A stretch of 64,000 bases of DNA from an archaeon (GTDB lineage: Archaea > Nanobdellota > Nanobdellia > Woesearchaeales > GW2011-AR9). This document shows, piece by piece, positions 1 through 64,000 of the stretch. The notes beneath the pieces were generated by a model. That model was not told where the DNA came from. It was given only the letters and a program-made list of their open reading frames with translations, and did not search any database. The stretch spans positions 15,180-79,179 of the forward strand of contig JABHQR010000023.1 in the NCBI GenBank assembly GCA_018696395.1, in the 5' to 3' direction. Both the position numbers and the translations under genes were made by a program. Position 1 is the first letter of the stretch; each line of letters opens with the position of its first letter.

Positions 1-113
1 TCAAAATTTGGAACTATACGATCATCAAAACCTTCACCAAAATAAAGAAAATAATCTCTTAAATCCTTAATCTCCTGTTCCAATGTTCGTTTTAAGTTCA
101 TTTTATGAGACAT
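1..113 (-). CDS. Partial CDS, N-terminal fragment of a gene continuing beyond the left edge
   Basis: ATG at 113..111 reads MSHKMNLKRTLEQEIKDLRDYF... It lies 4 nt downstream of the stop of the 118..1440 gene on the same strand, so the co-directional array continues leftward. Confidence 0.4.
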   Translation of the reverse strand, partial: MSHKMNLKRTLEQEIKDLRDYFLYFGEGFDDRIVPNF

Positions 114-117
114 TTAG

Positions 118-1440
118 TTAACCCCTAACTTCCAACTTTTTCCCTCTAACAATAAAATCATACAGATTACTGTTAGTATCCTTGACCATCCCCATTAAAT
201 TCCTAGACCAAATGATTGCACAATCTATTTTTTGTTCAGGCGTATCACCTAAAAATATAGCTTCATTCAAATTATCAAAATAAGTAAACTTAAATTTACG
301 ATAGATTTTATTAAAAGATAAATTAGCCCCAGAAGGAACACTTGACCGAACATATGAATCACACATTTGATAAGCGTCACAGATATTCTTAATATTTGAC
401 ATAGAAAGATTATTTTTAAAATCAGAATCTACTAAATAAGGAGCTATATTCTGTTGATAATAGGTGAAATCATCTAAATCAATGTAATTTAAATTAGGAT
501 TAACCAATATTTTTTGAATTTCAAGTCTAAATTGACCCTCAGTTCTGATTCTATTACCATCAATTTGTCCCATCAAATAAGAGATAGTTTCATCATAAAC
601 CTCTTTATCGAGTAATTTATCTTTATAATTTAACAAATTTTTAACAGCCCATTTCCCTTTATCATTAAGAGCTCCATTAAAATTATTTAATGTTGAAGCA
701 ATAGTAGATCCTTTCTTACATGAACCAAGAATCTCAAAAATATCTTTAATTAATTTATCTTTAAGTTCAATAGGAGTAATGAAAGAAGAACTAATTTCAT
801 TAAAAAAATGATTAAGATTAACTTCAAAAGTCTTTTTGTTAAAATTCTTTCCTTCAAGGTAATCTTGTTTATTGAAAACAAGTTTCATATTATCTTGGGA
901 ATAGAATTCAGATAAGTTATTTAGATAAGCATTTAGAGATTTATTTACTTTAATTTTAAATTCAGGAGTTCCAATTCCAAGACCACAAAATCTTCTGTTA
1001 AATAAAGAATGGACTGAGTCTAAATTAGAATTTAAATTATTACAAAAAACACCTAACAAAGGACTTTCTTTATAATTATTAAATAGATTATTTAAATTTT
1101 GTAATTGAGAGGGATCATATTCTAACTTAGTAAAAATATTTTGAATCAAAACAAAAGTATAATTTGAATCATCAAACTCAGTTTCATTCCAATAATCAAA
1201 AGTTTTTTTCATGACATTATTAAATACAAACAAATCATTTTCATTATTAAAATGTTGATAAGATGAAGTAACCAATGATTCAAATAAATCATCATAAAAA
1301 TAATTTAAATGTTCAGGACATTTAGTTACAATATGTTTTATGAGATCTTTGGATGAATCTAAAAAATCTTCACTAAAGGATTTATCTTTAACTGCAAAAT
1401 CTAAAATCACGTTTACAAGTCCTTCAAGATCCCTTTTCAT
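118..1440 (-). CDS. Array family member (conserved C-terminal signature), 440 aa
   Basis: C-terminus '...LGDTPEQKIDCAIIWSRNLMGMVKD' fits the family signature (G-D-x-x-E-Q-K ... W ... hydrophobic-K). No signal peptide. Tightly packed head-to-tail with its neighbours. Confidence 0.7.
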   Translation of the reverse strand: MKRDLEGLVNVILDFAVKDKSFSEDFLDSSKDLIKHIVTKCPEHLNYFYDDLFESLVTSSYQHFNNENDLFVFNNVMKKTFDYWNETEFDDSNYTFVLIQNIFTKLEYDPSQLQNLNNLFNNYKESPLLGVFCNNLNSNLDSVHSLFNRRFCGLGIGTPEFKIKVNKSLNAYLNNLSEFYSQDNMKLVFNKQDYLEGKNFNKKTFEVNLNHFFNEISSSFITPIELKDKLIKDIFEILGSCKKGSTIASTLNNFNGALNDKGKWAVKNLLNYKDKLLDKEVYDETISYLMGQIDGNRIRTEGQFRLEIQKILVNPNLNYIDLDDFTYYQQNIAPYLVDSDFKNNLSMSNIKNICDAYQMCDSYVRSSVPSGANLSFNKIYRKFKFTYFDNLNEAIFLGDTPEQKIDCAIIWSRNLMGMVKDTNSNLYDFIVRGKKLEVRG

Positions 1441-2634
1441 TTATAACTCGCCCCCTACAGACAACTGAAAGTAACTAAATAACCTATCTGGATTTTTCTT
1501 GATTAAACTATAAGTATTAAGCAAAAATTCAGTCATAAGATTCTTTTTATCTGAAATGTTGTCTGCTTGAGAAGTAGCTTCTTCAATGCCTGAAGCAAAA
1601 CATTTTGCAAATTTATCTTTAAAATCTGATTCTTTAAAACCAACTATAAAATTTCTATTCAACAGATTATAACTTAAATTATAAATATTCATGATTCTAT
1701 TGATATCCTTACAATTCAAACTCCTCGTTAATTCAGTGTCAGAGATATAAACTTGAAAATGACCTAAATATTGTTCAATCACTTTTGGCTTCAACTCAGA
1801 ATAATAAGGATCTTTGTTAACATAATTTAATATTTCAAAATGCCAAGAATTGATTTCATATAAAGACAATGCTTTCTTAAATCTATCCCTAGAAGTTAAA
1901 GTTGTTACAAATTCTTTTAAAAATGAACTGGGTTCTTCATCAAAAAGAGTTATTAATTTATCATGAATTTTTACAAACTGGTTAACTTCAGAGATACTAA
2001 AACAATAATTTAAAATTGTTAATACATTATCCAAATTATTTCTTACTTTATCAAGGTCATGTCTTAAAAAATAAGAGGACATACCTAGATTAGTAATTAA
2101 TTCTTTTCCAGAATCAGGATTTGCTTTATCTAAAATAATTTTTTTAACTTGATCTTCTAAATATATGGAAAAAACATTATGTCCAATTTCTAAACAATTA
2201 ATTCCACCATCAGCCCCTATAAAAATATTTAATTCAATTAATCCTTTAAAGAGATCTTTTTGCATATGATCTTCTAAAAGGGAATAATCTTCCAAGATTT
2301 GACATGCAATTGAACCTAACTTTTGTGATTGATCCCTAAATGAAGATAATAACTCCAAACCAGACCCAAAACGATTTTGCTTTTTTAACAATTCAAGATA
2401 TTTTGGAAGTTCCAATTCAATTTTATTTTCTAGATGATTGGACGAATTTAATTGTAATTTAGTGAGATTATCTGAATTAATTAAATTGTTTAGAAGAGTT
2501 CTTATTTGATAATTTTTATCTAAAAAAGTGTAATGTTTAATAACTTCTGGAACCAAACATACTAAATCATTAAAATTATCTTGATCATTGTAAACTTTAC
2601 GCAAATCTTTCATAATTTTTCTCTGAGAACTCAT
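1441..2634 (-). CDS. Array family member, 397 aa
   Basis: C-terminus 'KKNLMTEFLLNTYSLIKKNPDRLFSYF..VGGEL' belongs to the 'LIKK[ND]P..F' subfamily. ATGA overlap with the upstream gene at 2631-2634. Confidence 0.7.
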   Translation of the reverse strand: MSSQRKIMKDLRKVYNDQDNFNDLVCLVPEVIKHYTFLDKNYQIRTLLNNLINSDNLTKLQLNSSNHLENKIELELPKYLELLKKQNRFGSGLELLSSFRDQSQKLGSIACQILEDYSLLEDHMQKDLFKGLIELNIFIGADGGINCLEIGHNVFSIYLEDQVKKIILDKANPDSGKELITNLGMSSYFLRHDLDKVRNNLDNVLTILNYCFSISEVNQFVKIHDKLITLFDEEPSSFLKEFVTTLTSRDRFKKALSLYEINSWHFEILNYVNKDPYYSELKPKVIEQYLGHFQVYISDTELTRSLNCKDINRIMNIYNLSYNLLNRNFIVGFKESDFKDKFAKCFASGIEEATSQADNISDKKNLMTEFLLNTYSLIKKNPDRLFSYFQLSVGGEL

Positions 2635-3896
2635 TCAACCATCACCTCTTGCAGGAAATATGTTTTGAAAAGTCCAGGATCTTTTTTTACTAAAGAAGAT
2701 GTTTCATTGATCCATTCTAAAAGATAAATCTCTTTCTGATGATTACTTTCTACCAAAGAGATTGTTTCATTTAAATATTTAAAAAAGTAATCATCAAGCT
2801 TATCATTAACAACATTTTTACCTAAAAGATTAGTTATATCATTTTCAAAAAGTTCAGACATATTTGTATTAATAACATTATAAACAAGATCATATAACAC
2901 AATCAATCTATTAATGCAATTATAAGATATTTCGTTCTTAAATTCAGAATCATTAATTTCTTCTCTAAAACATTCTGAATATCTTAAGCAAAGCCCTATA
3001 TCAAACCCATCTTTATCTTTGGACATACTATAATAATCTAAATTATTTTCAGTTTGATTTAGACTAGAAGATTTATTTATAACCTTTAAAGTGTCCTCAT
3101 AATTAATTTTTTCTTGATAAGAGTTGATAGAATCCAATAATTTAATAAAATCTTTTTGATTTTTAATGTTAATATTAGTTTTATAAGTTAAAATTAAATT
3201 TAATAAAACCATTTGATTTTCATTTTTACATGACCTGTATAGATTAGACAATCTTTTAATATTGAGATTTAATTTGTCCCCGTTAGATTTAAATAATTGA
3301 TAACAATTCTCAAAAGAGCTTATCATCCAAATAGAATCAAGATTACTTAATTGTTGATGTTCAAAAAATATTTCTTTAAGTAGATCAGATGTTGTAAAAT
3401 AATTAATTTTGTTTTTTATAGATTCTCTTTTTTTAGGATCATCTTTAAGATATAGTTCCCTAGCATAATTAGAAAGATAGTTTATTAATGATTCAGAGAT
3501 TTGGGTATTAGAAAATGATTTAATGGATGAGATCACATTTGAACATAAATCAAACTTAACTTTTGGATGAAAGTCACTTCTTAAAATATCATTTAAACCC
3601 ACAATGATCCGATTAAACTTGTTATGATTACCATCAGGAAGATTATCTTTTAATACATCTAAAAGAGAGCCCATCTTTGAAAATTTAGGATTAGAGTGAT
3701 CATAATTGATTATCTTTTTGAAGAGATCTACTGATTGTTGTTCACAATTTTGATTTGTGACATAATTAAAAACAGACCTAATATCACTTTCAATTATTTC
3801 AGGAGCCAGTTCTAGATCAATACCCATATCCTGAATCCCAGAATATACTTGGTTGGATATAGACATAATTTGATTAATTTCATGTTCCAATCTCAT
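2631..3896 (-). CDS. Array family member, 421 aa
   Basis: C-terminus 'NHQKEIYLLEWINETSSLVKKDPGLF'. ATGA overlaps at both ends. Confidence 0.7.
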   Translation of the reverse strand: MRLEHEINQIMSISNQVYSGIQDMGIDLELAPEIIESDIRSVFNYVTNQNCEQQSVDLFKKIINYDHSNPKFSKMGSLLDVLKDNLPDGNHNKFNRIIVGLNDILRSDFHPKVKFDLCSNVISSIKSFSNTQISESLINYLSNYARELYLKDDPKKRESIKNKINYFTTSDLLKEIFFEHQQLSNLDSIWMISSFENCYQLFKSNGDKLNLNIKRLSNLYRSCKNENQMVLLNLILTYKTNINIKNQKDFIKLLDSINSYQEKINYEDTLKVINKSSSLNQTENNLDYYSMSKDKDGFDIGLCLRYSECFREEINDSEFKNEISYNCINRLIVLYDLVYNVINTNMSELFENDITNLLGKNVVNDKLDDYFFKYLNETISLVESNHQKEIYLLEWINETSSLVKKDPGLFKTYFLQEVMVE

Positions 3897-5200
3897 CCCA
3901 CCATCACCTCTGGTGTGAATATTTTTAACGCACCAAAATTTTTTTCAAAAATCCAAGATTCACGTTTCATAACCCTAGTAACTTCTTTTGACCAATTAAC
4001 AAGAAGACTCTTCTTTTCACCAAGATTATTGCCAATCCCTATAACTTCATTCATTGCAGATTGATATTCAACTTTTAAGTCATTTAAATCATACAGGTGT
4101 GCCCATCTAGTAGTATTCCAATTAGGATAAGATTCAACAATCCTATAAATTAATTCATATGATTCCATCAAACATTTAATCTCTTTCATAGAAAGATCAT
4201 TTCTTAATTCATGATCTTCAATTTTTGAATGAAGTAAAGATAAATAAGTTGGATAGATATTATTGTCATAATTTGGTTGGTTAGTTTTCTTTAGCTCATT
4301 TATACCATATTTAAATTGATCAATAGATTTCACTTCATTAAACATAATTAATAAAGAATTATAATCCAAACTATCTTTATGTTCAGTTAATATTTGATAA
4401 TAATCAACCATCACACCAATTTTTTGCCCCTTAGTATATTTTTTATCCCATATAGTTTTACTCAATAAATCAATTTGTTCTTTGGTCTCACAACGATTAT
4501 AAAGAACAGCCAACACTTTAAATTGTTCTAATGCATCTTCTTTTCCTAAGCAGTAAGATAATGGATTAAAACTCCTAAATATACTTTGTAGTTGATTCAG
4601 GCTGTAGTCTTTATGTTTCATAAAAAGTTCAGTGCAACAATCTAAAGATAAACCATTTAATAATACCTTAGAATCAAACACTTTATTTCTTCCAGAATGT
4701 GAAACAAAATGTTTTAATGGAGAAACAACATCATAATAAACAAGATCAATTAAATCAGAGGAGACATCAGATTGAGAATAAGGGATTAAGAATTCAGATA
4801 AAGGGATAATTAGATCTAAAACAGTTTCATTAAATAATTTTGACAATTTCAAAAAACTTTTTTCTGAACCCATATAATCTTTAAAAAGATCTAACATAAA
4901 ATCAGTTTTTGTTTCATCATTTTTTTCATCATATAATTTTAGCTTTAAGATAACATTCCTTATTTTAACATGATTATATTTCTTCCTAAAATATTTACCT
5001 AAATCATTTTCATGGTCATAGGTAACAACACCTCTTTCAATACAATCATCACTATGATTAAATATCACACCCATATCTTCAATAATTTCATCTAAATTTC
5101 TTCTAAAAATTTTACTATTATCAATTAGTTCAGAGTAAGATTCCCTTAAAGAGCCTAATGATTCGTTTACATCTATTTCCCAAGGAAACTGTTCACTCAT
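3893..5200 (-). CDS. Array family member, 435 aa
   Basis: C-terminus 'IGNNLGEKKSLLVNWSKEVTRVMKRE' resembles that of 22413..23657. ATGA overlaps. Confidence 0.7.
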   Translation of the reverse strand: MSEQFPWEIDVNESLGSLRESYSELIDNSKIFRRNLDEIIEDMGVIFNHSDDCIERGVVTYDHENDLGKYFRKKYNHVKIRNVILKLKLYDEKNDETKTDFMLDLFKDYMGSEKSFLKLSKLFNETVLDLIIPLSEFLIPYSQSDVSSDLIDLVYYDVVSPLKHFVSHSGRNKVFDSKVLLNGLSLDCCTELFMKHKDYSLNQLQSIFRSFNPLSYCLGKEDALEQFKVLAVLYNRCETKEQIDLLSKTIWDKKYTKGQKIGVMVDYYQILTEHKDSLDYNSLLIMFNEVKSIDQFKYGINELKKTNQPNYDNNIYPTYLSLLHSKIEDHELRNDLSMKEIKCLMESYELIYRIVESYPNWNTTRWAHLYDLNDLKVEYQSAMNEVIGIGNNLGEKKSLLVNWSKEVTRVMKRESWIFEKNFGALKIFTPEVMVG

Positions 5201-6270
5201 GCTACCATCACCTCTTGCATAAGATTACTTCGGAAAAGATCAGGATCTTCTTTGATCAATCTTTTAATATCATAACAAAAAGAAAGCATATTTCTTGTTC
5301 TTTCATTTACAGAATCACCCATTACCATTACATCATTTAAATGTTCAAAGAAATAATTCTTCCCAATTACTGATCCTTTAGTATAATAATCTAATGTTCC
5401 TGAAACAAGGTCATATGTATCTACTAAAACTTTAATTTGACCCATGTTAAGATAATATTTGGTATCAACTTTAAGCCTATTCCTAATATTCAAACAATAA
5501 TCTTGAAAGATAGGTATATCTACTTTCCCAATATTTTCATAATCTCGAACCTCATATATTAAAGCAATTAATTCGTTAAAATCTAAATCTTGACATATAG
5601 CGTCTTGATACATTATGGCTTCTTTTTTATTTTGAGGTTCTAATTCAATATCAAATAATAAAGTTAAATAGTTATAAAGTTCTGGTGTTCTTTCATGTTC
5701 AGAGTTATGTTTATAAAATAGTTTACACGCTCCTGAAAGGACAATATCTTTATAATCAGAACTAGCATAATGATGTAATATATTAGTAGTGATATCAAAT
5801 AGAGTACGTCTTTTGTTAGAATCATATAATTCAAATTTATCATCAATATCCCAAGCAGTAAATGGTAATTCCAAATAATCAAAGTTAAGGTTAGCTTTAT
5901 TTTTTAAAATAAAATTGTTTAACTTCTTTATGGGTACCAATAAGTGTTTATCATACAAAAAATTACGATCATGATTTATTCCAATACACAGATAATGATT
6001 ATTGGATAATATTTTTTTATAAAAATCATGATTTTTGAAAATTTCTATAATTTCAATTACTTGTTCATAATAATCTAATATTTCATGTTTATCCTCTTCA
6101 GAATTAGGAAAAAACCTATGCCAGTCTGATATTTGTTCAAGGTAAAAAGTATTTGAATCATTCTCTGAATAAGAATAAATTTTTCTTCCTAACTGGTCTA
6201 ATATTTTATCAAGATTTTCATCAATCTTATTTTCCAATCCAGAATCTTTTGAAGTGGTCATTTTCTTCAT
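5197..6270 (-). CDS. Array family member, 357 aa, close paralog of 15896..16897
   Basis: C-terminus 'MGDSVNERTRNMLSFCYDIKRLIKEDPDLF'. The internal block 'LIYEVRDYENIGKVDIPIFQDYCLNIRN...YYLNMGQIKVLVDTYDLVSGT' aligns with 'LIYDSRDYENIKIVDICPFMDYCLKIKN...YSLNMKQIKTMMETYDLLEGT' in 15896..16897. Confidence 0.75.
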   Translation of the reverse strand: MKKMTTSKDSGLENKIDENLDKILDQLGRKIYSYSENDSNTFYLEQISDWHRFFPNSEEDKHEILDYYEQVIEIIEIFKNHDFYKKILSNNHYLCIGINHDRNFLYDKHLLVPIKKLNNFILKNKANLNFDYLELPFTAWDIDDKFELYDSNKRRTLFDITTNILHHYASSDYKDIVLSGACKLFYKHNSEHERTPELYNYLTLLFDIELEPQNKKEAIMYQDAICQDLDFNELIALIYEVRDYENIGKVDIPIFQDYCLNIRNRLKVDTKYYLNMGQIKVLVDTYDLVSGTLDYYTKGSVIGKNYFFEHLNDVMVMGDSVNERTRNMLSFCYDIKRLIKEDPDLFRSNLMQEVMVA

Positions 6271-6275
6271 TCACC

Positions 6276-8705
6276 TTACACCAGATACATCTCAACGATA
6301 TCTCTTGCTACGTAAGGTAAAGTTTCTGGCCTTACAACCAATTGAGCATGAGTAGCAAATTCTTTAATTTCGTTATAAGCTTCAATTTCACTGCTATCAA
6401 CCTGATCGCTAGATTTTGTTAAAATGTAAAATACTTTAATATCCTGGTCAGTTGCTTCCTTGATAGCCATCTTAGTATCGTAAACACCTCCCTCATAACT
6501 ATAATCTGCAGGCCTCCCATCAGCAAACAAGAATAAAATCTTATCTTCTGATTTGCCATCTAACAATTTTCTGGTAACTGACCTAATTGCAGCACCGTCC
6601 CGATTTGCATTTCCGGGGTCAATAGTAGTTAATGCATTAATATGGTCAAATTCGTACAGATCTGTATTCCTGTATGATTGGTAAAGAAATTTTCGAATAT
6701 TAAAATCATCGTCCATTTCTAAATCCCTGAATGAAATATCAATAATAGCTGCAGCAATTTTTTCAATATCTAAAATGTTAGTTTTTCTTTTTAGATTAAC
6801 AATTGATTGAGCTCCTGATGCCAACTTTTGACTAGTTGAACCAGACCCATCAAGTAATAAAGCAATATCATAATTTCTTTTATTAATTAAACTAGCATCA
6901 TAAAATCTTTGCTGAGATGCAAAATGTGGATCAATAGAAGCAAACACAACACCAACAGGGTTAAAAGAGTGAGGAGTAGATTGCATTCTTTCTACTTGTA
7001 ATTGATTAAGTTTAAGTTGTTCAAACTGTTCATATACACCAGTGATTACATTTCCATAAAGTGACCTAATTCTTCTTTCAAAATCAGGATCACCACCACT
7101 TAATCGTTTATTAAATATTTCTGAAGGAACTACTTGCTGTTTCTTAGAGTCATATTCATAAAATATTTCTTTAGACACATCATCTTTATCTTCATTATTA
7201 ATTAACCCATCTTTACTTGGCACTGGGTTCTTTTTCTTTTTATAATGTTCAGGACTAATATTCTCAGCAATTTTATCTACCCTACTTTGAATTTCATCTT
7301 TTCTTTCTTTCAATTCATCAACACTTTTAGGTTTAATTGATCCTTGAGTAAAATCATCAGTTTTTCCGAAAGTAGGATTTTGATCATCATTCCAATCTTC
7401 ACTTTTAGAATTGTCTCCTTCACCATTTTGATCAGTTTTACTTTGACCCTGATCACCTTCACCTTTCCCACCACTTCTACCTTCCCCAGTGCCACCACAT
7501 TGATTATTTCTTTGAGAACGATAATTGTTAACTGGTTCAGGAAATTGTAGTTCCAACATCCGATACAATTCAGGTAATAATCCAACCGCTTCACATACAT
7601 TTTTACCACGTAAATCATATACCTTTTCAGCCATATTATTCATTAAATCACGATAATTGTAAATACCCAATTCTTGAAGTTCTGGAACTGTTTCTTTATT
7701 GAAAAATTTAAACTCAAACTCTTTAATTTCATTTATATCATTGTACCTTTCTTGATTAGAAGCCCTGTTCATTTCTAACCTTTTACCACTAAGGTATTCA
7801 TTACCATTAGCACTTAACACTTCAGAAAGAGTACTCCCACAATTTTGACCACATTTAATTTTACGTAACCACGCATTTTTAAAATTTATAAAATCATATA
7901 TTTTGACTTTTTGTTCTAACTGTTCCGCAGATTCTGTTGTTTGTTCTAAAAGTTTAGTTTCATCAGGTTGGTCATTTGAATCATTTTTAGCTTTATATTC
8001 AGGATCTTTATATTCTCCTTGAATTCCAATCAATACTAGGTTAATAAAATCTAAACAAACTTTAAAATCAGATCTTGATTTAATCCTATCACAAAGGTTA
8101 ACTTCAATCCTATAATCTTCAACAATATTAAATAAATCTGCAGCTAATCCAGAATTAGTTCCAGAAGTTTCCACTTCACTCCCAGTTCCTTTTTCCTCTT
8201 TATCTTTCTTGGTATATACTGAAGAATCATTACCAATGATTGAATCAATACTAGAATCACCAATATTAGCCCCATTTGGTCTTACAATTGGAACTTTACC
8301 ACCATACAAATCATTAAAAATATCTTCTAAATTTAATGGTTCAAAACTCCCTTCTAAAATATGTGCTGCTTCATGAATAAGAATACCTTTGTAAAGAGTG
8401 ATATTTCTGTTTCCAGTTAAAACATGTTTATTATCTTTCTTAAAATCATTTATTTTTGCTGCTAATTGGATCTCAAATAAATTATCAGTATATTCAGTAC
8501 TTTTTCTCAAAAGATAAGTTACACCATAACCACTACCTGCTTTAATTGGAACTTTACCCCCTAACAGAGGAATATTGGTAACCAAATAATGTTCACAAAA
8601 AGAAGAATTTTCTTTAAATTCTTCAAGACTTACACCTATTGGCATTGCTGCTTGAAAGATCATTCTAAGACGTCTAAGTCTTCTTTCCATTTCATCGTTT
8701 GACAT
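6276..8705 (-). CDS. vWA-domain protein, 809 aa, with N-terminal HExxH (putative metallopeptidase-like) region and C-terminal vWA/MIDAS; MoxR partner of DUF2201-like architecture
   Basis: 'LLLDGSGSTSQ' is a MIDAS DxSxS motif sitting in a hydrophobic beta-strand context. The N-terminal region carries 'LIHEAAHILEG' (HExxH). A central low-complexity Gly/acidic linker reads 'GGTGEGRSGGKGEGDQGQSKTDQNGEGDNSKSED'. The gene sits immediately downstream of an AAA+ ATPase gene on the same strand. Confidence 0.7.
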   Translation of the reverse strand: MSNDEMERRLRRLRMIFQAAMPIGVSLEEFKENSSFCEHYLVTNIPLLGGKVPIKAGSGYGVTYLLRKSTEYTDNLFEIQLAAKINDFKKDNKHVLTGNRNITLYKGILIHEAAHILEGSFEPLNLEDIFNDLYGGKVPIVRPNGANIGDSSIDSIIGNDSSVYTKKDKEEKGTGSEVETSGTNSGLAADLFNIVEDYRIEVNLCDRIKSRSDFKVCLDFINLVLIGIQGEYKDPEYKAKNDSNDQPDETKLLEQTTESAEQLEQKVKIYDFINFKNAWLRKIKCGQNCGSTLSEVLSANGNEYLSGKRLEMNRASNQERYNDINEIKEFEFKFFNKETVPELQELGIYNYRDLMNNMAEKVYDLRGKNVCEAVGLLPELYRMLELQFPEPVNNYRSQRNNQCGGTGEGRSGGKGEGDQGQSKTDQNGEGDNSKSEDWNDDQNPTFGKTDDFTQGSIKPKSVDELKERKDEIQSRVDKIAENISPEHYKKKKNPVPSKDGLINNEDKDDVSKEIFYEYDSKKQQVVPSEIFNKRLSGGDPDFERRIRSLYGNVITGVYEQFEQLKLNQLQVERMQSTPHSFNPVGVVFASIDPHFASQQRFYDASLINKRNYDIALLLDGSGSTSQKLASGAQSIVNLKRKTNILDIEKIAAAIIDISFRDLEMDDDFNIRKFLYQSYRNTDLYEFDHINALTTIDPGNANRDGAAIRSVTRKLLDGKSEDKILFLFADGRPADYSYEGGVYDTKMAIKEATDQDIKVFYILTKSSDQVDSSEIEAYNEIKEFATHAQLVVRPETLPYVARDIVEMYLV

Positions 8706-8811
8706 TTTTATAGTTTTTTAAATTTAAGTTAGTTAATGATATGATATTCTTAATCATGCATCTGTAATTAAAAAATCACAATTATTTAAATTAAAAAAAA
8801 TAATTTCAGAT

Positions 8812-10059
8812 TTAGACTCCTTGCGTAGCGTCTTTAGGTTTAGGTATTAAATCATAAGATGTTGCAATTGCAGCAAGATGACTCCATTGATTAGTACCCG
8901 TACTTGATATCATTTTATCTGCCAAAGCACCATGTAATAACTTATCTAATATTTCATAGGTTGTTGCATGTGTAGCTCTTTCAGAATCACCAAACAGTTC
9001 TAAATTATCTTTATATGTTTGAAATCCAACTTCAATGGTTCTTTGATCAGGATAAACTAATGATATCCCGTTACCCTCAGGAGTATGTTCAGATCTCACT
9101 TCAGAACTGATTGTTTGATATAATGAGTCTGGACCACTAGTAATATTTTTTATATTAACAACTCCCCTTAATGCAGTTAAGAATTTCAAATAACTTAAAT
9201 AAAAATCCCCTTGGCCTTCAATTTGTTCTTTAACTTTTTTCCAAGCATCAGAATCATGTTTAACATTTTCTCTATTAAAATATTGATAAGTTGCTAATTT
9301 TCCAACTTCCCTAATAACTTCTTTATTAGCAATATTCATCCAATTACCGCTATCATTTTTTTCTAAATACATTAACAAATCACGTTTAGGCTCATAAATA
9401 ATTCCTCTTTCTTCTAATGGAAGATCAATATCTATTCCCATAGTTTTAAAAGCAACATATGCACCTAAAAAAGAATCAATATCATTAAAAATAGATGGAG
9501 AACATCTACTTTTATGAGAAAATTCAAAATTATCTCTACCAGAAGTAGTTCTTTTTGGATTAAAAGTTTCAGCATAAACAAAGTCTTCAACGTCCCAACC
9601 ATGTTTATCTTTCATTTCTCTTAATGTAACTTTATTTCCTTGTTTATCAAGAACTGTAAAGTCTAAAAAATCTCCAGTTAATAACATAGAAAGTGATTTT
9701 TGTGAATGAGGTGGCATTTCACTACTTTCTTCATTTAAGAAAATTGCAGATTTATTTCTAAGAGCAGATGTTAGTTCAGTATCTGAATAAAAAGTAGTTC
9801 CATTAGAAAAAGCTGGCCTTCCTTGATAATCAAATTCCTGTTCATGAATATGGCAAGTTCTTGCAAATACTGTCCGATCGAAAATATCTGCTACGAATCT
9901 GATTGCACTAGATTTACCATTACCTGGTTCACCTTGTAAAGCAATATTCTTTTTTCGTCTCATTGCTGATGCTAACCATCTAATTTCATCCATGTAAGAT
10001 GTCTTACCTTGGTTTGCAATGTATAATCTATTAAATTGAGAATTTTTTTCTTGTGTCAT
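8812..10059 (-). CDS. AAA+ ATPase, MoxR/CbbQ/McrB-like, 415 aa
   Basis: Walker A 'LQGEPGNGKSSAIRF'. Candidate Walker B 'AIFLNEE'. Adjacent to, and co-oriented with, the vWA protein gene. Confidence 0.6.
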   Translation of the reverse strand: MTQEKNSQFNRLYIANQGKTSYMDEIRWLASAMRRKKNIALQGEPGNGKSSAIRFVADIFDRTVFARTCHIHEQEFDYQGRPAFSNGTTFYSDTELTSALRNKSAIFLNEESSEMPPHSQKSLSMLLTGDFLDFTVLDKQGNKVTLREMKDKHGWDVEDFVYAETFNPKRTTSGRDNFEFSHKSRCSPSIFNDIDSFLGAYVAFKTMGIDIDLPLEERGIIYEPKRDLLMYLEKNDSGNWMNIANKEVIREVGKLATYQYFNRENVKHDSDAWKKVKEQIEGQGDFYLSYLKFLTALRGVVNIKNITSGPDSLYQTISSEVRSEHTPEGNGISLVYPDQRTIEVGFQTYKDNLELFGDSERATHATTYEILDKLLHGALADKMISSTGTNQWSHLAAIATSYDLIPKPKDATQGV

Positions 10060-10257
10060 TTTTCTTTTATTTACCCCATATGTTTAGATATTTTCATCAT
10101 TATTTTTTATCAATTTACAACTGTTAATTCAAACAGCATTACATCTAATAATTTTACCAATAACACTATCACCTAGATACACCTCAGAACAGCTATCACT
10201 AATTAGTGGTACCGAGGCATGATATTTATAAATCTTTTGGTTATTTAGAGAGAGATA

Positions 10258-11451
10258 TTAATAATTAATTACTATGAGATCTGAATTAGCATACAATACA
10301 CCAGCCATTGTATCTTTCATAACTCTCCTTTTAACATCAACTGCCCATTGATTAATCATTCTTCTTTTTTCAGGGATATTATTTCCATAAGCCATTGTTT
10401 CATTAGTATAAACCCTAAACATGTTCTGAATCTTTTCAACATTGAACCAACTTTCTTCATTCTTAAATAAAACTGAATAAGCCTCAACAACAGTAGTGAT
10501 TTCATTATTATTAAGAGAATTCATAACTTTGTGATTATCTCCACAAATAAATAAAGGAAGAATTTTTTCTAAATAAATACCCAAAACATTAACTTTTGAA
10601 TTTAAAAAGTCTAAATTAGGCATATGTTGAACTGCCCAATTTAGCTCATTTCCAGAAACATCATTTCTAACTAACCCTTTTATTTGATTAACAAATTTAG
10701 GGAAATAAATTTCATCCTTATACTCAACTAATAGATCACAAACATTATTGATTCTTGCTGCAGAAACTTTTTTTGATAAAACATCACCTAAACATTCATT
10801 CACAATATTTCTGTGATTATGTTTAGAAAATGTAAGTAAAGTGTCAATTATTTTTTCGTCATGATTAGACCTAAGTAATTCAGGAGGAAATTCCAAATAA
10901 TGTTTAGTCATATAACTATTACATTCTAAAAAGCCCAGATCTAATTCAGAAGTAATTAATTTTTCTTGACGATATATTTGGTAAAGTTTTAAAAGTTTAT
11001 TTACTGCTTTAAAATTAGCTCTTTGAATTATTGAATTTACTAAATTATCATTATAAAGCAAAAAACGATTCACATTTGAATCAAGAAAATTTGTAATTAA
11101 TTCTTTCCTAGAATTATGGTTAATCATCCCATTATAACAAATTTTACTAAGATCTTCGATAATCATTATCCCAAAATTAATTTCATTATCTCCTTCTGGA
11201 GATATTTGGTAAGAAACTTCATACATAAAATTAACCATAGAAATAGAAAGGTCTTTATCTTTATACTCATTGGTGATATCTACTAAATTCATTAATAAAG
11301 ACTTATTGACCCATTTTGGATTTGCAAAAGATTTATTGAAATCAGACAAATCTTCTTTAACATCATCATAACGTCCATCATTTTGAAACAAATTTTTCAA
11401 ACTATTATTAGCTTTTTTTACAAGTTCCCCTAGGGTTTGTTTATCTGACAT
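10258..11451 (-). CDS. Array family member, 397 aa
   Basis: C-terminus 'YGNNIPEKRRMINQWAVDVKRRVMKD'. Confidence 0.7.
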   Translation of the reverse strand: MSDKQTLGELVKKANNSLKNLFQNDGRYDDVKEDLSDFNKSFANPKWVNKSLLMNLVDITNEYKDKDLSISMVNFMYEVSYQISPEGDNEINFGIMIIEDLSKICYNGMINHNSRKELITNFLDSNVNRFLLYNDNLVNSIIQRANFKAVNKLLKLYQIYRQEKLITSELDLGFLECNSYMTKHYLEFPPELLRSNHDEKIIDTLLTFSKHNHRNIVNECLGDVLSKKVSAARINNVCDLLVEYKDEIYFPKFVNQIKGLVRNDVSGNELNWAVQHMPNLDFLNSKVNVLGIYLEKILPLFICGDNHKVMNSLNNNEITTVVEAYSVLFKNEESWFNVEKIQNMFRVYTNETMAYGNNIPEKRRMINQWAVDVKRRVMKDTMAGVLYANSDLIVINY

Positions 11452-12823
11452 TTATCATCTCACTAAAATTAAAATATTCCAACAATCTTCCTGGCTCCTT
11501 AGTTATCGTTCTAATCACATTATTTGCCCAACCAAACATTAATTCTTGTTTTTCTTGTAAAGAATTTAACTGTGCAAGTTCATGATTGTACACATCAAAG
11601 AAAATAGTTTCAATTTTTTCTTTGATAATATCAGGATTTATAGTTTCTGCATAAGGATCATTAAAACAGATAGTAGCATAAGCATTAAGAGAAATTTCGT
11701 AAGCTTCCATCAATTTTTCTTTTTGCTTACAATTTAATGAATTAGAATAATCTTTATTTGAGATTTTTCTATTGATAAGATATTCAAATGCAACATCAAA
11801 AGGAGACTTTTCAAAAATAAAAGTATTAACTTCTTGAAAATATTCTAAAAAAATTTTTTCTTTCTCTTTTAGATTATCTGTTTTTGATAATAAGGCACTA
11901 ACATTTAACATATTAAATCGTTCTATACTGTCGATGAAATACAAATTAAATTCATTTTCAAATGTAGATGAAGAATAAGAGATTTTAATCAAACTGATAT
12001 ATTCTGATAAAATACTGATACAACTTAAAGGCAAAGGACTAGTAAAATAATCTTCGCACACATAATTAGCACTGTTATACTGATAGAGATAATAATTCCT
12101 AAAAGCATTTGGATCTAAATCAGATAAATCAGAATAAGAACTTAACATTTCAGATAATTTAACAACTTGCTTTTCTCTAAAATCAAATACATTAATGATA
12201 TTATCAAATGTTTGTAATACTCTAAAGAAATCATCCCCTTTACTTTTAAATTTTTTAAGTTCCCTAAAAGCTAATTTATACTTAACATTATCCATATCTT
12301 GATTAGACCATAAATTTAGTATTATTAAAGCATTTTCATCGAATTCTTTACAATGACAAAAATCAAAAAATTCTAATAATGTACTTAACTCTCTTTTACC
12401 GGAATAATTTTTAATATAAGCACCTATTGAAGAGGTCATAATTTGCAAATTTGAAACATTTTTCGTCTTAGAATACTTTTCAACAACGTTACAAACCTCA
12501 TCAAATTTGAAATAATCTTTATCTAAACACTTACCAACATCACTTATAAAATTAATCGGAACATGAATGTTATCAACTTTTGACATTGCAATTAAAACTT
12601 CATTAAATCTATTTAACCTTGAACAATTTAACAAAGGCATAGGCCGAATCAAATCACTATGCCAATAAGCATGACCTAACATTGACAATTCTCTGACGTC
12701 ATATTTTTGGATATAAGAATCAACCATTTGATCAAATGTATCTAAGACAGTTTCAAGGTTAGAAAATCCTTTTCTAGAATGTTCAATTTCTTTTCTGATA
12801 TCTTCAAAATTAAACATAACCAT
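11441..12823 (-). CDS. Array family member, 460 aa
   Basis: C-terminus 'ELMFGWANNVIRTITKEPGRLLEYF', a more divergent version of the signature. Confidence 0.6.
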   Translation of the reverse strand: MVMFNFEDIRKEIEHSRKGFSNLETVLDTFDQMVDSYIQKYDVRELSMLGHAYWHSDLIRPMPLLNCSRLNRFNEVLIAMSKVDNIHVPINFISDVGKCLDKDYFKFDEVCNVVEKYSKTKNVSNLQIMTSSIGAYIKNYSGKRELSTLLEFFDFCHCKEFDENALIILNLWSNQDMDNVKYKLAFRELKKFKSKGDDFFRVLQTFDNIINVFDFREKQVVKLSEMLSSYSDLSDLDPNAFRNYYLYQYNSANYVCEDYFTSPLPLSCISILSEYISLIKISYSSSTFENEFNLYFIDSIERFNMLNVSALLSKTDNLKEKEKIFLEYFQEVNTFIFEKSPFDVAFEYLINRKISNKDYSNSLNCKQKEKLMEAYEISLNAYATICFNDPYAETINPDIIKEKIETIFFDVYNHELAQLNSLQEKQELMFGWANNVIRTITKEPGRLLEYFNFSEMINVR

Positions 12824-13949
12824 TCACCACCAAACTATTTTTGTACAGTTGACCATTCATATCAGCAAAATGTATCCCCTTAACTAAACCATCACACCAT
12901 TCCAAAATATCTCTTTTTCTTTGATTAGTATTATCTCCTAAACCTTCAACTTCTCGAAGAAATTCAATAAATTGTCTTTTAGCAGATTTATAACTCCAAC
13001 TTTGTTCAGGAAACCTTTCTCTAGAAAAATTGAAAGCAAAAGTAATTTTGTTAACTTCTCTTAAATTCATTGTATCTGCTAATTCTTGATTCCTGAATCC
13101 ATCACGAATATGATAAAAGTAATCATATACTGAATATGCTAAAAAATCATTTAAGTTGGATTGTTTGATGAGATAATCACAAACTTCCTTACCCAATGAA
13201 GAATGTCGCAGACTCCCAACTAAATATTTATTAAATAAATGATTAATTTCATCAAATTGGTTATTGTCCCTAGTTTTCTTTAATAATTTATTATAATCAC
13301 ATACAAAATTAAGAATATTTTCTCTTGAAAAACTTTTTAAAACTTTATGGACCTCATTATCACCCCCATAATTAGAATAAACTTCAATAATATTATTAAA
13401 AGTAGCATCATTACAATATGAAGAATCAAAAATTATTTTAAAAACTTCTTCCTGATATATTTCTCCATAACTGTTTAGGACATTGGTAATTTCTTTAGAT
13501 GCACACATATTTAATGATTTAATTATTTGTTTTTTGATATGACTAAAATTTCTTATTTTCTCAAGATATTGTAAAGAGCACCTATTTAATTTCTCAACAT
13601 CTTTATGACATAATGTAAATGCCCGAATATGATTTATTATTTCTGGATCATCACCAAACTGAACTTGTGACATCCTAAACACTTCTACCATACCACTAAA
13701 ACCAGAATCAGAGCAGATATAATCTTGTTGAAATGATTTTAAGAATCTTTGATGAGATAAAGAACTAACTGGAACTCTTGTCATGAAATCTTTGGAAGCA
13801 TAGAGAACATTTCTTAAATTATCTTCATTAGATTGTACTTTTTCAATTACTTGATCTAACGAAGTTGTAAGACATTCTTGTTCAAAAGGAGAGTAAGTTA
13901 CTGAGATCAATCTTCTTACTTCTTGTTCCAACACAGATAAAGAACTCAT
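12810..13949 (-). CDS. Array family member, 379 aa
   Basis: C-terminus 'LGDNTNQRKRDILEWCDGLVKGI'. Confidence 0.7.
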   Translation of the reverse strand: MSSLSVLEQEVRRLISVTYSPFEQECLTTSLDQVIEKVQSNEDNLRNVLYASKDFMTRVPVSSLSHQRFLKSFQQDYICSDSGFSGMVEVFRMSQVQFGDDPEIINHIRAFTLCHKDVEKLNRCSLQYLEKIRNFSHIKKQIIKSLNMCASKEITNVLNSYGEIYQEEVFKIIFDSSYCNDATFNNIIEVYSNYGGDNEVHKVLKSFSRENILNFVCDYNKLLKKTRDNNQFDEINHLFNKYLVGSLRHSSLGKEVCDYLIKQSNLNDFLAYSVYDYFYHIRDGFRNQELADTMNLREVNKITFAFNFSRERFPEQSWSYKSAKRQFIEFLREVEGLGDNTNQRKRDILEWCDGLVKGIHFADMNGQLYKNSLVVNGYV

Positions 13950-14920
13950 CTCGCATCACATCCAAACATTAACCTAAGTTCATCATCATAAGCTCCGGAC
14001 TTAATCATACGCTGTACTTCTTTGCACCAGTAAGTCATACTTTCACGTTTCTGTTCTAAGGTTTCTCCGTAAGATATTGCTTCATTTAAATGATGAAAGA
14101 AAATATCATCGCCAGTTCTGATAACATAACTATATGTTGAAAGATCATTTTCAAAGTTATTTCTACAATAATTGATTACAAGATCGTGAGTAGAACTAGT
14201 AATAATCATTTCATCATAATTTAATTTATACTTTAAATCAGGATCATCAATAGAATATTCAAAAGAAATAATAAAATTTTTTAAATTTTCAAAATTATGA
14301 TGTTTTTTAAATTGATTTTCATGTTTAAAATTAGATCTTGGCTGCATAAATCCAGGAAACTTAATTAAGTAACTATTAAATATTTTAAACTCCCTTTCTA
14401 AACTTTTTTCTAAGATATTACAAGATTCTTTAAACATTTCATGATCATGAAAATTTCCCACATAGTTCATTAAATCTTTTAAAACACTAATTCCCTCTTT
14501 TTGATAACATAAATTTCCAAACATATAAATTACTGGTCCAACAAAATTATTAGTTCCAGCTGAAAGGTATGCATCTTTAAAATCATCAAAAACTTCCATG
14601 ATATCATAAGATATTAAATTACTAATTAGATTACCAGCAAATCTCAAATTACATTTTTTACCATTATCGATACAATGAGAATAAAAATAACCCAAATTTG
14701 TCAATTCATTTAAATCTTGATTTTTATCAAGGGATTGATAAAAACTATTAAATACTTCAAAAGGGATAATAATTTTATTTGGATTTTGAATACTTTTAAT
14801 CTTATCAATAAAATGATGATAAGAATCAATAGCTAAACTAAGATCAGAAGATTTTTCTTCTTTGAAAACTTCACGTACAAAATCCTCAAATTCATTAATA
14901 TTTTTTTCTAATAGGCTCAT
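13946..14920 (-). CDS. Array family member, subfamily A (~320 aa)
   Basis: C-terminus 'ISYGETLEQKRESMTYWCKEVQRMIKSGAYDDELRLMFG'. It shares 'KFPGFMQPRSNFK', 'LKYKLNYDEMI' and 'FFHHLNEAIS' with three other ~320-aa members. A strong SD (GGGGGTGAGG) lies upstream and ATGA overlaps the neighbour. Confidence 0.8.
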   Translation of the reverse strand: MSLLEKNINEFEDFVREVFKEEKSSDLSLAIDSYHHFIDKIKSIQNPNKIIIPFEVFNSFYQSLDKNQDLNELTNLGYFYSHCIDNGKKCNLRFAGNLISNLISYDIMEVFDDFKDAYLSAGTNNFVGPVIYMFGNLCYQKEGISVLKDLMNYVGNFHDHEMFKESCNILEKSLEREFKIFNSYLIKFPGFMQPRSNFKHENQFKKHHNFENLKNFIISFEYSIDDPDLKYKLNYDEMIITSSTHDLVINYCRNNFENDLSTYSYVIRTGDDIFFHHLNEAISYGETLEQKRESMTYWCKEVQRMIKSGAYDDELRLMFGCDAR

Positions 14921-15894
14921 TTATCCTCACCCCCTGCTCCAAACATTAATCTAATCTCGTCATCATAAGAACCAGATTTAATCATACGTTTTACCTCTTT
15001 ACACCAGTAAGTCATGCTTTGACGTTTTACATCCAAAGTTTCCCCATAAGAGATAGATTTGTTTAAATTGTTAAAGAAAAGGTCTTCAGCTTCATCATAA
15101 CTATCAATTAAATGTTCACTAAAATGACCATATACCTGTTGAAGATAAACCATAATTAATTCACGAGTTTCTTTAATTAAATTCATTTCCAAGTAAGAGA
15201 CCTTATGCTTCAATTCATAATCTGATATAAATAGTTCAAATTCGTTATAAAATGGAGCTAATTCTTTTAAATTAACTAAATTATTAACATCATCAGATTT
15301 TTTATATAATAAAATTTCAGGAACTTTTGACAAACAACTTGTAAAAAAGTTAGTACTACCACCAAGATAATTTATAGATAAAGACAATTTATTAGCAATT
15401 GGTTCAAAATGATTATGATCATGATAATCAATTATGAAAGAATAATATTGTTTTAATGCTTTTGAATTTCCTACATTAATTAATTTAATTATTATATCTT
15501 CTAAAAGGATATCAGTCCTAATTATATCTTCAATTTCAAAGTAAGATTCGGAAAAATCATCAAAACTTTCTTTTATAAGATTTTTATTTTGAAAAATTCT
15601 TACAAACCTTGAAGCATATGTTAAACTAGTACCCTTATCAACACAAGAATTGTAAAAGTCACATAACTTTAAAATCTCTTCAGAATCTTGGTGTTCTTTT
15701 GCAGATATACGTAAACTCGATACTAACAAATCTAAATTTGAACGTTTATATTCTCGTTCAATTAATTTTTCTGATAAATCACCATAAGATTTTAAAACTT
15801 TGATCAGTTCTAAAGATGAACAATTTTCAAGATGAGAGGTCATGAAATGTTTATTTTCTTCAAGTGCTTTTCCTAAATCCATGAAGTCAGCCAT
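14917..15894 (-). CDS. Array family member, subfamily A
   Basis: C-terminus 'ISYGETLDVKRQSMTYWCKEVKRMIKSGSYDDEIRLMFG'. SD 'AAGAGGA' upstream. Confidence 0.8.
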   Translation of the reverse strand: MADFMDLGKALEENKHFMTSHLENCSSLELIKVLKSYGDLSEKLIEREYKRSNLDLLVSSLRISAKEHQDSEEILKLCDFYNSCVDKGTSLTYASRFVRIFQNKNLIKESFDDFSESYFEIEDIIRTDILLEDIIIKLINVGNSKALKQYYSFIIDYHDHNHFEPIANKLSLSINYLGGSTNFFTSCLSKVPEILLYKKSDDVNNLVNLKELAPFYNEFELFISDYELKHKVSYLEMNLIKETRELIMVYLQQVYGHFSEHLIDSYDEAEDLFFNNLNKSISYGETLDVKRQSMTYWCKEVKRMIKSGSYDDEIRLMFGAGGEDK

Positions 15895-15895
15895 T

Positions 15896-16897
15896 TTAGT
15901 TATATCCTCTTATCATTAATTGTTGCAATAAAAGTCCGTTGGAAGCATCTTTCTTGATTAGTCTCTGCACATCATAACAAAAAGACATGGTATTATTGAT
16001 CTTTGCAGATTCAGTATCACCAATTTCCATCACTTGATTTAAATGTTGAAAAAGAATATCCCTAGCGGGCAAAAATAATTTTGAGAATCTACCTGACGTA
16101 CCTTCTAATAGATCATAAGTTTCCATCATAGTTTTAATTTGTTTCATGTTTAATGAATATTTAAGTTCAGAATCAATGTTATTTTTAATCTTCAAACAGT
16201 AATCCATGAAGGGACAAATATCAACTATTTTAATATTTTCATAATCTCTAGAGTCATAGATTAGAGTAATTAAATTAGAAGTTGCAAAATTTTCTTTAAT
16301 TGTATCATGATAAAGTTTAGCTTCTTTTTCATTTAGTATTTCTAGATCACCTTCCAAAAGCATCGGTAAAAAATCAACACTATCATGAAAATCACCTTCT
16401 TCAATTTTATTTAAGATTAATTTTAATACTGAATATACTTCACCTTTAAATTCAACTGAGTCATATTTTTCTAAAATTAATAGAGTTTTATCAAGATAAT
16501 CCAAATCACTTTCTGGGGTTATATTTTCTAAGGTAATTGCTTGAAGTGGAAGGTTGATATAATATTTTAAATTATCATTAAACCTATTTTTACTAATCAA
16601 ATTATTAATTTTTACAGAAAAATCAGACTCACCCATAGTAAATAAAAATTGATTAATTATAGCAATTTCAGAGGTATATGGGGAATCTTTAAAATTTGTT
16701 AGAACTGATTCTAACCCTTTAAGATAATTAAATATTATATTCCGATCACAATCACCTAAATGTACCACACCATAAAATAATTCACTTTTAATAAAGGTAC
16801 ATTCTGGATAAATTGAAGATAATTTGTGAATAGACGCATAAAACTTCATTATTCCTTCTTCGATCACAGTTTCTAAACTGTTAAAATCTTTTGTCAT
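15896..16897 (-). CDS. Array family member, 333 aa, paralog of 5197..6270
   Basis: C-terminus 'MEIGDTESAKINNTMSFCYDVQRLIKKD'. Confidence 0.75.
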   Translation of the reverse strand: MTKDFNSLETVIEEGIMKFYASIHKLSSIYPECTFIKSELFYGVVHLGDCDRNIIFNYLKGLESVLTNFKDSPYTSEIAIINQFLFTMGESDFSVKINNLISKNRFNDNLKYYINLPLQAITLENITPESDLDYLDKTLLILEKYDSVEFKGEVYSVLKLILNKIEEGDFHDSVDFLPMLLEGDLEILNEKEAKLYHDTIKENFATSNLITLIYDSRDYENIKIVDICPFMDYCLKIKNNIDSELKYSLNMKQIKTMMETYDLLEGTSGRFSKLFLPARDILFQHLNQVMEIGDTESAKINNTMSFCYDVQRLIKKDASNGLLLQQLMIRGYN

Positions 16898-17877
16898 TAA
16901 CCCTTCACCTCAAAAAAATGTTTAAAGAAATAATTATCAAAAGTACCATTAATGACTAATCTTTCAACTTCTCTAAACCATTCAAATAATAATCTTCTTT
17001 GAATATATTGTTCATTACTAAGATCAATCACTTGATTCAAAGACCCATTAAAAATATTTTTGCCTTGATCTTTCCATTCATCTTGTTCATGTAAATATTG
17101 TAATTTATTGAGATTAAGTTGATTAATAACTAAATCATAAGATCTCATAATTTTGTTTACATCTTTAATAGTTAAATATTCTTCAAAATCTTTATTTTCT
17201 ATTGAAGGCATTACATTGAAATAATAAGAAGCGTAAGTATCAGGTTGAAGAGATTTAATTTCTTTCCTAGAAACAACATCTTTAATAATCTTACCCAAAT
17301 CAACTCTAACTTTATAATCAACATTAAATATCTCAATCAATTCTAAAACTTGAAGTTTATTTTTTTCATCTTTACATATCGACAAAGCATTAATTGTTTC
17401 AACCTGATAATTAATATTACCATAAATTCTTCTAAGGGTACTAAGAAATTTATCTTTACAATCATCACCGAAATAATAAGGGGATAAATCATAAACTTGA
17501 TACAAATCATCATGTTTCCAAGATTCATTTAAATTAAGTAATTTAGAAAAACCAAGAAACTCCTTGCTTGATAAAGAATTTAGTTTATTTGATTCTATTA
17601 AAAAGTCACAATATTTAGAAAAATGTTCTAAATTAACTTTTATCACTGGAAATGTAAAATAACCTAAAACACTATCTAAATGATTAGAATCAAAATTTTC
17701 ATCTTCAGTATAAAAATTAATTACTTTCTGGAATTCTTGTAAATAAGGTTTATGTTTACCCCATAACCGACTTATTGGGAATTTTCTTTTAATATCTCTT
17801 TCAATTCTACTTAAATAAGCATCAATAGTACCCCCACCATCAAACTCAGATCTGTCGCGATTATATGTTAATTTCAT
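16897..17877 (-). CDS. Array family member, 326 aa
   Basis: C-terminus 'LSNEQYIQRRLLFEWFREVERLVINGTFD'. Confidence 0.65.
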   Translation of the reverse strand: MKLTYNRDRSEFDGGGTIDAYLSRIERDIKRKFPISRLWGKHKPYLQEFQKVINFYTEDENFDSNHLDSVLGYFTFPVIKVNLEHFSKYCDFLIESNKLNSLSSKEFLGFSKLLNLNESWKHDDLYQVYDLSPYYFGDDCKDKFLSTLRRIYGNINYQVETINALSICKDEKNKLQVLELIEIFNVDYKVRVDLGKIIKDVVSRKEIKSLQPDTYASYYFNVMPSIENKDFEEYLTIKDVNKIMRSYDLVINQLNLNKLQYLHEQDEWKDQGKNIFNGSLNQVIDLSNEQYIQRRLLFEWFREVERLVINGTFDNYFFKHFFEVKG

Positions 17878-17905
17878 TTTTTATTATATTTGATTATTTT
17901 AAAAT

Positions 17906-19195
17906 TCATACCGCCTCTAATGAAAAATATTTCACCAATTCATTATGCTCTTTCCTGGACATCTTAATAACCTCTTCACACCATAAGTTAATTCCATCTT
18001 TTTGTTCAGAGAAAGTATTGTATAAAGAGATTAGTTCATCAAATGCTGCAAAGAATAGTTCAGTGAATTTTTCTTTTCCAAAGTAGCTATCACTTCCTAA
18101 GACTCCTATTGAAACATTATGTGCTTGGACTAAACTATTAATTTCTTTATTAGTTAAAGAATATTTTAAAGGATCAGCGATATGCCCATGAAAATTAGCA
18201 TAAAAATAAGCAAAAGTTTCACCCCTCAAAGTACCATTAATAGAGTTTATATTTTTGTGATTTTCAAGATTTTTAAGACAATCATAAACTTGATATACAG
18301 AATCTCCATACTTTATGAATTGATTTAAAATTTCTACTCTAAAATTATAATTATCTGAATAAAAATGATTATTCAGTTCAGAAATAATACGATAAGTTCC
18401 TCTTCTAGCTTTTGTTTTAGCAATATTATCTAATAAGTTAAAAGTCATACCAAATTTATCAGTGTTGATAGATTTATCAAACAAACTCATTCTTAACCTA
18501 GGATCATAACGTAAATTCAAATCAAAAATAAATAACATATTTACAATTTCAGGGAAATTCCCATGATCTTTATGTTTGTAAATGAAATTAAGATATTTAT
18601 CAAAAACACCTAAATCTTTGGTTGCGTCAGGAGCATGTTCATCAAAGTCTGGATCGTCCTCCCTCTTGTTTTTAATTTCCCATTCACCTAAGTTATAATG
18701 AGAAGCTTTAGTTAAAGAATTAATTATAATTTCAAGAGATTCAGTATCTTTAAAATCAATTGCTACTTGACAAGTTTTAGTAGTATAATCTGAATTTTTT
18801 ATAAAGTGAGCAACTGCATCAATATTTTGAGCTATTCCCTGAATTTCTTTTTTTCCTTTAAATTGATACAAAGTATCAATACAATTAATTATTACATTAA
18901 TATCTTCTTTTCTACAACTAATATAATGAATTGGATTTAAAATACTGCTTAAAATTTTACTAGAATTAGATTCACCATTGTTATAAAAATCAAGTAGTTC
19001 ATTAAGTTGAATTATAGCATTATTAGTTTCATTAATATCATTAACACTATTATTTTCATTAGTTATGTCATTGAATCTTTTAGAAACTTTATTTTTTACC
19101 ATAACCATTTTAGGATAATTTAATTTATCGATTATATCTAACCTCATATTTTCATCCATTGAATCTTCTAATACCATTTTAAACAGCCACCCCAA
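17906..19195 (-). CDS. Array family member, 429 aa
   Basis: C-terminus 'SEQKDGINLWCEEVIKMSRKE'. Confidence 0.65.
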   Translation of the reverse strand: MGWLFKMVLEDSMDENMRLDIIDKLNYPKMVMVKNKVSKRFNDITNENNSVNDINETNNAIIQLNELLDFYNNGESNSSKILSSILNPIHYISCRKEDINVIINCIDTLYQFKGKKEIQGIAQNIDAVAHFIKNSDYTTKTCQVAIDFKDTESLEIIINSLTKASHYNLGEWEIKNKREDDPDFDEHAPDATKDLGVFDKYLNFIYKHKDHGNFPEIVNMLFIFDLNLRYDPRLRMSLFDKSINTDKFGMTFNLLDNIAKTKARRGTYRIISELNNHFYSDNYNFRVEILNQFIKYGDSVYQVYDCLKNLENHKNINSINGTLRGETFAYFYANFHGHIADPLKYSLTNKEINSLVQAHNVSIGVLGSDSYFGKEKFTELFFAAFDELISLYNTFSEQKDGINLWCEEVIKMSRKEHNELVKYFSLEAV

Positions 19196-20516
19196 TTAAT
19201 CTTTGGTTAATTTTCTGCATTTCAGTCATACCATTCCCATAATTTATCTGGTAACTATTTGGATCTTTGATTAATCTGTAAGTGTCAATTGACCAAGCAT
19301 TAATCATCATTACTTTTTCTTTTTGTGTGTTGCCTAAACTTGCTGCAGAATCTAAATAAGCACAGAACTGTTCAGAAAAATCAAAGCCAAACATTCTTGT
19401 TCTTTTACCATTTTTACTTCTTTTTGTGGGAGAAAACATATAATTATAGCTGACTTGATAAGCCTTCACGAGATTATTAATTACTCTAATTGGCAGATTA
19501 TATTCTAAATCTTGATCTTTAAAATTAATATTTTTAATATAAAATTTAATCACATTAGGGTCCCAATTTTCCCAATCATTAACCGCTTGAGATAATTTAA
19601 TTAATTTAAGAATTTCTCTATCTTTATAGTGTTTAATGTTATGGTAATGAAATGCTCTTGCTTTATTTGGTTTATAATTTATGATATTATTTCCTTCAAA
19701 AACATTACAAGTTTGTTTAACAAAATAATCATTTTCAAATGCAATTACACTCCCAATAGCTTTCATAACATCATTTGAAGGAGAATTAAAACAATCAGAA
19801 CTTTCATAAGGAATAACTGTTTTTTTTATTAAATCGTTATTTTTTCTAATTAAAATAAGTCTCTTTTTGAAATCTTCATGAAAATTAAAAGAACGCTTTG
19901 ACAAACCAGAAGATAATTCATTAACTAAAGGAACAAAAGACACAAGATCTTTGAAAGAAAATAATGTTTTGAACAAATCTTTAGCAAGTTTTGGACAAGT
20001 AATTAATTCACTTAATTCTTCAAATGACATACTCAACATATAAAGGATATTATCATGATGATTTAAATCTTTGAAAAGTTCAGTTGCAGGACCAATAAAA
20101 TCAAGATTTAATTCTTTATAATCTTGGTTACCTTGACCAACATATTTAGCCATGCTGAGATAAATGCTAGTTACTGAATGAAGAAAACCAGTAGTTCTAG
20201 AATGAGGATAATTTTCAGATACAAAATCTTTAACCTGATTTTGAGATAAGATATGACATAATGCTTTGAAATCTTCCTTATGTGTGACTCTATTTCTGGA
20301 CCGCTCAAAATGAGATGCAATACAGGTAAGTGGAATATTTGGAATTTGATCAGAATCTAGATTATTAAAATTTGAATATTGAGAAATAACTTCATCATAT
20401 TTTGGTTTTAATTCTCTTCTTAATTTTTTCTTACTAGCAATAGGTACATTAATACGCCTGATTGAATATTTAAAACAATCGTTTAAGAAATCATCCAAAG
20501 AACTCATCTCACACAA
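19179..20516 (-). CDS. Array family member, 445 aa (likely true start at internal ATG 20507 giving ATGA overlap)
   Basis: C-terminus 'LGNTQKEKVMMINAWSIDTYRLIKDPNSY'. Met4 of the track ORF gives a 4-nt ATGA overlap with the upstream stop at 20504. Confidence 0.7.
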   Translation of the reverse strand: MCEMSSLDDFLNDCFKYSIRRINVPIASKKKLRRELKPKYDEVISQYSNFNNLDSDQIPNIPLTCIASHFERSRNRVTHKEDFKALCHILSQNQVKDFVSENYPHSRTTGFLHSVTSIYLSMAKYVGQGNQDYKELNLDFIGPATELFKDLNHHDNILYMLSMSFEELSELITCPKLAKDLFKTLFSFKDLVSFVPLVNELSSGLSKRSFNFHEDFKKRLILIRKNNDLIKKTVIPYESSDCFNSPSNDVMKAIGSVIAFENDYFVKQTCNVFEGNNIINYKPNKARAFHYHNIKHYKDREILKLIKLSQAVNDWENWDPNVIKFYIKNINFKDQDLEYNLPIRVINNLVKAYQVSYNYMFSPTKRSKNGKRTRMFGFDFSEQFCAYLDSAASLGNTQKEKVMMINAWSIDTYRLIKDPNSYQINYGNGMTEMQKINQRLIGVAV

Positions 20517-21466
20517 CCCCCAACAAGTTCAGAAGAACCAAACATCAATCTTAATTCATTATCATAAGCACCTGATTTAATCATACGTTGAACTTCTTTG
20601 CACCAGTAAGTCATACTTTGACGTTTTTCATCTAAAGTTTCTCCACAAGAAATGGCTTGGTTGAGATGTTGGAAAAAAATATCATCAGTAACCGGGTGAT
20701 ATCCTTGAGCATAATTATAAGCAAATTTGTAAGTTAATTCAATTAAAATCATTTCATCGTAGTTTAATTTATATTGTAAATCTTGATCAATAATCCTATT
20801 TTCATAATGTTGTAAAAAATGTTGTAACTGATCAAATGAATGGTGATCAGAATATTCCCCATCATTTTTAAAATTTGACTTTGGTTGCATAAACCCAGGA
20901 TATTTTGAGAGATATGAGGTCATATCATCTTTACTATTCCTTTCATATTTTATTTTAAGATTTTGAATTGAAACATCAAAATATTCATGAGAATGAAAAT
21001 TCTTCAAATAACTGAATAACTTTTTCAATAAAATATCATCTTCTTCTGAGATTAATCTTCTGGTAACATCACCTAGGGAGATACTATTCATTTTATTTTT
21101 AAGTATAGAATTTGTTTCAGCATAATTATCAAACATAGACATCATACTATAATCAGACAAATTATTTACAATATTAATATTTGTTAATACATTATTAGAA
21201 CCAATACCAACACATTCAGAGTAAAAATCACATAACTTAATAAATTCATTAATATCATTATTATTTTTATTACATTTCTTGATAACATTAGTTATATCAA
21301 AATAACGATAAACTCTCTCATCACTATCAGGGTCTGAATCAATAATATCAACAAGATTATAAAAAGAAGATCTGGCTGTTATTTCATCTAACCCTTCTTC
21401 TTTCCAATTTCTTAACATACCAAAGATAGGTAAGTTTGTGAAACTTCCACCCATTTTCATCTCCAA
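20504..21466 (-). CDS. Array family member, subfamily A (true start probably Met3 at 21460)
   Basis: C-terminus 'ISCGETLDEKRQSMTYWCKEVQRMIKSGAYDNELRLMFGSSELVGGCVR'. Also 'KYPGFMQPKSNFK'. Confidence 0.8.
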   Translation of the reverse strand: MEMKMGGSFTNLPIFGMLRNWKEEGLDEITARSSFYNLVDIIDSDPDSDERVYRYFDITNVIKKCNKNNNDINEFIKLCDFYSECVGIGSNNVLTNINIVNNLSDYSMMSMFDNYAETNSILKNKMNSISLGDVTRRLISEEDDILLKKLFSYLKNFHSHEYFDVSIQNLKIKYERNSKDDMTSYLSKYPGFMQPKSNFKNDGEYSDHHSFDQLQHFLQHYENRIIDQDLQYKLNYDEMILIELTYKFAYNYAQGYHPVTDDIFFQHLNQAISCGETLDEKRQSMTYWCKEVQRMIKSGAYDNELRLMFGSSELVGGCVR

Positions 21467-22416
21467 CCACCTCCAACAAGTTCAAAAGAACCAAACATTA
21501 ACCTAAGTTCATCATCATAAGCCCCAGACTTAATCATACGTTGAACTTCTTCACACCAAGAGGTCATACTCTTATGTTTATCTTCTAAAGTTTCTCCACA
21601 CGAGATAGATTCATTAAGGTATTGGAAGAACAACTTCTTTGAAGCGCCAAAACCAATCGGAAAAACAGAATCACCATATTCTTCTAAAACAGTACAATAG
21701 TTAGATACTAATTCTTCAGTTTCTTGTAATAAAAACATTTCATTATAATCAATTTCATACTTTAATTCTTCATCTTTTAACTCACGTAAATAATGATTAT
21801 TAAAATCAGTCAATTTGTTGAATTCATGATGTTCAATGAATCCAATTTCAGAATTAAATTTAGATCTTGGTTGCATGAATCCAGGTAATTTAATCAAATA
21901 ACTTTTAAAAATATCTTCAAATGAACTATTATTTTCTAAAAAAGAACATGACCTATTAAAAAGTGGATGATCTTTAAAATCTCTTAAGTAATCAAAAAGA
22001 TCAAGTAAAATATCACCTCTTTTTTCATTAGCTAAATTTTTAATTGTCCAAAATAAACTTCTATCCATTTCATCATTTTCTAAACACAAATGTGTTTTAG
22101 CATAATCATCAAATATATACATTAAATCATTAGATAAAAAAGAGTTTACCCTTGTAGCACCCATGATAAATTTAATTCCACTTATTTCAACACAAGAAGA
22201 ATAGAAACCACATAATTTCTTTATTTCATCATGATTTTTATTTTTAGTCACAGATTTCCTTAAGCTAAGAAAAATTTCACCAGGGACAACATTTTTTTCA
22301 TTCCTCCTAATATCTTTACATTTGGTAATAAAAGAATGATATGAATCTAACACTGAATTTAAAGTAGAAGTTCCTAACTCTTCGAAAGTTTCAATCATCA
22401 GATTTTCTAAATTCAT
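21457..22416 (-). CDS. Array family member, subfamily A
   Basis: C-terminus 'ISCGETLEDKHKSMTSWCEEVQRMIKSGAYDDELRLMFGSFELVGGGWR'. Also 'KLPGFMQPRSKFN'. Confidence 0.8.
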   Translation of the reverse strand: MNLENLMIETFEELGTSTLNSVLDSYHSFITKCKDIRRNEKNVVPGEIFLSLRKSVTKNKNHDEIKKLCGFYSSCVEISGIKFIMGATRVNSFLSNDLMYIFDDYAKTHLCLENDEMDRSLFWTIKNLANEKRGDILLDLFDYLRDFKDHPLFNRSCSFLENNSSFEDIFKSYLIKLPGFMQPRSKFNSEIGFIEHHEFNKLTDFNNHYLRELKDEELKYEIDYNEMFLLQETEELVSNYCTVLEEYGDSVFPIGFGASKKLFFQYLNESISCGETLEDKHKSMTSWCEEVQRMIKSGAYDDELRLMFGSFELVGGGWR

Positions 22417-23657
22417 TTTTCATTATCCCCACTTAAAATTTCAAAATAATCTAAAAACTGTTCTGGATTTTTTTTAATCAAACCATAAAGGTTATTTGAC
22501 CATTGAATTAATAATGATTTCTTTTCTTTAATTTTATTACCATAAGAGATTGTTTTATTCATTGCAGAAACAAAATAATTTTCAAGATCATCTTCAACAT
22601 CTCTCTGATAATTTAGGTCATAATCTGTTTTATCAGCTTCAGCTTCACCTAAGATTAATATTTGATGTGCCAAACAATAACTCTTAACTAATTGTTTAAT
22701 CTCATTTGATGTTAATGAATCTCTTAACACAGTATCACCAAAATTATATTTAAGATGACTAATATATTTTACTAAATCATCCCCCTCTAAACCTGTAGGA
22801 TAATTGTTCTGATTCAAAAATTTAATTTCTTTATTCCAATGTTTCTTTTCTAAATGAGTATACAAATAAACCACTTGATCAAAATTACTTTTACCAACAA
22901 ATTTCTTAAATGTTTTAACCCCACTTTGATGTTCAAGAAGTTTTTTTCTGAACTGAAAATATCTTTGACGAGGATTTTTTATTTCAGACCTATCCTTAGC
23001 AATTTTGGATAATTGGTCCATATTTCTAATAAAATAACTTATAATTACCCCATGAGATAATTTACATTCAGTTGAACCTAATAATTTAAACAAATCTTTA
23101 TCTTCATTTTCTAACAATTTCTTTGTTGGATAAGCACCCCTAGCATTCCAGATAGAAACACATGTATTAACCAATAAGTCTTTGTAATGAGGATTTTTTA
23201 ATCCAACAATATTATGCTTAATGTAGTGTGATTGTAAATAATCAATAAGACTTTCTTTATCTGTACCATATAATTTATCAGAATTACCATAATTAAATCT
23301 ATTAAATGTAAGATAAATTTTATCGAAAACCGGAGAAAGAGTATAACTATCCAATAAATCATGATATTTTTCAAACAGAATAGGTGAAGATGATTTGAAC
23401 ATTTCAAAAGAATTTAGTAACGCTTGCAGATCATTACTTTTCACACATAATCTTGATAAGCTAAGAGCCATTGGTCTTTCTGTACTAAATCTCCTAGCCA
23501 AGTTAGAATGGATTAAATTAACAACTGCAGCTTCTAATCCTTGACCCCTACTTTTCTCTAAAGCATTTTCAAAAGTATCAATAGTTAATTTGGAATTATA
23601 CCTAACATGCTCTCCAACCCAAGTTTTACAATAATTGATTTTATGTTCTAATCCCAT
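22413..23657 (-). CDS. Array family member, 414 aa
   Basis: C-terminus 'ISYGNKIKEKKSLLIQWSNNLYGLIKKNPEQF'. Confidence 0.7.
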   Translation of the reverse strand: MGLEHKINYCKTWVGEHVRYNSKLTIDTFENALEKSRGQGLEAAVVNLIHSNLARRFSTERPMALSLSRLCVKSNDLQALLNSFEMFKSSSPILFEKYHDLLDSYTLSPVFDKIYLTFNRFNYGNSDKLYGTDKESLIDYLQSHYIKHNIVGLKNPHYKDLLVNTCVSIWNARGAYPTKKLLENEDKDLFKLLGSTECKLSHGVIISYFIRNMDQLSKIAKDRSEIKNPRQRYFQFRKKLLEHQSGVKTFKKFVGKSNFDQVVYLYTHLEKKHWNKEIKFLNQNNYPTGLEGDDLVKYISHLKYNFGDTVLRDSLTSNEIKQLVKSYCLAHQILILGEAEADKTDYDLNYQRDVEDDLENYFVSAMNKTISYGNKIKEKKSLLIQWSNNLYGLIKKNPEQFLDYFEILSGDNEK

Positions 23658-23658
23658 T

Positions 23659-25269
23659 TTATTTTCCTAACATTGAATATAATATACCTTCATTAGATTG
23701 TTTTATAATTGAATCATAAACTTGATTACACCATTGATTAATGTTGCTTCTTTTCTCTGGAACATTATCACCTAATTCAATAACACTGTTTAAATTAGAA
23801 AAAAATGATTTAGAATAACCTCTTAAAAAATCAGTGTAATTTAGTACAGAATCAGAGTGAAATATCAAATTATTATATCCTAAACGATAGGTTTTGGTTA
23901 AATTACTAATATCTTTGATATTTAAGATTCTCCTGAACTCAATATCATTGATATTAGGAAATATTGTGTTAGAATAATCTAAAATAAGAGAATAATTATT
24001 TTCAACAAGATCTTGTTTATTTAAAGAATTTACAACACCTAAAAGGTTATCTGGAAAAAAACCTAAGTTATAATAACCATGCTTTGAATCGTGTAGAAAG
24101 ATAGTTAAAGATTCATCTACGTGTTTACTTCCAGGAATCTTATTAAGTACAAGAATAAGCTCCCTATAGTTCTTACGTAACTTTTTCATTTCCTCATCAG
24201 AAATAATCATTGATGATATTCTTAAATCATCTTTACTAGACCTTTCAGAATATTTATTATAATTCTTTTCAATTTGTTCAAACAGTAAATATAAAGTATC
24301 AACATTGTTCTTAGAAAAAACAATATTGTCTTGTAAGTAAGATTGTAAAAAATTATTTGTAGTTTCATTACAATAAGTTAACTTCTTTACTTTTTCTGCT
24401 GTACTCAATAAAGAGTGAATATTACGTGGATATTTAATTTTATCAGCAATTATTGTGCTTGAAGGATCAAATTCTTCCAAACTTCTTTGAATTGCTTTTT
24501 TATAATAATCAACTAACTGGTTCAAAGTTCGATTATCTGAACTAGTAAAGAAAGAGCCAGTTATATATTTATGAAGATCCTTTCTTCTAAGACCATCTAG
24601 AATAAAAATATTTTTTAGATAATAAGTAAAATTATCAAAATTAAAATCAGGTTCTTTAGCTAAATGATTTATCCTTCTTTTACCAAAAGAGTAAAGATAA
24701 TCCACATTAGAACTGTTAGAAAGCTCAGATAAGAGGTTAAACTTATTATCATCAAAATTATTTCTTAATTTTGTTAATTCTTTAGCAATCGCATTTACCT
24801 GAATATCAAAACTAAATTTGGAATATTTATTGATATTATCAAAAATGTCCAATACTGGAAAAACATATTCTGGCAAGTCAAGAACAAATTTTTCAATAAC
24901 ATCTAAACAGTAAGAGATACTTAAAGGATTTTGATCATTTGATGCAACATTTAACATGGTACTTGCCACCCTAGGCAAAAGGTCAGAATCTTCTTTAACA
25001 TTATCAATTAATTCTAAGAACCAAAAATTAAACCTTTCATCATTCAAGATATAATTTTCAATGTTGTCCATTAACTGAACATTAAATTTATTGTCATAAT
25101 TTTCTAAGCAATAATCAGTAAGTTGATTAAATGATTGTAAAGACTTTTTTCTTCTAAGACTAAATATGTCAAACCAAGAACTATTTTTATGATAGATTAA
25201 ACCTTTAGTTTCCTGTACTTTATCTTCAATTGTTTGTTTAGTTTTTATTCTTATCATGTTGCTTAACAA
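23659..25269 (-). CDS. Array family member, 536 aa
   Basis: C-terminus 'ELGDNVPEKRSNINQWCNQVYDSIIKQ'. Confidence 0.7.
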   Translation of the reverse strand: MLSNMIRIKTKQTIEDKVQETKGLIYHKNSSWFDIFSLRRKKSLQSFNQLTDYCLENYDNKFNVQLMDNIENYILNDERFNFWFLELIDNVKEDSDLLPRVASTMLNVASNDQNPLSISYCLDVIEKFVLDLPEYVFPVLDIFDNINKYSKFSFDIQVNAIAKELTKLRNNFDDNKFNLLSELSNSSNVDYLYSFGKRRINHLAKEPDFNFDNFTYYLKNIFILDGLRRKDLHKYITGSFFTSSDNRTLNQLVDYYKKAIQRSLEEFDPSSTIIADKIKYPRNIHSLLSTAEKVKKLTYCNETTNNFLQSYLQDNIVFSKNNVDTLYLLFEQIEKNYNKYSERSSKDDLRISSMIISDEEMKKLRKNYRELILVLNKIPGSKHVDESLTIFLHDSKHGYYNLGFFPDNLLGVVNSLNKQDLVENNYSLILDYSNTIFPNINDIEFRRILNIKDISNLTKTYRLGYNNLIFHSDSVLNYTDFLRGYSKSFFSNLNSVIELGDNVPEKRSNINQWCNQVYDSIIKQSNEGILYSMLGK

Positions 25270-26588
25270 TAACCCCTCATTATTAATCTAAAGTCATCGT
25301 ACTGACCTTCTTTGATAAGTTTAGAAGCGTTTGAAGCAAATTCTAACAACATTCTTTTCTGAACAGAAACATTTTCAGCATTAGATTTTATTTCATTAAA
25401 TATATTTGAATATAATTCGCCTAAACTCACGTCACCCTTATCTAAAAATGCTTTTTTATTTTCATTAATTGAAATGTAATTCTTACAAAGATCATTAAAA
25501 GTCATTAATTTAAAATATTCATCCACAGAAAGAGATTGAAATATGTCAATATCTTTAAACAAACTACAAGTCATATAATTAAAAGATTTTACTCTATCCC
25601 GTCTTATTAAACAGGTACAATTTATGGCTTTCCCCAACCATTCATTTAATTTAACCTTATTTTCTTGTAAAGAATTATCTTCACTGATTACTTTATTCAA
25701 TGAACTAGACAAATTTTTCCTAAATAAACCTTTATATTCAAAGGGCATATTCTTATAATAATCCAAAAAAAAGTTCAAATTGTTCATCTCTTCCAAGTTT
25801 AGATTTAATCTAAATTTCTTGTTTTCGATTAAATTATAGTTTTTAAAATAAGAGGTAATAGTCTCTAAATCAAAATATTCATCAAAGTACTTTTTATCAT
25901 TATTTTCTACATAATCTATGACATCGCTAAAGGTAGTAGGATTTACATCTACAGCATTAAGTATATCAAAAGTAAAATAGAATTTATCTTGTTTAGTTTG
26001 ATCTGAAAAGTAATCCAAAACTTTCTTAACAGCTTTTTCTTCATTAAAACTATCAAAAGACTTTGGAGAAATAAATTTTTGTGATTTAACAACTGCGTTT
26101 AATAAATCCTTATCATAATGACCTTTTGGATCATTAAATTCATTAATTATAGCTAATCCTCTATCCAAGTAAGATAAAGAATCGTCACAATCCATTGAAG
26201 TTAATAATATTCTGATAGCAGTATCAATATTATTATTTAAATAAACTGAACTAGCTTTGACCCCATATTTGTAAATAAAAGTATCAATTATTTTCACCAT
26301 ATAATCAGATTTAGAATCATTATCATCATGAACCAATTTCCATAAAGTGAAATTAGTTCTCCTTTTTGCAACATACATTAAATTCACATGATCATTGGAT
26401 TCTATATGTCTCATTAAATTATGATAACGAGTATTATACTCACAATCAAAACCACTCATAACCTTGTCGTGGCCATTTAAGATAATTTCTAAGTTGGAAT
26501 CACCTTCCAGTAATTCTGCAATTTTATCTCTTCTCTGTTTGATTAAAGAATCTAATTCTCGAATATCCATGACTTTATCATTTCCCAT
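25263..26588 (-). CDS. Array family member, 441 aa, subfamily C
   Basis: C-terminus 'NVSVQKRMLLEFASNASKLIKEGQYDDFRLIMRGYC'. Confidence 0.7.
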   Translation of the reverse strand: MGNDKVMDIRELDSLIKQRRDKIAELLEGDSNLEIILNGHDKVMSGFDCEYNTRYHNLMRHIESNDHVNLMYVAKRRTNFTLWKLVHDDNDSKSDYMVKIIDTFIYKYGVKASSVYLNNNIDTAIRILLTSMDCDDSLSYLDRGLAIINEFNDPKGHYDKDLLNAVVKSQKFISPKSFDSFNEEKAVKKVLDYFSDQTKQDKFYFTFDILNAVDVNPTTFSDVIDYVENNDKKYFDEYFDLETITSYFKNYNLIENKKFRLNLNLEEMNNLNFFLDYYKNMPFEYKGLFRKNLSSSLNKVISEDNSLQENKVKLNEWLGKAINCTCLIRRDRVKSFNYMTCSLFKDIDIFQSLSVDEYFKLMTFNDLCKNYISINENKKAFLDKGDVSLGELYSNIFNEIKSNAENVSVQKRMLLEFASNASKLIKEGQYDDFRLIMRGYC

Positions 26589-26589
26589 C

Positions 26590-27228
26590 TTAACAATAAC
26601 CCCCTATTGCTAATCGGAAATCATCATACTTACCTTCTTTAAACAATCTAGTTGCGTCAGAAGTGAACCCTAATAATATTCTTTTTTGGATAGAAACATC
26701 TTCAGATAATGATTTAACCTCTTTGAGAATACCACAACACAACTCTTTCAAACCATCATAATGTTTAATATCATAACAAGAGGAATAAAAAGAATTAGAA
26801 TCATTATTTCCAGAAAGATAAATATTACAAAGTCTTTCAAATTTAATTAAGTTTAAATAATCATTTTTACTTAATAAATTAAAAAGGTCTATTTCTTTAA
26901 TTAATTCACAAGCCATAATATGCAGATTATCGTCATCATCATAATCAACAAAATTTAAACAGTATTTTGTTTTACCAATCCAATCAATTAATTTATTTTT
27001 ATCTTTAATCAAATCTTCATCATCATCAAAACAATCATCTAACACCCGTTTAAATGAATATATTAAAGAATCTTCAATATTCCATTTTGTTAATTTTGAA
27101 AAATTGTTATTAAAATTAAAGATATAATTTAAATCGTTTACTTTTTCTTCTAAATTATAATCTTCTTTAAGTAAATACTCAACAGACCTTCTTTTTCTCA
27201 AGAAATTTCTACTCATCTTACTGTACAC
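26590..27228 (-). CDS. Array family member, short (212 aa) paralog corresponding to the C-terminal half of 25263..26588
   Basis: C-terminus 'DVSIQKRILLGFTSDATRLFKEGKYDDFRLAIGGYC' aligns with the neighbour. The preceding 'ELIKEIDLFNLLSKNDYLNLIKFERLCNIY' aligns with 'LFKDIDIFQSLSVDEYFKLMTFNDLCKNY'. Confidence 0.65.
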   Translation of the reverse strand: MYSKMSRNFLRKRRSVEYLLKEDYNLEEKVNDLNYIFNFNNNFSKLTKWNIEDSLIYSFKRVLDDCFDDDEDLIKDKNKLIDWIGKTKYCLNFVDYDDDDNLHIMACELIKEIDLFNLLSKNDYLNLIKFERLCNIYLSGNNDSNSFYSSCYDIKHYDGLKELCCGILKEVKSLSEDVSIQKRILLGFTSDATRLFKEGKYDDFRLAIGGYC

Positions 27229-29839
27229 CCCTCAATTCACTGATAAAAGAATGAATATCAAAGTGATCTTCACGTACTAATTGGGAGATTCTTTTACAAT
27301 AATTAATCACACTATGTTTCTGAACTTCAATAGATTCATCTTTGTAATAATCTACAACTTCGTCCAGAGAAGAAATGAAAGATTGTTTAAGTTCTTTATT
27401 TAAGAATTCTCTTGTTTTAACAGAATTATGGCTTGGATTTGACTCTGGTTTTTGTAATAAAGTATTTTTTAAAAGATTATAAGTTCCAGTCAAAAGTTCA
27501 ATTTGAGAGATTTTAAGTGTTGGTTTAATCACATTGGACCAATCTTCAAAAGAGAAAATATATTCATTTACTAAACCAAAGTTTTCTTCACTTAATGAAA
27601 AATTGTTTTCAAATACATTAAAAAAGTCATCCAAACTCTTACCAATTCCTTTATCAAATCCAAGAACATAATTATTAACCTTAGGTAAGATATTATTATT
27701 GAAATCTTCTCGTGAAGCTAATTTTCTTAACCTATTTTCTAATACTGCAAACGAACTTAAATCACCAGTTCTAGTAAAATAACCAACTGTATGTTTAAAA
27801 GTTTTAATTAAATCACCATTATTGTCCGTCAAATCAAGAAGATCACAAATATTTGTGATAAGATATTCCTTATCATTAACAACTCTTCTTTCATCATAAA
27901 CAAATTCAGGGAGAAGTCTTCTATCTCCGACAACTTGAAAGAAAATTTTTCTAAAAGTATTCATTAAATGATAAAGCTTACTTTTATCTTTATCTCTATT
28001 ACTAACCTGATTAACTTGATTTAATTCTATATCTTCATCAGTTTCAATATTATTTAACTTTTCAATGACTCTTGGCATGGACAAATATTCTTCTAAAAAA
28101 GCAGGGATATTTTTATTGTATTTATGAGTAAAAAAATGGATTGCATTATTAACATATTTTAAATCTAATTCATTATTGTTATGTTTTTTATCAAGATAGG
28201 TTAATAGGTAATTTAAATTCAGACTATTTTCCTTAAATCCAGGTATAAAATAATTTACTTTCTCTAAAACATCATTAAAATCAGATCTTTCAGATAATTT
28301 TTCTAACAATTCTTTTAAAGATACAAATTTATGAAAATCCATTTCAAAACCACTATAATTCTGCAAATTCCAACCATCAAAAACATGTCTGAAAGTTGTA
28401 ACTAAACCAACATGATTATCAGTTAGATCAAAAAGATTACAAACACTACCTATTAAATATTCTTTACAATTAACTTTTTCACCATGTTCAGAATCTCTAT
28501 TTGAAACTAAAAGTTCTCTGTTTGGCATTGATAAAATATTACCAAAACAATTTATTAAATAAAATAAATTAGTTTTTATAGGATCATTTCTAATTACATG
28601 ATATCTCCCATTTTCACCCCTATCTTTATCTGCTTCAAAATGATTTAATTTATCAATAATTTCAGGGTTTGAGAAAAACAAATTTAAATCACAATCTTTT
28701 CCTTCAAGGTAACTATGGCGTTGGAACCTAACCATGTCATTAACATAATTTACATCTAAATTATTTATCCTATTGCTTTCATAAATAATAGACAAAAGTT
28801 TATTAAAATTGGATGTACCAAAAGAAGACACATTATAATTAATTCTTAAATTTTTAATAATTACATCAAAATCAGACATATCAAAATTATCCCCATCAAC
28901 ATAATCTCCGATAACCTCATTGAAGAAATCAAGTTTTTGAAGATGTTTTTCAATACCTTCTTCTGATGTTTCTACTCGAAAAGAGATTGAACTATTATAA
29001 AGCAAATCAGACAGATTTGTAGGGTTAGAAGTTAAAGGAATAAAGTTCAAAAAACCATGAGTTAACATACCTTTTATTTGAGTTTTCTTTTCATCAGAAA
29101 CATTTTCAAGTTCAAGATTAGAGATTAAGACGTATTGATTTAACATTTGTCCTAAGCTAACACTCAAATTGTCTTCCAAAGTAGAATTATCAATTAATTT
29201 ACATACATATTTTTCTAAAGTAATTCTTGGTTTTAAACCATAGCAATTAAGGGGTAATTTTCTAATTTTATTGAAAGTATGAAATAACCTTTCAAAAGAA
29301 ACATGATAATCAGAGATATTTTTAAAATAATTTACTACAAAATCTTGAGAAAAATAGTTAGTTAATCCGGTTGGTAAAGTTTCACCAGGTTCACTAACAG
29401 TACAATTTACAAAAGAGTTTTCTACCCCCTCTATAAATTTATAAAATAAATCATTTTCATTTTCACTATAATTGAAATAATGCTTAATCAATTCATTTCC
29501 TAAAACACAAGCTTGAAAATCGCCATATTCTTCAGAAAATAATCTTATGTATTTCTTATAATAATTTAATTTTGTTGTTGACCTACTTCCAACTGAATCT
29601 AAAATATCCAAAGTACTCTGCACACATTCATCAATAGCAACACCATAATTTCTTGGAAGATCCTCGGTTAGAATTTCACTTACAATCTTAAACTCGTCTT
29701 CAGTATAACCTTCAAAGATCCTACCAAAATTAGATTTAACATACTCTTGATACTCCCCTCTAACTTCTCCTTCTGAAGTACTTATGAGCAAGTACTGTTC
29801 TAAATTAGATTTAGCTCTAATTAGTTCATTATCAACCAT
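27218..29839 (-). CDS. Array family member, giant (873 aa), subfamily D, with an internal ~130-aa tandem module duplication
   Basis: Shares N-terminus 'NELIRAKSNLEQYLLISTSEGEVRGEYQEYV' and C-terminus 'KHSVINYCKRISQLVREDHFDIHSFISELRGVQ' with 29841..31943. The internal repeat is '...KEYLIGSVCNLFDLTDNHVGLVTTFRHV...' versus '...KEYLITNICDLLDLTDNNGDLIKTFKHT...'. Confidence 0.75.
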   Translation of the reverse strand: MVDNELIRAKSNLEQYLLISTSEGEVRGEYQEYVKSNFGRIFEGYTEDEFKIVSEILTEDLPRNYGVAIDECVQSTLDILDSVGSRSTTKLNYYKKYIRLFSEEYGDFQACVLGNELIKHYFNYSENENDLFYKFIEGVENSFVNCTVSEPGETLPTGLTNYFSQDFVVNYFKNISDYHVSFERLFHTFNKIRKLPLNCYGLKPRITLEKYVCKLIDNSTLEDNLSVSLGQMLNQYVLISNLELENVSDEKKTQIKGMLTHGFLNFIPLTSNPTNLSDLLYNSSISFRVETSEEGIEKHLQKLDFFNEVIGDYVDGDNFDMSDFDVIIKNLRINYNVSSFGTSNFNKLLSIIYESNRINNLDVNYVNDMVRFQRHSYLEGKDCDLNLFFSNPEIIDKLNHFEADKDRGENGRYHVIRNDPIKTNLFYLINCFGNILSMPNRELLVSNRDSEHGEKVNCKEYLIGSVCNLFDLTDNHVGLVTTFRHVFDGWNLQNYSGFEMDFHKFVSLKELLEKLSERSDFNDVLEKVNYFIPGFKENSLNLNYLLTYLDKKHNNNELDLKYVNNAIHFFTHKYNKNIPAFLEEYLSMPRVIEKLNNIETDEDIELNQVNQVSNRDKDKSKLYHLMNTFRKIFFQVVGDRRLLPEFVYDERRVVNDKEYLITNICDLLDLTDNNGDLIKTFKHTVGYFTRTGDLSSFAVLENRLRKLASREDFNNNILPKVNNYVLGFDKGIGKSLDDFFNVFENNFSLSEENFGLVNEYIFSFEDWSNVIKPTLKISQIELLTGTYNLLKNTLLQKPESNPSHNSVKTREFLNKELKQSFISSLDEVVDYYKDESIEVQKHSVINYCKRISQLVREDHFDIHSFISELRGVQ

Positions 29840-29840
29840 C

Positions 29841-31925
29841 TTACTGCACCCCCTCTTGACTTACAAAAGATAGAACGTCAAACTTATTTTCTTTTACTAA
29901 CCTAGAGATTTCATTACAATAATTAATTACTTCATGTTTTTTCACATTGATAGATTGATCACCACACAATGCGATAACTTCATCCAAAGATTTTTGAAAA
30001 GATCCTTTTAATTTACCTTTAAGAATCTCTCTTTTTCTTTTTACTTGATTAGCATGAGATATAGTTCTTGTAGGTTCTTCTTCTTGCAACATAGAATTTT
30101 CTAAAAGGCTATATGTTTCAACCATAACTCTTCTTTGATTTAAATTGAAATCATATATTAGGTCCGAATTCCAACCCAGATAAATCCCCATAAAATCAAA
30201 AAATTCGTCTAAGTTAAAATCATTTACAGATTTTGATCTTTTTAATATTTCAAAGAAAGATTTAATATTAAAACGATTATCTTTATTATTATTAATAATA
30301 AATTCATTTGTTTTAGGTAAAATCTCTGAATGATAATTACTTCTCTTAGATAAACTTAACAACTGATCTTTTAGAACTTGAAATTCACTTAAATGAAAAA
30401 GATTTCCATCTTGATTATAATCATAAATTATTTTATTAAAATTCTTAATCATTCTAAAAGAAGAATTGCTAAATAGATCAAATGTTTCTACCAAATCACA
30501 AACACAACTAACAAAATATTCTTTTATATCAAGTTCACCATTAGTAGAATCACTAATTAAAGAATTACGTTCTGGAATAGAAAATATACTCTCAAATGTT
30601 CTCAACAGATGGAATAAATGAGTGTATTTTTGATCAATCACTTCTGATTTTGAAGAGTTATCAAGTTCATACAATTTTAAAACTTTAATTACATTAGGCC
30701 TAGAAAGATAATTTTCTAACTTATTATCCCTTACCTTACTATCAAAAAAACCATGATATTTATGATAATTAAAATTAATTGAATCTTCTAAATAATTAAT
30801 GTTGATAGACCCATTAACGATTCCTTCATCAATAAAATTTAATGCTGCCCTAAAATTACCAAAATCATGAGTAGAACCATATGAAAAACACCTACCCAGA
30901 TTCCAAGTAAAGTTATTATAATCTAAATCTTTTGGCAAATTTTCAATAACATTATCAAATAAATTAACTGTGTATAAGAGATTTTTAGTTTTATTTTCAT
31001 CCTCGTTTAATTTTTTTAAGGAAAAATAAAATTTATTAAAGATAGAATTTAAATGATGGGGTGATTTATTCTTTGAAAGAGCTTTCAATAAACTTTTAGT
31101 TAAAAGTGATCTTAAATTAACAGATACAGGGGCCCCATCTAATTCATTTGAGGGCAATGAAAAATTCTCAGGTAAAGAAGCTGCCTGTTTATATTGTATC
31201 AATAACCCTTTAATTGACCTATATAATTGCCCATTTGACATCAATGAACCACTTTCTTTAATGAATTCACAAACATAATCTCCCATCACTTCCTTAGAGT
31301 TCACTCCATAGAAATCTTCTGGTATATTCATGAGATTAGAAAAGATAAGAAAAGAATCTATAAAACTTAAACGATATTTCCCACAATCAACTAAATATTT
31401 TCTTACATCTTTTTGAGAAAAATAATGTGTAGCCCCTAAAAGAAGATCCATTTTACTTAAGGGAGAATTTATTATCCTATCATTTTGAATATATTTAAAT
31501 TCATCTACAAATTCAGGAAAAATATCAGTATTAATGTAATGCTTAATCAATTCATTTCCTTGAATTAAAATATCATGACTTAAATTATCTTCAGTAAATA
31601 TTTTTGTATAAGTTTTTAATTTTTCTAGCTGATGGACATTAGGAATTCCTTTAATCAAATCAATGACTTCAAAAGTTGAAATCACACATTCATCAATAGC
31701 CGCAATACCATTAAGTTTAGGAAAATTTTCTGTAAAAAGATTTCCAACCACATTTAATTGTTCAATAGAATATCCTTCAAAGATCCTATTAAAGTTACTT
31801 CCAACATACTCTTGATACTTATCTCTAACCTCTCCCTCTGAAGTACAGATAAGCAAGTACTGTTCTAAATTAGATTTAGCTCTGATTAGTTCATTATTAA
31901 CTTTAGATAATTCTCTGCCAGGCAT
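29841..31925 (-). CDS. Array family member (about 694 aa from ATG 31925; track lists a GTG start at 31943), subfamily D, first gene of the array
   Basis: C-terminus 'KHEVINYCNEISRLVKENKFDVLSFVSQEGVQ'. One copy of the 'KEYFVSCVCDLVETFD' module. An ATG at 31925 is preceded by SD GGGAG and an upstream TATA-like box. Confidence 0.75.
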   Translation of the reverse strand: MPGRELSKVNNELIRAKSNLEQYLLICTSEGEVRDKYQEYVGSNFNRIFEGYSIEQLNVVGNLFTENFPKLNGIAAIDECVISTFEVIDLIKGIPNVHQLEKLKTYTKIFTEDNLSHDILIQGNELIKHYINTDIFPEFVDEFKYIQNDRIINSPLSKMDLLLGATHYFSQKDVRKYLVDCGKYRLSFIDSFLIFSNLMNIPEDFYGVNSKEVMGDYVCEFIKESGSLMSNGQLYRSIKGLLIQYKQAASLPENFSLPSNELDGAPVSVNLRSLLTKSLLKALSKNKSPHHLNSIFNKFYFSLKKLNEDENKTKNLLYTVNLFDNVIENLPKDLDYNNFTWNLGRCFSYGSTHDFGNFRAALNFIDEGIVNGSININYLEDSINFNYHKYHGFFDSKVRDNKLENYLSRPNVIKVLKLYELDNSSKSEVIDQKYTHLFHLLRTFESIFSIPERNSLISDSTNGELDIKEYFVSCVCDLVETFDLFSNSSFRMIKNFNKIIYDYNQDGNLFHLSEFQVLKDQLLSLSKRSNYHSEILPKTNEFIINNNKDNRFNIKSFFEILKRSKSVNDFNLDEFFDFMGIYLGWNSDLIYDFNLNQRRVMVETYSLLENSMLQEEEPTRTISHANQVKRKREILKGKLKGSFQKSLDEVIALCGDQSINVKKHEVINYCNEISRLVKENKFDVLSFVSQEGVQ

Positions 31926-31970
31926 ATAATATCTCCCTAGCACCCCTATTTACCACTAATAAGGTGTGTT

Positions 31971-31980
31971 CTTTTATAAA
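31971..31980 (-). promoter_or_regulatory. Candidate archaeal TATA box (TTTATAAAAG on minus strand) for the array operon
   Basis: AT-rich TATA-like element about 46-55 nt upstream of ATG 31925. An SD-like GGGAG sits 8 nt before the ATG. It lies in the only ~100-bp gap between ileS and the array. Confidence 0.35.
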
Positions 31981-31989
31981 CTTTTATTA

Positions 31990-32043
31990 TAAAATATTTA
32001 AAAGTATATTAAATAAAAAGAAGAAGAAGAAAATAATAAAAAA
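31990..32043 (-). terminator. Oligo-T rich tract downstream of ileS stop (archaeal-type terminator candidate)
   Basis: The minus strand reads GTTTAATTTTTTATTATTTTCTTCTTCTTCTTTTTATTT immediately after the ileS stop at 32044. Confidence 0.3.
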
Positions 32044-35000
32044 TTAAACTTTATCGAAACTAGCTGTAAACTCTTCTTTCTTAACTTTAAAGTCTTCTTT
32101 AAATCCATGTTTCTTAGCTGCATCAGTAAAAGCAATAACTAACTTCTCTGCTCCTACTTTTTCAGAGATATCTTTTTCAAAAGGATCTAAAGATTTTTTC
32201 ATAGCTTCTGAACATTTCAAATGAAGAATAATAGAATCTGTCTTTTCTAACCCAGCATTCTTTCTTAAAGTTTGGACTTTCCTCATAACTTCACGAGCAA
32301 ACCCTTCTGCTTCCAATTCTTCACTACGCTCAGTGTTCAAATAAACTAACGCCCCTTTAGTTTCAGATTCAATGTAAAGTTCAGGAACTTCTCTTTCCAC
32401 AACTAACATGTCTTGAGTTAATCTGATTTCTTCTTTCTTGCTTTCAATTTCAATTTCAATGTTAAAATATCCATCTTTACCTAAACTATTAACAATATCT
32501 TCAGCAGAAGTTGAATTGACAACTTTCATAATGTTAGGAGATTTTGCTCCAAAACTTTTACCTATCATGGAAGCTTCTGGTTTAACTGAAACTTTTACAC
32601 CTGGTAAAGATTCAAGTACACTAATTTCTTTAGCATTAATGTGTTTCTTCAATAAATTCCTTAACATTTCTGCAGATTTAATCATATTATCTTTTTTACT
32701 TACTACAACTAATTCTTTAATTGGCCACCTTACACCTAACCTAGCTTTTTCTCTTGCGTTAAGAGCTGCTTGACTTAATCTCTTAAATCCTTCAATATTT
32801 TGTTCCAATTCTAAATCAATTTTATTTTCATCAAATTTAGGGAAAGAGAAATGACTAAGGCTTTCTTCTTTTAAGCCAAACTCTTCTTTAATGTTTAAGT
32901 AAATAGCTTCAGTAATAAAAGGTGAAATAATACTGAACACTTTCAAAAAGTCAAGTAAAACTTTTGCAATGGTATAAGCACAAAGTTCTTTATCTTCTTT
33001 ACTTCCTATTGAACTTTTTTCACGAACCAACTGAACATAAGTCCGACTTAATTCCAGATATAATTCTTCTAAAGGTTGAATAGTAGAATCAAGTTCATAG
33101 GTTTCAAACAATTTATCAACTGTTTTAAGAGTAGAATTTAATTTAGAAACAATATATTTCTCTTCTAAACTCATTAAATTATTCATTAACTTTTCATCAA
33201 GTTTAAATGGATTCAGTTCATTTTCTTTAGATAAATTGATCAATAGTTTATGTAAGTTCCATAAAATTTGTACTTGTCTTGCTTTTGTTTTACATTCGTC
33301 CCAACTGAAATTAATATCCTGACCAGCATTATTTTGGCACATATAATACCTTAACACATCAACACCATGCTTATCGATCAATTCATAAGGTGAAATAATA
33401 TTACCTATACTTTTACTCATTTTTTTACCAGCAATATCATTAAGCATCCCATAAACGTAAACGTTCTTGAAAGATTTCTTATCAAATCTTAAATAAGAAC
33501 AGATCGATAACATACTAAACCATAACCTAGTTTGTTCTTTAGCTTCCAAAATTGCATCTGCCGGAAACCATTCTTCAATTAATTTTGGATCATTATCAAG
33601 ACAGTTCCAACTGGCAGTACCCGCATCTACCCAAACATCAATAATGTCAGGTACACGTAACATTGATTTTTTACTTTTACATTTCGGACAATCAAATTTG
33701 ACATCATCAATCCATGGTATGTGAAGATTTTCTGGAACTTTTGCCCCATTTGATTTAATATCTTCTCTAGAACCTATTACTTTAATTTCTTTACAATCTT
33801 TATTTCCACATTTCCAGATGGGTAATGGTGTTCCCCAAAACCTTTGACGAGAGATAGAATTATCTTTAAGATTACCCACCCAAGATTCATAAGAATTTAA
33901 TGCAGTTTCTGGAACCCAAAGGACTTCTGAATTTTCTTCAATAATTTTTTGTTTAATATCTTCAATTTTAAAGAACCATTGGTACGTAATTCTGAACACG
34001 ACAGGTTTGTGACATCTCCAACAGTGAGGATATTCATGTTCAACATCAGTAATTTCTATCAAAGCACCTTCATCTTTCAAAGCTTCAGTAAATTTAGGAT
34101 CATCAACTTTTGCTCTCAACCCAGAAAATTTACCCATACTTACAGGAAAATAACCATTTTCTTGTAAGTTGTTAAATGGTGGAATGTTGTAAGGTTTACA
34201 AGCTTCCTGATCTTCAGGACCACAACCAGGCGCAGTATGAACTAACCCAGAACCAGCAGTAGTATCAACATATTGTTCATTAAGAATGACTGTATGTACA
34301 TTAGGATGATCTTTTTTTAGTTCAGCATATTTTGAAATAAAATTATTGAATGGATGAGTATACCCCCAACCCTCCATGTGATCACCTTTGAACTCTTCTA
34401 GAACTTTCATTTTTTTATTTGCAACAGCACCACATACAATTCCAGCAAGAGCTTTTGATAAGTACCAAATTTCTTCATTACTTTTTTTACCTTCTTTACT
34501 TTCATCCCAAACTTTAACTTTCAAATAATCAAGTTTAGGATTTACCATCACACCTAAATTGTAAGGGATTGTCCAGGGAGTAGTTGTCCAAACAATTACA
34601 TGTTCATTATTTTGACAATCTTCTTTAGAATTAGTACCTTTTTTACTGTTTAACTTGAACTTCACAAAGATAGATTTGTCAGTAACAGTTTCATACTCAC
34701 ATTCATGTTTAGCTAACGCAGTTTCACAGTTTTGGCACCAAGTAAGAACTTTTTCACCATAATATAATCTGTCTTTTTCATAAGCAGTTTTGATAAGTTG
34801 CCATTCTCCTTCCATAAATTCAGATTTTATTGGCATGTAAGGATTAGATAAATCAAAAGTTGTTCCAATACGAACTAAATCTTCAGTCATAATTTTTGCC
34901 ATGTCAGTAGAAAATTTGATACATTCATTGATGAATTTGTCAAGACCAAAAGATTCAATATCTTCTTTAGTTTCAAGTTTATGTTTTGCCATTACTTTAT

Positions 35001-35271
35001 GTGCGGTAGGCAAACCATGCATATCAAACCCATTTCTGTCCCAGACATTACGTCCTTTACTTCTTTGATATCTTAACACCATATCTTTTAATGCATAATT
35101 CCAAGCATGTGCGAGATGAAATTTCCCAGAAGTGTAAGGAGGACCATCTAAAAAGTAAAATTTTTTCCCAGATTTATTCTTTTCACGAAGTTTCTCAATA
35201 ATTTTATTCTTTTTCCAATATGCGATGATATCTTCTTCAGTCTTTTGGTGATGATATGTTTCAAATCTCAT
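32044..35271 (-). CDS. ileS: Isoleucyl-tRNA synthetase, 1075 aa
   Basis: Class I HIGH motif 'SGKFHLAHAWNYA' and KMSKS motif 'GKKMSKSIGN'. Also 'WTTTPWTIP' and a CP1 editing-domain-like middle region. The size and C-terminal extension fit archaeal/eukaryotic-type IleRS. A TATA-like TTTTAAAATAA about 25-35 nt upstream of the ATG suggests a leaderless transcript. Confidence 0.9.
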   Translation of the reverse strand: MRFETYHHQKTEEDIIAYWKKNKIIEKLREKNKSGKKFYFLDGPPYTSGKFHLAHAWNYALKDMVLRYQRSKGRNVWDRNGFDMHGLPTAHKVMAKHKLETKEDIESFGLDKFINECIKFSTDMAKIMTEDLVRIGTTFDLSNPYMPIKSEFMEGEWQLIKTAYEKDRLYYGEKVLTWCQNCETALAKHECEYETVTDKSIFVKFKLNSKKGTNSKEDCQNNEHVIVWTTTPWTIPYNLGVMVNPKLDYLKVKVWDESKEGKKSNEEIWYLSKALAGIVCGAVANKKMKVLEEFKGDHMEGWGYTHPFNNFISKYAELKKDHPNVHTVILNEQYVDTTAGSGLVHTAPGCGPEDQEACKPYNIPPFNNLQENGYFPVSMGKFSGLRAKVDDPKFTEALKDEGALIEITDVEHEYPHCWRCHKPVVFRITYQWFFKIEDIKQKIIEENSEVLWVPETALNSYESWVGNLKDNSISRQRFWGTPLPIWKCGNKDCKEIKVIGSREDIKSNGAKVPENLHIPWIDDVKFDCPKCKSKKSMLRVPDIIDVWVDAGTASWNCLDNDPKLIEEWFPADAILEAKEQTRLWFSMLSICSYLRFDKKSFKNVYVYGMLNDIAGKKMSKSIGNIISPYELIDKHGVDVLRYYMCQNNAGQDINFSWDECKTKARQVQILWNLHKLLINLSKENELNPFKLDEKLMNNLMSLEEKYIVSKLNSTLKTVDKLFETYELDSTIQPLEELYLELSRTYVQLVREKSSIGSKEDKELCAYTIAKVLLDFLKVFSIISPFITEAIYLNIKEEFGLKEESLSHFSFPKFDENKIDLELEQNIEGFKRLSQAALNAREKARLGVRWPIKELVVVSKKDNMIKSAEMLRNLLKKHINAKEISVLESLPGVKVSVKPEASMIGKSFGAKSPNIMKVVNSTSAEDIVNSLGKDGYFNIEIEIESKKEEIRLTQDMLVVEREVPELYIESETKGALVYLNTERSEELEAEGFAREVMRKVQTLRKNAGLEKTDSIILHLKCSEAMKKSLDPFEKDISEKVGAEKLVIAFTDAAKKHGFKEDFKVKKEEFTASFDKV

Positions 35272-35365
35272 TGTAAAGAAGAGTAGTGAGGTTTATTTTA
35301 AAAAGGTTATTGTTAAAAGATAATAAAAAGAATTAAGTATGATTAAATATTAAAGATGATTAGGT

Positions 35366-35761
35366 TTAAACTTTCTCAAATTCGATAACATCATAACCGA
35401 TTAACCTTCTTTCAATTTCAGAATGATCATCTAAATTTTCAGCGACATAATCTGAAATAATTAAATATTTTTCTTGATAAGATAATTTCAACAGGTCGCC
35501 AACTTCATAAGAATTGTAAATTAACATATTATCAAGAACAATACTTTTAGACCCATTATTTAAATTGATATGATAAATATCTTTACCTGAAGAAGCCAAA
35601 CCCAGGTTAGGGGCCCCTAAAATGTGGTCAACAGTCAGATTACTATTTCCTTGGTAAAAATGTTTATGTGAAATTTTAAAAATATTAATTAATGTAGGGG
35701 TAATTAGTTCTGATTTTTTCTTAGTTAATCCTAATTTCCATAATATTTTTGTAAGGCTCAT
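35366..35761 (-). CDS. Hypothetical protein, 131 aa
   Basis: An ORF with reasonable composition. No recognisable motif. Confidence 0.4.
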   Translation of the reverse strand: MSLTKILWKLGLTKKKSELITPTLINIFKISHKHFYQGNSNLTVDHILGAPNLGLASSGKDIYHINLNNGSKSIVLDNMLIYNSYEVGDLLKLSYQEKYLIISDYVAENLDDHSEIERRLIGYDVIEFEKV

Positions 35762-35783
35762 TTTTATCCCATCAATGATTATA

Positions 35784-36644
35784 TCATTCTTTCAGTAAAA
35801 TGACATTACCTCTGCCACGTTTAACTTTTTCAATTTTACCTTTATGTTCTAATTCAGTAAGAATTAAACTTATTTTTGATTCAGACAAGTCCATCATTTC
35901 TTTCCTTAACTGTTTTTGAGTAATTCGACCATCATTTTTCTTGACAATTTCTAATGCTCTTTTCAAATATCCAGGTTGTTCATTTTGTTCCAACTCTTTC
36001 CCTATAGAAGCTAGTTTCTCTTCACGGGAAGTTTTTTTATGAGGTTTAATTTTTTCTTCATTTTTAGTTTGGTCAACCCCAAAATGTAATCCTAAATTGA
36101 TTTCTTGTTTTATTCCCTCAACCTTATCTTTTTTCTTACCACTATATTTTTTCTTGGCAATAACAACTCTTCCTAAAGCGATCAAGATTATTCCTACTGT
36201 TGCGAGGTATGCCCAAGTTCTGTTTTTATTAATACCATCTTCATCACTGGTTAACTCATCGCCATAAATTGATTCTAAATCATCCCATAACTCATCTTCT
36301 TCATCCATGCTTGGAAATAGAAATATGTCAAACAAAAAAGTAACATTACCAGTAGAAGTGACACTTAAAGTTTCTGTTGCTGAAAGATCACCTTTACTTG
36401 CTGTCAAAATGTAAGAACCTTCTGGCACTACAAATTTATAAGTTCCATCCTGAGAGAGGTATTGTTGGCTTGGAGAAGTGTTAATTTCAAGTATCACATT
36501 ATCAACAACATCCAAATTATAATCATAAATAGTACCTTCAATAGATAGGGATTCAACAAAGCTAGAACTAGTAAAAAACAATGTTATTAAAATTACAATA
36601 AAATAAATGAATTTATAGTTATTGTTCATACATAAACCCCTCAT
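35784..36644 (-). CDS. Membrane-anchored winged-helix (HTH) protein, archaeal type
   Basis: N-terminal signal/TM segment 'FIYFIVILITLFFTSSSF' and a second TM 'WAYLATVGIILIALGRVVIA'. The C-terminus 'ITQKQLRKEMMDLSESKISLILTELEHKGKIEKVKRGRGNVILL' is a typical wHTH. Confidence 0.55.
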   Translation of the reverse strand: MRGLCMNNNYKFIYFIVILITLFFTSSSFVESLSIEGTIYDYNLDVVDNVILEINTSPSQQYLSQDGTYKFVVPEGSYILTASKGDLSATETLSVTSTGNVTFLFDIFLFPSMDEEDELWDDLESIYGDELTSDEDGINKNRTWAYLATVGIILIALGRVVIAKKKYSGKKKDKVEGIKQEINLGLHFGVDQTKNEEKIKPHKKTSREEKLASIGKELEQNEQPGYLKRALEIVKKNDGRITQKQLRKEMMDLSESKISLILTELEHKGKIEKVKRGRGNVILLKE

Positions 36645-36912
36645 TAATATTTTATGGCTGATTTACTATAAATAGATTATTATACTAAACTATCAAGATT
36701 AGACTGATGATTAGAGAAATAAACAGAATAATTAGTTCCTTTCCTAAAATAATCTGAAAATAAAGCTTTGAAAAGTTAATAACACTCCATTTCAATCTTT
36801 TCTCAAGAGTAAAGCAAAGTATGTTTAAAAAGAATTCTTCACCTTATGTTTTGCATTGTTGAGTCAATTTGATAACATTTTGAAACAACTTAAAAACTGA
36901 GAGGATGAATAA

Positions 36913-37893
36913 ATGAATTCAAAAAGAATTATCACCATTTTAATTTTAAGTGTTCTAGTTATTAGTTCATTACCGTTAGCATTAGCTGATTCAGATAATG
37001 AAAATAAGGGTAAAGGTTATGGTTTAGGTAATGGCCAAGGAATTTTAGGATTACATATTTTAGACCAAAGTCATAATGTAAATGGAGAATATCATCAAAA
37101 TATGCAAGAAATTAAAGATAATTATAAACTTGCTAAAGAAGAGTATCAATCTAATAGGCAAGAAATGCACCAATTAAGTGATGATTTAACAGAATGTGAA
37201 GATGTTGATCCAGAAGATTCTAATAGTGAAACAGAACTTGAAACTGATTGTAAAGAACTTAAAGATGAAGCTAAAAAAGTAGTAGGTAATCAATTAGAGT
37301 CTACAGGTAATTTTTTGTTAAAAGCATTAGAACAGGTTTATGCAAAAATTGAAGTATCAGATAATTTAGATTCAGATGTTAAAGAATCGTTACTTGCAAA
37401 AATTCAAGAAAATATTAATGCATTAAATGTAGAATTAGAAGATTTAGAATCTAATGAAGAAATTGATGAAAATTATTTACAAGATTTAATCCAAGGGATG
37501 AAACAATCATGGTTAGACCTGAAACCGGAAATGAGTTTATCAGTCGCTTTACTTTCAAACTCAAAAATTGATGATATCATTAACAAATTAGAAACTAGTT
37601 CAGAAATGGTTAATGAAAGAATTGATCAATTAGAAAGTAATGATTATGACATTACCAAAATAAATTTACTTGAAGAAGAGTTTAACAGTTATATTAATTC
37701 AGCTGAAGCTAACAGGATTTTAGCAGAGGAACTATTGATAGAATTCCATGAAGAAGATAGCACTGGGGAAATTGTATCTCAAGCACAGGAATATAATCAA
37801 GAAAGTAAAAAAGAGATTCATCAAGCAAAATCTAAACTTAGAGAATTATTTTTCCAAGTAAAAATGGCTGAAATGGAAATGTTAGTGAATTGA
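36913..37893 (+). CDS. Secreted acidic coiled-coil protein, 326 aa
   Basis: Signal peptide 'MNSKRIITILILSVLVISSLPLALA'. Very Glu/Asp/Leu-rich heptad-like sequence. SD 'GAGAGGA' upstream. Confidence 0.55.
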   Translation: MNSKRIITILILSVLVISSLPLALADSDNENKGKGYGLGNGQGILGLHILDQSHNVNGEYHQNMQEIKDNYKLAKEEYQSNRQEMHQLSDDLTECEDVDPEDSNSETELETDCKELKDEAKKVVGNQLESTGNFLLKALEQVYAKIEVSDNLDSDVKESLLAKIQENINALNVELEDLESNEEIDENYLQDLIQGMKQSWLDLKPEMSLSVALLSNSKIDDIINKLETSSEMVNERIDQLESNDYDITKINLLEEEFNSYINSAEANRILAEELLIEFHEEDSTGEIVSQAQEYNQESKKEIHQAKSKLRELFFQVKMAEMEMLVN

Positions 37894-37944
37894 AAATTAA
37901 ATTATATTCATCTATAACACACAACATACCAAACATTTTTTACG

Positions 37945-37990
37945 CCAGAAGGTTTTCTAACCTCTTCCTTCTGGTTTTTTTATTTTTTTA
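37945..37990 (+). terminator. Hairpin plus oligo-T terminator
   Basis: CCAGAAGG-ttttctaacctctt-CCTTCTGG followed by TTTTTTTATTTTTTT, about 50 nt downstream of the 36913..37893 stop. Confidence 0.55.
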
Positions 37991-38075
37991 GTTTTATTTA
38001 AAATATTTAAGTAAGTAGTTATTATGATAAATTATAATCATTAACTTTTAATACTTCAACCTTTTTCTTCTTTAT

Positions 38076-38420
38076 ATGAAATGTAAACCATGTAAGTATT
38101 TGTTAGCAGGGATGATTGTTCTGATTTTATTATTAGTGGTTATATTTGTATTTTTTTTACCAGGAGAAGATAATTCTAACGAGGATATTTGTAAAGATAT
38201 AACAGACACATCACAAAGGTCAGATTGTTATAACCAATTAGCTAAAGACACTGGTAATGTGAAATATTGTAAAGAAGTTTCTTACTACTACGAGATTTGT
38301 ATCAACCAAGCAGATGTTAATAGAGAATCAAGTAAAAGTGAAATAGAAAATGTTTGTGATAAGATTACAGATACTTCCAGAAGAAACTCTTGTTATGAAT
38401 ATGCTGATCAGTATTATTAA
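38076..38420 (+). CDS. Small membrane-anchored protein with internal Cys-containing duplication
   Basis: N-terminal TM 'LAGMIVLILLLVVIFVFF'. Two repeats: 'ICKDITDTSQRSDCYNQLAKD' and 'VCDKITDTSRRNSCYEYADQY'. Confidence 0.45.
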   Translation: MKCKPCKYLLAGMIVLILLLVVIFVFFLPGEDNSNEDICKDITDTSQRSDCYNQLAKDTGNVKYCKEVSYYYEICINQADVNRESSKSEIENVCDKITDTSRRNSCYEYADQYY

Positions 38421-38466
38421 TGATAAGATAAATTTAATTTAAAAAAAAGTTATAAAAATAAACATA

Positions 38467-39102
38467 TCAAGCTGCTTCTTTTCCAGATTCGGCTTGAGTG
38501 GCTTGTTCATATCTTTCTTTAGCTACATTTGCTAAAGATTCATACTTTTCTTTCTCTTCTCCCTCAGAATTATCAGCCATTTCTGTGAAATATCCCACTA
38601 AAAATTCTTCTGCAGAACTTTCATCGTAATGTCCAGCTGCATGACTTAATTCATGAGCTAGAACATATTCTTGAGCAGCATCATCAGAGATTTCATAAAT
38701 ACTTGCTAATTGAGATACTCGATCTTCAAAACTTCTATCATCATAATTACTTAACAAAATTCCTTCAATACCGTTATGCATGATAGCTGCAACTGTATTT
38801 GAACCTAAATCACCCGCACCAACACCTTTAATTTTCATCATCTTTTTTCCACGACTGTCAACATAATCCATGAAACTTTTTCCCTCTTCAGAAGAGAGAT
38901 ATGATTTTACAATATGTTCAAAATTGTAAGCTTGGTCAATATGTTTACTTGGTTTATCACTAGAATATAAATTAACATTACCACTATTACTATCAACTAC
39001 TGCCATGCCCATTGTATTTAAAGAATAACCATTGTTTAACATTTGATTAGTTAAAATATCTAAACCGTAAGGTTTACTTAACTGAGACATTCTGTTTACC
39101 AT
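38467..39102 (-). CDS. Putative HExxH metallopeptidase-like protein, 211 aa
   Basis: Motif 'YVLAHELSHAAGHYDE'. Otherwise unassigned. Confidence 0.35.
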   Translation of the reverse strand: MVNRMSQLSKPYGLDILTNQMLNNGYSLNTMGMAVVDSNSGNVNLYSSDKPSKHIDQAYNFEHIVKSYLSSEEGKSFMDYVDSRGKKMMKIKGVGAGDLGSNTVAAIMHNGIEGILLSNYDDRSFEDRVSQLASIYEISDDAAQEYVLAHELSHAAGHYDESSAEEFLVGYFTEMADNSEGEEKEKYESLANVAKERYEQATQAESGKEAA

Positions 39103-39195
39103 ACACAGTTACATGTAAAAAAGAAATAAAAAACTTTTGCAAAGCGTGTGACAAATGAGTCAATAAATAATTAAAAATAAAATATTTAAAAAAGA

Positions 39196-40020
39196 TTAAC
39201 TCTTTTTTTCTTTCTTTTGTTCAGGTTTGATTACTTCATAACCCAACTTTTCTTGAAGTATATTAGAACCACCTTGGAGTAAAATCCCATAGTCCCTAGA
39301 TTGTTCAGTTGCACTTTTTGTTAAGAAAGGATCAGCTGGTTTCATACCCCTAGAATTAAATACAGGGGTTATGTAAGTTGCCATATCTAAGCGGTCATCT
39401 TCTGAGATTAGTCCTTCTAATGCTTTATCTTTTAGGTGAGAGGTATAACCTTGTACTATTTTACTTCCTAAATTTTGTAATTCGCTAATTAATTTAATCT
39501 TTTTCTTCCCTTTTAATTTGTTAATATAATTATCTTCTAAGATATTTATTGGATTTCCTCTCTCATCGGTATGATACATACCCATTAAAGAACCTTTTAA
39601 TTTTCTCAAATCTTTTCCCTTGATACCCTCTTTTTTAGCTTGTTCCATATGTTTATTGAATTTATCCCCTAATGCTTTTTGTAAGAAAGTATCAACATAT
39701 GACTCTAAAATTTTAGCAATATCATCTTCATGATCAATTTTATCACCATCACCAAACTTTGAACCATCTTTATTTTTTAAACCATCTAAAGTTTTAAATG
39801 CTGAATTGTAAGCCCCAGGAAAATCTTTTTCAGATCCAGGCTTACCAAATACAGTATAATGTGCATGCACTTGAAATTGTTGCATATGGATGTTTTCAGG
39901 ATCATGTAATTTTTCAAATTGACCGATTCTTTCCTTGAAATTTTTTCCAAGTTTATGATGAAATTTTTGATAACCACTTACGATGTCATCTACAGATTTT
40001 GGTTTATCGTCTTTTGCCAT
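39196..40020 (-). CDS. Hypothetical protein, 274 aa
   Basis: Long ORF with a lysine-rich C-terminus. No motif recognised. Confidence 0.4.
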   Translation of the reverse strand: MAKDDKPKSVDDIVSGYQKFHHKLGKNFKERIGQFEKLHDPENIHMQQFQVHAHYTVFGKPGSEKDFPGAYNSAFKTLDGLKNKDGSKFGDGDKIDHEDDIAKILESYVDTFLQKALGDKFNKHMEQAKKEGIKGKDLRKLKGSLMGMYHTDERGNPINILEDNYINKLKGKKKIKLISELQNLGSKIVQGYTSHLKDKALEGLISEDDRLDMATYITPVFNSRGMKPADPFLTKSATEQSRDYGILLQGGSNILQEKLGYEVIKPEQKKEKKS

Positions 40021-40290
40021 AAGAACATAGCAGAAAAAGGTATTATATAAATATTTCTTTGCTGAAAATCCATTAAGAATAGTTTTAAATAAATAAAAAA
40101 TTAAACTAAAAAAAAAGAGGATTGACCAAAACGTCTCATTTTCTCAGAAAGCCTTAAAATTATGCAAAACATATATTCTAATAATTGTTTTGATAGTCAC
40201 AGTTTTATATATTTAGTCAAAATAATTTACTATAAAATATAATGATAAACAAAAAAAATTACAAATAACTAAGAGGTTAACATAAAAACA

Positions 40291-42180
40291 ATGGCAAAGA
40301 AAGCTAAAAGTTCAAAAAAAAGTATTAGTGCAAAGAAAATTACTAAAGCAGGAGAACCACAAAAGTCACCTGCAAAATTAATGGAACAAAAACTTCCGCC
40401 AGAAATGGAAAAGAAATTGAAAGCTATTAAAAATAAGTTAGACACATTTAAAGAAAAAGTTGTTGATAAGTTTGGTGATTATATTGTTGGTATCAGTTTA
40501 TTACCCCCAGAAAAACAAGCACCTGCAAAGCCAGGAGAAAAGCCTGTTGAACAAAAACCAGAAGATCAAAAGATTAATGTTTTAGTTTTAGTTGATGATA
40601 CTACTAGTAAAAAAATGAGTAAAGATGAACTTCATAAAAAGTTCTCAACAATTGTTACTCAGATAGGTAAAGAAGTTGACGAAAAAATCAAACCAGAAAG
40701 TATACTTCTAACAGATGTATGGCAAAGTTGTTATGATGGAAAGTTTGACCTTAACAAAATGATTGCAGTAAGTTCTCCAATTTATGATACAGGTATGCTA
40801 GCAGCAATTAAGATTGCAGAAGTTCACAAATCTATGGTTATCAAAAAGTTCGAAAAATATATTTTAAGTTATGTTCTAGCTGGTTCATTAGTTCAAGGTA
40901 GAGCCACACCAGAATCCGACATTGATGTATGGATCGTAATTGACGATACAGATGTTAAGAAAATGAGTAGAATTGAGTTAAAAGATAAACTTCGAGCAAT
41001 AATTTTAGGTATGGGTATGGAAGCTGGAGAAATTACTGGTGTTAAAAATAAAATTAACATTCAAGTATATATCTTAACAGACTTCTGGGATTCATTAAAA
41101 GAAGCTAACCCAATCATTTTCACTTTATTAAGAGATGGTGTACCTTTCTATGATAGAGGAATTTTCATGCCATGGAAACAATTGTTAAGAATGGGTAAAA
41201 TCAAACCTAGTAGAGAAGCAATTGATATGTTCATGAGTTCTGGAGAACAAATGATTAAGAGAGTTCAGTTAAAGTTGAGGGATATTGGCATGGAAGATTT
41301 ATTCTATGCAACTTTAACTCCATCACAGGCAGCTATAATGTTGTATGGTTTACCACCTCCAACACCTAAAGAAACTCCTGAAGTTTTAGAAGACATTTTC
41401 GTAAAGAAAGAAAAAATGTTGGAAAAAAAATGGATTGATATTTTGAAAAGAAATGTTAAAGTTAGAAAAGATTTGGAACATGGTAGTAAAAAAGAAGTTT
41501 CAGGTAAAGAACTTGATGAAATGATTAAAGATTCAGAAGCTTTCTTGAAAAGGATCAAACAACTATTTGATGAAATCCATTTAAGACATGATCAAAGAAA
41601 TGTGTTACACTTGTATGATGAAGTTATGACAATTATCAGAGATGTCTTAAAAATGGAAGGTGTTGATAAAATTCAAGATGAAGAATTAATTAAAATATTT
41701 GAGAACGAACTAATTTCAACTGCAAAAGTTCCTGCTAAATATTTAAGAGAACTTAACGAAATTGTGGAAGCTAAAAGAAAGTATGATGCAAAGAAACTTA
41801 CCAAAACTGAAGTAGAAAAAGCTAAGAAAGGTAGCATTAAATTGATCAAATTCTTAGTAGAGTACATGCAAAGAAAACGTGGTATAGAACTTGAAAGAGC
41901 TAAAATTAAGATTAAGCATGGTGAAAAGTTTGGAGAGATTACTTTAATGGATAAAGAAGCTTTCATTATCTTTGATATTGATGCTAAAGAAAGACAATAT
42001 TCCAAAGCACAAATCAATCCAGATGGAAGTTTAGGAACTACAAACCCAAGTAACATTGAAGAGTTTGAAAAATCTTTAGCAAAAGCAAAATTCCCAAAGA
42101 GAGTTTTCATTAAAGAAACAATCTTTGAAGATATTAAGCGATTGTTTGGTAATAAAGCAGAAGTTCTGTTACATTATTAG
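40291..42180 (+). CDS. Nucleotidyltransferase-fold protein, 629 aa, with Lys-rich N-terminus and degenerate duplicated module
   Basis: Minimal NTase motif 'GSLVQGRATPESDIDVWIVIDD'. An upstream degenerate repeat 'NVLVLVDDTTSKKMSKDELHKKF' matches 'DVWIVIDDTDVKKMSRIELKDKL'. SD AAGAGGT upstream. Confidence 0.55.
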   Translation: MAKKAKSSKKSISAKKITKAGEPQKSPAKLMEQKLPPEMEKKLKAIKNKLDTFKEKVVDKFGDYIVGISLLPPEKQAPAKPGEKPVEQKPEDQKINVLVLVDDTTSKKMSKDELHKKFSTIVTQIGKEVDEKIKPESILLTDVWQSCYDGKFDLNKMIAVSSPIYDTGMLAAIKIAEVHKSMVIKKFEKYILSYVLAGSLVQGRATPESDIDVWIVIDDTDVKKMSRIELKDKLRAIILGMGMEAGEITGVKNKINIQVYILTDFWDSLKEANPIIFTLLRDGVPFYDRGIFMPWKQLLRMGKIKPSREAIDMFMSSGEQMIKRVQLKLRDIGMEDLFYATLTPSQAAIMLYGLPPPTPKETPEVLEDIFVKKEKMLEKKWIDILKRNVKVRKDLEHGSKKEVSGKELDEMIKDSEAFLKRIKQLFDEIHLRHDQRNVLHLYDEVMTIIRDVLKMEGVDKIQDEELIKIFENELISTAKVPAKYLRELNEIVEAKRKYDAKKLTKTEVEKAKKGSIKLIKFLVEYMQRKRGIELERAKIKIKHGEKFGEITLMDKEAFIIFDIDAKERQYSKAQINPDGSLGTTNPSNIEEFEKSLAKAKFPKRVFIKETIFEDIKRLFGNKAEVLLHY

Positions 42181-42229
42181 TTCTTATTTTTTTTTATTTT
42201 TTCTTATTTTTTAAAAAAAGGTGTTAATT

Positions 42230-43399
42230 ATGGATAATAAAAATAAATTTGCATTAGATTTTCATAAAAAGTATAAAGGTAAAATTGAAGTAATTAGTAA
42301 AGTCCCATTGAATAATAAAAATGATTTGTCAGTTGCATATACACCAGGTGTGGCATACCCATGTCTTGAAATTAATCAAGATGCGAGTAAAATTTATGAT
42401 TATACTTCCAAAGGTAATATGGTTGCAGTTGTGACAGATGGTAGTGCAGTTCTAGGATTAGGAGACATTGGTGCTGGTGCTGGTTTGCCTGTGATGGAAG
42501 GAAAGGCAGTTTTGTTTAAACAATTTGGTGGAGTTGATGCGTTTCCAATTTGTATTGATAGTAAAAATCCTGACATAATTGTTGAAACTGTTAGACTGAT
42601 TAGTCCTGGTTTTGGAGGAATTAATCTTGAGGACATTAGTGCACCAAGATGTTTTGAGATAGAGGATAGATTAAAAAAATTACTTGATATCCCTGTTTTT
42701 CATGATGATCAACACGGTACTGCTATTGTTGTTCTTGCTGGTTTAATTAATGCTTCAAAAATTATTGGTAAAGACATATGTGATCTTAAGGTTATTTTTA
42801 GTGGAGCAGGTGCTGCTGGCATAGCATGCGCTAACCTTTTGTTAAAAGTTGGAATTAAAAACATTATCATGTGTGATTCCAAAGGTGCAATTTTTGAAAA
42901 TCGTGAAAACTTGAATAGTGTTAAATTAGAGATGTCTAAAATCACTAACAAAGAAAATAAAAAAGGAACACTTAGTGATGTTATCGTTGGAGCTAATGTT
43001 TTTATTGGAGTTAGTGCACCAGGAGTTTTGACCAAGGAGATGGTTTCTAGTATGAGTAAAAATGCTATTATCTTTGCTATGGCTAATCCTGTTCCAGAAA
43101 TTATGCCAAATGATGCATTAAGTGCAGGTGCAGCAGTTGTTGCTACTGGAAGAAGCGATTTTCCAAATCAGATCAATAATGTTCTTGCTTTTCCAGGTGT
43201 TTTTCGTGGTGCACTTGATGTTAGAGCTAGTAAGATTACTGATAATATGAAAATAGCTGCTGCTAAAGCTCTTGCAAAATTGGTTGAAAACCCAACTAAA
43301 GATAAAATTATCCCAAGTCCTTTTGACAAAAATGTTGCAAATGTGATTGCTGACGCAGTTAAAAAGAAAGCTATTGAAGAAGGGTTAAATAGAATTTAA
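42230..43399 (+). CDS. NAD(P)-dependent malic enzyme (small prokaryotic form), ~390 aa
   Basis: 'LSVAYTPGVAYPCLEI', 'VVTDGSAVLGLGDIGAGAGLPVMEGKAVLFKQFGGVDAFPICID', and the dinucleotide-binding 'FSGAGAAGIACANLL'. The track start at 42221 is a GTG inside the SD, so the ATG at 42230 is more likely. Confidence 0.85.
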   Translation: MDNKNKFALDFHKKYKGKIEVISKVPLNNKNDLSVAYTPGVAYPCLEINQDASKIYDYTSKGNMVAVVTDGSAVLGLGDIGAGAGLPVMEGKAVLFKQFGGVDAFPICIDSKNPDIIVETVRLISPGFGGINLEDISAPRCFEIEDRLKKLLDIPVFHDDQHGTAIVVLAGLINASKIIGKDICDLKVIFSGAGAAGIACANLLLKVGIKNIIMCDSKGAIFENRENLNSVKLEMSKITNKENKKGTLSDVIVGANVFIGVSAPGVLTKEMVSSMSKNAIIFAMANPVPEIMPNDALSAGAAVVATGRSDFPNQINNVLAFPGVFRGALDVRASKITDNMKIAAAKALAKLVENPTKDKIIPSPFDKNVANVIADAVKKKAIEEGLNRI

Positions 43400-43407
43400 A
43401 AAAAATT

Positions 43408-44127
43408 TTATTTCTTCAGATACCATTGCCTTTTATTTTCTTCAAATTTTTCTATAGCGTACCTCAACATTGTTCTGGGCATGGTTTTATAATGTTGTTT
43501 CAAGAATTTTTCTTCTACTTCTTGATTCCTCTTACCAATTTCCCTCAACATCCATCCCACTGCTTTATGTATTAAGTCATGGTGATCATATAACAAGATT
43601 TTAGAAATTTTTAACGAATCTTCAAATTGATTATTCCTAATAAACGCAAATGTAGAAATAACAGAAATTCTTCTTTCCCAAAGATCTTTTGATTTAGCTA
43701 AATCATAAAGTATTTTTCTATCTTTAAGATTTTCTTTTTCCAGTAAGTATTCCCCCAATATGTAATGTGCAGAAGAGTCTACTAAATCCCAATTGTTAAT
43801 GTATTTAGTATTATCCAGATAAAGATTAACAATTTTTCTTTGTTCTAAATCATTATTATTCTTTTTCGCTTTCTTATATTTGTTAACCAATATGATTAAA
43901 GCACCTAACCTGTATTCATGAATATTAGTTTGAAGAAGTTTAACAAGATCAGTTAAGTTCATTTCATAATATCTCTTTGCAACTTCCCTTAGTTTGGGAA
44001 CCCTCATTCCTAAAAAAATATCACCTTCACCATATTCACCTTTACCAGTTTTAAAAAATCTAGAATAGTTTTTAGATAACTCCTTATCAGCTAAATTGTT
44101 TAAATCTTGTTTTATTTGGTTTAACAT
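43408..44127 (-). CDS. DNA alkylation repair (AlkD/AlkC-like HEAT repeat) protein, putative
   Basis: 'NNWDLVDSSAHYILG' and 'HDLIHKAVGWMLREIG' resemble the pfam DNA_alkylation family. Length 239 aa. Confidence 0.45.
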   Translation of the reverse strand: MLNQIKQDLNNLADKELSKNYSRFFKTGKGEYGEGDIFLGMRVPKLREVAKRYYEMNLTDLVKLLQTNIHEYRLGALIILVNKYKKAKKNNNDLEQRKIVNLYLDNTKYINNWDLVDSSAHYILGEYLLEKENLKDRKILYDLAKSKDLWERRISVISTFAFIRNNQFEDSLKISKILLYDHHDLIHKAVGWMLREIGKRNQEVEEKFLKQHYKTMPRTMLRYAIEKFEENKRQWYLKK

Positions 44128-44163
44128 TTTTATATTTAAATTAATTTTATAGATATTTCCAAT

Positions 44164-45084
44164 TCATTTCCGGATAACATAAAATATTTCATTCTTTTCT
44201 AGGATTATTTCAAAAATATAATTTAATCTATTACACATTAATTTAACCCAGTTACGCTTAGGATAATTCATTTTCTTACCACTGATAGTTAATGTTGGAA
44301 AACTAAGCACTACAAACTCTGCTGGAACATTAACAATAATTTCTTCAGTAACTTTATGTCCTTTACCTTGTTCCAACACATCAGACATTTTTAATAAGAA
44401 ACATATATCAAAAGCAGGAAGAGTTTCAATTTCATGCCAGTTAAGTAAATTGAAAACTTTAGCTTGACCTTTAAAATAAGGAAATTGATTATTAATTTTA
44501 ACAAAACATTTATTTAATTGATCAATCTCAGATTCGTTAAGATCATAAGCATAATATATTAATCCTTTAGTTCTTCTATTATCTAAAATATTCATATTAA
44601 TTATTGATAATGGATTAAGGCCCGCCCCCAGGTCTATGATTGAATCTGGCTTGCCAGTAATTTTGAAAATCTTTTGATACAAAGAAGAATAAAAATCTAA
44701 TCTTTCGTTAGTAGAAGCATGTGTTTTCATAATATTGTTAATAATAAGTTCAGTGTTTTTCCAATCATCAACTTTTTCATTTTCAAGTTGATCAATTAAA
44801 TGTTCACGTTCTTTATCTTTAGTTTCATTCCTAAACATAGAATGATATTTTCTTAACCTTGCTCTAACTGATTTTACAATCAATTTATAATCCTTACATT
44901 TAGGATTAATCTCTTTATTTCTAGAAGAAAGGTACTTAACCCCCCCTTTATCTCTTTTAAGAAATTCAAATAATTGGTCACGAACAAACTCTTTATCAAT
45001 ATCCTGAAGTTCTTTCTTCACTATAATAGAATTTAATATTTGTCCTATTCTTTCTTCATCAAGAGTTTTACCATCAACATACAT
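44164..45084 (-). CDS. SAM-dependent methyltransferase, putative (RNA/tRNA MTase-like)
   Basis: Motif I-like 'SIIDLGAGLNPLS', followed by an acidic 'YYAYDLNESE' (motif II-like). Confidence 0.4.
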   Translation of the reverse strand: MYVDGKTLDEERIGQILNSIIVKKELQDIDKEFVRDQLFEFLKRDKGGVKYLSSRNKEINPKCKDYKLIVKSVRARLRKYHSMFRNETKDKEREHLIDQLENEKVDDWKNTELIINNIMKTHASTNERLDFYSSLYQKIFKITGKPDSIIDLGAGLNPLSIINMNILDNRRTKGLIYYAYDLNESEIDQLNKCFVKINNQFPYFKGQAKVFNLLNWHEIETLPAFDICFLLKMSDVLEQGKGHKVTEEIIVNVPAEFVVLSFPTLTISGKKMNYPKRNWVKLMCNRLNYIFEIILEKNEIFYVIRK

Positions 45085-45146
45085 AACATGTTAAAGTAAG
45101 TTGTGTTATAAAAAGTTTTTTAAAGGTAATAAGAATAAACTTAGAT

Positions 45147-45836
45147 ATGTCTAACATTAATTGGAAAGAATCTTTTGAAAAAGTTAAGTTAAACACAAAG
45201 AAATTTTGGAACTTTTTATGGAACAGTGATTCAGCTGCCAGTTGGATTCTTAACATAATATTAGCATTCATTCTAATCAAATTTATAGTATACCCATTAT
45301 TAGGGATAGTTTTAGGAACAGGTTTCCCAGTAGTAGCAGTAATTAGTGAAAGTATGGAACATGATTTGTATGAGGGAGTTATTTGTGGCCAATCTTTCAG
45401 TGAATTTCCAAATGGTTTTGATAGTTATTGGAATATTTGTGGTTATTGGTATGAAGACATGAATGTCACAAAAGAAGAATTTGAAGAATTTCCGATACAT
45501 AATGGATTTAATCGTGGAGACATAATTGTATTATGGAGAGCAGACAGCACTAATACTGAAGTAGGAGACATAATTGTATTTCAAGGACCTAAACCACAAC
45601 CAATTATCCATAGAGTTGTTGATACTTGGACTGTAGAAAACGAAATTGGAGAATTAGAATATTTTTACCATACTAAAGGTGATCATAACAAAGATAGTTT
45701 TGGTGGTGACATGGGCGAGTTAGAGATTAGTGAAGATAGAATTTATGGTAAAGCATTATTCAAGATACCATATTTAGGTTGGGTCAAAATAGGTTTTGCA
45801 GAACTAATTGGGTTAGTTGGCGTAGAAATGAGTTGA
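45147..45836 (+). CDS. Signal peptidase I, archaeal/eukaryotic Sec11-type
   Basis: N-terminal TM, then 'VISESMEHDLYEG' (catalytic Ser box). 'GDIIVLWRA...GDIIVFQGP...PIIHRVVD' gives the conserved His box. Confidence 0.6.
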   Translation: MSNINWKESFEKVKLNTKKFWNFLWNSDSAASWILNIILAFILIKFIVYPLLGIVLGTGFPVVAVISESMEHDLYEGVICGQSFSEFPNGFDSYWNICGYWYEDMNVTKEEFEEFPIHNGFNRGDIIVLWRADSTNTEVGDIIVFQGPKPQPIIHRVVDTWTVENEIGELEYFYHTKGDHNKDSFGGDMGELEISEDRIYGKALFKIPYLGWVKIGFAELIGLVGVEMS

Positions 45837-46553
45837 TTACTTCTTCTTCTTAGCGTTCTTCCACATAAATTCAAAATATGCTTGATAAGATTTTGCAGCG
45901 TCAGGATTTTCTATAATAATTGCTTCAGGCGTTTCTGTCCAAACGATTATTGCAATTTTATCACCATAAATGTTAGTTACCACATTTGAACGAACATCCT
46001 TATCAACAAACCGATAACTGGTCCCTTTAGAAGATCTTTCTAATCTACTTGGAAAAGCTAAATTTTTAGTTTTCATTCCTTTAAAATTTTGTTCGCGAAT
46101 AAACTGTTTAACAAACACGGGTAAACGTTTACTTAACTGTCCTTCAGAACCAAATACATAATTATCTTTTCCTTCACGAAGAATATCCTTTAATACAGAT
46201 TTAACTCCACGCTCACCTTTAAACATACGAACATTCCCACTAGTTTTAGTTTCTCTATGACGTTTTGACAAATGAGGGATAATATTCTTAACTGCATCTT
46301 CTTGTTCTTTAATATATTCTAATAACCTAGAAGGTGAAGTTGCTTGAAATAATTTAATTTTACCAAGAGTAGCATAAGATATTAATCCTTTGTAAACTAA
46401 AGAATTAATTGCACCATAAGCAGAGGATCTTTGTATTTCAGTACCTTTAGCAATTTTCCCTGCTTTACTTTGACCATGATCAATTAGATATAAATAAACT
46501 TTAATTTCATTTGGACTAAGTCCAATTTTTTCTAATGATTTTATGACATCCAT
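45837..46553 (-). CDS. TrmB-family transcriptional regulator
   Basis: N-terminal wHTH 'LEKIGLSPNEIKVYLYLIDHGQSKAGKIAKGTEIQRSSAYGAINSLVYKGLISY' plus a C-terminal sensor-like domain. 238 aa. Confidence 0.65.
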   Translation of the reverse strand: MDVIKSLEKIGLSPNEIKVYLYLIDHGQSKAGKIAKGTEIQRSSAYGAINSLVYKGLISYATLGKIKLFQATSPSRLLEYIKEQEDAVKNIIPHLSKRHRETKTSGNVRMFKGERGVKSVLKDILREGKDNYVFGSEGQLSKRLPVFVKQFIREQNFKGMKTKNLAFPSRLERSSKGTSYRFVDKDVRSNVVTNIYGDKIAIIVWTETPEAIIIENPDAAKSYQAYFEFMWKNAKKKK

Positions 46554-46596
46554 ATTTACTAGAGTTATTATTCATACATATAAAACTTTTCTTTTT

Positions 46597-46614
46597 ATTG
46601 TCCAGATTTGGACA
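46597..46614. promoter_or_regulatory. Perfect 7-bp inverted repeat TTGTCCA-gatt-TGGACAA, candidate operator
   Basis: The palindrome lies 45-60 nt upstream of the TrmB-like gene start, in a divergent promoter region with a TATA-like 'CATATAAAA' at 46573-46582. Confidence 0.35.
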
Positions 46615-46683
46615 ACACAAGTTAATATAACACCTAGTTCTAAAACATACCTGAGAGAAAGGTAATAGAGGAAAGGAGGAAAA

Positions 46684-46839
46684 ATGGAACAAAAATATCA
46701 ACCAAAAGAAGTGCCAGAAAAACAAAAGAAAAAAGATCTTGACCTAAGATACTTACTAGAAAAAACGAAACAAGATGAGTGGTATGGGATCTGCAAAGGC
46801 AGTGAACTAGAACAAGAACTTGGAAAATATCAATGGTAA
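46684..46839 (+). CDS. Small protein, 51 aa
   Basis: Strong SD 'AGGAAAGGAGGAAAA' directly before the ATG. Sequence MEQKYQPKEVPEKQKKKDLDLRYLLEKTKQDEWYGICKGSELEQELGKYQW. The overlapping minus-strand ORFs are low-complexity antisense artefacts. Confidence 0.45.
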   Translation: MEQKYQPKEVPEKQKKKDLDLRYLLEKTKQDEWYGICKGSELEQELGKYQW

Positions 46840-46864
46840 ATAGACTAAAGAATGAGGTCAAAAA

Positions 46865-47014
46865 ATGATGCAAACACAAAACCAAACAGATGAACAACTA
46901 AGCAAGAAAGTTGATGAGATACAAGAATTCTTGATGTGTAGAAACCCAAACTGGTCACAAGACAAAGCAAGGTGGATGGCATTACAAGCCACAGGGGTAC
47001 TGAAACCAAGGTAA
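46865..47014 (+). CDS. Small protein, 49 aa
   Basis: SD 'GAGGT' before the ATG. Sequence MMQTQNQTDEQLSKKVDEIQEFLMCRNPNWSQDKARWMALQATGVLKPR. Confidence 0.4.
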   Translation: MMQTQNQTDEQLSKKVDEIQEFLMCRNPNWSQDKARWMALQATGVLKPR

Positions 47015-47043
47015 TGAAAATAAGTGATAGATGTGGAGAAAAA

Positions 47044-47586
47044 ATGAGAAAATTAAACGAGGAAGATAAAAAACGAGTAATTGAATTAGAAGAGTTAGTT
47101 GCTGAGTATGAAGAAAAAATAGATGAGATACACCCAAAATTAAGAATTGCAAAAAATAGATATGAAAGTCTAAGAGCACAAAACATGAGGTTATGGGATA
47201 AAAAAAGTTTTTACAAAAGAGAAATTGAAGAGATCACCAACCCTAAACCGAGAGAACCAGAGTATCTTAATGCAGAGGAACATCCTGATAAAGAAAACTT
47301 ATTTGGAATAAAAATGATCTGTACATCAAAATGTAGGGCATACAGCATTGATCTAATCCCAGTAAATGAGATGAAATGGACAGTAAGACAATATTATGTA
47401 GACATAGAAATGCCTGCAGACCCATCAGATAGAGGGTCTATAGTATTGAAAGATGGAAAGTATCACTGTTTCAACAAAAAAAGAGAAAGAATAGTCGAAG
47501 CATTAGACATCTTTTATAGGAGGGTAGAATGTGAAGAAAAAAACTCAAAATATCTTTTCAATGGCGAACACAAAGGATACGAATAA
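47044..47586 (+). CDS. Hypothetical coiled-coil/C4-containing protein (~180 aa; track ORF extends upstream to 46972)
   Basis: ATG 47044 preceded by SD 'GGAG'. Sequence 'MRKLNEEDKKRVIELEELVAEYEEKIDEIHPKLR...'. Confidence 0.45.
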   Translation: MRKLNEEDKKRVIELEELVAEYEEKIDEIHPKLRIAKNRYESLRAQNMRLWDKKSFYKREIEEITNPKPREPEYLNAEEHPDKENLFGIKMICTSKCRAYSIDLIPVNEMKWTVRQYYVDIEMPADPSDRGSIVLKDGKYHCFNKKRERIVEALDIFYRRVECEEKNSKYLFNGEHKGYE

Positions 47587-47638
47587 GAAAAGAAAAAGAC
47601 TAACAAAAAGAGATAGAAAAGTAGATGTGGGAGAAAAA

Positions 47639-48214
47639 ATGAAAAAAAGAATTATCCTGGCATCAGGAAGTCCAAGAAGGAAAGATTTGCTAACACAATT
47701 AGGAATTGATTTTGAAATAATCCCTAGCGAATACGAAGAAGATATGACTATTCAACTCCCCCCTAAAGAACTAGTACAATACCTTGCCAAAGGTAAAGCT
47801 CGTGATGTTGCAGATAAATATAACGATGCACTAATTATCGGAGCAGACACGTTCATAACAGTTAACGAAAAAATAATGGGAAAACCGAAAGACTACAACG
47901 AAGCAAAAGAAATGCTCAAAGCAACATCTAACCAAGTAGTTAAAATTCACACAGGAGTATGCATAATTAACACAAAAAATAACGAAGAATGGATTGACTA
48001 TGATTTAACAAAAATCCACATAAAAAAAATGAGTGAAAAAGATATTGAAAGTTACCTAAGTAAAGGCGAGTGGAAAGACAAAGCAGGTGCAATGGGGATA
48101 CAAGGAAATTCAGCACCATACATTCAAAAAATTGAAGGCAGTTACAGTAATGCTATGGGCTTTCCACTGGAAAAAGTGAGTGATAGATTAAAACAATGGA
48201 GGAAAGAAAAATGA
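47639..48214 (+). CDS. maf: Maf-like nucleoside triphosphate pyrophosphatase
   Basis: 'IILASGSPRRKDLLTQLGIDFEIIPSEYEED' and 'GADTFITVNEKIMGKP'. ATG 47639 follows SD 'GTGGGAG', giving ~191 aa, typical of Maf. Confidence 0.8.
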   Translation: MKKRIILASGSPRRKDLLTQLGIDFEIIPSEYEEDMTIQLPPKELVQYLAKGKARDVADKYNDALIIGADTFITVNEKIMGKPKDYNEAKEMLKATSNQVVKIHTGVCIINTKNNEEWIDYDLTKIHIKKMSEKDIESYLSKGEWKDKAGAMGIQGNSAPYIQKIEGSYSNAMGFPLEKVSDRLKQWRKEK

Positions 48215-48402
48215 AAAACTACGAACCAAAAGTAAGTGAATTAGTACGAAGAATCAAAGCAGAAGACAGTTATGACACTAAAGCGAAACTATTTACTCAG
48301 CTAGGAGATTTAAGAACTGAACAATATCAAAGAGCTCAGAAATTAGCAGAAAATTGTTATCAAGCTGCTGAAAGATTCTTAGATAGAATTAAGAATGAAT
48401 AA
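48211..48402 (+). CDS. Small helical protein, ~63 aa
   Basis: SD 'GGAGGAAAG' precedes ATG 48211, overlapping the Maf 3' end. Sequence MKNYEPKVSELVRRIKAEDSYDTKAKLFTQLGDLRTEQYQRAQKLAEN... Confidence 0.4.
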   Translation: MKNYEPKVSELVRRIKAEDSYDTKAKLFTQLGDLRTEQYQRAQKLAENCYQAAERFLDRIKNE

Positions 48403-48441
48403 ATGATTTATTTTTCTTTTTTTAATTATAAAATAAAAAAA

Positions 48442-48762
48442 TTAAGAATGATATTCCCTAAGAATCCCCATTACCTTTTCTAAACTTGGGACTTGTTCTA
48501 ACTTGGAATAAATATCTTCTTTAATTTCAGGAGAAACTTTCTCTTTAACAACATCAAGATCAATCCTAAATATGTACATAGGTGCATAAGTAATTATTTC
48601 TAATGGCCTCTCTTCCCCTACATCAACTAGAACATATTTATGGAAATCTCTCCCTTTTTCATTAACATCCCTGATTGAATAAGGTGATTTTGAAAATAAG
48701 TCATCAATCTGCTCTACACCTGCAACACCAATATGTGCATCATATTCAACCATTCTTGCCAT
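48442..48762 (-). CDS. Hypothetical protein, 106 aa
   Basis: ORF with balanced composition. No motif. Confidence 0.4.
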   Translation of the reverse strand: MARMVEYDAHIGVAGVEQIDDLFSKSPYSIRDVNEKGRDFHKYVLVDVGEERPLEIITYAPMYIFRIDLDVVKEKVSPEIKEDIYSKLEQVPSLEKVMGILREYHS

Positions 48763-48902
48763 ATTAATTGATTAATTTGTTATTTTAAAAAAGATTATGG
48801 TAATGGAAAATGAATAATTGATTAACAAAACAGAATAATATCAATAAATTTTTAAAAGAAAGCTCAATTTAGGTCAAAGTTAAGAATGAAAGGTGATCTA
48901 TA

Positions 48903-49220
48903 ATGTTTTGTCCAAAATGTGGAACTATACTAAGAGTTAAAGAAAAAGCAAAGAAAAAAGTACTTTTCTGTGGAAATTGTAATTATACCAAATCTCCTGA
49001 AGAAGGAGAAAAAATGGAACTTAAAGAAAAAGTAAGTACTGGTAAACAAGTAGAAGTTATTGAAAAAACTGAACTTCTTCCAAAAATAAGGGCACAATGT
49101 AAGAAATGTGATAATGATGTAGCATATTATTGGTCATACCAAACAAGGTCTGCTGACGAACCGGAAACTAGATTTTTCAAATGTACTAAATGCGGACATA
49201 CTTGGCGAGAATATTCATAA
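48903..49220 (+). CDS. tfs: Transcription factor S / RNA polymerase subunit M (TFIIS-type zinc ribbon)
   Basis: N-terminal Zn ribbon 'CPKCG...CGNC' and C-terminal 'QTRSADEPETRFFKCTKCGHTW' (TFIIS/RPB9 signature). SD AAAGGTGAT upstream. Confidence 0.8.
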   Translation: MFCPKCGTILRVKEKAKKKVLFCGNCNYTKSPEEGEKMELKEKVSTGKQVEVIEKTELLPKIRAQCKKCDNDVAYYWSYQTRSADEPETRFFKCTKCGHTWREYS

Positions 49221-49234
49221 TTAATCTAAATTAA

Positions 49235-49768
49235 TTGTATAGAATAAATAAAATGATAAATGAATTAATAACAGAACTGGAAAGTTCCATAGTTTTTAAA
49301 GATTGGAAAAAAAACAATCTAAAAAGTTATTTATCTCATTTTTTTAAACAAGTAAATTCTGAAATAGAAGATAAATCCGATTGGGATATTGGTTATTATA
49401 ATCAAGAAAACGAAAAAGTTACTGTGTTTAGTATTGATAATGAAGGAAATTTCATATTAAAAAATACTGATGATGTTTTCAAAAAAGAAACTAGCGTAGT
49501 AGAACTTTTAGATATGGGAAACGTTAAACTTAATTTCCCTGAAGCAGTTGAGAAATTCAAGGAATTAATTCCAAAAGAATTTTCAGCAGAAGCTTTAATG
49601 TTAGGTGATGGATTTGTAATATTACAATGTCTTAACCAAAAAACTACATGGAACTTAACTTTAATAACTAAGAAACTTACTATGATTAACCTTAAAATTT
49701 CTAGTCAAGAGGGAAAATTAATCTCTAAAGACGAAGTTAACTTTTTACAGCAAGGGCCTACTGCTTGA
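49235..49768 (+). CDS. Hypothetical protein, 177 aa
   Basis: ORF only. The start could be the ATG at 49253. Confidence 0.35.
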   Translation: MYRINKMINELITELESSIVFKDWKKNNLKSYLSHFFKQVNSEIEDKSDWDIGYYNQENEKVTVFSIDNEGNFILKNTDDVFKKETSVVELLDMGNVKLNFPEAVEKFKELIPKEFSAEALMLGDGFVILQCLNQKTTWNLTLITKKLTMINLKISSQEGKLISKDEVNFLQQGPTA

Positions 49769-49824
49769 TATTGATGTTTATTTACCATAAAATTTAATTA
49801 CTTCTTTACATTATAACCTAACTT

Positions 49825-50352
49825 ATGAACATTGAAGTTGAAATTAGATCTTTCATATCGAAAGAAAAGTATGAACAATTGATAGAGTTCTTTACAAAAA
49901 AGGGTAAATTTGTTAATGAAGATTATCAAGAAACATTCTATTTTGACTGTGAACAAGACCTTAGAATTCAAAAAAATAAATTTTATTCTAAAGTTTGGCT
50001 TAAAAAAGGTAAACTTCATGATGACCATAGAGAAGAGTTAGAAATTAAATGTGATGTTGAAGATTTTGAAATTTTAGAAAAAATTTTTACTTCTATGGGA
50101 TATGATATTGAAATTAAATGGTTCAGAAATAGACATACTTTTGAATGGCAAGGGGTTAGCATTATGTTAGATTATTCTAAAGGTTATGGTCACATTATTG
50201 AACTAGAAAAAATGTCAGATGAATCAAATAAAGAAAAAGTTTTGTTTGAATTAAAAGAAAAATTAAATTCACTTAATATAATTGAAACTTCTAAAGAAGA
50301 GTTTAAACAAAAGTATGAACATTACAAACTTAATTGGAAATCTTTAGTTTAA
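49825..50352 (+). CDS. CYTH-domain (CyaB/thiamine-triphosphatase-like) protein, putative
   Basis: The N-terminal 'MNIEVEIRSFISKEKYEQL' resembles the CYTH 'EIExKF' start. Length 175 aa, with acidic patches 'EELEIKCDVEDFE'. Confidence 0.45.
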   Translation: MNIEVEIRSFISKEKYEQLIEFFTKKGKFVNEDYQETFYFDCEQDLRIQKNKFYSKVWLKKGKLHDDHREELEIKCDVEDFEILEKIFTSMGYDIEIKWFRNRHTFEWQGVSIMLDYSKGYGHIIELEKMSDESNKEKVLFELKEKLNSLNIIETSKEEFKQKYEHYKLNWKSLV

Positions 50353-50580
50353 ACTTGTTGAGATTAGTTAGTAAAAAAACTTAATTTTTGCTAATAAGAA
50401 TTAATCTTTGTTCAGACAATAACGTTAATACATTCAGTAGTAATGTGACAAACTAGGCAATAGTAATAAATTGAAATAATTTACATTGAGTGGTATCGGC
50501 TTCTAGAATATATATTCTACAGCCATAGTGTTTATATATCATTTCAGGTTTTAAAAATGTATTAAAGAGGTGATTCAGAA

Positions 50581-50664
50581 ATGGCAGTTTCTTATCAAGC
50601 ACAAGTTGGATGTAAAAGACTTAACGCATTTTTTGTAAAGGAAAATAGCGAGGAAGAAGAGTAA
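50581..50664 (+). CDS. Small ORF, 27 aa, with strong SD
   Basis: 'AAGAGGTGA' lies 7 nt upstream of the ATG. Peptide MAVSYQAQVGCKRLNAFFVKENSEEEE. It sits in a 430-bp gap that is otherwise ORF-free. A TATA-like 'TTTATATATC' lies about 40 nt upstream. Confidence 0.3.
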   Translation: MAVSYQAQVGCKRLNAFFVKENSEEEE

Positions 50665-50783
50665 TTTTTTCATTCTTATTTATTTCTTATTTGATTAATT
50701 ATTAATTCAAGAATTATTTGATTAATTTCTTAAAATTTAACCAAAGCAAAACCCATATAAAGGTTCTGTTTTTCATTTAATTT

Positions 50784-51281
50784 ATGAAGTTTAAAGCTAA
50801 GAAAAGTTATGGAGATTACAAAACTAGTACTTGTCCTTTCTGTGACAGAACAGCTACCCATAAGAATGAACAGGGCCTAGATGTTTGTTTACAACATAAA
50901 AGTGAATCATTAGAAGAGTTCAGGTGTACTTGTGGTTCTTGGTTAGAAGCTCGTAGTGGAAAATTTGGCCCTTATTTTAATTGTATGAATTGTGGTAATG
51001 TGAATTATAACAAAGCAATGGAAATTAAAAGTATGACTTCAAAGATTAAGTTTAATTCAGAGGTAAAACCAAATTCAAACTACAAAATTAATAATTCTAA
51101 TGATAACAACAATTATCAAAGTACAGTTCAACCTAAAAAAATTGAAACTAAAAGAACTAAAGTAAAGAAAACTTTAGCCGAATTAGAAAGAGAAGAATTG
51201 AAAAGAAAATATTATAATAAAGGTAATTCAAATAAAAAAGAGACCACAATTACTAGTGATGATCACCAGTATTTTAGTTAA
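50784..51281 (+). CDS. Zinc-ribbon protein with topoisomerase-type C4 zinc finger
   Basis: 'CPFCD...CLQHK' and 'CTCGSWLEARSGKFGPYFNCMNCGN' match the zf-C4_Topoisom pattern (GKFGPF). Asn/Lys-rich tail. Confidence 0.5.
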   Translation: MKFKAKKSYGDYKTSTCPFCDRTATHKNEQGLDVCLQHKSESLEEFRCTCGSWLEARSGKFGPYFNCMNCGNVNYNKAMEIKSMTSKIKFNSEVKPNSNYKINNSNDNNNYQSTVQPKKIETKRTKVKKTLAELEREELKRKYYNKGNSNKKETTITSDDHQYFS

Positions 51282-51306
51282 AAATAAGAGATATTAGAAA
51301 AAAAAC

Positions 51307-52272
51307 TCATCTCTTAAAAAAGTCACTTCCCTTTGCATCAAACATAATCTTGTCAAGAACTTTGCCCATAGCTTGTTTCATTTCATCCTTACTAGAATAA
51401 AGATTAAATCTGTGTATATCTGGAACTTCTGATCCATAAAGATGTGACCCCTCATCATATAATATGTCTAACCAAGCAGAAGCATACCTACGATTGACCA
51501 ATAATTGATAATCAACATTAAGTTCATGATCATCTAAAATCCTTCCACTACTTCTTTCTTCTTTAAGTTCAAGATATTGTTTTTTAGTCCAGTCCTTAGA
51601 TGCACAAGCAATAAAAAGATGTGTTGGAGGATTAGAAAAAGCAATTTTATGACCTGGCAAATTAAGATAATCTTTCTGTTTGATCCCTTCCTCTAATTTA
51701 TTAACATCAAGTATTTGGTAACAAGCAGATTCTTCACTTCTACTTCTAATAATTATTTTTCCTGCTTCCCGTAAAGGTCCTCTGAAACGAAGAAATTCAT
51801 CAATACGATATACTTGATGAGTTAAAGCTGCAGAGTATGGGTCCATTTCTGAACCAAACTGAGATCTGTTTTGTTCAATAACCCTATTAACTTGTCCCGC
51901 ACCCCTTTTAGTAGGTTCTTCCATAATCCAAACATCAGCAGAATCAGGATCAATGTAAGAAGTAATTGGATTTTTCACACATGAAGCCAATTCTAAATCT
52001 TGTTGTAATTGATATATTTTAAAAATTGCTTGTTCTAAACTAAAACCATCAAATGAACCCCTTTTCAGGAACTCGTCCAATGATTTATACTCTTGATTAA
52101 ATTCATTAAGTCTTTCAGTATGAAACAAAGCATCAAGCTCTGTCCCTCTTAAATCTCTTACTTTTAATCCCCTATCTTCATAATATTCAACCATATCATT
52201 AATTTGTGTACTAGTCCCACTCATGTCTGGACCACCTATAACTAAATCAATAAATTTGTTTTCTGAAATCAT
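51307..52272 (-). CDS. Thymidylate-kinase-like P-loop protein with degenerate Walker A, 321 aa
   Basis: N-terminal 'LVIGGPDMSGTSTQ' resembles the Tmk 'GxDGSGKSTQ', but Lys is replaced by Thr. Adjacent to thyX. Confidence 0.35.
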   Translation of the reverse strand: MISENKFIDLVIGGPDMSGTSTQINDMVEYYEDRGLKVRDLRGTELDALFHTERLNEFNQEYKSLDEFLKRGSFDGFSLEQAIFKIYQLQQDLELASCVKNPITSYIDPDSADVWIMEEPTKRGAGQVNRVIEQNRSQFGSEMDPYSAALTHQVYRIDEFLRFRGPLREAGKIIIRSRSEESACYQILDVNKLEEGIKQKDYLNLPGHKIAFSNPPTHLFIACASKDWTKKQYLELKEERSSGRILDDHELNVDYQLLVNRRYASAWLDILYDEGSHLYGSEVPDIHRFNLYSSKDEMKQAMGKVLDKIMFDAKGSDFFKR

Positions 52273-52285
52273 TTATTACACCCCT

Positions 52286-53872
52286 TTACTTTTCATCTGA
52301 ATAAAACTGCTTTCTAATCTGATCAAACTCATGTTTACCACCATAAAATGCAGCAGTTAATGGGTTTACTTCTTTTGCAATTTTAACCATTTGATTAGCA
52401 ATATTTCTAATATCCCACTGAGCATGAAGGTCACACCTTAATCTTGAAAAAGCACACATCTCACGATCATTAATTTTCATCTTAACTAATCTCCTATGTG
52501 CGTTTGTAAGAACATATTGTGCAGATGAAAAACCCTTACCTTGATCCCTTAACCCATCAGAAATTTTAAAATAAGATGAAGATCCCATATTACAAATATC
52601 TTTTAACTCTTGATCTTTTCCAATTTGTTTAATAGATTCTGGCACAGTGATTCCTAAATGGGGATCATAATCTTTAGCTATTTGAGTTGTCATCCTATGT
52701 CTTTTAAGTTGTGCATAACAACTTGCCGAGATATTCAACTGAAATTCATAATCTCCAAATTCAGCTTCTCTTGGTAATGCATCAAATCTACCTGTATCTT
52801 TCAAAACTTCACGAATAAATTTTTTCTTATCATCATCAGCCATAATCCCATAAACTCTATCTGCCATTTCAAAAGTAATTGGAACATTTCTATGCACTAA
52901 AAGCGTTGAGATTAATTTTTTATCACAATCATCTGAATCTAAAAGAATAACATCATTAGTGTCCCCGATACTATCATTAAGTCTTTTAATAAAATTACCC
53001 CAACCCATAAAATAATTACCAATTGCATTCTGAATATTTTCTACACCATTTTCAAACTGTGAGTTGTCCAGCTCAATCCCCTTAAATTTCTCGAATCTGT
53101 CATCATCAGCCATGATAATTAATGATGGCGCAATTTTAGCAGCTGGCTCATAAAGTAATCTTCCCAATTCTTGAATCTCTTCTAAATCTTCATACTTAAA
53201 TCCCCTAATAGCATATTCTAAATTCCTTGCGTTGGCAGCGAAAGCCAATTGTACTTCAGTCGCCATTGTTAAAGCATAACGAGCATCTTCTTTAGCCCAA
53301 CCTTCAATGGTGTTCATAGCACGATTCATTTTATCAGAAACGCCCCGAGCTTTAGCTTCTTTTGCTTGTTCAACTAATTCAGGATTTTGTGATTTTTGAT
53401 ATTCAATAAGTTCAGGTAAAACTTTGAAATAAAATTCATTTTGTCTTGTTACATTATTTAAAAAAAGTTCTCTTTGTCCCGAATCAAATTCTTTAGGTAT
53501 TATAAAATCACCATCTAAAGTGATGTAACGTTGAGACTTCTCTGTAAAAGAACATAATCTATGATGTTCAAGTTTTTCTACACCTAATCTAGAAAGCCCC
53601 ATAATACCATAGCCAAATGTAGCATGTTCAGCAATAGAATGATGGTTCATAGCATAAACAATTGTCCGATTAGACTTTCTTGCTTTCTTAACTTGTTCAC
53701 TAGCTTCATCAACAAGCTCTTTAATAGTTCTTGGATCTCTACTAATTCTAGCTGCTGCTGCTGAAAATACTTCAGGAGTAATTTCATCTTTAGTAGGATC
53801 AAAAGTTCCATCTTGTAATTTTTTTAATGTACCTACATCTACTGTATGTGCTGCAAGAAAAATATCTAACAT
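52286..53872 (-). CDS. thyX: Flavin-dependent thymidylate synthase ThyX, tandem-duplicated (two ThyX-like halves in one 528-aa chain)
   Basis: First half has 'HHRLCSFTEKSQRY' (RHR-x7-S-like ThyX motif). Second half has 'LKRHRMTTQIAKD'. A single ThyX domain is about half this length. Confidence 0.7.
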   Translation of the reverse strand: MLDIFLAAHTVDVGTLKKLQDGTFDPTKDEITPEVFSAAAARISRDPRTIKELVDEASEQVKKARKSNRTIVYAMNHHSIAEHATFGYGIMGLSRLGVEKLEHHRLCSFTEKSQRYITLDGDFIIPKEFDSGQRELFLNNVTRQNEFYFKVLPELIEYQKSQNPELVEQAKEAKARGVSDKMNRAMNTIEGWAKEDARYALTMATEVQLAFAANARNLEYAIRGFKYEDLEEIQELGRLLYEPAAKIAPSLIIMADDDRFEKFKGIELDNSQFENGVENIQNAIGNYFMGWGNFIKRLNDSIGDTNDVILLDSDDCDKKLISTLLVHRNVPITFEMADRVYGIMADDDKKKFIREVLKDTGRFDALPREAEFGDYEFQLNISASCYAQLKRHRMTTQIAKDYDPHLGITVPESIKQIGKDQELKDICNMGSSSYFKISDGLRDQGKGFSSAQYVLTNAHRRLVKMKINDREMCAFSRLRCDLHAQWDIRNIANQMVKIAKEVNPLTAAFYGGKHEFDQIRKQFYSDEK

Positions 53873-53937
53873 TTTTATCTACCTCTTTTTTTATTTTTTA
53901 TATTAATACTATTAACATTATAATTATTAAAAAAAGA

Positions 53938-54180
53938 AGGGGGCTAGCAGGCATTAATCACAACAACCTTCAAGCAAAAATAAGCCCTTAATTTTTGAGA
54001 TGGCTAAGCGTAGCTTAATCAAAAGGACTAAAAAGGTCTTATTTGTTGACTGTAACTGCCTCACCCCAAGGTCAGTTACAAAACCTGCTCACCATACAAC
54101 AATAATATCATATGATAATACCACCACCCCTTCAATGAGAAAAGATTTAGTTAGTATTTTAAAGCATTTATGGTCTCGAA
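53938..54180. ncRNA. Candidate structured non-coding RNA (GC-elevated island in divergent intergenic region)
   Basis: Local GC is visibly higher than the flanks. A stable hairpin TGTAACTGCC-tcaccccaa-GGtCAGTTACA at 54051-54080. The track's 61-aa ORF here has no SD and an odd composition. No tRNA T-loop motif is present. Confidence 0.3.
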
Positions 54181-54294
54181 AATAGATTCTGATATCATAC
54201 CAATTTCAAACACAAATCAGAAACTTAAATTTTTCAGCATAATAATCATTTTAAAGTCTTAACAAAAAGACATTATCATAAACAGAGGTGACTT

Positions 54295-55311
54295 ATGATA
54301 ATCGGCGTAACAGGGGCATATGCTTCTGGAAAAGATACTGTAGCAAACATGTTACAGAAAATGAATTTTTATCACATTTCTTTATCAGACATTTTAAGAG
54401 AAGAACTTAAACTTCAAAAGAAAAAGCCAACCAGAGAAAATATGATTGAAGTTGGAAATAATCTTAGAACAACTTATGGCCCAAACATTCTAACTAAAAA
54501 AGCACTCAAAAAAGTAAGAGATGGTGAGAATTATATTTTTACATCAATAAGGAACCCAAAAGAAGTTGAATATTTGATGAACAGAGAAGATTTCTTATTG
54601 GTTAATGTCATCACACCTGAAAAAGTAAGGTTACGAAGAATTCTGGGTAGAGACAGAGAAGGCGACCCAAAAACATTGAAAGAATTAAGAGAAAGTGAGA
54701 AAAAAGAAAATAGTTCTAACCCAAACGCACAACAACTTAACACTGTTGCCAAAATGGCAAAAATTGTAATCAATAACGATTCTGATTTAGTTGCCCTAAA
54801 AAATAAAGTTGAAAAATTAGTAAAAGATTGGGTTTACAAATTACAAGATTCTAGACCTAACTGGGACGAATATTTCATGAACATAGCTGAAGTTGTTAAG
54901 AAAAGATGCAGTTGTATGTCAGCTAAAAAAGGTGCAATCCTTGTAAAAGATAAACAAATTCTTTCTACAGGATATAATGGGACTGCAAAAGGGATCAAAC
55001 ATTGTACTCAAGGTTCTTGTCCAAGATGTAATGATAGACATTTAGGAAAATTAAAGTCAGGAGATTATTCAGTAACTTGTATCTGTGCACATGCTGAAGA
55101 AAATGCAATTGTACAAGCAGCGTATAATGGAATTTCTACTAGAAGTGCAATATTATACACCACATTCACTCCGTGTAGTACTTGTGCCAGAATGATTATC
55201 AATGCGGGTATTGTTGAAGTTATTGCTAGAGTGTTATATCCAGATAGTATTGGGACACAATTACTTAAAGATGCAAAAGTTAAATTAAGAATCTTGAAAA
55301 AGAAAAAGTGA
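54295..55311 (+). CDS. Fusion protein: N-terminal P-loop nucleotide-kinase-like domain + C-terminal dCMP/cytidine deaminase
   Basis: N-terminus 'MIIGVTGAYASGKDTVANML' (P-loop). C-terminus 'CAHAEENAIVQAA' and 'PCSTCARMIINAGI' (zinc-dependent dCMP deaminase motifs H-A-E and PCxxC). SD 'AGAGGTGA' upstream. Confidence 0.75.
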   Translation: MIIGVTGAYASGKDTVANMLQKMNFYHISLSDILREELKLQKKKPTRENMIEVGNNLRTTYGPNILTKKALKKVRDGENYIFTSIRNPKEVEYLMNREDFLLVNVITPEKVRLRRILGRDREGDPKTLKELRESEKKENSSNPNAQQLNTVAKMAKIVINNDSDLVALKNKVEKLVKDWVYKLQDSRPNWDEYFMNIAEVVKKRCSCMSAKKGAILVKDKQILSTGYNGTAKGIKHCTQGSCPRCNDRHLGKLKSGDYSVTCICAHAEENAIVQAAYNGISTRSAILYTTFTPCSTCARMIINAGIVEVIARVLYPDSIGTQLLKDAKVKLRILKKKK

Positions 55312-55338
55312 CCAATAACTATAATGTTACGTGAAATT

Positions 55339-55376
55339 AAAAAATTAGGATTAATGTAAATCCTAAATTTTATTTT
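55339..55376. terminator. Bidirectional terminator hairpin between convergent genes
   Basis: AAAAAA-TTAGGATT-aatgta-AATCCTAA-ATTTTATTTT. An 8-bp perfect stem flanked by A6 and a T-rich tract. Confidence 0.45.
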
Positions 55377-55386
55377 GATTTAAATT

Positions 55387-56697
55387 CTAACTCAATACAT
55401 CATCTAAATTATCTTCCCAGTTGTCATAATAAGTTCTATCAGTAATTTCGTTTAATGCAGCGATAGGTGCCAACTTAGTTCCGCTTGGAAGATCTTGATA
55501 AGCCCAATTAACAGCATCAGACCAATTTCCAGGTTGAGAGTTAGCATAATTGTCAGTAGAGAATGATAAGTAAGCAGAATCAGGATTTAATCTAATCCAG
55601 TTACCACTTCTTGTGAAACCATCATATGCTTGATGTATACTTGGTTTATCATCAAAAGGTTGAACATGTTCAGAACCAGCAAAAATTAAAATAACATTTA
55701 GATCCGAATTTAGGCCTAGATAATAATCATGATTTTCACTTACAGTTGTTCTAATCGGCCAGAATGGTCCTACTTCTTCCAAAGTTGCAACACCTTCAGG
55801 CCAAATGTCTAATTTCTGGTCAAGAACAGTTGTTAAGTCAACTGAATAATATCTTTCATCATAAGCAGTTGGACCAAAAGTAGTTAACCTAAATTCATCT
55901 TCATTTAAAATATTATTATCATTTTCATCAAAGAAAACTACACTTAGATTATAGTCATAATTTGCTAAAGAAAAATCAATTTCCAGATCATAAGGGTCAT
56001 AATCTTCAGGGTAAGAATAATAAGGAGTAGCTTCAGTTTTAACATAACCCAATTCTACTGCAAAAATTTCATCATTAGTAGGATTTTCTCTACCAACAAA
56101 CCAAGCAACGTTACTTAACTCTTCAGAATAGATTGATAAAGTATTAATTGAAATAACACCTGGATGTGAAAAAGCGTACAAACCAACATTATCATTTAAA
56201 GTGTCATAATGGTCATTTATGATATTACCTTTAACATCTTCTTTTTCTCCTAAAGCAAATAAAATTACTTCTTTTAATGCTAATTGACAATCTTCACCAC
56301 CATAATCATATTCACCATCACTAGAAACACCCGCAATATTATCTTCCATACCAGGCCAAAGATAGGTGATATAAACAAAGCCTTCTTCTTCAACACCAAT
56401 TTCATGAATAAAACCTTTTTCCCCAGTTAAAAAAGTAGATACACCTACAACAACAGGAGCACCATAATCATATTTTGGTTCTTCAGGAAAAATAATTTTT
56501 ACAGCAATATCACCAATTTCCTCAACATCAATGAATGTAATCATTTCATTTTTATTAGAATTGGAATAATTTTTAGAATTATTAACATCTAAATCTTGAT
56601 CAACTGAGCATGATATTAAGATTATAACTAAACTTAACAGAATAAAAAATCGAACAATAAATTTATTTACATCATTAAAAATCATTATAACACCCAC
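55387..56697 (-). CDS. Secreted/lipoprotein-like protein, 436 aa
   Basis: N-terminal hydrophobic 'FFILLSLVIILISCS' (signal peptide with lipobox-like Cys). Asp/Tyr/Asn-rich mature part. Confidence 0.5.
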   Translation of the reverse strand: MGVIMIFNDVNKFIVRFFILLSLVIILISCSVDQDLDVNNSKNYSNSNKNEMITFIDVEEIGDIAVKIIFPEEPKYDYGAPVVVGVSTFLTGEKGFIHEIGVEEEGFVYITYLWPGMEDNIAGVSSDGEYDYGGEDCQLALKEVILFALGEKEDVKGNIINDHYDTLNDNVGLYAFSHPGVISINTLSIYSEELSNVAWFVGRENPTNDEIFAVELGYVKTEATPYYSYPEDYDPYDLEIDFSLANYDYNLSVVFFDENDNNILNEDEFRLTTFGPTAYDERYYSVDLTTVLDQKLDIWPEGVATLEEVGPFWPIRTTVSENHDYYLGLNSDLNVILIFAGSEHVQPFDDKPSIHQAYDGFTRSGNWIRLNPDSAYLSFSTDNYANSQPGNWSDAVNWAYQDLPSGTKLAPIAALNEITDRTYYDNWEDNLDDVLS

Positions 56698-56745
56698 ATA
56701 ATTTCAAAAAAAATCACCATATGTATATCTGTTTAGTAACCATGA

Positions 56746-57003
56746 TTATTCTAAAACTTTTAAAACTTTGTTTCTAGATTTAGCTCCAGACTTAATTTCA
56801 ACTTTTAACCTAAACATTTTCTTAAACAATTTAACAAGTTCATCATTAGCTTTATTTTTATCAGGAACTGATTTAAGATAAACTTTAATCTGTTCATTAT
56901 CTTCAATAATTTCTTGTTTAGATGAATTTGGAACAACACGAATATTAAGTAAATTATTACTAAAATGCCTTTTTAAATTAATAGATTTCATCATAAAAAA
57001 CAT
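56746..57003 (-). CDS. DUF167/YggU-family small protein
   Basis: 'LNIRVVPNSSKQEII...LKVEIKSGAKSRNKVLKV' resembles the UPF0235 pattern (V.P.A....I.....L.V......G.AN..L...L......V.I..G..SR.K.v.i). Confidence 0.5.
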   Translation of the reverse strand: MFFMMKSINLKRHFSNNLLNIRVVPNSSKQEIIEDNEQIKVYLKSVPDKNKANDELVKLFKKMFRLKVEIKSGAKSRNKVLKVLE

Positions 57004-57114
57004 AAAACTAATCCTTTTTAATTAAATTTCCATTTAATTGTCATCACCTAAGGGGAGCAAATATGTGCGAAATATTTATAAAAAAGCTGAATATTAACGT
57101 AAAAGATAATAAAA

Positions 57115-58443
57115 ATGGGAATAAAAGCACCTGATTTAAAATCAGAATTTAATAAAGTGAGAATAATTTACCTAGAAGGATTTAGCTTATACCAAAATTA
57201 TTCATATATGAAAGACATACATAAAGTAGAAGAATTAACATATTTTACTAATTCAATTTATCACAATCAAGATGATAACAGAATTGGTTTAGAAAAGATT
57301 CTTAAAAAAGTAAAAAATTGTAATTCAAAAAGATCATGGGAAAAAATAAGACCAACATTATCATTATTTTCACCATATAAAACAGTCCCTAATAGAACTG
57401 ATACAAATTTATTAGACCTTGTAGAATTATCCAAAAAAGAAGGGAGAAAAACAAGAAAAAAATATTTTGATAATATTACATCACATCAAGAAAAAGAAGT
57501 ATTTAACCTAATTAAAGGGTTAGATGATATGCATTCAAACAATGTAAGTTATAATTCCATTGAAGATTTCTTAACACAAGCAGGTATTCAAGACGAACTA
57601 ATTGAAGGAAACAGAGACCTTTGGGACTTTGCAAGACATCTTGAACATAATGAAGTTGTAAGTTATAACGAAACATACAAACTCGTAGACAAAAATGGTG
57701 AAAGATGGGTCCTTAAAGTCACTGATGTCGAACATAAAGCTAAAATAGAAGCTGCAGCTAATTATTACTTATCAGATCATTTTTCTTTTATTGTCCCAGG
57801 AATGTCGCCAGACCCGATAAAAATTAATGGTTTATATTTGACTTTACAAAAAGATGTTTCTGATAGAGAAGACTTACTAATTAAACAAAGTATTGACTAT
57901 TGGATAAGTAGTTTAGCTTTATTTCATAAAGAGGCAGAACATATTTTGTCAAGCCAAGGAATCATTGTGCCAGATCATGAAGTTATTGATTTTGATATTA
58001 TGAAAAATATTTATGATATTAGTGATAAAAGTCATGAATTAACCTTTGATTCAGAAAAAATTAAAGATGCAATTGATTATCTTAAAAGTACCGAGTCAAA
58101 ATACCTGGTTCATGGAGATGTAAAAAATGATAATCGTTTAGGAAGCATGTTAATTGATTTAGAACTTTGCGGCAAAGGTAACCCATCAATTGATTTAGCA
58201 TTGATTTTAATGCAATATAATGTTCCAAAAGAAAATTGGGTTAAACATTTACAAGATTATTTGACGATACGTGGTTCAGAAGATCACATGAAAGAACTAA
58301 CTGAATTAAGTAAAGGAATAGAGTACGCTGCAACTTACATAGGGTGTAAAGAATGTTGGGGATCACATACTAGAACAATTACTAAACAAACTACTAAAGA
58401 TGGGAGATTATTAAGGAAATATCTTTTAAGCATTGCAGCTTAA
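57115..58443 (+). CDS. APH/choline-kinase-like phosphotransferase (protein-kinase-like fold)
   Basis: Brenner motif 'LVHGDVKNDNRL' and the downstream 'LIDLELCGKG' (IDxE/DFG-like). Confidence 0.55.
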   Translation: MGIKAPDLKSEFNKVRIIYLEGFSLYQNYSYMKDIHKVEELTYFTNSIYHNQDDNRIGLEKILKKVKNCNSKRSWEKIRPTLSLFSPYKTVPNRTDTNLLDLVELSKKEGRKTRKKYFDNITSHQEKEVFNLIKGLDDMHSNNVSYNSIEDFLTQAGIQDELIEGNRDLWDFARHLEHNEVVSYNETYKLVDKNGERWVLKVTDVEHKAKIEAAANYYLSDHFSFIVPGMSPDPIKINGLYLTLQKDVSDREDLLIKQSIDYWISSLALFHKEAEHILSSQGIIVPDHEVIDFDIMKNIYDISDKSHELTFDSEKIKDAIDYLKSTESKYLVHGDVKNDNRLGSMLIDLELCGKGNPSIDLALILMQYNVPKENWVKHLQDYLTIRGSEDHMKELTELSKGIEYAATYIGCKECWGSHTRTITKQTTKDGRLLRKYLLSIAA

Positions 58444-59319
58444 TAGTCTTGACAAAAGATGAACATGTAAACGTAAAATATGACCATAATGCATTGACAT
58501 GATTAATTTTTCCCCTTTCAAATTTTTCTTTAAATCCTTTTCCAATGAATTATTAATATAATCAACAGTTTCTAACCAAAGATTATTTGAATCATTGAAA
58601 TCTTTCTTTAAGAAAGATTTGTAGGATTTATCAAAATTATTGAATATTAAATAATCTAATTCAGATTTCTTGATATTATATTTTACAAAATCTACCGAAT
58701 AAATATAATAGGCATGAGCTAATTTTTCTAAAATAGTCACAAGATCGTAATAATCATAAGATTTATCACCACCAAATTTATTAGAATGAATTAATCTTAA
58801 ACAATGATCTCTTAGTTTAATAGTATTAGGTTTCAACATAATTTTCAAATTGTTAAGATCAACTTTTAACCCATCAGTGTATGCTGTTTCAGAGATATAT
58901 TTTGTTAATTGAAACATTTTAATAATTAAATTATCGATATTATTTCCTTCAGATAAAAGGAAGGATTTTATAACATAATTTTTTTTATTACCAGAAATAA
59001 CCTCTAACCCAGTAAAAGAATTAACAACTTCATTGATTTTTTCTAGATCCCTCCCATCTTTAAATTTAATTATAATTTCATCATATCCACTTTTATATGT
59101 TGAAGCAATTAAACTTCTTAAATGATAATGATTAGTTTTGCCCAAAACTATTTCTTTGACCTTATTACTAAAAGAACTGTCACATTTAATGATCAGTTTT
59201 TTCCCACTATTTTCAATATCTATTTCATCACCAGGTTTAAGACTATTATCCCTAATCCATTTTCTAGGTAATGTTAATGTTAAAGCATCATATCCTTGCT
59301 TGATTAATTTTCTTTTCAT
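58426..59319 (-). CDS. Hypothetical protein, 297 aa, possibly N-terminal AbrB/SpoVT-like swapped-hairpin
   Basis: N-terminus 'GYDALTLTLPRKWIRDNSLKPGDEIDIE' resembles the AbrB/MazE 'vtiPkeirdklglkeGDev' pattern. Confidence 0.35.
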   Translation of the reverse strand: MKRKLIKQGYDALTLTLPRKWIRDNSLKPGDEIDIENSGKKLIIKCDSSFSNKVKEIVLGKTNHYHLRSLIASTYKSGYDEIIIKFKDGRDLEKINEVVNSFTGLEVISGNKKNYVIKSFLLSEGNNIDNLIIKMFQLTKYISETAYTDGLKVDLNNLKIMLKPNTIKLRDHCLRLIHSNKFGGDKSYDYYDLVTILEKLAHAYYIYSVDFVKYNIKKSELDYLIFNNFDKSYKSFLKKDFNDSNNLWLETVDYINNSLEKDLKKNLKGEKLIMSMHYGHILRLHVHLLSRLLSCNA

Positions 59320-59469
59320 AAAACATAATTTCTTTATCTTTTTTATAAATCTTCTGCATTAATATGATTAATATTAATTATATTGGATAAATATAACTAA
59401 TGGTTTGTTTCTACTAACGGATTATAAAATCACAGTTTAAACATAATAATGCTTAAATGGAGGAAAAAA

Positions 59470-60099
59470 ATGATAAGAAAAAAAAGTTTAGAAAGTAGTG
59501 GCATGGTGTTATGTGACTTTGGTGATAAAGCAGTTGATCAAATTATGAGGGATACTGAAACAGATATAAGAACAAGAAAACAAGCCTTAAAAGATGGTTT
59601 TGGAATGATGAATGCACAAGAAAATATTGTTCCTAATTCAGCAGACCATATTGCTCACGAAATGTTTTATGACCCTAGTGATCCTGGAATGAAGTATGGT
59701 GGACCATTAAGTAGTGCAATGAGCAGTGATGAAAGAGTTACAGAATTAATTAAAAAAAATTATAAAGTATGTGATGAAAAAATCAAAGGCTTAAGAGTTA
59801 TAAGATATGATGCTGATCTTGAAATTTATAGCATTAATGTACAAAAAACAATTGAAGAGACTCTAAAAAGAGATTTAGAAGTTGATCAAACTAATTTAAA
59901 TACTATGCTAGAAACTGAAGGGTTAATAAATCAAGAATTATTATATGGACTTAATGTGTTAACAATAAATGCCAATCAAGAAAAGATTTATAGTTTAGCC
60001 AGGGATGATGAATTAATTAAAAAAATTGAAAGATTAAAAGAAAGTTTGCCAAATAATTATACATTAAATAAAGAATTTTTAGTTGATTTAGGTAACTAG
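59470..60099 (+). CDS. Unknown protein, paralog of 60284..61003
   Basis: ATG 59470 preceded by 'AAATGGAGGAAAAAA'. Aligns with its neighbour: 'RVIRYDADLEIYSINVQKTIE' versus 'RLINFDSDLELYALNHQETIR', and 'LETEGLINQELLYGLNVL' versus 'LEVEGVMNENLLMALTYI'. Confidence 0.55.
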   Translation: MIRKKSLESSGMVLCDFGDKAVDQIMRDTETDIRTRKQALKDGFGMMNAQENIVPNSADHIAHEMFYDPSDPGMKYGGPLSSAMSSDERVTELIKKNYKVCDEKIKGLRVIRYDADLEIYSINVQKTIEETLKRDLEVDQTNLNTMLETEGLINQELLYGLNVLTINANQEKIYSLARDDELIKKIERLKESLPNNYTLNKEFLVDLGN

Positions 60100-60283
60100 G
60101 TCATTTTTTATTTTTACTATCTCTTTAAAATTAATTATGTAGTCTTTTTTGTTGAATCCCTAATTAGTAGTAAATCAACTAGAAACATTTATAAATAAAT
60201 TGAATTATAACACAAGTAGAGGTTCTTAGATAGTTATTAATTATTCATATAAAGACACTAATTTTCACGGAGGAAAAAATAAA

Positions 60284-61003
60284 ATGACACGAGAAGGCGG
60301 ACAAAAAGATGCTTTTGAATGTATGGTCTTGAACGAAAGCAACCCACGTTGGAGACAAGCAGCAATTGCAAAAGGTTTTGGTTCAATGGGATACTATGAA
60401 GAACATGCTCCTGGATGCCAAGATAGAACATTATCTAAAATGAGATATAATCCAGATGGGAGAGGCAATGAACCTACCAGAGACCAACTTGCTTATGCGT
60501 ATAAAAAAAGTACCATTGGCAAACCAGGATTTGTTGTAGATAAAGCCCATGATAAAAGAAAATATCATCTTAATTTAGTAGATAATTTCATTATAGATAA
60601 TTATCAAGTTCATCCAGAATTAATGAGTAATGATCAAAGAATAAATGCAAGATTAATCAATTTTGATTCTGATTTAGAGTTATATGCATTAAATCATCAA
60701 GAAACTATCAGAGCAGGTAAAGCAATAAGTGAAGGAGAATATGCAAAAAGTACTTTTCCAAACCTTACTAATAGTGAGATTGTAGAAAAATTAGAAGTTG
60801 AAGGAGTTATGAATGAAAATTTATTAATGGCATTAACTTACATTAAGGATGGAATTGATTCTACAACAATTGATAATGAAGAGATTAGAACTCAAGCAAT
60901 AAAAATTAGAAAATCAATTGTAGGATTTAATGTAGAAAGTGAAAAACATTTTTATAATGTTCCAGGAGCTTTTGTATTCCTACCAAATTATTTATCAAAG
61001 TAA
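60284..61003 (+). CDS. Unknown protein, paralog of 59470..60099
   Basis: SD 'CACGGAGGAAAAAA' precedes the ATG. See the paralog alignment above. Confidence 0.55.
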   Translation: MTREGGQKDAFECMVLNESNPRWRQAAIAKGFGSMGYYEEHAPGCQDRTLSKMRYNPDGRGNEPTRDQLAYAYKKSTIGKPGFVVDKAHDKRKYHLNLVDNFIIDNYQVHPELMSNDQRINARLINFDSDLELYALNHQETIRAGKAISEGEYAKSTFPNLTNSEIVEKLEVEGVMNENLLMALTYIKDGIDSTTIDNEEIRTQAIKIRKSIVGFNVESEKHFYNVPGAFVFLPNYLSK

Positions 61004-61074
61004 TTAATTTAATTTATTTTTTTTATATTTTTTGTTATAATTCAGTTTAATTTTATTATAGGAGAATTAATTTA

Positions 61075-61989
61075 ATGAAACCAGAAGATTTAATCGGAAA
61101 AACAATTTTACAAGAGGATTATGAAATAAATTCAAAACCATATTATGAACCTGTTGGAAATGAAATTGAAATGTTTAAATCAGCATTTTACTCCGCCATC
61201 CCCATTTCTTTAATTGGACCCACTGGTTGTGGTAAAACTGCTTTAACCAAATTTATGGCATACCAATTAAGAAAAGAGATGATTGAAGTAGGTTACAAAG
61301 AAAGATTTGAAAATAGTGGTGAAGGGAGAGTATTCAAATTCCCTTACATTGAAGTTGCTTGTAATGAAGATACAACTGCAAACGATTTAATTGGAAGGTA
61401 CAATATTAACCACAAATGGATGCCTGGACCACTATATATGGCAGCTAAAAAAGGGGGCTTGATTGTTCTTGATGAAATTTTAGAAGCAAGAGAAGACGTT
61501 TCAGTAGTTATTCATTCATTAACAGATGATCGAAGATATTTACCAGTATTAAAGAAAGGGGAAAATGTAATTCCACCAGATCATTTTGGATTTGTAGTAT
61601 GTTACAACCCAGGATATAGTATTAAATCAAAACAAATGAAACCAAGTACCGCACAAAGATTTTGTACTATTAGAATGGATTATCCACCAACAGAACTAGA
61701 AAAAAAGATTGTTATGAAAAGTTCAGGAGCAGATGAAAAATTAGCTAAAAAATTAGTAAATTTAGCAAGTAAAGTTAGAGAATCTGCAAGTGAAGGGAAT
61801 AACCCATTAAATTTACAAGAAGGTGCAAGTACAAGATTATTAATAAGAACCGCAGAGATTTATTTAACTAGTCAAAAAAAGGGATATGGCTTAAGCATTG
61901 AAGATTGTATTGAAACAGCAATATTTAACCCAATATCTACTGATGAGACCAATATTGAAGCTTTAAGAAATTTTTACAAAATGTTATAA
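61075..61989 (+). CDS. AAA+ ATPase of the CbbQ/NirQ/NorQ/GvpN (MoxR) family
   Basis: Walker A 'LIGPTGCGKTALTKFMA'. Walker B 'GLIVLDEILEARED'. 'CYNPGYSIK' and the ~300-aa size are typical of CbbQ-like proteins. SD 'AGGAG' upstream. Confidence 0.75.
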   Translation: MKPEDLIGKTILQEDYEINSKPYYEPVGNEIEMFKSAFYSAIPISLIGPTGCGKTALTKFMAYQLRKEMIEVGYKERFENSGEGRVFKFPYIEVACNEDTTANDLIGRYNINHKWMPGPLYMAAKKGGLIVLDEILEAREDVSVVIHSLTDDRRYLPVLKKGENVIPPDHFGFVVCYNPGYSIKSKQMKPSTAQRFCTIRMDYPPTELEKKIVMKSSGADEKLAKKLVNLASKVRESASEGNNPLNLQEGASTRLLIRTAEIYLTSQKKGYGLSIEDCIETAIFNPISTDETNIEALRNFYKML

Positions 61990-62065
61990 TTATTTTAACT
62001 TTTTGTAAATCTTATTTTTAATAATAATAATAATAATAAATTAAAACTTAACTTTCTAACATAAA

Positions 62066-64000
62066 ATGGAAGAAAATCAAGAACAACAACCGGAAGAAGA
62101 GAAAAAAAGTATTTCTGAAATTTTAAACGAATTGTTAACTTGTGAGAAAGATTTTGAAACCATATCTGGAAGTAAAAAGGATCCAAGTGGATACTCTGTT
62201 CGTGAAAAAAATATTTTAAACGACGCGATAAAATGGTTTAATTACATTAACCACCATAAAAGTCAACACAGTAAAATCAAGAAAAAAATAACCAAAGATG
62301 AAATTTTTAAAAGATTAGAAGAAGTATTAACAAGAGATGAAAATATTAGGAATTTAATTAGTGAAGAATTTGATAGAGAAACATCACCTTACTCTTTGAA
62401 AAAAGATTTAGGATTATATAAAAGGGTTACAGATGAAGGAAAAGTTAGAATTGAATATTACCAATACAATGCTTTATGTGAAGATTTTTGTTCAATACTT
62501 AGCACAGTAGGGTGTATAAATGATAAGCCGGGATTAATCGAAAAACAAATTGAATTAAGAAGAAATTTTGAAGAGTTTGAAAGAAGACACTTGTTTCAAG
62601 ACACATATTTTCGTTATATTTTTCAAAATGGGCCTTTAAATAATTTAGAAAAAATTGCTCATTTAGCTTCTATTGACAAAATTACAGGTAAACCTTATTT
62701 GAAAGAATTAAGGGATGGAAAGTATGTTGGAAATGCTTTTTCTTTGGATATTTTTAGACATGTGGTAGATATTAGCAGCACATATGATGAAGAAAAAAAA
62801 CTAAGATCTAAAATATTATTAAGTGATAATAACGAAACATCTTCAAGAAAAAAAGTATTTAAAAGTAAGAGAGACATAGGGCCAACAAGAGGTAAAATAA
62901 CAGAAATCCTAATTAAAAAAAATTCAAAAAGAAGTAATAAAACAAAAAAATCAGCTACCATTAGAGAGATCTTATTTGAATCTAATGACGAGGATTATTA
63001 TATTAGTAAAGAACATTTTTTAGATCTGATAATGGGGAGAAATTTCCCTAAAACTTCTTATCAAAGTTATCAATCAATTTTAGACCATGTATTAATGTTC
63101 AACCCACAAGATACAAGTGAACTATCAAAAGTGAAATCATTATTGCATCAAGTTCACACTAATTTCAAAGATAACCAATTTGAGATTTTAACTAGAAGTA
63201 AAGAAGTATTAAGCTGTGATGAAGTTGTAAGAGAAATTTATCATGTTTATGAAAAATATTTTGTGAGAATGTTTTCTGACAGTCAAATTGAAAGATTAAG
63301 TCAAATAAAAGATTTTATGCACGAACTATTTATTGATCATGCTTATAGTAAAGATTGCATTCCAAAAATTAGAAAAAAAATAAGAACATTATTTGAAGAA
63401 GATAAGTTAAGCCCAAGAGAAACATTTGACCTTGTTGAAAAAACTAAACAGATATACCCCTCAATAAGAACAAGCGAACTTTTAGATGAGTGGAGACCAT
63501 ATCTTCTAAAAGGAGATTCTTATCGAAAAAATACTATTGAAAAAGAATTGGAAGGGATAAGCAAATTTAAAGAAAGTGCACATAAAAAAAGAAACTTTAC
63601 TTCAAGATATAATATTTTCGACATTATAAATAAATCAATAAATTTTCTAGATTCTAGAGGATATGATAAATATTTAAAAAGGTTACAAGTTAGAGATTAT
63701 GTTCTAACAAATTTTAAAGATAACCTTAAAGGCCATTACCTAACCAAAATATTTGAAGAAGTATACTTAAACGGAAATTATGACGACTTTGACCCAGAAA
63801 AAACATTAAAAGCAATTACCAATGTTAAAGAAAAAGAAACTCACGAAGTTTATGATTTTAGAGACCAAGATAGTTTAGAAGAATTTCTTTCAACCTTAAA
63901 AGGCCAAGTTAAATTGTATGAGATGGTTGATGATCATAGAAATTACGAAGAATTAGAAAAAGAGTTTATGACAATGACCATGAGAAAAAAAACAAGGTTT
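62066..64000 (+). CDS. Large ORF (>640 aa) open to the window end; candidate vWA/CbbO-NorD-like partner of the upstream AAA+ ATPase (partial)
   Basis: I translated the frame starting at ATG 62066 and it has no stop through position 64000. Lys/Glu/Asn-rich. The track's minus-strand ORFs here are antisense artefacts. Any partner domain would lie beyond the window. Confidence 0.5.
   Translation, partial: MEENQEQQPEEEKKSISEILNELLTCEKDFETISGSKKDPSGYSVREKNILNDAIKWFNYINHHKSQHSKIKKKITKDEIFKRLEEVLTRDENIRNLISEEFDRETSPYSLKKDLGLYKRVTDEGKVRIEYYQYNALCEDFCSILSTVGCINDKPGLIEKQIELRRNFEEFERRHLFQDTYFRYIFQNGPLNNLEKIAHLASIDKITGKPYLKELRDGKYVGNAFSLDIFRHVVDISSTYDEEKKLRSKILLSDNNETSSRKKVFKSKRDIGPTRGKITEILIKKNSKRSNKTKKSATIREILFESNDEDYYISKEHFLDLIMGRNFPKTSYQSYQSILDHVLMFNPQDTSELSKVKSLLHQVHTNFKDNQFEILTRSKEVLSCDEVVREIYHVYEKYFVRMFSDSQIERLSQIKDFMHELFIDHAYSKDCIPKIRKKIRTLFEEDKLSPRETFDLVEKTKQIYPSIRTSELLDEWRPYLLKGDSYRKNTIEKELEGISKFKESAHKKRNFTSRYNIFDIINKSINFLDSRGYDKYLKRLQVRDYVLTNFKDNLKGHYLTKIFEEVYLNGNYDDFDPEKTLKAITNVKEKETHEVYDFRDQDSLEEFLSTLKGQVKLYEMVDDHRNYEELEKEFMTMTMRKKTRF

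Follow-up and report, generated by a model that had tools for sequence, protein, structure and literature searches.

The window, i.e., the whole 64,000-nucleotide stretch of archaeal DNA analyzed here (GCA_018696395.1 JABHQR010000023.1:15180-79179), carries 24 close-packed ORFs between its left edge and ileS (32044-35271), all on the minus strand (Table 1). Most of these ORFs, that is, 22 of the 24, encode mutually related proteins of 212-873 aa (all-versus-all BLASTP, E 1e-3 to 1e-76), among which four closer subfamilies can be distinguished. The array originally predicted for positions 118-31943 is borne out as 22 intact, close-packed paralogs, as too is its continuation leftward, with the fragment at 1-113 encoding the N-terminus of a 464-aa member, and with further members lying outside of the window. 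In total there are 26 members in ~37 kb, 22 within the window and four beyond its left edge. The two remaining ORFs, 8812-10059 (AAA+) and 6276-8705 (vWA), had been described as exceptions in terms of strand, but that was a mistake, as both also are found on the minus strand and are merely not members of the family. Relative to this AAA+/vWA pair, 17 members lie upstream and nine downstream (this genome, n = 26).

Gene spacing had been described as 0-4 nt or ATGA overlaps. This is mostly the case, with distances of mainly -4 to +5 nt, but there exist as well overlaps of up to 17 nt, the lengths of which depend on the choice of start codon, along with two true gaps (106 and 198 nt), one on either side of the AAA+ gene. 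The 198-nt gap, judging from its sequence, probably supplies the internal promoter of a sub-operon consisting of the AAA+ gene, the vWA gene, and the members downstream. The 17 upstream paralogs, which this gap separates from the AAA+ gene, probably represent a separate transcription unit. A TTTATAAA-type box is present in both the 198-nt gap and the 100-nt spacer between ileS and the array, with the latter, i.e., as found upstream of the 29841-31943 member, carrying a TTTATAAAA box. All 22 in-window ORFs are intact as well as translationally coupled, and no small genes are interleaved among them. The ileS-adjacent position is stable across three genomes and is not island-like.

That the array resides within a small archaeal genome also is supported, with that genome being of DPANN type: named relatives of the ileS product are from Woesearchaeota/Nanoarchaeota, at 52-63% identity. 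The size of the host genome is likely near 1 Mb, as can be inferred from Woesearchaeota contigs of 1.0-1.3 Mb. The host otherwise may be described as a tiny archaeon of symbiotic type.

Table 1. Features of the array and its immediate surroundings, in window coordinates. Module E is the module domain E-value with a window-inclusive profile, whereas foreign-only E is that with a profile built from members found in other genomes.
Position	Strand	Feature	Module (aa)	Module E	Foreign-only E	Remarks
1..113	-	N-terminus of 464-aa family member, runs off left edge		4.6e-25		translation MSHKMNLKRTLEQEIKDLRDYF... = start of L015 11328-12722, to which the E-value given here belongs
118..1440	-	member, 440 aa	321-439	3.1e-33	2.4e-19	
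1441..2634	-	member, 397 aa	281-394	8.9e-34	3.8e-19	
2631..3896	-	member, 421 aa	299-421	2.2e-34	8.4e-19	full-length ortholog P0063, 27% identity over ~427 aa
3893..5200	-	member, 435 aa	314-435	3.7e-33	2.3e-18	
5197..6270	-	member, subfamily B, 357 aa	250-356	6.6e-33	7.5e-15	paralog of 15896-16897, 1e-42 (BLASTP)
6276..8705	-	vWA adaptor, 809 aa; N-terminal HExxH domain, C-terminal vWA				Pfam VWA 34.6 bits vs 23.8
8706..8811	-	AT-rich spacer, 106 nt, between AAA+ and vWA genes				
8812..10059	-	MoxR-class AAA+ ATPase, 415 aa				Pfam AAA_5 33.6 bits vs cutoff 22
10060..10257	-	intergenic region, 198 nt, upstream of AAA+ gene				TTTATAAATA box (sequence reading)
10258..11451	-	member, 397 aa	286-395	8.1e-27	2.2e-13	
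11441..12823	-	member, 460 aa	345-458	1.8e-29	1e-16	degenerate internal module copy, ~aa 239-339, i-E 1.9e-4
12810..13949	-	member, 379 aa	271-377	3.9e-28	1.4e-11	full-length ortholog P0037, 28% identity over 360 aa, E 8e-42
13946..14920	-	member, subfamily A, 324 aa	207-320	2.8e-40	4.7e-20	
14917..15894	-	member, subfamily A, 325 aa	207-319	8.5e-35	5.5e-19	
15896..16897	-	member, subfamily B, 333 aa	225-331	2.3e-32	6.4e-18	
16897..17877	-	member, 326 aa	210-322	5.8e-34	7.8e-13	full-length ortholog P0029
17906..19195	-	member, 429 aa (423 aa per JGI)	324-426	2.5e-29	1e-16	
19179..20516	-	member, 445 aa	319-428	8.8e-31	2.5e-16	
20504..21466	-	member, subfamily A, 320 aa	209-310	1.9e-35	8.7e-20	
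21457..22416	-	member, subfamily A, 319 aa	197-309	1.4e-36	2.8e-22	
22413..23657	-	member, 414 aa	292-407	3.5e-34	5.8e-23	subject of structure prediction; ortholog P0023, 53% identity
23659..25269	-	member, 536 aa	424-532	1.4e-32	2.2e-19	
25263..26588	-	member, subfamily C, 441 aa	329-437	2.3e-27	1.2e-11	second, internal module copy, aa 240-318, i-E 2.4e-8
26590..27228	-	shortest member, subfamily C, 212 aa	94-209	2.2e-26	missed	
27218..29839	-	giant member, subfamily D, 873 aa	753-867	6.5e-26	missed	
29841..31943	-	first gene after ileS, subfamily D, 700 aa	576-696	1.5e-27	1.3e-7	true start likely ATG near 31925

What the members share is a C-terminal domain, here described as the module. The C-terminal similarity is significant in that a profile of the tails finds each of the 22 members (domain E 2e-26 to 3e-40), though as that profile was built from the same 22 sequences these scores are circular. 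An independent profile, consisting of 85 members and these from other genomes only, matches 20 of the 22 (E 1.3e-7 to 5.8e-23), with nothing else matched among the ORFs of the 64 kb and no match in 20x shuffled ORFs. The two members that it misses are tied to the family by BLASTP via their paralogs, i.e., 26590-27228 via 25263-26588 (~1e-27 to 1e-30) and 27218-29839 via 29841-31943 (~1e-59). The conserved signature of 35-40 residues that had been proposed is too short, however, with the conserved unit instead being ~105-120 aa in length, where an upstream helix, 'I.D.EL...L....IN.L...Y.L', is added to 'FF..LN..I..G....EK......W[CS]..V.R.I'. The most conserved positions of the module are K379 (88%), F362, N367, G373, Y327, D308, and an aromatic residue at 386 (100%). 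Acidic residues that would be candidates for binding a MIDAS are not strictly conserved, that is, D308 at 73% and the acidic position two residues further along at 82%. As modeled using AF2 for the member at 22413-23657, the module is predicted to consist of six helices and no strands (pLDDT 91.9, pTM 0.84), and this member at its full length to be all-alpha (pLDDT 75), its helices short (10-27 residues) and packed rather than forming long coiled coils.

The module always is found at the C-terminus (98 profile matches among 1.84e9 representatives), with tandem copies present within some members, whereas the N-terminal bodies are highly variable and range from ~100 to ~930 aa. As had been suggested, signal peptides are absent, with hydropathy giving neither a TM segment nor a signal-like N-terminus (maximum 19-residue Kyte-Doolittle value of at most 1.46), and the family lacks a name: no significant match was found in Pfam, NCBIfam, PADLOC, or PHROGs. 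Across the 22 members the best single-member Pfam E-value is 0.004, which is below cutoff, VMAP-type Pfam models give no match, and PADLOC yields just two isolated matches, at E ~0.007. Profile searches of the members detected no enzymatic or toxin domain in any body. A polymorphic toxin/immunity cassette was considered and rejected. The polarity is reversed here, i.e., it is the N-terminus that is variable and the C-terminus that is conserved, and there are neither interleaved small genes, nor toxin or defense profile matches, nor signal peptides.

Beyond the module, the extreme C-terminal tails are alike within one genome but different between genomes, e.g., ..VMV[EGA] and ..RGY[NCV] in this genome, ..TYVVAK in GCA_050187915, and ..SGVSVE, ..EVNVA, and ..MRDAA in ERZ27250158. 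Such genome specificity would be expected of a peptide co-evolving with a resident partner. Bacterial single-copy proteins, however, stop directly after helix 5 and possess no terminal tail, which means that universal recognition cannot depend on the tail.

The ATPase, at ~400 aa, is MoxR-class, with its orthologs scoring 25-32 bits for AAA_5. Its Walker A motif is GEPGNGKS, with GxPGxGKS invariant in an alignment of seven orthologs. The Walker B motif is atypical, hhhNEE in all seven, that is, with Asn in place of the Asp that is expected given a canonical hhhhDE, and because of this the hydrolytic competence of these ATPases is uncertain. A conserved and novel C-terminal extension of ~200 aa follows. 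The PDB match to NorQ is weak (E 0.005), and within 8812-10059 Pfam identifies AAA_5 only, i.e., no CbbQ_C domain, which is the basis for rejecting membership in the CbbQ/NirQ/NorQ subfamily. A canonical CbbQ-type ATPase, with CbbQ_C, is found elsewhere in the window (61075-61989) and is unrelated to that of the array.

The adaptor combines two domains, of which the vWA is the last. Its MIDAS is intact, with DGSGST invariant in eight homologues and a conserved FADG downstream, and the PDB profile match to NorD (E 4e-6) involves the vWA part only. The HExxH site is LIHEAAHILEGSFEP, then EDYRIE; over eight homologues HE[AI]AH is invariant, with a conserved ED[YF]R[IV]E coming next. The N-terminal 188 aa match no Pfam family, and the HExxH domain no peptidase chain in a PDB profile search, both at E of up to 10. 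The domain thus may be described as zincin-like by motif, with protease activity a guess.

The original prediction included, among several candidates, that the paralogs might be a client or partner family of the AAA+/vWA machine, and it is this candidate for which comparison of genomes provides strong support. The order AAA_5, then HExxH-vWA, then one or more members, is seen in 10 of 10 loci of other genomes or assemblies, these being the loci where sequence continues downstream of the vWA gene, and is kept even in single-copy bacteria. Member numbers are 18 in ERZ27250158 (Ga0233437 contig), six in the woesearchaeote GCA_050187915, at least two in the woesearchaeote JALWQS01, at least two in SRR24302413, and one each in the bacterial loci OY762721, JAWOBE01, OMKS01007213, and Ga0272442; JGI 3300072015 has at least nine co-directional ORFs, four of which match family representatives, by length. 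Copy number thus is one in Desulfatiglandales-type bacteria, one triad host of which has a 4.16-Mb chromosome, versus at least two, six, at least nine, 18, and 26 in Woesearchaeota-type archaea. HExxH-vWA proteins are rare: eight full-length homologues in 5.8e9 protein clusters, five loci among 185,579 GTDB species, and six loci in 241 M metagenome records. The module family and the HExxH-vWA protein are equally rare and are co-distributed. PADLOC matches neither of the two machine proteins (AAA+ and vWA), nor the bacterial triad.

Strong diversifying pressure also had been suggested, but this is not borne out: dS between paralogs is saturated (~0.8-1.8), and dN/dS between paralogs as a consequence cannot show positive selection. 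With that saturation, the C-terminal domain has a dN/dS of 0.24-0.49, compared with which the bodies of subfamilies A, B, and D are at 0.67-0.96, while in subfamily C the two do not differ (0.35 for the C-terminal domain against 0.38 for the body). Over their final 50 aa the subfamily A members show a dN of 0.08-0.18, which in combination with saturated dS indicates purifying selection rather than gene conversion, and purifying selection on the module is strong. Relative to a sister genome, identity is 80% for a neighboring gene, 75% for the AAA+ protein, 73.5% for the vWA protein, and 43-58% for family orthologs. The bodies diverge much faster, by about twofold, than do the ATPase and adaptor. 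As full-length orthologs of several of the paralogs exist elsewhere, many of the duplications are old.

Our preferred reading, to which we would assign a probability of roughly 0.55, is that the locus is an undescribed three-component MoxR-vWA system in which the third component has been tandem-amplified as interchangeable partners. Its components would be a diverged MoxR-class AAA+ ATPase, an adaptor possessing HExxH and vWA/MIDAS domains, and a soluble all-alpha protein consisting of a highly variable body of ~100-760 aa plus a conserved six-helix, ~110-aa module. By analogy to vWA partners of the NorD, CbbO, and ViaA type, which couple targets to MoxR hexamers, the module would be a docking or handle domain that links each paralog to the vWA adaptor and ATPase ring. 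This coupling of paralogs to machine we infer from gene neighborhood only. The variable helical bodies could then provide differing binding specificities, with one machine served by as many as 26 subunits that act interchangeably as its receptors or clients. The output would be ATP-driven remodeling and, if the HExxH domain is active, cleavage of the paralogs or of their bound targets also could occur. The biological arena possibly is conflict with a virus or a host or instead an internal assembly task, and the conflict or host-interaction roles that had been proposed originally likewise are possible.

A more ambitious version of this idea, which we put forward tentatively and as well short of an even bet, is that of a repertoire of up to 26 interchangeable alpha-helical receptors on one AAA+/vWA/HExxH machine of DPANN archaea, sharing a docking module but with each recognizing a different viral or host protein, and with target-specific, ATP-dependent remodeling or proteolysis as the result. 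This would be a new type of system, for innate immunity or host manipulation, in archaea with reduced genomes.

It is rather unlikely, in our view, that the paralogs instead together build a large, heteromeric alpha-helical structure (scaffold, cytoskeleton-like, or cell-cell attachment), with the module a common oligomerization domain and the MoxR-vWA pair an assembly chaperone. A precedent exists in the Acidianus two-tailed virus, where MoxR p618 and vWA p892 are found with helical virion proteins (PMC4124505). The tandem copies of the module within some members would fit this model, and the stable ileS-adjacent site, in three genomes, along with the old orthologs, would better suit a housekeeping structure than a mobile defense island. 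A copy number of 1 to 26 combined with bodies of ~100 to ~930 aa is unusual for a stoichiometric structure, however, and divergence of the bodies is about twice that of the machine. In addition, the predicted helices are short and packed rather than long coiled coils, and assembly offers no obvious role for the HExxH domain.

Still more doubtful is that the paralogs are effectors delivered into a host cell, where module plus short tail would form a bipartite export signal and the AAA+ protein would act as an unfoldase or coupling ATPase. Bartonella T4SS effectors similarly possess a C-terminal BID domain plus a charged tail, and the combination here of variable N-terminal body, conserved helical ~110-aa domain, and genome-specific tail is comparable. 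Woesearchaeota-type archaea are thought to be host-cell dependent, the large expansions are confined to them, and substrates of dedicated export systems typically lack classical signal peptides, as do the members. Yet none of the loci encodes a component of a membrane, pore, or secretion apparatus, Desulfatiglandales possess this triad too, with one tail-less copy, no body has a detectable enzymatic or toxin domain, and MoxR ATPases are not known to be secretion motors. Disfavored and highly improbable is that the array consists of tolerated or decaying tandem duplicates of a gene whose function is minor, having no tie to the AAA+/vWA pair, since although body dN/dS in subfamilies A, B, and D is near neutral (if with saturated dS) and the family has no assignable function, the three-gene order is kept in all 10 independent loci across archaea and bacteria, every in-window ORF is intact and translationally coupled, the module is under strong purifying selection, and a reduced genome, likely near 1 Mb in size, would not plausibly spend ~37 kb on junk.

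The genomes of DPANN archaea are very small, and most of the lineage-specific genes in them are unexplained. That one unnamed family takes up ~3-4% of this genome, assuming a likely size near 1 Mb, suggests importance to lifestyle, and through comparison what had been an orphan array becomes a three-gene system that is defined and testable. Bacteria of ~50% GC carry the minimal version, with a single copy, and this version could be expressed and studied directly.

MoxR-vWA ternary conflict systems, including of VMAP, iSTAND, FtsH, and beta-propeller types, have been described by Kaur, Burroughs, Iyer, and Aravind (2020; PMC7159879). As in those systems, MoxR and vWA are strictly linked to a fast-evolving third component, in which the C-terminal domain is conserved while the regions upstream of it are highly variable and mostly alpha-helical. 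The frequent attachment of peptidase domains is a further likeness, the zincin-like HExxH domain being comparable, and in both cases the vWA protein and third component outpace housekeeping genes. Identity with a VMAP ternary system nevertheless is rejected, as gene order, C-domain fold, MoxR motifs, and vWA architecture all differ. Order is VMAP, MoxR, vWA in those systems (PMC7159879) but MoxR, vWA, third component here, and VMAP-C is alpha+beta (seven strands, six to seven helices) while the module is predicted to be all-alpha. The N-terminal WxhapG/PsWRxa motifs of the MoxR proteins of Kaur et al. are not seen, with most of the present ATPases having fewer than ~45 residues before Walker A, and the vWA here is C-terminal, behind the HExxH domain, with no chain of effector domains after it. 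The third component furthermore is tandem-amplified, up to 26-fold, and hosts are DPANN archaea and Desulfatiglandales rather than multicellular bacteria. The present system extends the ternary MoxR-vWA theme to archaea, and both its third component and its HExxH-vWA adaptor are new.

Pairing of an AAA_5 ATPase with a vWA/MIDAS partner gene is seen also with NorQ/NorD, CbbQ/CbbO, and RavA/ViaA. Mechanistically, the vWA partner in MoxR-vWA systems plugs the hexamer pore and bridges to the target protein (PMC9976466, PMC13036017). The array ATPase differs from CbbQ and NorQ in lacking CbbQ_C, in its Walker B (NEE), and in a C-terminal half that is novel, and the adaptor differs from NorD in bearing an N-terminal HExxH domain. 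In addition, the clients, rather than involving a neighboring metalloenzyme, would be a dedicated, amplified, non-enzymatic family. In Acidianus two-tailed virus, tail development involves p618 and p892 acting together with p800 and other helical virion proteins that form filaments (PMC4124505). This too is a MoxR-vWA pair in an archaeal context alongside alpha-helical proteins, but is viral and without tandem paralogs or a shared C-terminal module. No sequence relationship between the array and the proteins of that virus was detected, nor any PHROGs match.

The receptors of cullin E3 ligases, i.e., F-box and SOCS-box proteins, similarly consist of many paralogs with variable bodies and one small helical docking box, and often are tandem-amplified. 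The likeness is one of logic only, as there is no homology, the machines are cullin-RING versus AAA+/vWA, and docking by the module is putative. Were a receptor repertoire nonetheless the case, then this would represent a new principle of target diversification in prokaryotic AAA+ machines and, though on an unrelated machine, a prokaryotic counterpart of the expanded F-box/SOCS-box families.

Between ileS and the left edge, a three-gene unit has had its third gene expanded in tandem to an extreme degree. The unit is a triad of an AAA+ ATPase, a vWA protein carrying an HExxH motif (the adaptor), and a member of a helical family with a variable N-terminal body and a conserved C-terminal module. 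Ten loci extend beyond the vWA gene (ERZ27250158 and Ga0233437 being counted as two assemblies), and all ten have AAA_5 ATPase, HExxH-vWA gene, and family member or members in that order; a further locus, L023, was left out, its contig ending just past ileS. The three genes are thus kept together as a unit in two domains of life. They are linked and co-distributed, and the module is under selective constraint.

Within the window, 24 tightly packed ORFs precede ileS (GC approximately 26% across the region), every one on the minus strand. This includes the AAA+ and vWA genes, which the original prediction had mistaken for exceptions as to strand. The tandem paralogy that it had proposed is nevertheless real, with 22 of these 24 ORFs (212-873 aa) being mutual paralogs, nearly all connected at E 1e-3 to 1e-12 in all-against-all BLASTP. 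The proteins are, as had also been described, hydrophilic and without a signal-like N-terminus, and they lack TM segments as well. The array had furthermore been expected to continue leftward, and it does, by four members: upon extension along the contig, the 1-113 fragment becomes the start of a 464-aa member, followed by members of 454, 329, and 438 aa, with the array stopping before a Peptidase_M3 gene and mutL. In full, the 26 paralogs and the AAA+/vWA pair occupy about 36.9 kb, which would be roughly 3-4% of the genome should its size resemble the 1.0-1.3 Mb of Woesearchaeota contigs.

Neighbouring genes mostly lie -4 to +5 nt apart; some overlap by more, depending on the start codon chosen. 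For five members (those given with a public length in the table), the mechanically called starts (GTG/TTG) differ by 2-6 codons from those in the public assemblies, and the true starts probably are internal ATGs, e.g., MPGRELSK near 31925. Only two real gaps interrupt the array, 106 nt between the AAA+ and vWA genes and 198 nt ahead of the AAA+ gene. The latter, the array's longest non-coding stretch, has a TATA-like box (TTTATAAATA) and a less AT-rich central part, and is without a match in Rfam; the 100-nt spacer that separates ileS from the array has a similar box. Given these boxes along with the 198-nt gap, the array probably consists of at least two transcription units. Scans of the window for tRNAs and against Rfam found nothing.

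The organism belongs to the Woesearchaeota/Nanoarchaeota group of DPANN archaea. Named relatives of its ileS come from MAGs of Candidatus Woesearchaeota, Nanoarchaeota, and Nanoarchaeia (52-63% identity); three other genomes are closer, at 69-71%, and an archaeal DUF7343 HTH protein adjoins ileS. The window lies on JGI contig Ga0209042_1000106 (105 kb), and the same protein sequences are found again in over 20 assemblies. Elsewhere in the window are a ThyX-matching protein of about twice the usual length, possibly a ThyX duplicated in tandem or fused, and a kinase-like/deaminase fusion. There is also a second, canonical CbbQ/NorQ-type MoxR ATPase, i.e., this genome has two different MoxR systems; the ORF that follows it presumably encodes its vWA/CbbO-NorD-like partner.

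Features of the window and triad loci elsewhere (window subfamily members are named by first coordinate)
Feature	Location	Strand	Details
ileS	32044-35271		TIGR00392, E 1e-216
AAA_5 (MoxR-class) ATPase	8812-10059	minus	non-family ORF
vWA protein	6276-8705	minus	non-family ORF
198-nt spacer	10060-10257	minus	non-coding
Subfamily A	13946, 14917, 20504, 21457	minus	closer BLASTP group
Subfamily B	5197, 15896	minus	closer BLASTP group
Subfamily C	25263, 26590	minus	closer BLASTP group
Subfamily D	27218, 29841	minus	closer BLASTP group
Family member	29841-31943		public length 694 aa
Family member	17906-19195		public length 423 aa
Family member	19179-20516		public length 442 aa
Family member	20504-21466		public length 318 aa
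Family member	23659-25269		public length 532 aa
Internal module copy	25263-26588, aa 240-318		i-E 2e-8
Internal module copy	11441-12823		i-E 2e-4
P0002 homologue, 741 aa	L003 1212-3437, sample DRR337555		five tandem module copies, scores 50 falling to 10 bits
ThyX-matching protein, 528 aa	52286-53872	minus	two stretches matching ThyX (Thy1, E 1e-53)
Kinase-like/deaminase protein	54295-55311	plus	N-terminal P-loop domain (AAA_18/AAA_17), C-terminal dCMP/cytidine deaminase domain
CbbQ/NorQ-type ATPase	61075-61989	plus	AAA_5 82.5 bits, CbbQ_C 59.8 bits
Following ORF, >640 aa	62066-64000	plus	starts MEENQEQQPEEEKK; leaves window at right edge
Archaeal locus	ENA ERZ27250158 k141_640217 (= Ga0233437_1000122)		18 consecutive members after vWA; ileS and small genes upstream, Peptidase_U32 downstream
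Ca. Woesearchaeota locus	GCA_050187915.1		6 members after vWA
Ca. Woesearchaeota locus	JALWQS010000046		at least 2 members after vWA (contig end)
Archaeal locus	JGI 3300072015, 88.8-kb contig		at least 9 co-directional ORFs after vWA
Archaeal locus	SRR24302413		at least 2 members after vWA (contig end); DUF7343 and ileS upstream
Desulfatiglandales bacterium, ~50% GC	OY762721, 4.16-Mb chromosome		exactly 1 member (223 aa, module E 3e-24); AAA+ 398 aa, HExxH-vWA 660 aa
Desulfatiglandaceae bacterium, 51% GC	JAWOBE010000004		exactly 1 member (228 aa, E 4e-9)
Bacterial-type locus, 54% GC	OMKS01007213		1 member (contig end)
Bacterial-type locus, 50% GC	Ga0272442		1 member

What unites the paralogs is their C-terminus. 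The C-terminal signature of the original prediction is real, though the shared unit, as seen upon alignment of the last 120-150 residues, is approximately 110 aa rather than 35-40. It consists of a helix (Y.......I.D.EL...L....IN.L...Y.L), a variable linker, and then FF..LN..I..G....EK..[IL][LIV]..[WYF][CS].[NED]V..[RK].I; a final helix and short tail complete it. Among 111 members from all sources, and in the numbering of the 22413-23657 protein, the most conserved positions are K379 (88%), F362 (85%), N367 (81%), G373 (75%), Y327 (74%), and D308 (73%), with an aromatic residue at 386 in 100%. The last 4-8 residues are alike within one genome and different between genomes, and the bacterial single-copy proteins do not have this terminal tail.

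A profile built from the array's own tails recovers every window member at E 2e-26 to 3e-40, a test which is circular. The significance that had been claimed for the tails is borne out instead by a profile of 85 sequences solely from other genomes, which recovers 20 of the 22 (E 1.3e-7 to 5.8e-23), matches nothing else among the ORFs of the 64 kb, and has no matches in 20 shuffled copies of all ORFs; the two missed members are connected via close paralogs by BLASTP. With the shuffles empty, and with clear members in bacterial loci at 50-54% GC, a compositional artefact of an AT-rich genome is rejected. Nor is this a named family, just as had been surmised: Pfam, NCBIfam, PADLOC, and PHROGs gave no meaningful match for any of the 22. 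A provirus or defence island likewise was rejected, there being no PHROGs or PADLOC matches and ileS synteny being conserved in three genomes. A literature search found no paper on the family or the triad.

AlphaFold2, given a 76-sequence alignment, confidently models the module as six helices (pLDDT 91.9, pTM 0.84), for which no specific relative by fold turned up. The full-length 22413-23657 protein is predicted to be all-alpha (pLDDT 75), its N-terminal part and module well defined and its middle poorly so. Additional, degenerate copies of the module occur inside some members, and the five copies of the P0002 homologue suggest that the variable bodies may be built of such degenerate repeats.

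'Strong diversifying pressure' had been proposed for this family, which is not proven. With paralog-pair dS saturated (about 0.8-1.8), dN/dS cannot demonstrate positive selection between paralogs. The comparison of paralogs does reveal relative constraint: module dN/dS is 0.24-0.49, whereas that of the bodies is 0.67-0.96 in subfamilies A, B, and D, a contrast not seen in subfamily C. Over its final 50 codons, subfamily A has a dN of 0.08-0.18 and a dS of at least 1.45, which indicates purifying selection and rejects gene conversion as the basis of the conserved tail. Several paralogs have full-length orthologs elsewhere (22413 with P0023, 53% identity; 12810 with P0037, E 8e-42; 2631 with P0063; 16897 with P0029), so part of the family's diversity is old. 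Subfamilies A-D, along with pairs elsewhere at up to 65% identity, show that duplication is continuing. Between the sister genomes ERZ27250158 and SRR24302413, identity falls from 80% for a neighbouring gene through 75% (AAA+) and 73.5% (vWA) to only 43-58% for family orthologs. Between the window and these two, ileS is at 71% and AAA+/vWA at about 50%, and only the module of family members can be aligned. Going by these identities, the family is the fastest evolving of the genes compared.

The triad is rare. Exhaustive HMMER searching with the module profile found only 98 proteins among 1.84 billion representatives, about 22 of them the window genome's own, with the module at the very C-terminus of all 98; a word-indexed search with the same profile found nothing. 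The HExxH-vWA protein has 8 full-length homologues in 5.8 billion clusters, and the vWA alignment found 5 true loci among 185,579 GTDB species and 6 among 241 million metagenome records. A distant AAA+/vWA pair in Desulfotruncus arcticus (L014) has no family member and was set aside. Desulfobacterota bacteria (L008/L010, which are OY762721, plus L013, L019, and L020) carry the same triad with a single small third gene. Bacterial and archaeal AAA+ and vWA proteins are 43-49% identical, and those of different archaeal lineages 40-51%; this equal similarity points to inter-domain horizontal transfer of the triad.

The AAA+/vWA pair heads the array in the other archaeal loci but in the window lies inside it, 17 members being upstream and 9 downstream. 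In the sister genomes (L007 2731-4768, L016 6215-8379), ileS and the AAA+ gene are separated by three or four small genes without Pfam matches, one encoding a conserved 199-aa protein (80% identity). The window has none of these, its array beginning directly after ileS.

The ATPase, of about 400 aa with a conserved, unassigned C-terminal half, passes the AAA_5 cutoff and weakly matches NorQ. Walker A is canonical, Walker B atypical (hhhNEE in seven of seven orthologs). The adaptor ends in a vWA domain with an invariant MIDAS (DGSGST), and only this domain is related to NorD. Its N-terminal domain of about 230 aa contains the invariant NRN[IV]T[LI]YK..L[IT]HE.AHILEGSF.P and ED[YF]R[IV]E and, from the motif, looks zincin-like; by sequence, no peptidase family in Pfam or solved structure in the PDB matched it. 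Adaptor residues 270-295 (..F.N..LRKIKCG...L.E) are conserved and resemble the family's FF..LN..I..G....E, probably by chance, with homology rejected by hhalign (probability 1%, E 0.057).

The reading favoured here, at a probability of roughly 0.55, is that of a new MoxR-vWA ternary system with the family as third component. With NorQ/NorD, a vWA finger enters the MoxR hexamer pore, and the partner, its C-terminus touching the ring, forms a bridge to carboxylates on the target's surface (PMC9976466, PMC13036017). Family members would dock through their common C-terminal module, i.e., a shared handle, with differing specificities set by the variable helical bodies. The machine would carry out ATP-driven remodelling and possibly HExxH-dependent cleavage.

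A less likely possibility, though one with precedent in the p618 (MoxR), p892 (vWA), and p800 (helical protein) system of Acidianus two-tailed virus (PMC4124505), is that the paralogs are a structural family assembled by the AAA+/vWA pair as chaperones. That they instead are effectors delivered to a host, the C-terminus serving as a bipartite export signal, is improbable, as membrane and secretion genes are absent from all loci and single-copy bacterial versions exist. Unrelated neighbours or neutral amplification would be a most implausible explanation, contradicted both by synteny at ten of ten loci and by purifying selection on the module.

Nearest in concept to the proposed ternary system are the MoxR-vWA-centred ternary conflict systems of Kaur et al. 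2020 (PMC7159879). Membership in their VMAP type is rejected, however: gene order differs, the C-terminal domain of the VMAP third component is alpha+beta whereas the triad's module is predicted to be all-alpha, neither the ATPase N-terminal motifs nor the vWA architecture is matched, and Pfam gave no match to VMAP-type models. The triad differs as well from the NorQD and CbbQO metalloenzyme maturation pairs, being without CbbQ_C and without a client enzyme, and having a different adaptor N-terminal domain. What is new, that is, is the third component and the HExxH-vWA adaptor, along with a tandem expansion that is unprecedented, in a DPANN archaeon.

What the first reader, a model, noticed from the sequence alone, without database searches (positions are those of the whole stretch)
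6276..10059. MoxR-type AAA+ ATPase plus HExxH/vWA-MIDAS protein embedded inside the paralog array
The array is interrupted exactly once. The interruption is a same-strand pair. One gene is an AAA+ ATPase with Walker A 'GEPGNGKSS'. The other is an 809-aa protein with an N-terminal 'HEAAH' metallopeptidase-like motif, a Gly/acidic disordered linker, and a C-terminal vWA domain with an intact MIDAS 'DGSGST'. MoxR-family ATPases paired with vWA proteins act as substrate-remodelling chaperones; CbbQ/CbbO, NorQ/NorD and RavA/ViaA are examples. MoxR pairing with N-HExxH + C-vWA proteins is also the known DUF2201-type partnership. vWA-MoxR modules also form the core of the NTP-dependent ternary conflict systems described by Aravind and colleagues. 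Embedding inside a hyper-diversified gene family, with no other gene types present, suggests the family members are clients, adaptors or effectors of this ATPase/vWA machine. I do not think this combination has been described in archaea.
Basis: partly seen in the sequence, partly recalled or inferred. Interest (0 to 1): 0.85.

Follow-up and report, generated by a model that had tools for sequence, protein, structure and literature searches.

The report
AAA+/vWA motor with amplified partner genes
A rare three-part protein machine (an ATP-driven motor, a metal-site adaptor and a helical partner protein) sits in a small-genome archaeon that has copied the partner gene at least 25 times, which suggests one motor served by a library of interchangeable partners.

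Summary
Window 8812-10059(-) encodes a 415-aa AAA_5 (MoxR-class) ATPase. Window 6276-8705(-) encodes an 809-aa protein with an invariant HEAAH module, a Gly/acidic linker, a NorD-like pre-vWA "finger" and a vWA domain with a complete MIDAS. This pair is the only interruption of a minus-strand array from 118 to 31943.

The array and the pair belong together. All 22 array ORFs share a conserved C-terminal helical hairpin. In 9 independent lineages (6 Woesearchaeota-like archaea, 3 Desulfatiglandales/Desulfobacteraceae bacteria), one or more genes with that module lie directly downstream of the pair. Bacteria have one minimal 223-228-aa copy. Archaea have 2 to at least 17 copies, and this genome has at least 25.

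By sequence the pair is closest to CobS/CobT and NorQ/NorD. It does not match Pfam DUF2201, and the third component is not the VMAP of the described ternary conflict systems.

Best model: a CobSTN-like motor-adaptor-third-subunit machine whose third subunit is an amplified alpha-solenoid family. The biological role is inferred only. Candidates are a conflict or host-interaction repertoire, or client maturation.

The family is very rare: 94 hits among 1.84 billion representative proteins. I found no description of it. I rate it a new variant of a known kind.

The parts
8812..10059 (-). AAA+ ATPase, 415 aa, AAA_5/MoxR class; the motor subunit
   Evidence: Pfam AAA_5 E 4.7e-8, 7/7 homologues. Best PDB sequence hits are NorQ (E 0.005) and CbbQ. 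PHROG 249, CobS-like 'porphyrin biosynthesis', E 3.9e-8.
9907..9933 (-). Walker A GEPGNGKSS (res 43-51)
   Evidence: Translation. GxPGxGKS is invariant in 7 homologues.
9727..9735 (-). Atypical Walker B: N109-E110-E111, with Asn in place of the usual Asp
   Evidence: Invariant in 7 homologues. Sensor-1-like 'TFNP' (N167) is also invariant.
6276..8705 (-). CobT/NorD-like adaptor, 809 aa: HExxH N-domain, disordered linker, finger, vWA
7542..8705 (-). N-terminal HExxH module (res 1-388). Invariant H111, E112, H115, 'ILEGSFEP' and E196-D197-x-R199-x-E201. This protein has lineage-specific disordered inserts.
   Evidence: Alignment A1. The same module occurs in a Desulfotruncus NorD/CbbO-like protein. 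PHROG CobT-like families hit 6/8 homologues, best stretch res 108-210. The AF2 model is poor, pLDDT 56.
8361..8375 (-). HEAAH motif (res 111-115)
7350..7529 (-). Gly/Asp/Glu/Asn-rich low-complexity linker (about res 393-452)
   Evidence: Sequence. Length is variable, and the linker is nearly absent in P0006 and P0007.
6870..7049 (-). Pre-vWA segment (about res 553-612) homologous to the NorD region that includes the pore-inserting finger
   Evidence: Profile A1 against PDB: NorD 9qhd_G E 9.4e-11, with NorD residues 397-605 aligned. The finger's function is described in PMC13036017.
6402..6869 (-). vWA domain (res 613-768) with a complete MIDAS: D619-x-S621-x-S623, T681, D729
   Evidence: Pfam VWA. 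Invariant columns. Weak CobT_C hits in 4/8 homologues.
6834..6851 (-). MIDAS DGSGST (res 619-624)
10258..31943 (-). Upstream block of 17 third-component paralogs (212-873 aa), mostly overlapping by a few bases, ending next to IleRS
   Evidence: The C-terminal-module HMM hits every ORF.
118..6270 (-). Downstream block of 5 third-component paralogs. It begins 5 bp after the vWA stop and continues beyond the window's left edge.
   Evidence: L020 shows 3 more confirmed members and a further gene.
1..113 (-). 5' end of the next array gene (464 aa in L020), cut by the window edge
13946..14920 (-). Representative third component (324 aa): 17-helix alpha-solenoid. The conserved hairpin is helix 260-283, a loop with G285, then helix 288-308 (F274, L278, N279, G285, K291, W298).
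10060..10257 (-). 198-bp intergenic region upstream of the AAA+ gene. It is the only long gap inside the array, contains a TTTATAAATA-like element, and is a possible internal promoter.
   Evidence: The promoter role is inference only.
8706..8811 (-). 106-bp spacer between the AAA+ and vWA genes, with T8 and T6 runs
   Evidence: No function was tested.

Best explanation
The pair and the array form one three-component MoxR-vWA machine built on the CobS-CobT-CobN / NorQ-NorD plan.

Shown: an AAA_5 ATPase; an adaptor with an HExxH N-domain, a disordered linker, a NorD-like finger and a MIDAS-competent vWA domain; and a third component that is always encoded directly downstream. The third component is a soluble alpha-helical-repeat protein. 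Its only conserved part is a C-terminal helical hairpin with the pattern FFxxLNxxIsxGxxxxEKxxxxxxWxxxVxRxIK.

Inferred by analogy with the NorQD and CobSTN structures:
- The ATPase forms a hexamer.
- The adaptor inserts its finger into the pore, and its N-domain binds the ATPase small subdomain.
- The third component docks on the adaptor through its conserved C-terminal hairpin near the MIDAS, as the last two helices of CobN domain VI do.
- ATP-driven rotation or stretching of the adaptor then remodels the third component or whatever its variable solenoid holds.

Bacteria have one minimal third component. In Woesearchaeota-like DPANN archaea it has been amplified and its N-terminal solenoid diversified, with at least 25 copies here. 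One motor-adaptor pair would therefore be shared by a library of interchangeable target-binding subunits. The strictly conserved HExxH/ED-R-E site is probably a functional metal site, either a peptidase or a metal-handling centre, acting on the docked partner or its cargo. The biological role is not shown. My leaning is a conflict or host-interaction repertoire rather than cofactor insertion.
For: - Domain calls.
- Invariant Walker A, HExxH and MIDAS.
- Conserved order AAA, then vWA, then one or more third components in 9 lineages across two domains.
- The bacterial single-copy 223-aa gene is homologous to the array C-termini (E 2e-14 to L001, 2.9e-9 to window 22413-23657).
- A second lineage has at least 16 array genes after the pair.
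- The module is always at the protein C-terminus in 94 of 94 database hits.
- The third component is an alpha-solenoid, and the hairpin is the best-predicted and most conserved part.
- C-terminal tails are similar within a genome but differ between genomes (EVMVG-type here, YVVAK in L005, SGVSVE in L001). This is compatible with co-evolution with the single-copy pair.
- Structural precedents: NorQD finger-in-pore and linker stretching (PMC13036017). CobT has an M48C-like N-domain, a roughly 90-aa disordered linker, a shaft and a vWA domain, and the CobN solenoid's last two helices sit at the MIDAS (bioRxiv 10.64898/2026.07.21.739949).
- All proteins lack TM segments and signal peptides.
Against: - There is no physical or experimental evidence of interaction. 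I could not run multimer modelling.
- Loci were mostly found by querying with the vWA protein, so co-occurrence is biased in that direction. Four array-only contigs (L024-L027) are too short to show whether a pair is present.
- Similarity to CobT, CobS and NorQ is weak: E 1e-2 to 1e-8, below the Pfam CobT_C cut-off.
- Walker B has Asn instead of Asp in all homologues, so the ATPase chemistry may be atypical.
- The third component shows no sequence similarity to CobN.
- The docking geometry is an analogy, not a result.
Confidence: 0.55

Rival explanations
1. This is an NTP-dependent conflict or immune system in the sense of the vWA-MoxR ternary systems. The variable solenoids are sensors for viral or host proteins, the conserved hairpin couples sensing to the MoxR switch, and the HExxH domain is the effector protease. 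This rival concerns the biological role and is compatible with the mechanism above.
For: - Strong paralog amplification with fast-diverging N-termini and a constant C-terminus.
- Copy number varies from 1 through 2, 6 and at least 17 to at least 25 between lineages.
- Patchy distribution across two domains suggests horizontal transfer. The bacterial AAA+ is 46-48% identical to archaeal ones, more than some archaeal-archaeal pairs at 37-40%.
- In bacteria the cassette is self-contained among unrelated genes.
- The layout matches the constant-plus-variable third component described in PMC7159879.
- About 35 kb is a large investment for a small genome.
Against: - No PADLOC hit for any component.
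- The third component is not VMAP-C or iSTAND.
- The vWA protein has no variable effector domains.
- Neighbours are housekeeping genes, not defence islands.
- The locus keeps a stable position next to IleRS in three archaeal lineages.
- No toxic effector is recognisable apart from the untested HExxH site.
Confidence: 0.25
2. This is a classical maturation chaperone or chelatase, like CobST, NorQD or CbbQO. The pair inserts a metal or cofactor into, or reactivates, the helical proteins, which are simply its clients, or into another enzyme to which they bind.
For: - All characterised close relatives do this.
- A distant relative in Desulfotruncus (L013) sits beside CobW, a corrinoid protein, DUF2284 and a URO-D-type enzyme, and shares the HExxH module.
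- The HExxH/E site could be a metal-handling site.
Against: - No CobN, ChlH, NOR or Rubisco-like gene appears in any of the loci.
- The third components carry no conserved Cys/His metal-binding pattern in the shared module.
- At least 25 divergent 'clients' is hard to reconcile with a dedicated maturation factor.
Confidence: 0.12
3. The adjacency is coincidental. The pair is an unrelated operon, or a mobile or viral insertion, that landed inside a pre-existing paralog array.
For: - The pair has slightly higher GC (0.30-0.31) than the array (0.25-0.28).
- It has its own 198-bp upstream gap.
- CobST-like pairs are common in tailed viruses (PMC8651126).
Against: - The same adjacency recurs in 9 lineages including bacteria, with a family that is otherwise almost absent from 1.84e9 proteins.
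- No relatives were found in phage records or viral contigs.
- The GC of the pair equals that of the rest of the window.
Confidence: 0.03

Closest known systems
Aerobic cobaltochelatase CobS-CobT-CobN (also the cobST pairs of tailed viruses)
   Same: - An AAA_5-type motor, with a PHROG CobS-like hit.
- The adaptor has the same order of parts as CobT: a peptidase-like N-domain, a disordered linker, a pore-inserting segment and a MIDAS vWA domain. PHROG CobT families hit 6/8 homologues and Pfam CobT_C hits weakly in 4/8.
- A third subunit is an alpha-solenoid whose last helices could dock at the MIDAS.
   Different: - There is no CobN, and the third component is unrelated to it in sequence.
- The Pfam CobT and CobT_C cut-offs are not reached.
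- The ATPase is 415 aa with a unique roughly 200-aa C-terminal half and an NEE Walker B.
- The third subunit is amplified to at least 25 paralogs.
- There is no cobalamin context.
NorQ-NorD (and CbbQ-CbbO) MoxR/vWA chaperones
   Same: - These are the best solved-structure matches: NorQ E 0.005, and NorD E 9.4e-11 with the family profile, covering the finger plus vWA region.
- The MIDAS is DxSxS-T-D.
- The adaptor has an N-domain, a linker and a vWA domain.
   Different: - There is no CbbQ_C lid domain.
- No NOR or Rubisco client is present.
- The N-domain is not detectably similar to PDB NorD.
- A dedicated third-component family exists.
vWA-MoxR ternary conflict systems (VMAP and iSTAND types; Kaur et al. 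2020, PMC7159879)
   Same: - The logic is three components: a MoxR, a vWA protein, and a third protein with a constant module fused to a highly variable, mostly alpha-helical region.
- The phyletic distribution is patchy.
   Different: - VMAP-C is alpha+beta, whereas this module is an all-alpha hairpin.
- The vWA protein lacks C-terminal effector domains.
- There are no EADs, caspase, trypsin or TIR domains.
- There are no PADLOC hits.
- Diversity here comes from tandem gene amplification, not from domain shuffling.
Pfam DUF2201_N (PF13203) + DUF2201 (PF09967) proteins paired with MoxR ATPases
   Same: An HExxH module lies N-terminal to a vWA-like domain, next to an AAA_5 gene. From memory only, the pattern 'HExxH ... 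D/E-x-x-I-N/E' looks similar.
   Different: No HMM match in any of 8 homologues at E<=5. Membership is not shown.
Acidianus two-tailed virus p618 (MoxR) / p892 (vWA) tail-assembly chaperones
   Same: It is a MoxR-vWA pair in the archaeal world that acts on helical or filament proteins. It is cited in PMC7159879.
   Different: No viral relatives of any of the three components were found. The context here is chromosomal and conserved.

Membership tests
MoxR-class AAA+ (Pfam AAA_5; CbbQ/NorQ/CobS-like) | AAA_5 HMM above the gathering score | tested here: met
   33.6 bits against 22. 7/7 homologues hit, best E 5.3e-11. Only profile positions 2-90 of 139 align.
MoxR-class AAA+ (Pfam AAA_5; CbbQ/NorQ/CobS-like) | Walker A GxxGxGK[ST] | tested here: met
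   GEPGNGKSS; invariant core.
MoxR-class AAA+ (Pfam AAA_5; CbbQ/NorQ/CobS-like) | Canonical Walker B hhhhDE | tested here: not met
   hhhNEE, with Asn invariant in 7 homologues. The Glu residues are retained.
MoxR-class AAA+ (Pfam AAA_5; CbbQ/NorQ/CobS-like) | Adjacent vWA-MIDAS partner gene | tested here: met
   Every locus.
MoxR-class AAA+ (Pfam AAA_5; CbbQ/NorQ/CobS-like) | CbbQ_C-type or MoxR lid domain | tested here: not met
   No Pfam hit in the C-terminal 200 aa. The L013 outgroup does have CbbQ_C.
MoxR-class AAA+ (Pfam AAA_5; CbbQ/NorQ/CobS-like) | Hexameric ring and ATPase activity | not testable with these tools
   Needs biochemistry or cryo-EM.
CobT/NorD-type vWA adaptor | C-terminal vWA with a complete MIDAS (DxSxS...T...D) | tested here: met
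   D619, S621, S623, T681 and D729 are invariant. Pfam VWA hit.
CobT/NorD-type vWA adaptor | Pore-inserting finger or shaft preceding the vWA domain | tested here: inconclusive
   The profile aligns to NorD 397-605 at E 9.4e-11, including the pre-vWA segment. Insertion into a pore was not tested.
CobT/NorD-type vWA adaptor | Disordered linker between the N-domain and the vWA domain | tested here: met
   Low-complexity G/D/E/N-rich stretch, variable in length among homologues.
CobT/NorD-type vWA adaptor | M48C-like (zincin) N-terminal fold | tested here: inconclusive
CobT/NorD-type vWA adaptor | Pfam CobT or CobT_C above the gathering score | tested here: not met
   CobT_C only weakly, best E 0.017, in 4/8 homologues. 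PHROG CobT-like families hit 6/8, best 3.2e-7.
Cobaltochelatase / Mg-chelatase holoenzyme | CobN/ChlH large subunit | tested here: not met
   No Pfam hit of any kind in the array proteins. None in the neighbouring genes of related loci.
DUF2201 (PF13203 + PF09967) | HMM match to PF13203 and/or PF09967 | tested here: not met
   No hit in 8 homologues at E<=5.
vWA-MoxR VMAP/iSTAND ternary conflict systems | Third component with VMAP-C (alpha+beta, 7 strands) or an inactive STAND domain | tested here: not met
   The third component is all-alpha with 17 helices. No nSTAND or VMAP Pfam hits. Definition taken from PMC7159879.
vWA-MoxR VMAP/iSTAND ternary conflict systems | vWA protein with variable C-terminal effector domains | tested here: not met
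   The vWA domain is at the C-terminus, and the architecture is constant in 8 homologues.
Known anti-phage defence systems (PADLOC-DB 2.0) | HMM match of any component | tested here: not met
   0 hits for 7 proteins.

The most novel reading that the evidence does not exclude
The array is a germline-encoded repertoire of at least 25 recognition subunits. Each variable alpha-solenoid would bind a different viral, host or competitor protein. All would plug through the same C-terminal hairpin into a single AAA+/HExxH-vWA engine that remodels or cleaves the captured target. This would be a previously unrecognised type of innate-immunity or host-manipulation system in DPANN archaea, with a single-receptor version exchanged with sulfate-reducing Desulfobacterota.
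Probability: 0.25. Interest if true: 0.85.

Novelty: new variant of a known kind. Interest (0 to 1): 0.62.

Why it matters
MoxR-vWA machines are widespread, but how they choose and act on substrates is still being worked out. The first NorQD and CobSTN structures date from 2026.

This system offers a natural case in which one motor-adaptor pair is genetically tied to a defined and previously unannotated partner family. That family ranges from a single roughly 225-aa minimal module in bacteria to at least 25 diversified paralogs in an archaeon. This gives a direct handle on the docking interface, through the conserved hairpin, and on specificity, through the variable solenoids.

It would also assign a function to about 35 kb of 'dark matter' in a DPANN genome, a group whose biology depends on interactions with other cells. 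Finally, it documents a cassette shared between Woesearchaeota-like archaea and Desulfatiglandales bacteria.

Tried and rejected
- Profile-mode search for homologous proteins with the C-terminal module (A2) and with the HExxH module (A7) returned essentially nothing, not even the known members. Those two searches are uninformative. The exhaustive representative search replaced the first.
- The afdb50 fold library was unavailable.
- PADLOC gave no hits.
- There are no tRNA or Rfam elements in the window.
- Phage tblastn and two viral-contig scans found nothing.
- The N-domain profile found nothing in PDB sequences.
- A 2026 Nanobdellota genome paper does not mention such arrays.
- I considered and rejected a canonical chelatase (no CobN), CbbQO/NorQD (no client, no CbbQ_C), DUF2201 membership (no HMM hit), a secreted or surface family (no signal peptide or TM segment), and a chance insertion (conserved neighbourhood).
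- Look-ups of array-only contigs could not settle whether arrays exist without a pair, because the contigs are short.

Full report
**1. Observation**

The window is AT-rich (GC about 0.26-0.32). From 118 to 31943 it carries an uninterrupted run of minus-strand ORFs that mostly overlap by a few bases.

Two ORFs differ from the rest.
- 8812-10059(-) encodes 415 aa with 'GEPGNGKSS'. It matches Pfam AAA_5 at 33.6 bits against a cut-off of 22.
- 6276-8705(-) encodes 809 aa with 'HEAAH', a Gly/acidic low-complexity stretch and 'DGSGST'. It matches Pfam VWA at 34.6 bits against a cut-off of 23.8.

All-vs-all BLASTP shows that the remaining ORFs are divergent paralogs, 15-45% identical, whose similarity is concentrated in the last 100-190 residues. 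A profile of that C-terminal module hits all 22 ORFs, including the large ones at 25263-31943, and nothing else in the window.

The same locus from another sample (L020) extends 3.7 kb past the window's left edge. It adds three more confirmed members and a further gene. The array therefore has at least 25 members: 17 upstream and at least 8 downstream of the pair. The pair is the only interruption.

The flanking gene is an archaeal/eukaryal-type IleRS. The public copy of the adaptor is labelled '[archaeon]', and its relatives are labelled Woesearchaeota.

**2. The pair and the array are one system**

The adaptor has only seven non-self relatives in the word-indexed 5.8-billion-protein set. The GTDB species genomes and JGI metagenomes add only six loci each.

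In every locus an AAA_5 gene lies immediately upstream on the same strand. Wherever DNA continues downstream of the vWA gene, the next gene or genes carry the array's C-terminal module:
- Window/L020: 5 to at least 8 copies downstream, plus 17 upstream.
- L021, a 68%-identical relative: at least 1 copy before the contig ends.
- L001, continued by L022 on the same 192-kb contig: at least 16 copies.
- L007: at least 2 copies before the contig ends.
- L005/L010 (Woesearchaeota GCA_050187915.1): 6 copies.
- L008 (Woesearchaeota): at least 2 copies.
- Three bacterial lineages, L004/L009/L017 (Desulfatiglandales, 4.16-Mb chromosome), L012 (Desulfatiglandaceae) and L016: one gene of 223-228 aa visible in each. 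In L016 the contig ends inside that gene.

The bacterial protein consists of little more than the conserved module. It matches archaeal array members at E 2e-14, and window 22413-23657 at E 2.9e-9.

An exhaustive HMM search of 1.84 billion representative proteins finds only 94 proteins with the module, always at the C-terminus. Of these, 32 map to loci I hold. Adjacency of so rare a family to so rare a pair in nine lineages across two domains cannot be chance.

Two caveats apply. Most loci were found starting from the adaptor, so the sampling is biased. Four array-only contigs (L024-L027) are too short to show whether a pair is nearby. Two of them come from the same sample as L021, which does have the pair, and one comes from the same sample as L007.

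In the other archaeal loci long enough to show it (L001+L022, L005, and the JGI 3300072015 contig) the pair heads the array. In L001 and L007 it is also near IleRS, so there is synteny with the window. The 'embedded' position here is therefore derived. Seventeen paralogs fill the space between IleRS and the pair. The pair keeps a 198-bp upstream gap with a TATA-like element.

**3. Anatomy of the pair**

*ATPase.* Across 7 homologues, Walker A (GxPGxGKS) and a sensor-1-like TFNP are invariant. Walker B is hhhNEE, with an invariant Asn where Asp is expected. The C-terminal roughly 200 aa have no Pfam match, and there is no CbbQ_C domain. The nearest solved relatives are NorQ (E 0.005) and CbbQ. 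The nearest PHROG is the CobS-like 'porphyrin biosynthesis' family (3.9e-8).

*Adaptor.* Across 8 homologues the invariant features are H111-E112-x-x-H115 within 'LIHEAAHILEGSFEP', E196-D197-x-R199-x-E201, and the full MIDAS D619-x-S621-x-S623 ... T681 ... D729. The linker is low-complexity and varies in length. The family profile matches NorD (PDB 9qhd_G) at E 9.4e-11 over NorD residues 397-605, which is the vWA domain plus the segment before it.

PHROG CobT-like families hit 6 of 8 homologues, with the best stretch over the HExxH region. Pfam CobT_C hits 4 of 8 weakly. No DUF2201 or PF13203 hit appears even at E<=5.

The HExxH module is shared with a 983-aa vWA protein of Desulfotruncus arcticus. 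That protein reads 'NIKLYKSFLIHEIAHILEGTYE ... DLFEYIEDARVE' and aligns over about 110 residues. Its partner is a canonical CbbQ/NorQ-type ATPase, and it sits beside CobW, a corrinoid protein, DUF2284 and a URO-D-type enzyme. The module is thus a feature of a wider adaptor class.

**4. Anatomy of the third component**

The conserved core is a helical hairpin: helix 260-283, a loop with G285, then helix 288-308. The conserved residues are F274, L278, N279, G285, K291 and W298. This is also the most confidently predicted part.

Tails after the hairpin are similar within a genome but differ between genomes: EVMVG-type here, YVVAK in L005, SGVSVE in L001. N-terminal regions range from about 40 aa in bacteria to more than 900 aa. 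They show internal duplication.

None of the proteins has a TM segment or a signal-like N-terminus. None has a significant Pfam, PADLOC or PHROG match: only isolated hits at E 0.004-0.009 appear (two Pfam hits in 17 members; one PHROG hit to the bacterial L004 protein), all consistent with chance.

**5. Mechanism**

*Shown.* The system is a conserved three-gene cassette. It comprises a MoxR-class ATPase, a CobT/NorD-like adaptor with conserved metal-site motifs, and a helical-repeat third component with a constant C-terminal hairpin. The third component is massively amplified in some DPANN archaea.

*Inferred from the 2026 NorQD and CobSTN structures.* In those structures:
- The adaptor's finger or shaft inserts into the AAA+ pore.
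- The adaptor's N-domain binds the ATPase small subdomain.
- The linker is stretched or rotated by ATP turnover.
- In CobSTN, the third subunit CobN sits between the adaptor's N- and C-domains. The last two helices and connecting loop of its alpha-solenoid domain lie at the MIDAS.

The present adaptor has the same order of parts, and its third component ends in a conserved two-helix hairpin. I therefore propose the same docking logic. The variable solenoids would act as interchangeable target- or cargo-binding modules that compete for one motor. The invariant HExxH/ED-R-E site argues for a working metal centre, but whether it is a peptidase or handles metal is open.

*Biological role.* I lean toward a conflict or host-interaction repertoire, for four reasons: the amplification, the fast N-terminal divergence, the variation in copy number, and cross-domain transfer. 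On the last point, the bacterial AAA+ is 46-48% identical to archaeal ones, while some archaeal pairs are only 37-40% identical. Against this reading, there is no defence-island context, no PADLOC hit and no recognisable toxic effector. A classical client-maturation role remains possible.

**6. Comparison and novelty**

The system works like CobSTN, NorQD or CbbQO, and it resembles the vWA-MoxR ternary conflict systems of Kaur et al. in layout. It fails the defining tests for membership of each (see the membership table):
- There is no CobN, NOR or Rubisco.
- The Pfam cut-offs for CobT are not reached.
- There is no CbbQ_C domain.
- There is no DUF2201 match.
- The third component is not VMAP-C or iSTAND.

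I found no paper describing the third-component family or such arrays. I classify the system as a new variant of a known kind. The pair alone is a new, divergent member of the MoxR-vWA class. The dedicated hairpin-solenoid partner family and its tandem amplification are new.

Noticed in passing
window 9727-9735 (-): Walker B of the ATPase reads N-E-E, with Asn in place of the canonical Asp. It is invariant in all 7 homologues from archaea and bacteria, which may signal unusual Mg/ATP handling.
   Followed up: partly
L013 6125-13399 (Desulfotruncus arcticus NZ_FOOX01000003.1): A distant relative of the pair, a CbbQ/NorQ-type ATPase plus a 983-aa vWA protein with the same HExxH module. It is flanked by a B12-binding corrinoid protein, a CobW GTPase, DUF2284 and a URO-D-type enzyme. 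It may be a MoxR-vWA system serving a corrinoid methyltransferase.
   Followed up: partly
L004/L009 (Desulfatiglandales chromosome OY762721.1), L012, L016 compared with the archaeal loci: The bacterial ATPase and adaptor are as similar to some archaeal versions (46-48% and 42%) as archaeal versions are to each other (37-49%). This implies inter-domain transfer of the three-gene cassette between Desulfobacterota and Woesearchaeota-like archaea.
   Followed up: partly
window 8706-8811 (-): The spacer between the ATPase and adaptor genes has T8 and T6 runs resembling archaeal terminator signals. Partial termination could set a motor:adaptor ratio above 1. This is speculation.
   Followed up: no
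window 27218-29839 and 29841-31943 (-): The two largest array members (873 and 700 aa) are paralogs of each other with an internal duplication: residues 2-560 and 541-873 of one both align to the other. This shows growth of the solenoid by repeat duplication.
   Followed up: partly
window 52286-53872 (-): A 528-aa ThyX with two Thy1 stretches, an apparently duplicated or fused flavin-dependent thymidylate synthase.
   Followed up: no
window 54295-55311 (+): A 338-aa fusion of an N-terminal P-loop kinase-like domain (AAA_18/AAA_17) with a C-terminal dCMP/cytidine deaminase domain.
   Followed up: no
window 118-31943 compared with 32000-64000: The array is slightly more AT-rich (GC 0.25-0.28) than the pair (0.30-0.31) and the rest of the window (0.27-0.32). 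About 35 kb of one small genome is devoted to this system.
   Followed up: partly
L005 5644-7926: In the Woesearchaeota locus L005, two paralogous genes (368 and 358 aa, one with a YadA_head hit) lie just upstream of the pair. No counterpart is seen in the window.
   Followed up: no

Follow-up and report, generated by a model that had tools for sequence, protein, structure and literature searches.

The stretch of DNA analysed here, a window of 64,000 nucleotides from a Woesearchaeota-like DPANN archaeon, raises the question of whether a long series of related genes lying side by side is simply a family that copies itself and decays, or a system that does something for its owner. The question concerns four genes at 25263-31943, which form the end of a 26-gene tandem array that is proximal to the isoleucyl-tRNA synthetase gene (IleRS). 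The original prediction had taken the array for the signature of an actively birthing and decaying multigene family. We think that selection maintains the family as a functional system and that it is not simply a neutral birth-and-decay array: its members are linked by a strongly conserved domain and are tied to an ATPase/VWA gene pair.

The array comprises 22 genes within the window and four more past its left edge. All 26 are co-directional (minus strand) and are named below by their first coordinate. Counting from IleRS (32044-35271, minus strand), which is used as the synteny anchor, the family begins with 29841 (29841-31943, 700 aa when read from its first start codon and 694 aa in public calls), 27218 (27218-29839, 873 aa), 26590 (26590-27228, 212 aa, or 208 aa in public calls) and 25263 (25263-26588, 441 aa). 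Thirteen further family genes occupy 10258-25269, and five others are found at 118-6270, downstream of a MoxR-type AAA+ ATPase gene (8812-10059) and of a gene for a VWA adaptor protein of 809 aa (6276-8705), both on the minus strand and both enclosed by the array. The gap between array genes is -17 to +5 nt for most and never above 200 nt, start sites are coupled, and Shine-Dalgarno-like motifs lie upstream of most starts, within the tail of the preceding gene. Since the run is co-directional, packed and coupled, we infer that it is a single operon. Its GC content is 25-28%, versus 27-32% in the remaining window.

In three species the array is found downstream of IleRS with conserved synteny, no phage match was obtained, and hallmarks of mobile elements or viruses (integrase, capsid, terminase, flanking repeats, atypical composition) were not found for it. 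Neither an Rfam nor a tRNA scan of the window gave a match, and a scan for promoters and terminators showed no excess over shuffled sequences, the promoter model being sigma-70 and the organism an archaeon. As for a diversity-generating retroelement, positions 1-36000 revealed no TR/VR-like repeat, and the roughly 30 window ORFs scanned included no reverse transcriptase; the typical targets of such elements also differ from the array proteins, in which the variable part is N-terminal.

The kinship proposed for the four focal genes is confirmed in its main lines. Genes 27218 and 29841 share both ends, as they align end to end with 32-33% identity (E 1e-60 and 7e-39), and they are adjacent sisters with a bootstrap of 99-100%. 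Their 5' tracts (29702-29836 and 31767-31901, minus strand) are 86% identical over 135 nt of DNA; the first 45 codons give 84% protein identity and a pS of 0.30 versus about 0.5 elsewhere. This shared tract reflects either conservation of an N-terminal peptide or gene conversion that took place long ago. The tandem modules reported for 27218, present once in 29841, were also recovered, although the unit is of about 180-198 aa and not of about 130 aa. Copy 1 (aa 359-535, 28235-28765, minus strand, including KEYLIGSVCNLFDLTDN) and copy 2 (aa 555-728, 27656-28177, minus strand, including KEYLITNICDLLDLTDN) are 37% identical (E 3e-25), with a KEYLI motif at residues 459 and 657 that marks the repeat spacing. 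Residues 363-578 of 29841 align to both copies, so this gene has a single copy of the module, of about 200 aa (about 30210-30815, minus strand). The internal duplication is old because pS between the two copies is about 0.45. Similarly, 26590 is indeed a copy of the C-terminal part of 25263 (38-42% identity, E 3e-31, bootstrap 100%), although this part is the C-terminal 40% (residues 264-441) rather than the half. The short gene is intact and retains the full C-terminal domain, the N-terminal parts having probably been lost.

The wider claim that adjacent genes are each other's closest relatives does not hold as a general rule, as the best match is next door for only six of the 26 genes. In a permutation test this is more than the 2.0 expected (P 0.03), while the mean rank distance over the 26 genes is not reduced (P 0.15). 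Subfamily A (13946, 14917, 20504 and 21457) is monophyletic as proposed (96-98% bootstrap, 32-45% identity among members), but its adjacent members are not recovered as sisters: the best match of 13946 is 21457, located 6.5 kb off, and within the subfamily no grouping exceeds 65% bootstrap. The non-adjacent pair 5197/15896 is real (35% over 298 aa, E 3e-43), yet it is not the only one, as the relation among 3893, 22413 and 1441 demonstrates. In an all-against-all BLAST with an E limit of 1e-3 the four focal genes do not match the other 18 of the window, to which they are joined only through the common C-terminal domain. A leave-out HMM test recovers 25263 (E 3e-10), 29841 (3.5e-8) and 26590 (0.01), and joins 27218 only via its sister 29841.

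The C-terminal domain ties the family together. It spans about 110 aa, is all-alpha and is common to the 22 window genes and to the four beyond the left edge, with the signature Y..I.D..L...L....I..L..Y.L ... FF..LNE.IS.G....EK...L.EW..V..LIK. In the focal genes it maps to about 29856-30218 (29841), 27239-27583 (27218), 26602-26949 (26590) and 25278-25604 (25263), always on the minus strand; 25263 has a second, weaker copy upstream at about 25635-25871 (independent E 4e-6). It is an undescribed domain family. Family members have no matches in Pfam, NCBIfam, PADLOC or PHROGs, the domain profile retrieves only noise from PDB sequences (led by a protein designed de novo, E 7e-4), and a Foldseek search with its fold finds no solved match, the top results being designed helical repeat proteins with E >0.1. 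When the domain alignment was used in a word-indexed protein search there was no match, and the same search with 22413 as query retrieved only one relative, on a contig of 1.4 kb. Among 1.84 billion representatives the domain occurs in only 98 clusters, and its position is always C-terminal. The AF2 model of 13946 (pLDDT 83) has 16 helices and no strands, with pLDDT 90-98 in the C-terminal domain, and no family member contains a hydrophobic segment. Judging from this one all-alpha model, each protein would consist of a fast-diverging, soluble, helical N-terminal part and the conserved C-terminal domain. Attempts to relate the ~198-aa module of 27218 to the domain as a degenerate copy, or the N-terminal regions to the domain or to those of other subfamilies, had no support from hhalign, for which the best result was subfamily A against a quartet of genes from a second species, org2 (P 2e-4, probability 45%).

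Substitution patterns indicate what keeps the domain alike. In the last ~40 codons pN is about 0.1, compared with about 0.45 elsewhere, with pS saturated throughout, which demonstrates purifying selection on the C-terminal ~40 residues amid very fast protein divergence. It could be argued instead that the similarity of neighbours is maintained by gene conversion, that is, by concerted evolution, and does not reflect the age of the duplications; the 135-nt tract of 27218 and 29841 with its lowered pS and the 3' ends of subfamily A genes, which reach 81% DNA identity, speak in that sense. However, the conserved 3' ends have pS of 0.42-0.71, as saturated as elsewhere, together with the low pN, a combination that indicates constraint and not conversion. 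Moreover, the C-terminal domains of the window resemble one another no more (0.204) than they resemble their counterparts in other genomes (0.206). We regard conversion as scarcely credible as the general explanation.

The tempo of duplication can be judged by comparing genomes. In two related species, T and O, IleRS is 92.5% identical, the ATPase 75% and the VWA protein 71%, while orthologs of the array are only 44-58% identical. The two arrays are otherwise syntenic, except that T923 and T3079 both match O10972, that T7238 is extra and that three O genes are absent from T. In sample DRR337555 a relative carries the 12810 type twice, in neighbouring genes. Between the window and org2, IleRS is 69% identical, yet no full-length orthologs are left. 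Tandem birth-and-death between species is therefore supported, since T/O orthologs have diverged this far and copy number differs through genes duplicated and lost; the array grew by duplication of whole genes in tandem and of internal modules, and genes were lost between species. The components of the predicted signature (tandem duplication, intragenic duplication, a shortened copy) are thus visible, but the word "actively" does not stand. All paralog pairs in the window genome have pS of 0.4-0.7, that is, saturated, with protein identity of at most 45%, so that all duplicates are old and none is recent. Pseudogenes, decaying copies, gene fragments or long intergenic gaps were not seen in the array. 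The difference in copy number expected among strain variants was not found either: assemblies JGI 3300025644 and ENA ERZ508549 are 100% identical to the window over ~20 kb, the former possibly coming from the window's own sample and at least one of the two from another sample.

The two genes enclosed by the array give a clue to its likely function. The ATPase is of the MoxR class (AAA_5, E 4.7e-8) and NorQ/CobS-like, and its partner is NorD/CobT-like (VWA match, E 2.8e-8). Their best solved relatives are NorQ and NorD (9qhd chains A and G), although the similarity is marginal (E 0.005 and 2e-4 for the pair). They also match the phage CobS-like phrog_249 and CobT-like phrog_5298, respectively, if weakly (E 4e-8 and 4e-6); phage records searched by tblastn with the VWA protein gave no match. 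The Walker A motif of the ATPase is GEPGNGKS and the Walker B position reads FLNEE, with asparagine in place of the aspartate in both orthologs examined, so that this motor might work slowly or have a regulatory role. In bacteria, ATPase homologs with 42-43% identity are flanked by dnaB and a miaB-like gene, neither VWA nor family genes being close by, and the ATPase is therefore not exclusive to the array system. The VWA protein has an N-terminal region with an invariant HEAAHILEGSF, then acidic and Gly-rich linkers, and a C-terminal VWA domain with DGSGST as its MIDAS motif. The DxSGST, NRDG and ADG residues of the MIDAS and the HExxH residues are invariant in eight of eight VWA homologs. 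The HExxH region did not qualify as a known metallopeptidase family, as Pfam gives no match to it even at E 10, and its AF2 model (pLDDT 40) is unusable; VWA is the only domain recognised in this protein.

The association of these two genes with the new domain is conserved. ATPase, VWA protein and domain protein occur together in the window and in five other loci. In org2, IleRS is followed by the AAA_5 and VWA genes and then by 19 family genes; in species T the array is linked to the pair; a Woesearchaeota MAG from NCBI has the pair and six family genes; an 88.8-kb archaeal contig from JGI has an array with the VWA-like protein P0105, P0088 being the only confirmed domain carrier there; and a 4.16-Mb bacterial contig has the pair with one domain protein of 223 aa (E 7.6e-15). 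The arrays of relatives contain at least 2 to 19 genes, the sizes seen overall being 1, 6, ~9-10, 19 and 26. Expansion was seen only in the archaeal loci, and the bacterial version is a single-copy three-gene cassette (ERZ21862645 ctg38549c) amid ordinary housekeeping and signalling genes. An array beside IleRS was searched for in related GTDB Woesearchaeota and seen in none of 17 loci (IleRS 50-70% identical to that of the window), several of which had little downstream DNA.

Sharing one C-terminal domain and travelling with the ATPase/VWA pair, the family appears to be a rapidly evolving group of exchangeable partners that serve one motor, and not merely a drifting family. We consider it probable that the array is the amplified and diversified third component, or the clients, of the AAA+ motor and VWA adaptor. 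The three-gene module would comprise a NorQ/CobS-like motor, a NorD/CobT-like adaptor and the domain-carrying protein. By analogy with CobN, NorB/C and Rubisco, the C-terminal domain may be the handle that lets each paralog dock on the machine, and the variable N-terminal parts would then be diversified specificities, either clients or substrate receptors, probably for interaction with a host or with viruses. Motor, adaptor and third subunit are the known layout of CobSTN (bioRxiv 10.64898/2026.07.21.739949). The AAA_5 motor and the adaptor, which combines an acidic linker with a VWA domain at the C-terminus, resemble CobS-CobT-CobN and the phage CobS/CobT-like pairs, as would a third subunit bound on the adaptor. 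The third component here is, however, a family of small helical proteins, and neither the annotated part of the window nor the related loci revealed a gene for a large CobN/BchH-like subunit. NorQ/NorD and CbbQ/CbbO work by MIDAS-mediated capture of a client followed by remodelling by the AAA+ ring, and no genes for their clients, NO reductase (cNOR) or Rubisco, are adjacent to the pair. Unlike CbbQ, the array ATPase is ~150 aa longer and matches AAA_5 only, without a CbbQ_C domain. A separate canonical CbbQ-type ATPase that does have this domain is found at 61075-61989.

Other explanations have to be weighed against this one. If the family were neutral, with the ATPase/VWA pair in the array by accident and copies drifting to pseudogenes, one could understand the adjacent sister pairs, the shortened copy, the internal duplication, the N-terminal regions with pN close to pS and the gene content that varies among related species. 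Such drift is nevertheless very unlikely, as the pair and the domain co-occur in six loci, including the single-copy bacterial cassette, strong constraint acts on the C-terminal tail, none of the 26 ORFs is broken and they are tightly packed, with Shine-Dalgarno-like motifs before most starts, and two other assemblies, one of them from a different sample, are identical. Secreted effector families usually have a conserved terminus and a variable body. The array proteins fit this design and might form an effector repertoire, in which the variable parts are delivered to a host, the domain is an export or chaperone signal and the AAA+/VWA pair does the loading; the lineage of presumed episymbionts, the extreme divergence between close species and the expansion only in archaeal loci agree with it. 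Still, neither secretion-system genes nor signal peptides or membrane segments were found in or beside the array, and the ordinary setting of the single bacterial copy does not suit delivery, so we hold this to be unlikely.

We also find improbable a repertoire of immune-type sensors, whose helical regions would each sense a different invader protein and whose motor and adaptor, perhaps with an HExxH peptidase, would relay or carry out the response. It draws its appeal from the VMAP-type MoxR-vWA ternary systems described by Kaur, Burroughs, Iyer and Aravind (eLife 2020, PMC7159879), in which an ATPase and a vWA protein are encoded together with a third component, whose fast-diverging all-alpha region has been proposed as the sensor. 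The array repeats this three-part logic: its ATPase is MoxR-class, its adjacent VWA protein has a MIDAS, and its third proteins join a conserved C-terminal domain to a diverging all-alpha region; fast evolution and turnover of copy number would suit it as well. However, VMAP-C is an alpha+beta domain with ~7 strands (PMC7159879), while the array domain is all-alpha and without library match. Neither the VWA protein nor the family members are fused to enzymatic effector or EAD domains, PADLOC finds nothing, and no link to phages or plasmids was found. Furthermore, VMAP systems occur in multicellular bacteria with a single third component, in contrast to the up to 26 tandem genes of a system found in DPANN archaea and one bacterium.

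Returning to the diversified partners of a motor, a bolder version is possible, although we propose it only tentatively: up to 26 rapidly diversifying receptors might each bring, by means of the C-terminal handle, a different host or viral protein to one ATP-driven engine for remodelling or proteolysis. F-box and BTB/MATH arrays are eukaryotic birth-and-death families of substrate receptors of ubiquitin ligases. They resemble the array in having a conserved docking domain, a hypervariable binding region, tandem arrangement and lineage-specific gain and loss; they differ in belonging to eukaryotic ubiquitin ligases and in having no sequence or fold relationship, and docking in the array is a deduction. 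If this version were true, the array would be for prokaryotes what F-box-like or immune-receptor arrays are elsewhere, its engine possibly including an HExxH peptidase.

The array offers a clean case, found in nature, of birth-and-death evolution within an archaeal operon. DPANN genomes are very small, and the ~37 kb spent on this single fast-evolving family suggests a role central to the lifestyle of these archaea, whose interactions with hosts and viruses are so far little known. The bacterial single-copy version offers a simpler background for study. In our opinion, a block of hypothetical proteins becomes in this way a testable hypothesis, namely that the C-terminal domain docks on the MIDAS site of the VWA protein and that the variable parts have targets of their own.

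On the minus strand of the window, 24 genes follow one another from 31943 down to 118, of which 22 are paralogs sharing a C-terminal domain of about 110 aa; the remaining two encode an AAA_5 ATPase (8812-10059, minus strand) and a VWA protein (6276-8705, minus strand). The original prediction of a family being actively born and decaying stands in part, but it missed the link to this ATPase/VWA pair. The intergenic distance is -17 to +5 nt at most junctions of the array (118-31943); stop and start codons overlap there, and Shine-Dalgarno-like GGAGGTG/AGAGGTGAT motifs lie within the final codons of the preceding gene, which explains the recurrent C-terminal tails (EVMV., ..GG.., ..RG..). This layout suggests a single operon with translational coupling. 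The array extends past the left edge of the window (1-117 and beyond): on the same JGI contig (L042:11328-16371) there are four further members of 464, 454, 329 and 438 aa, each carrying the domain, and after them a peptidase M3 gene and mutL. This brings the total for the organism to 26 members, 17 of them before the pair and 9 behind it. The window is AT-rich (25-32% GC), and its isoleucyl-tRNA synthetase (IleRS) shares 50-70% identity with the enzymes of Woesearchaeota/Nanoarchaeota MAGs, so the source is a DPANN archaeon. Upstream of IleRS lies a DUF7343 winged-helix membrane protein (35784-36644, minus strand), syntenic in related species (L038:759-1709, L041:1751-2677); the whole neighbourhood is kept, beyond the array alone. 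The window also encodes a 528-aa ThyX homolog with two Thy1 stretches (52286-53872, minus strand), which by its sequence resembles a thymidylate synthase that has been tandemly duplicated or fused.

The same system is found in other genomes. In a second species (ENA ERZ27250158, JGI Ga0233437), whose IleRS is 69-71% identical to that of the window, IleRS is followed by four small genes, the AAA_5 ATPase (48% identical), the VWA protein (42%) and 19 family genes in succession. The locus of a third species, T (Logan SRR24302413), begins in the same way, with at least seven further members on a separate contig. An NCBI Woesearchaeota MAG has the pair and then six members, and an 88.8-kb archaeal JGI contig has an AAA_5 gene, a 109-aa gene, a VWA homolog and about nine genes, among which the domain was confirmed only for P0088. 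The pair is also present on a bacterial contig of 4.16 Mb (50% GC), where it precedes a single 223-aa domain protein (E 7.6e-15). The comparison of these loci establishes a basic unit of three genes, the third of which has been amplified in the archaeal arrays. Bacterial contigs of 44-45% GC also encode full-length ATPase homologs (42-43% identity; L036:543-1823, L037:1354-2685); there the gene is flanked by dnaB and a MiaB-like radical-SAM gene, and neither a VWA nor a family gene lies close by.

The C-terminal domain is the common element of the family. Over 126 distinct domains, the best-kept positions are Lys (85%), Phe (84%), Asn (80%), Tyr (72%), Gly (71%) and an aromatic residue, mostly Trp. 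No match was found in Pfam, NCBIfam, PADLOC or PHROGs, and when 1.84 billion representative proteins were searched with a profile, only 98 clusters had the domain, always at the C-terminus, 22 of them being the window's own proteins. One 741-aa relative (L031:1212-3437, Logan DRR337555) carries five tandem copies of it in one protein. A confident AlphaFold2 model of 13946, built on 54 family sequences (pLDDT 82.8, pTM 0.79), is all helical with 16 helices, and the domain is its best-defined part (pLDDT 90-98). Foldseek found no solved or viral relative, its top, non-significant matches being designed helical repeat proteins. Profile comparisons gave no homology among the N-terminal regions of different subfamilies, nor between these regions and the domain. 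By a crude test, no member has a hydrophobic segment, so the proteins are taken as soluble.

Regarding the pair, the best solved relative of the ATPase is NorQ (E 0.005), that of the VWA protein NorD (E 2e-4); the former matches the phage 'CobS-like' phrog_249 and the N-terminal region of the latter the phage 'CobT-like' phrog_5298. The Walker A motif of the ATPase is intact, but at the Walker B position (about 9727-9744, aa 106-111) both orthologs examined (window and second species) have FLNEE, in which Asn takes the place of the expected Asp. Among 5.8 billion proteins, eight homologs of the VWA type are known; HE[AI]AHILEGSF, EDxRxExN and the MIDAS residues are invariant across them, the bacterial one included. 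HEAAHILEGSF (about 8349-8375, aa 111-119, with EDxRxExN downstream) overlaps the phrog_5298 match and resembles a zinc-peptidase motif; this HExxH region has no Pfam match, and a peptidase function is only a lead. Two insertions of low complexity in the window protein (about aa 135-190 and 262-300) are shared only with a 68%-identical relative and absent in the other six homologs.

Of the known systems, MoxR-vWA ternary systems of the VMAP type come closest in concept, but the array does not belong to them: VMAP-C is alpha+beta, whereas the array domain is modelled as all helical, the array system has no effector domains, and the phyletic ranges differ. A chelatase was rejected because no CobN was seen in the annotated part of the window or in the related loci, and NorQD/CbbQO because there are no client genes nearby and the array ATPase has no CbbQ_C domain. 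A separate canonical CbbQ/NorQ-type ATPase (AAA_5 + CbbQ_C) is encoded at 61075-61989 (plus strand), and the ORF after it (62060-64000, plus strand) spans 647 aa or more and leaves the right edge; unrelated to the array family, these two may form a separate motor-adaptor pair. We found no description of the arrays in the literature searched.

All-against-all BLASTP largely bears out the predicted paralog relations, except for the repeat length and subfamily A. Genes 27218 and 29841, predicted to be akin at both ends, align over their full length (32% over 588 aa, E 1.6e-60; 33% over 349 aa, E 7e-39), and 26590, described as a copy of the C-terminal part of 25263, matches only its residues 264-441 (38%, E 3e-31). 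The tandem module of 27218 is real (aa 359-535 versus 555-728, 37% identity, E 3e-25, halves compared), with consistent DNA-level repeats, and is single in 29841, whose aa 363-578 match both copies; its period is not about 130 but 198 aa, as given by the KEYLI motif at residues 459 and 657. The four members of subfamily A (13946, 14917, 20504, 21457) are indeed related (32-45% identity), but adjacent ones are not each other's closest relatives: 13946 best matches 21457, 6.5 kb distant, and in a rooted neighbour-joining tree of full-length proteins no internal pair exceeds 65% bootstrap, adjacent-pair sisterhood reaching only about 15%. The non-adjacent paralogs 5197 and 15896 were correctly recognized (35% over 298 aa, E 3e-43). 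Over the 26-gene array, only 6 genes have a direct neighbour as best match versus 2.0 expected (P 0.03), and there is no reduction in mean rank distance (P 0.15); in the second species the same test is clearer (mean distance 3.0 versus 6.3, P 0.001). The 464-aa and 454-aa members left of the window form another adjacent sister pair (30% over 462 aa). Non-adjacent relations at 1441-23657 follow a loose block pattern (subfamily A pairs 13946/14917 and 20504/21457; B type 15896 and 5197; a third type 22413, 3893 and 1441), which may have been left by segmental duplications of several genes.

Synonymous sites are saturated in all window paralog pairs, internal repeat included (pS 0.4-0.7). In the last ~40 codons, pN falls to about 0.1 with pS still high, so the conserved tail is due to purifying selection and not to recent conversion; selection protects the C-terminal domain. 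The exception is the first 45 codons of 27218/29841 (29702-29836 versus 31767-31901, 86% DNA identity over 135 nt), with 84% protein identity and pS 0.30 versus about 0.5 elsewhere; over the remainder the two proteins share about 32% identity. This stretch is either an N-terminal peptide that has been conserved or the trace of an old conversion. Copy-number variation between strains was not seen: the JGI 3300025644 assembly matches the window over 22.6 kb and ENA ERZ508549 over 19.5 kb, both at 100% identity, and other variants in the databases depart from it by one or two residues. Between T and its close relative O, identity is 92.5% for IleRS, 75% for the ATPase, 71% for the VWA protein and only 44-58% for syntenic array orthologs. 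T923 and T3079 both match O10972, T7238 and a 579-aa T gene have no counterpart in O, and T lacks three O genes; a relative in sample DRR337555 has two neighbouring 12810-type copies (42% and 28% identity). Between the window and the second species, only the C-terminal domain can still be aligned (22-34% identity). The species comparison bears out the predicted birth and death through local duplication, but in this genome, where pS is saturated, no ongoing turnover could be demonstrated. The array has grown by tandem duplication, module duplication and probably shortening, and outside the C-terminal domain each protein changes very fast.

The mode of action of motor-adaptor pairs in this class points to a possible role. 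In CobSTN, the third subunit sits on the side of the adaptor opposite the motor ring (bioRxiv 10.64898/2026.07.21.739949), and for MoxR-vWA systems it is proposed that a peptide of the client is captured by the vWA domain and the client then released by the ATPase with altered conformation (PMC7159879). By this likeness, the adaptor would engage the third protein and the motor would act on it, the conserved domain serving as a docking handle. On the docking reading, the variable helical parts would confer different specificities, and clients, substrate receptors, sensors and exported effectors are candidates for what they are.
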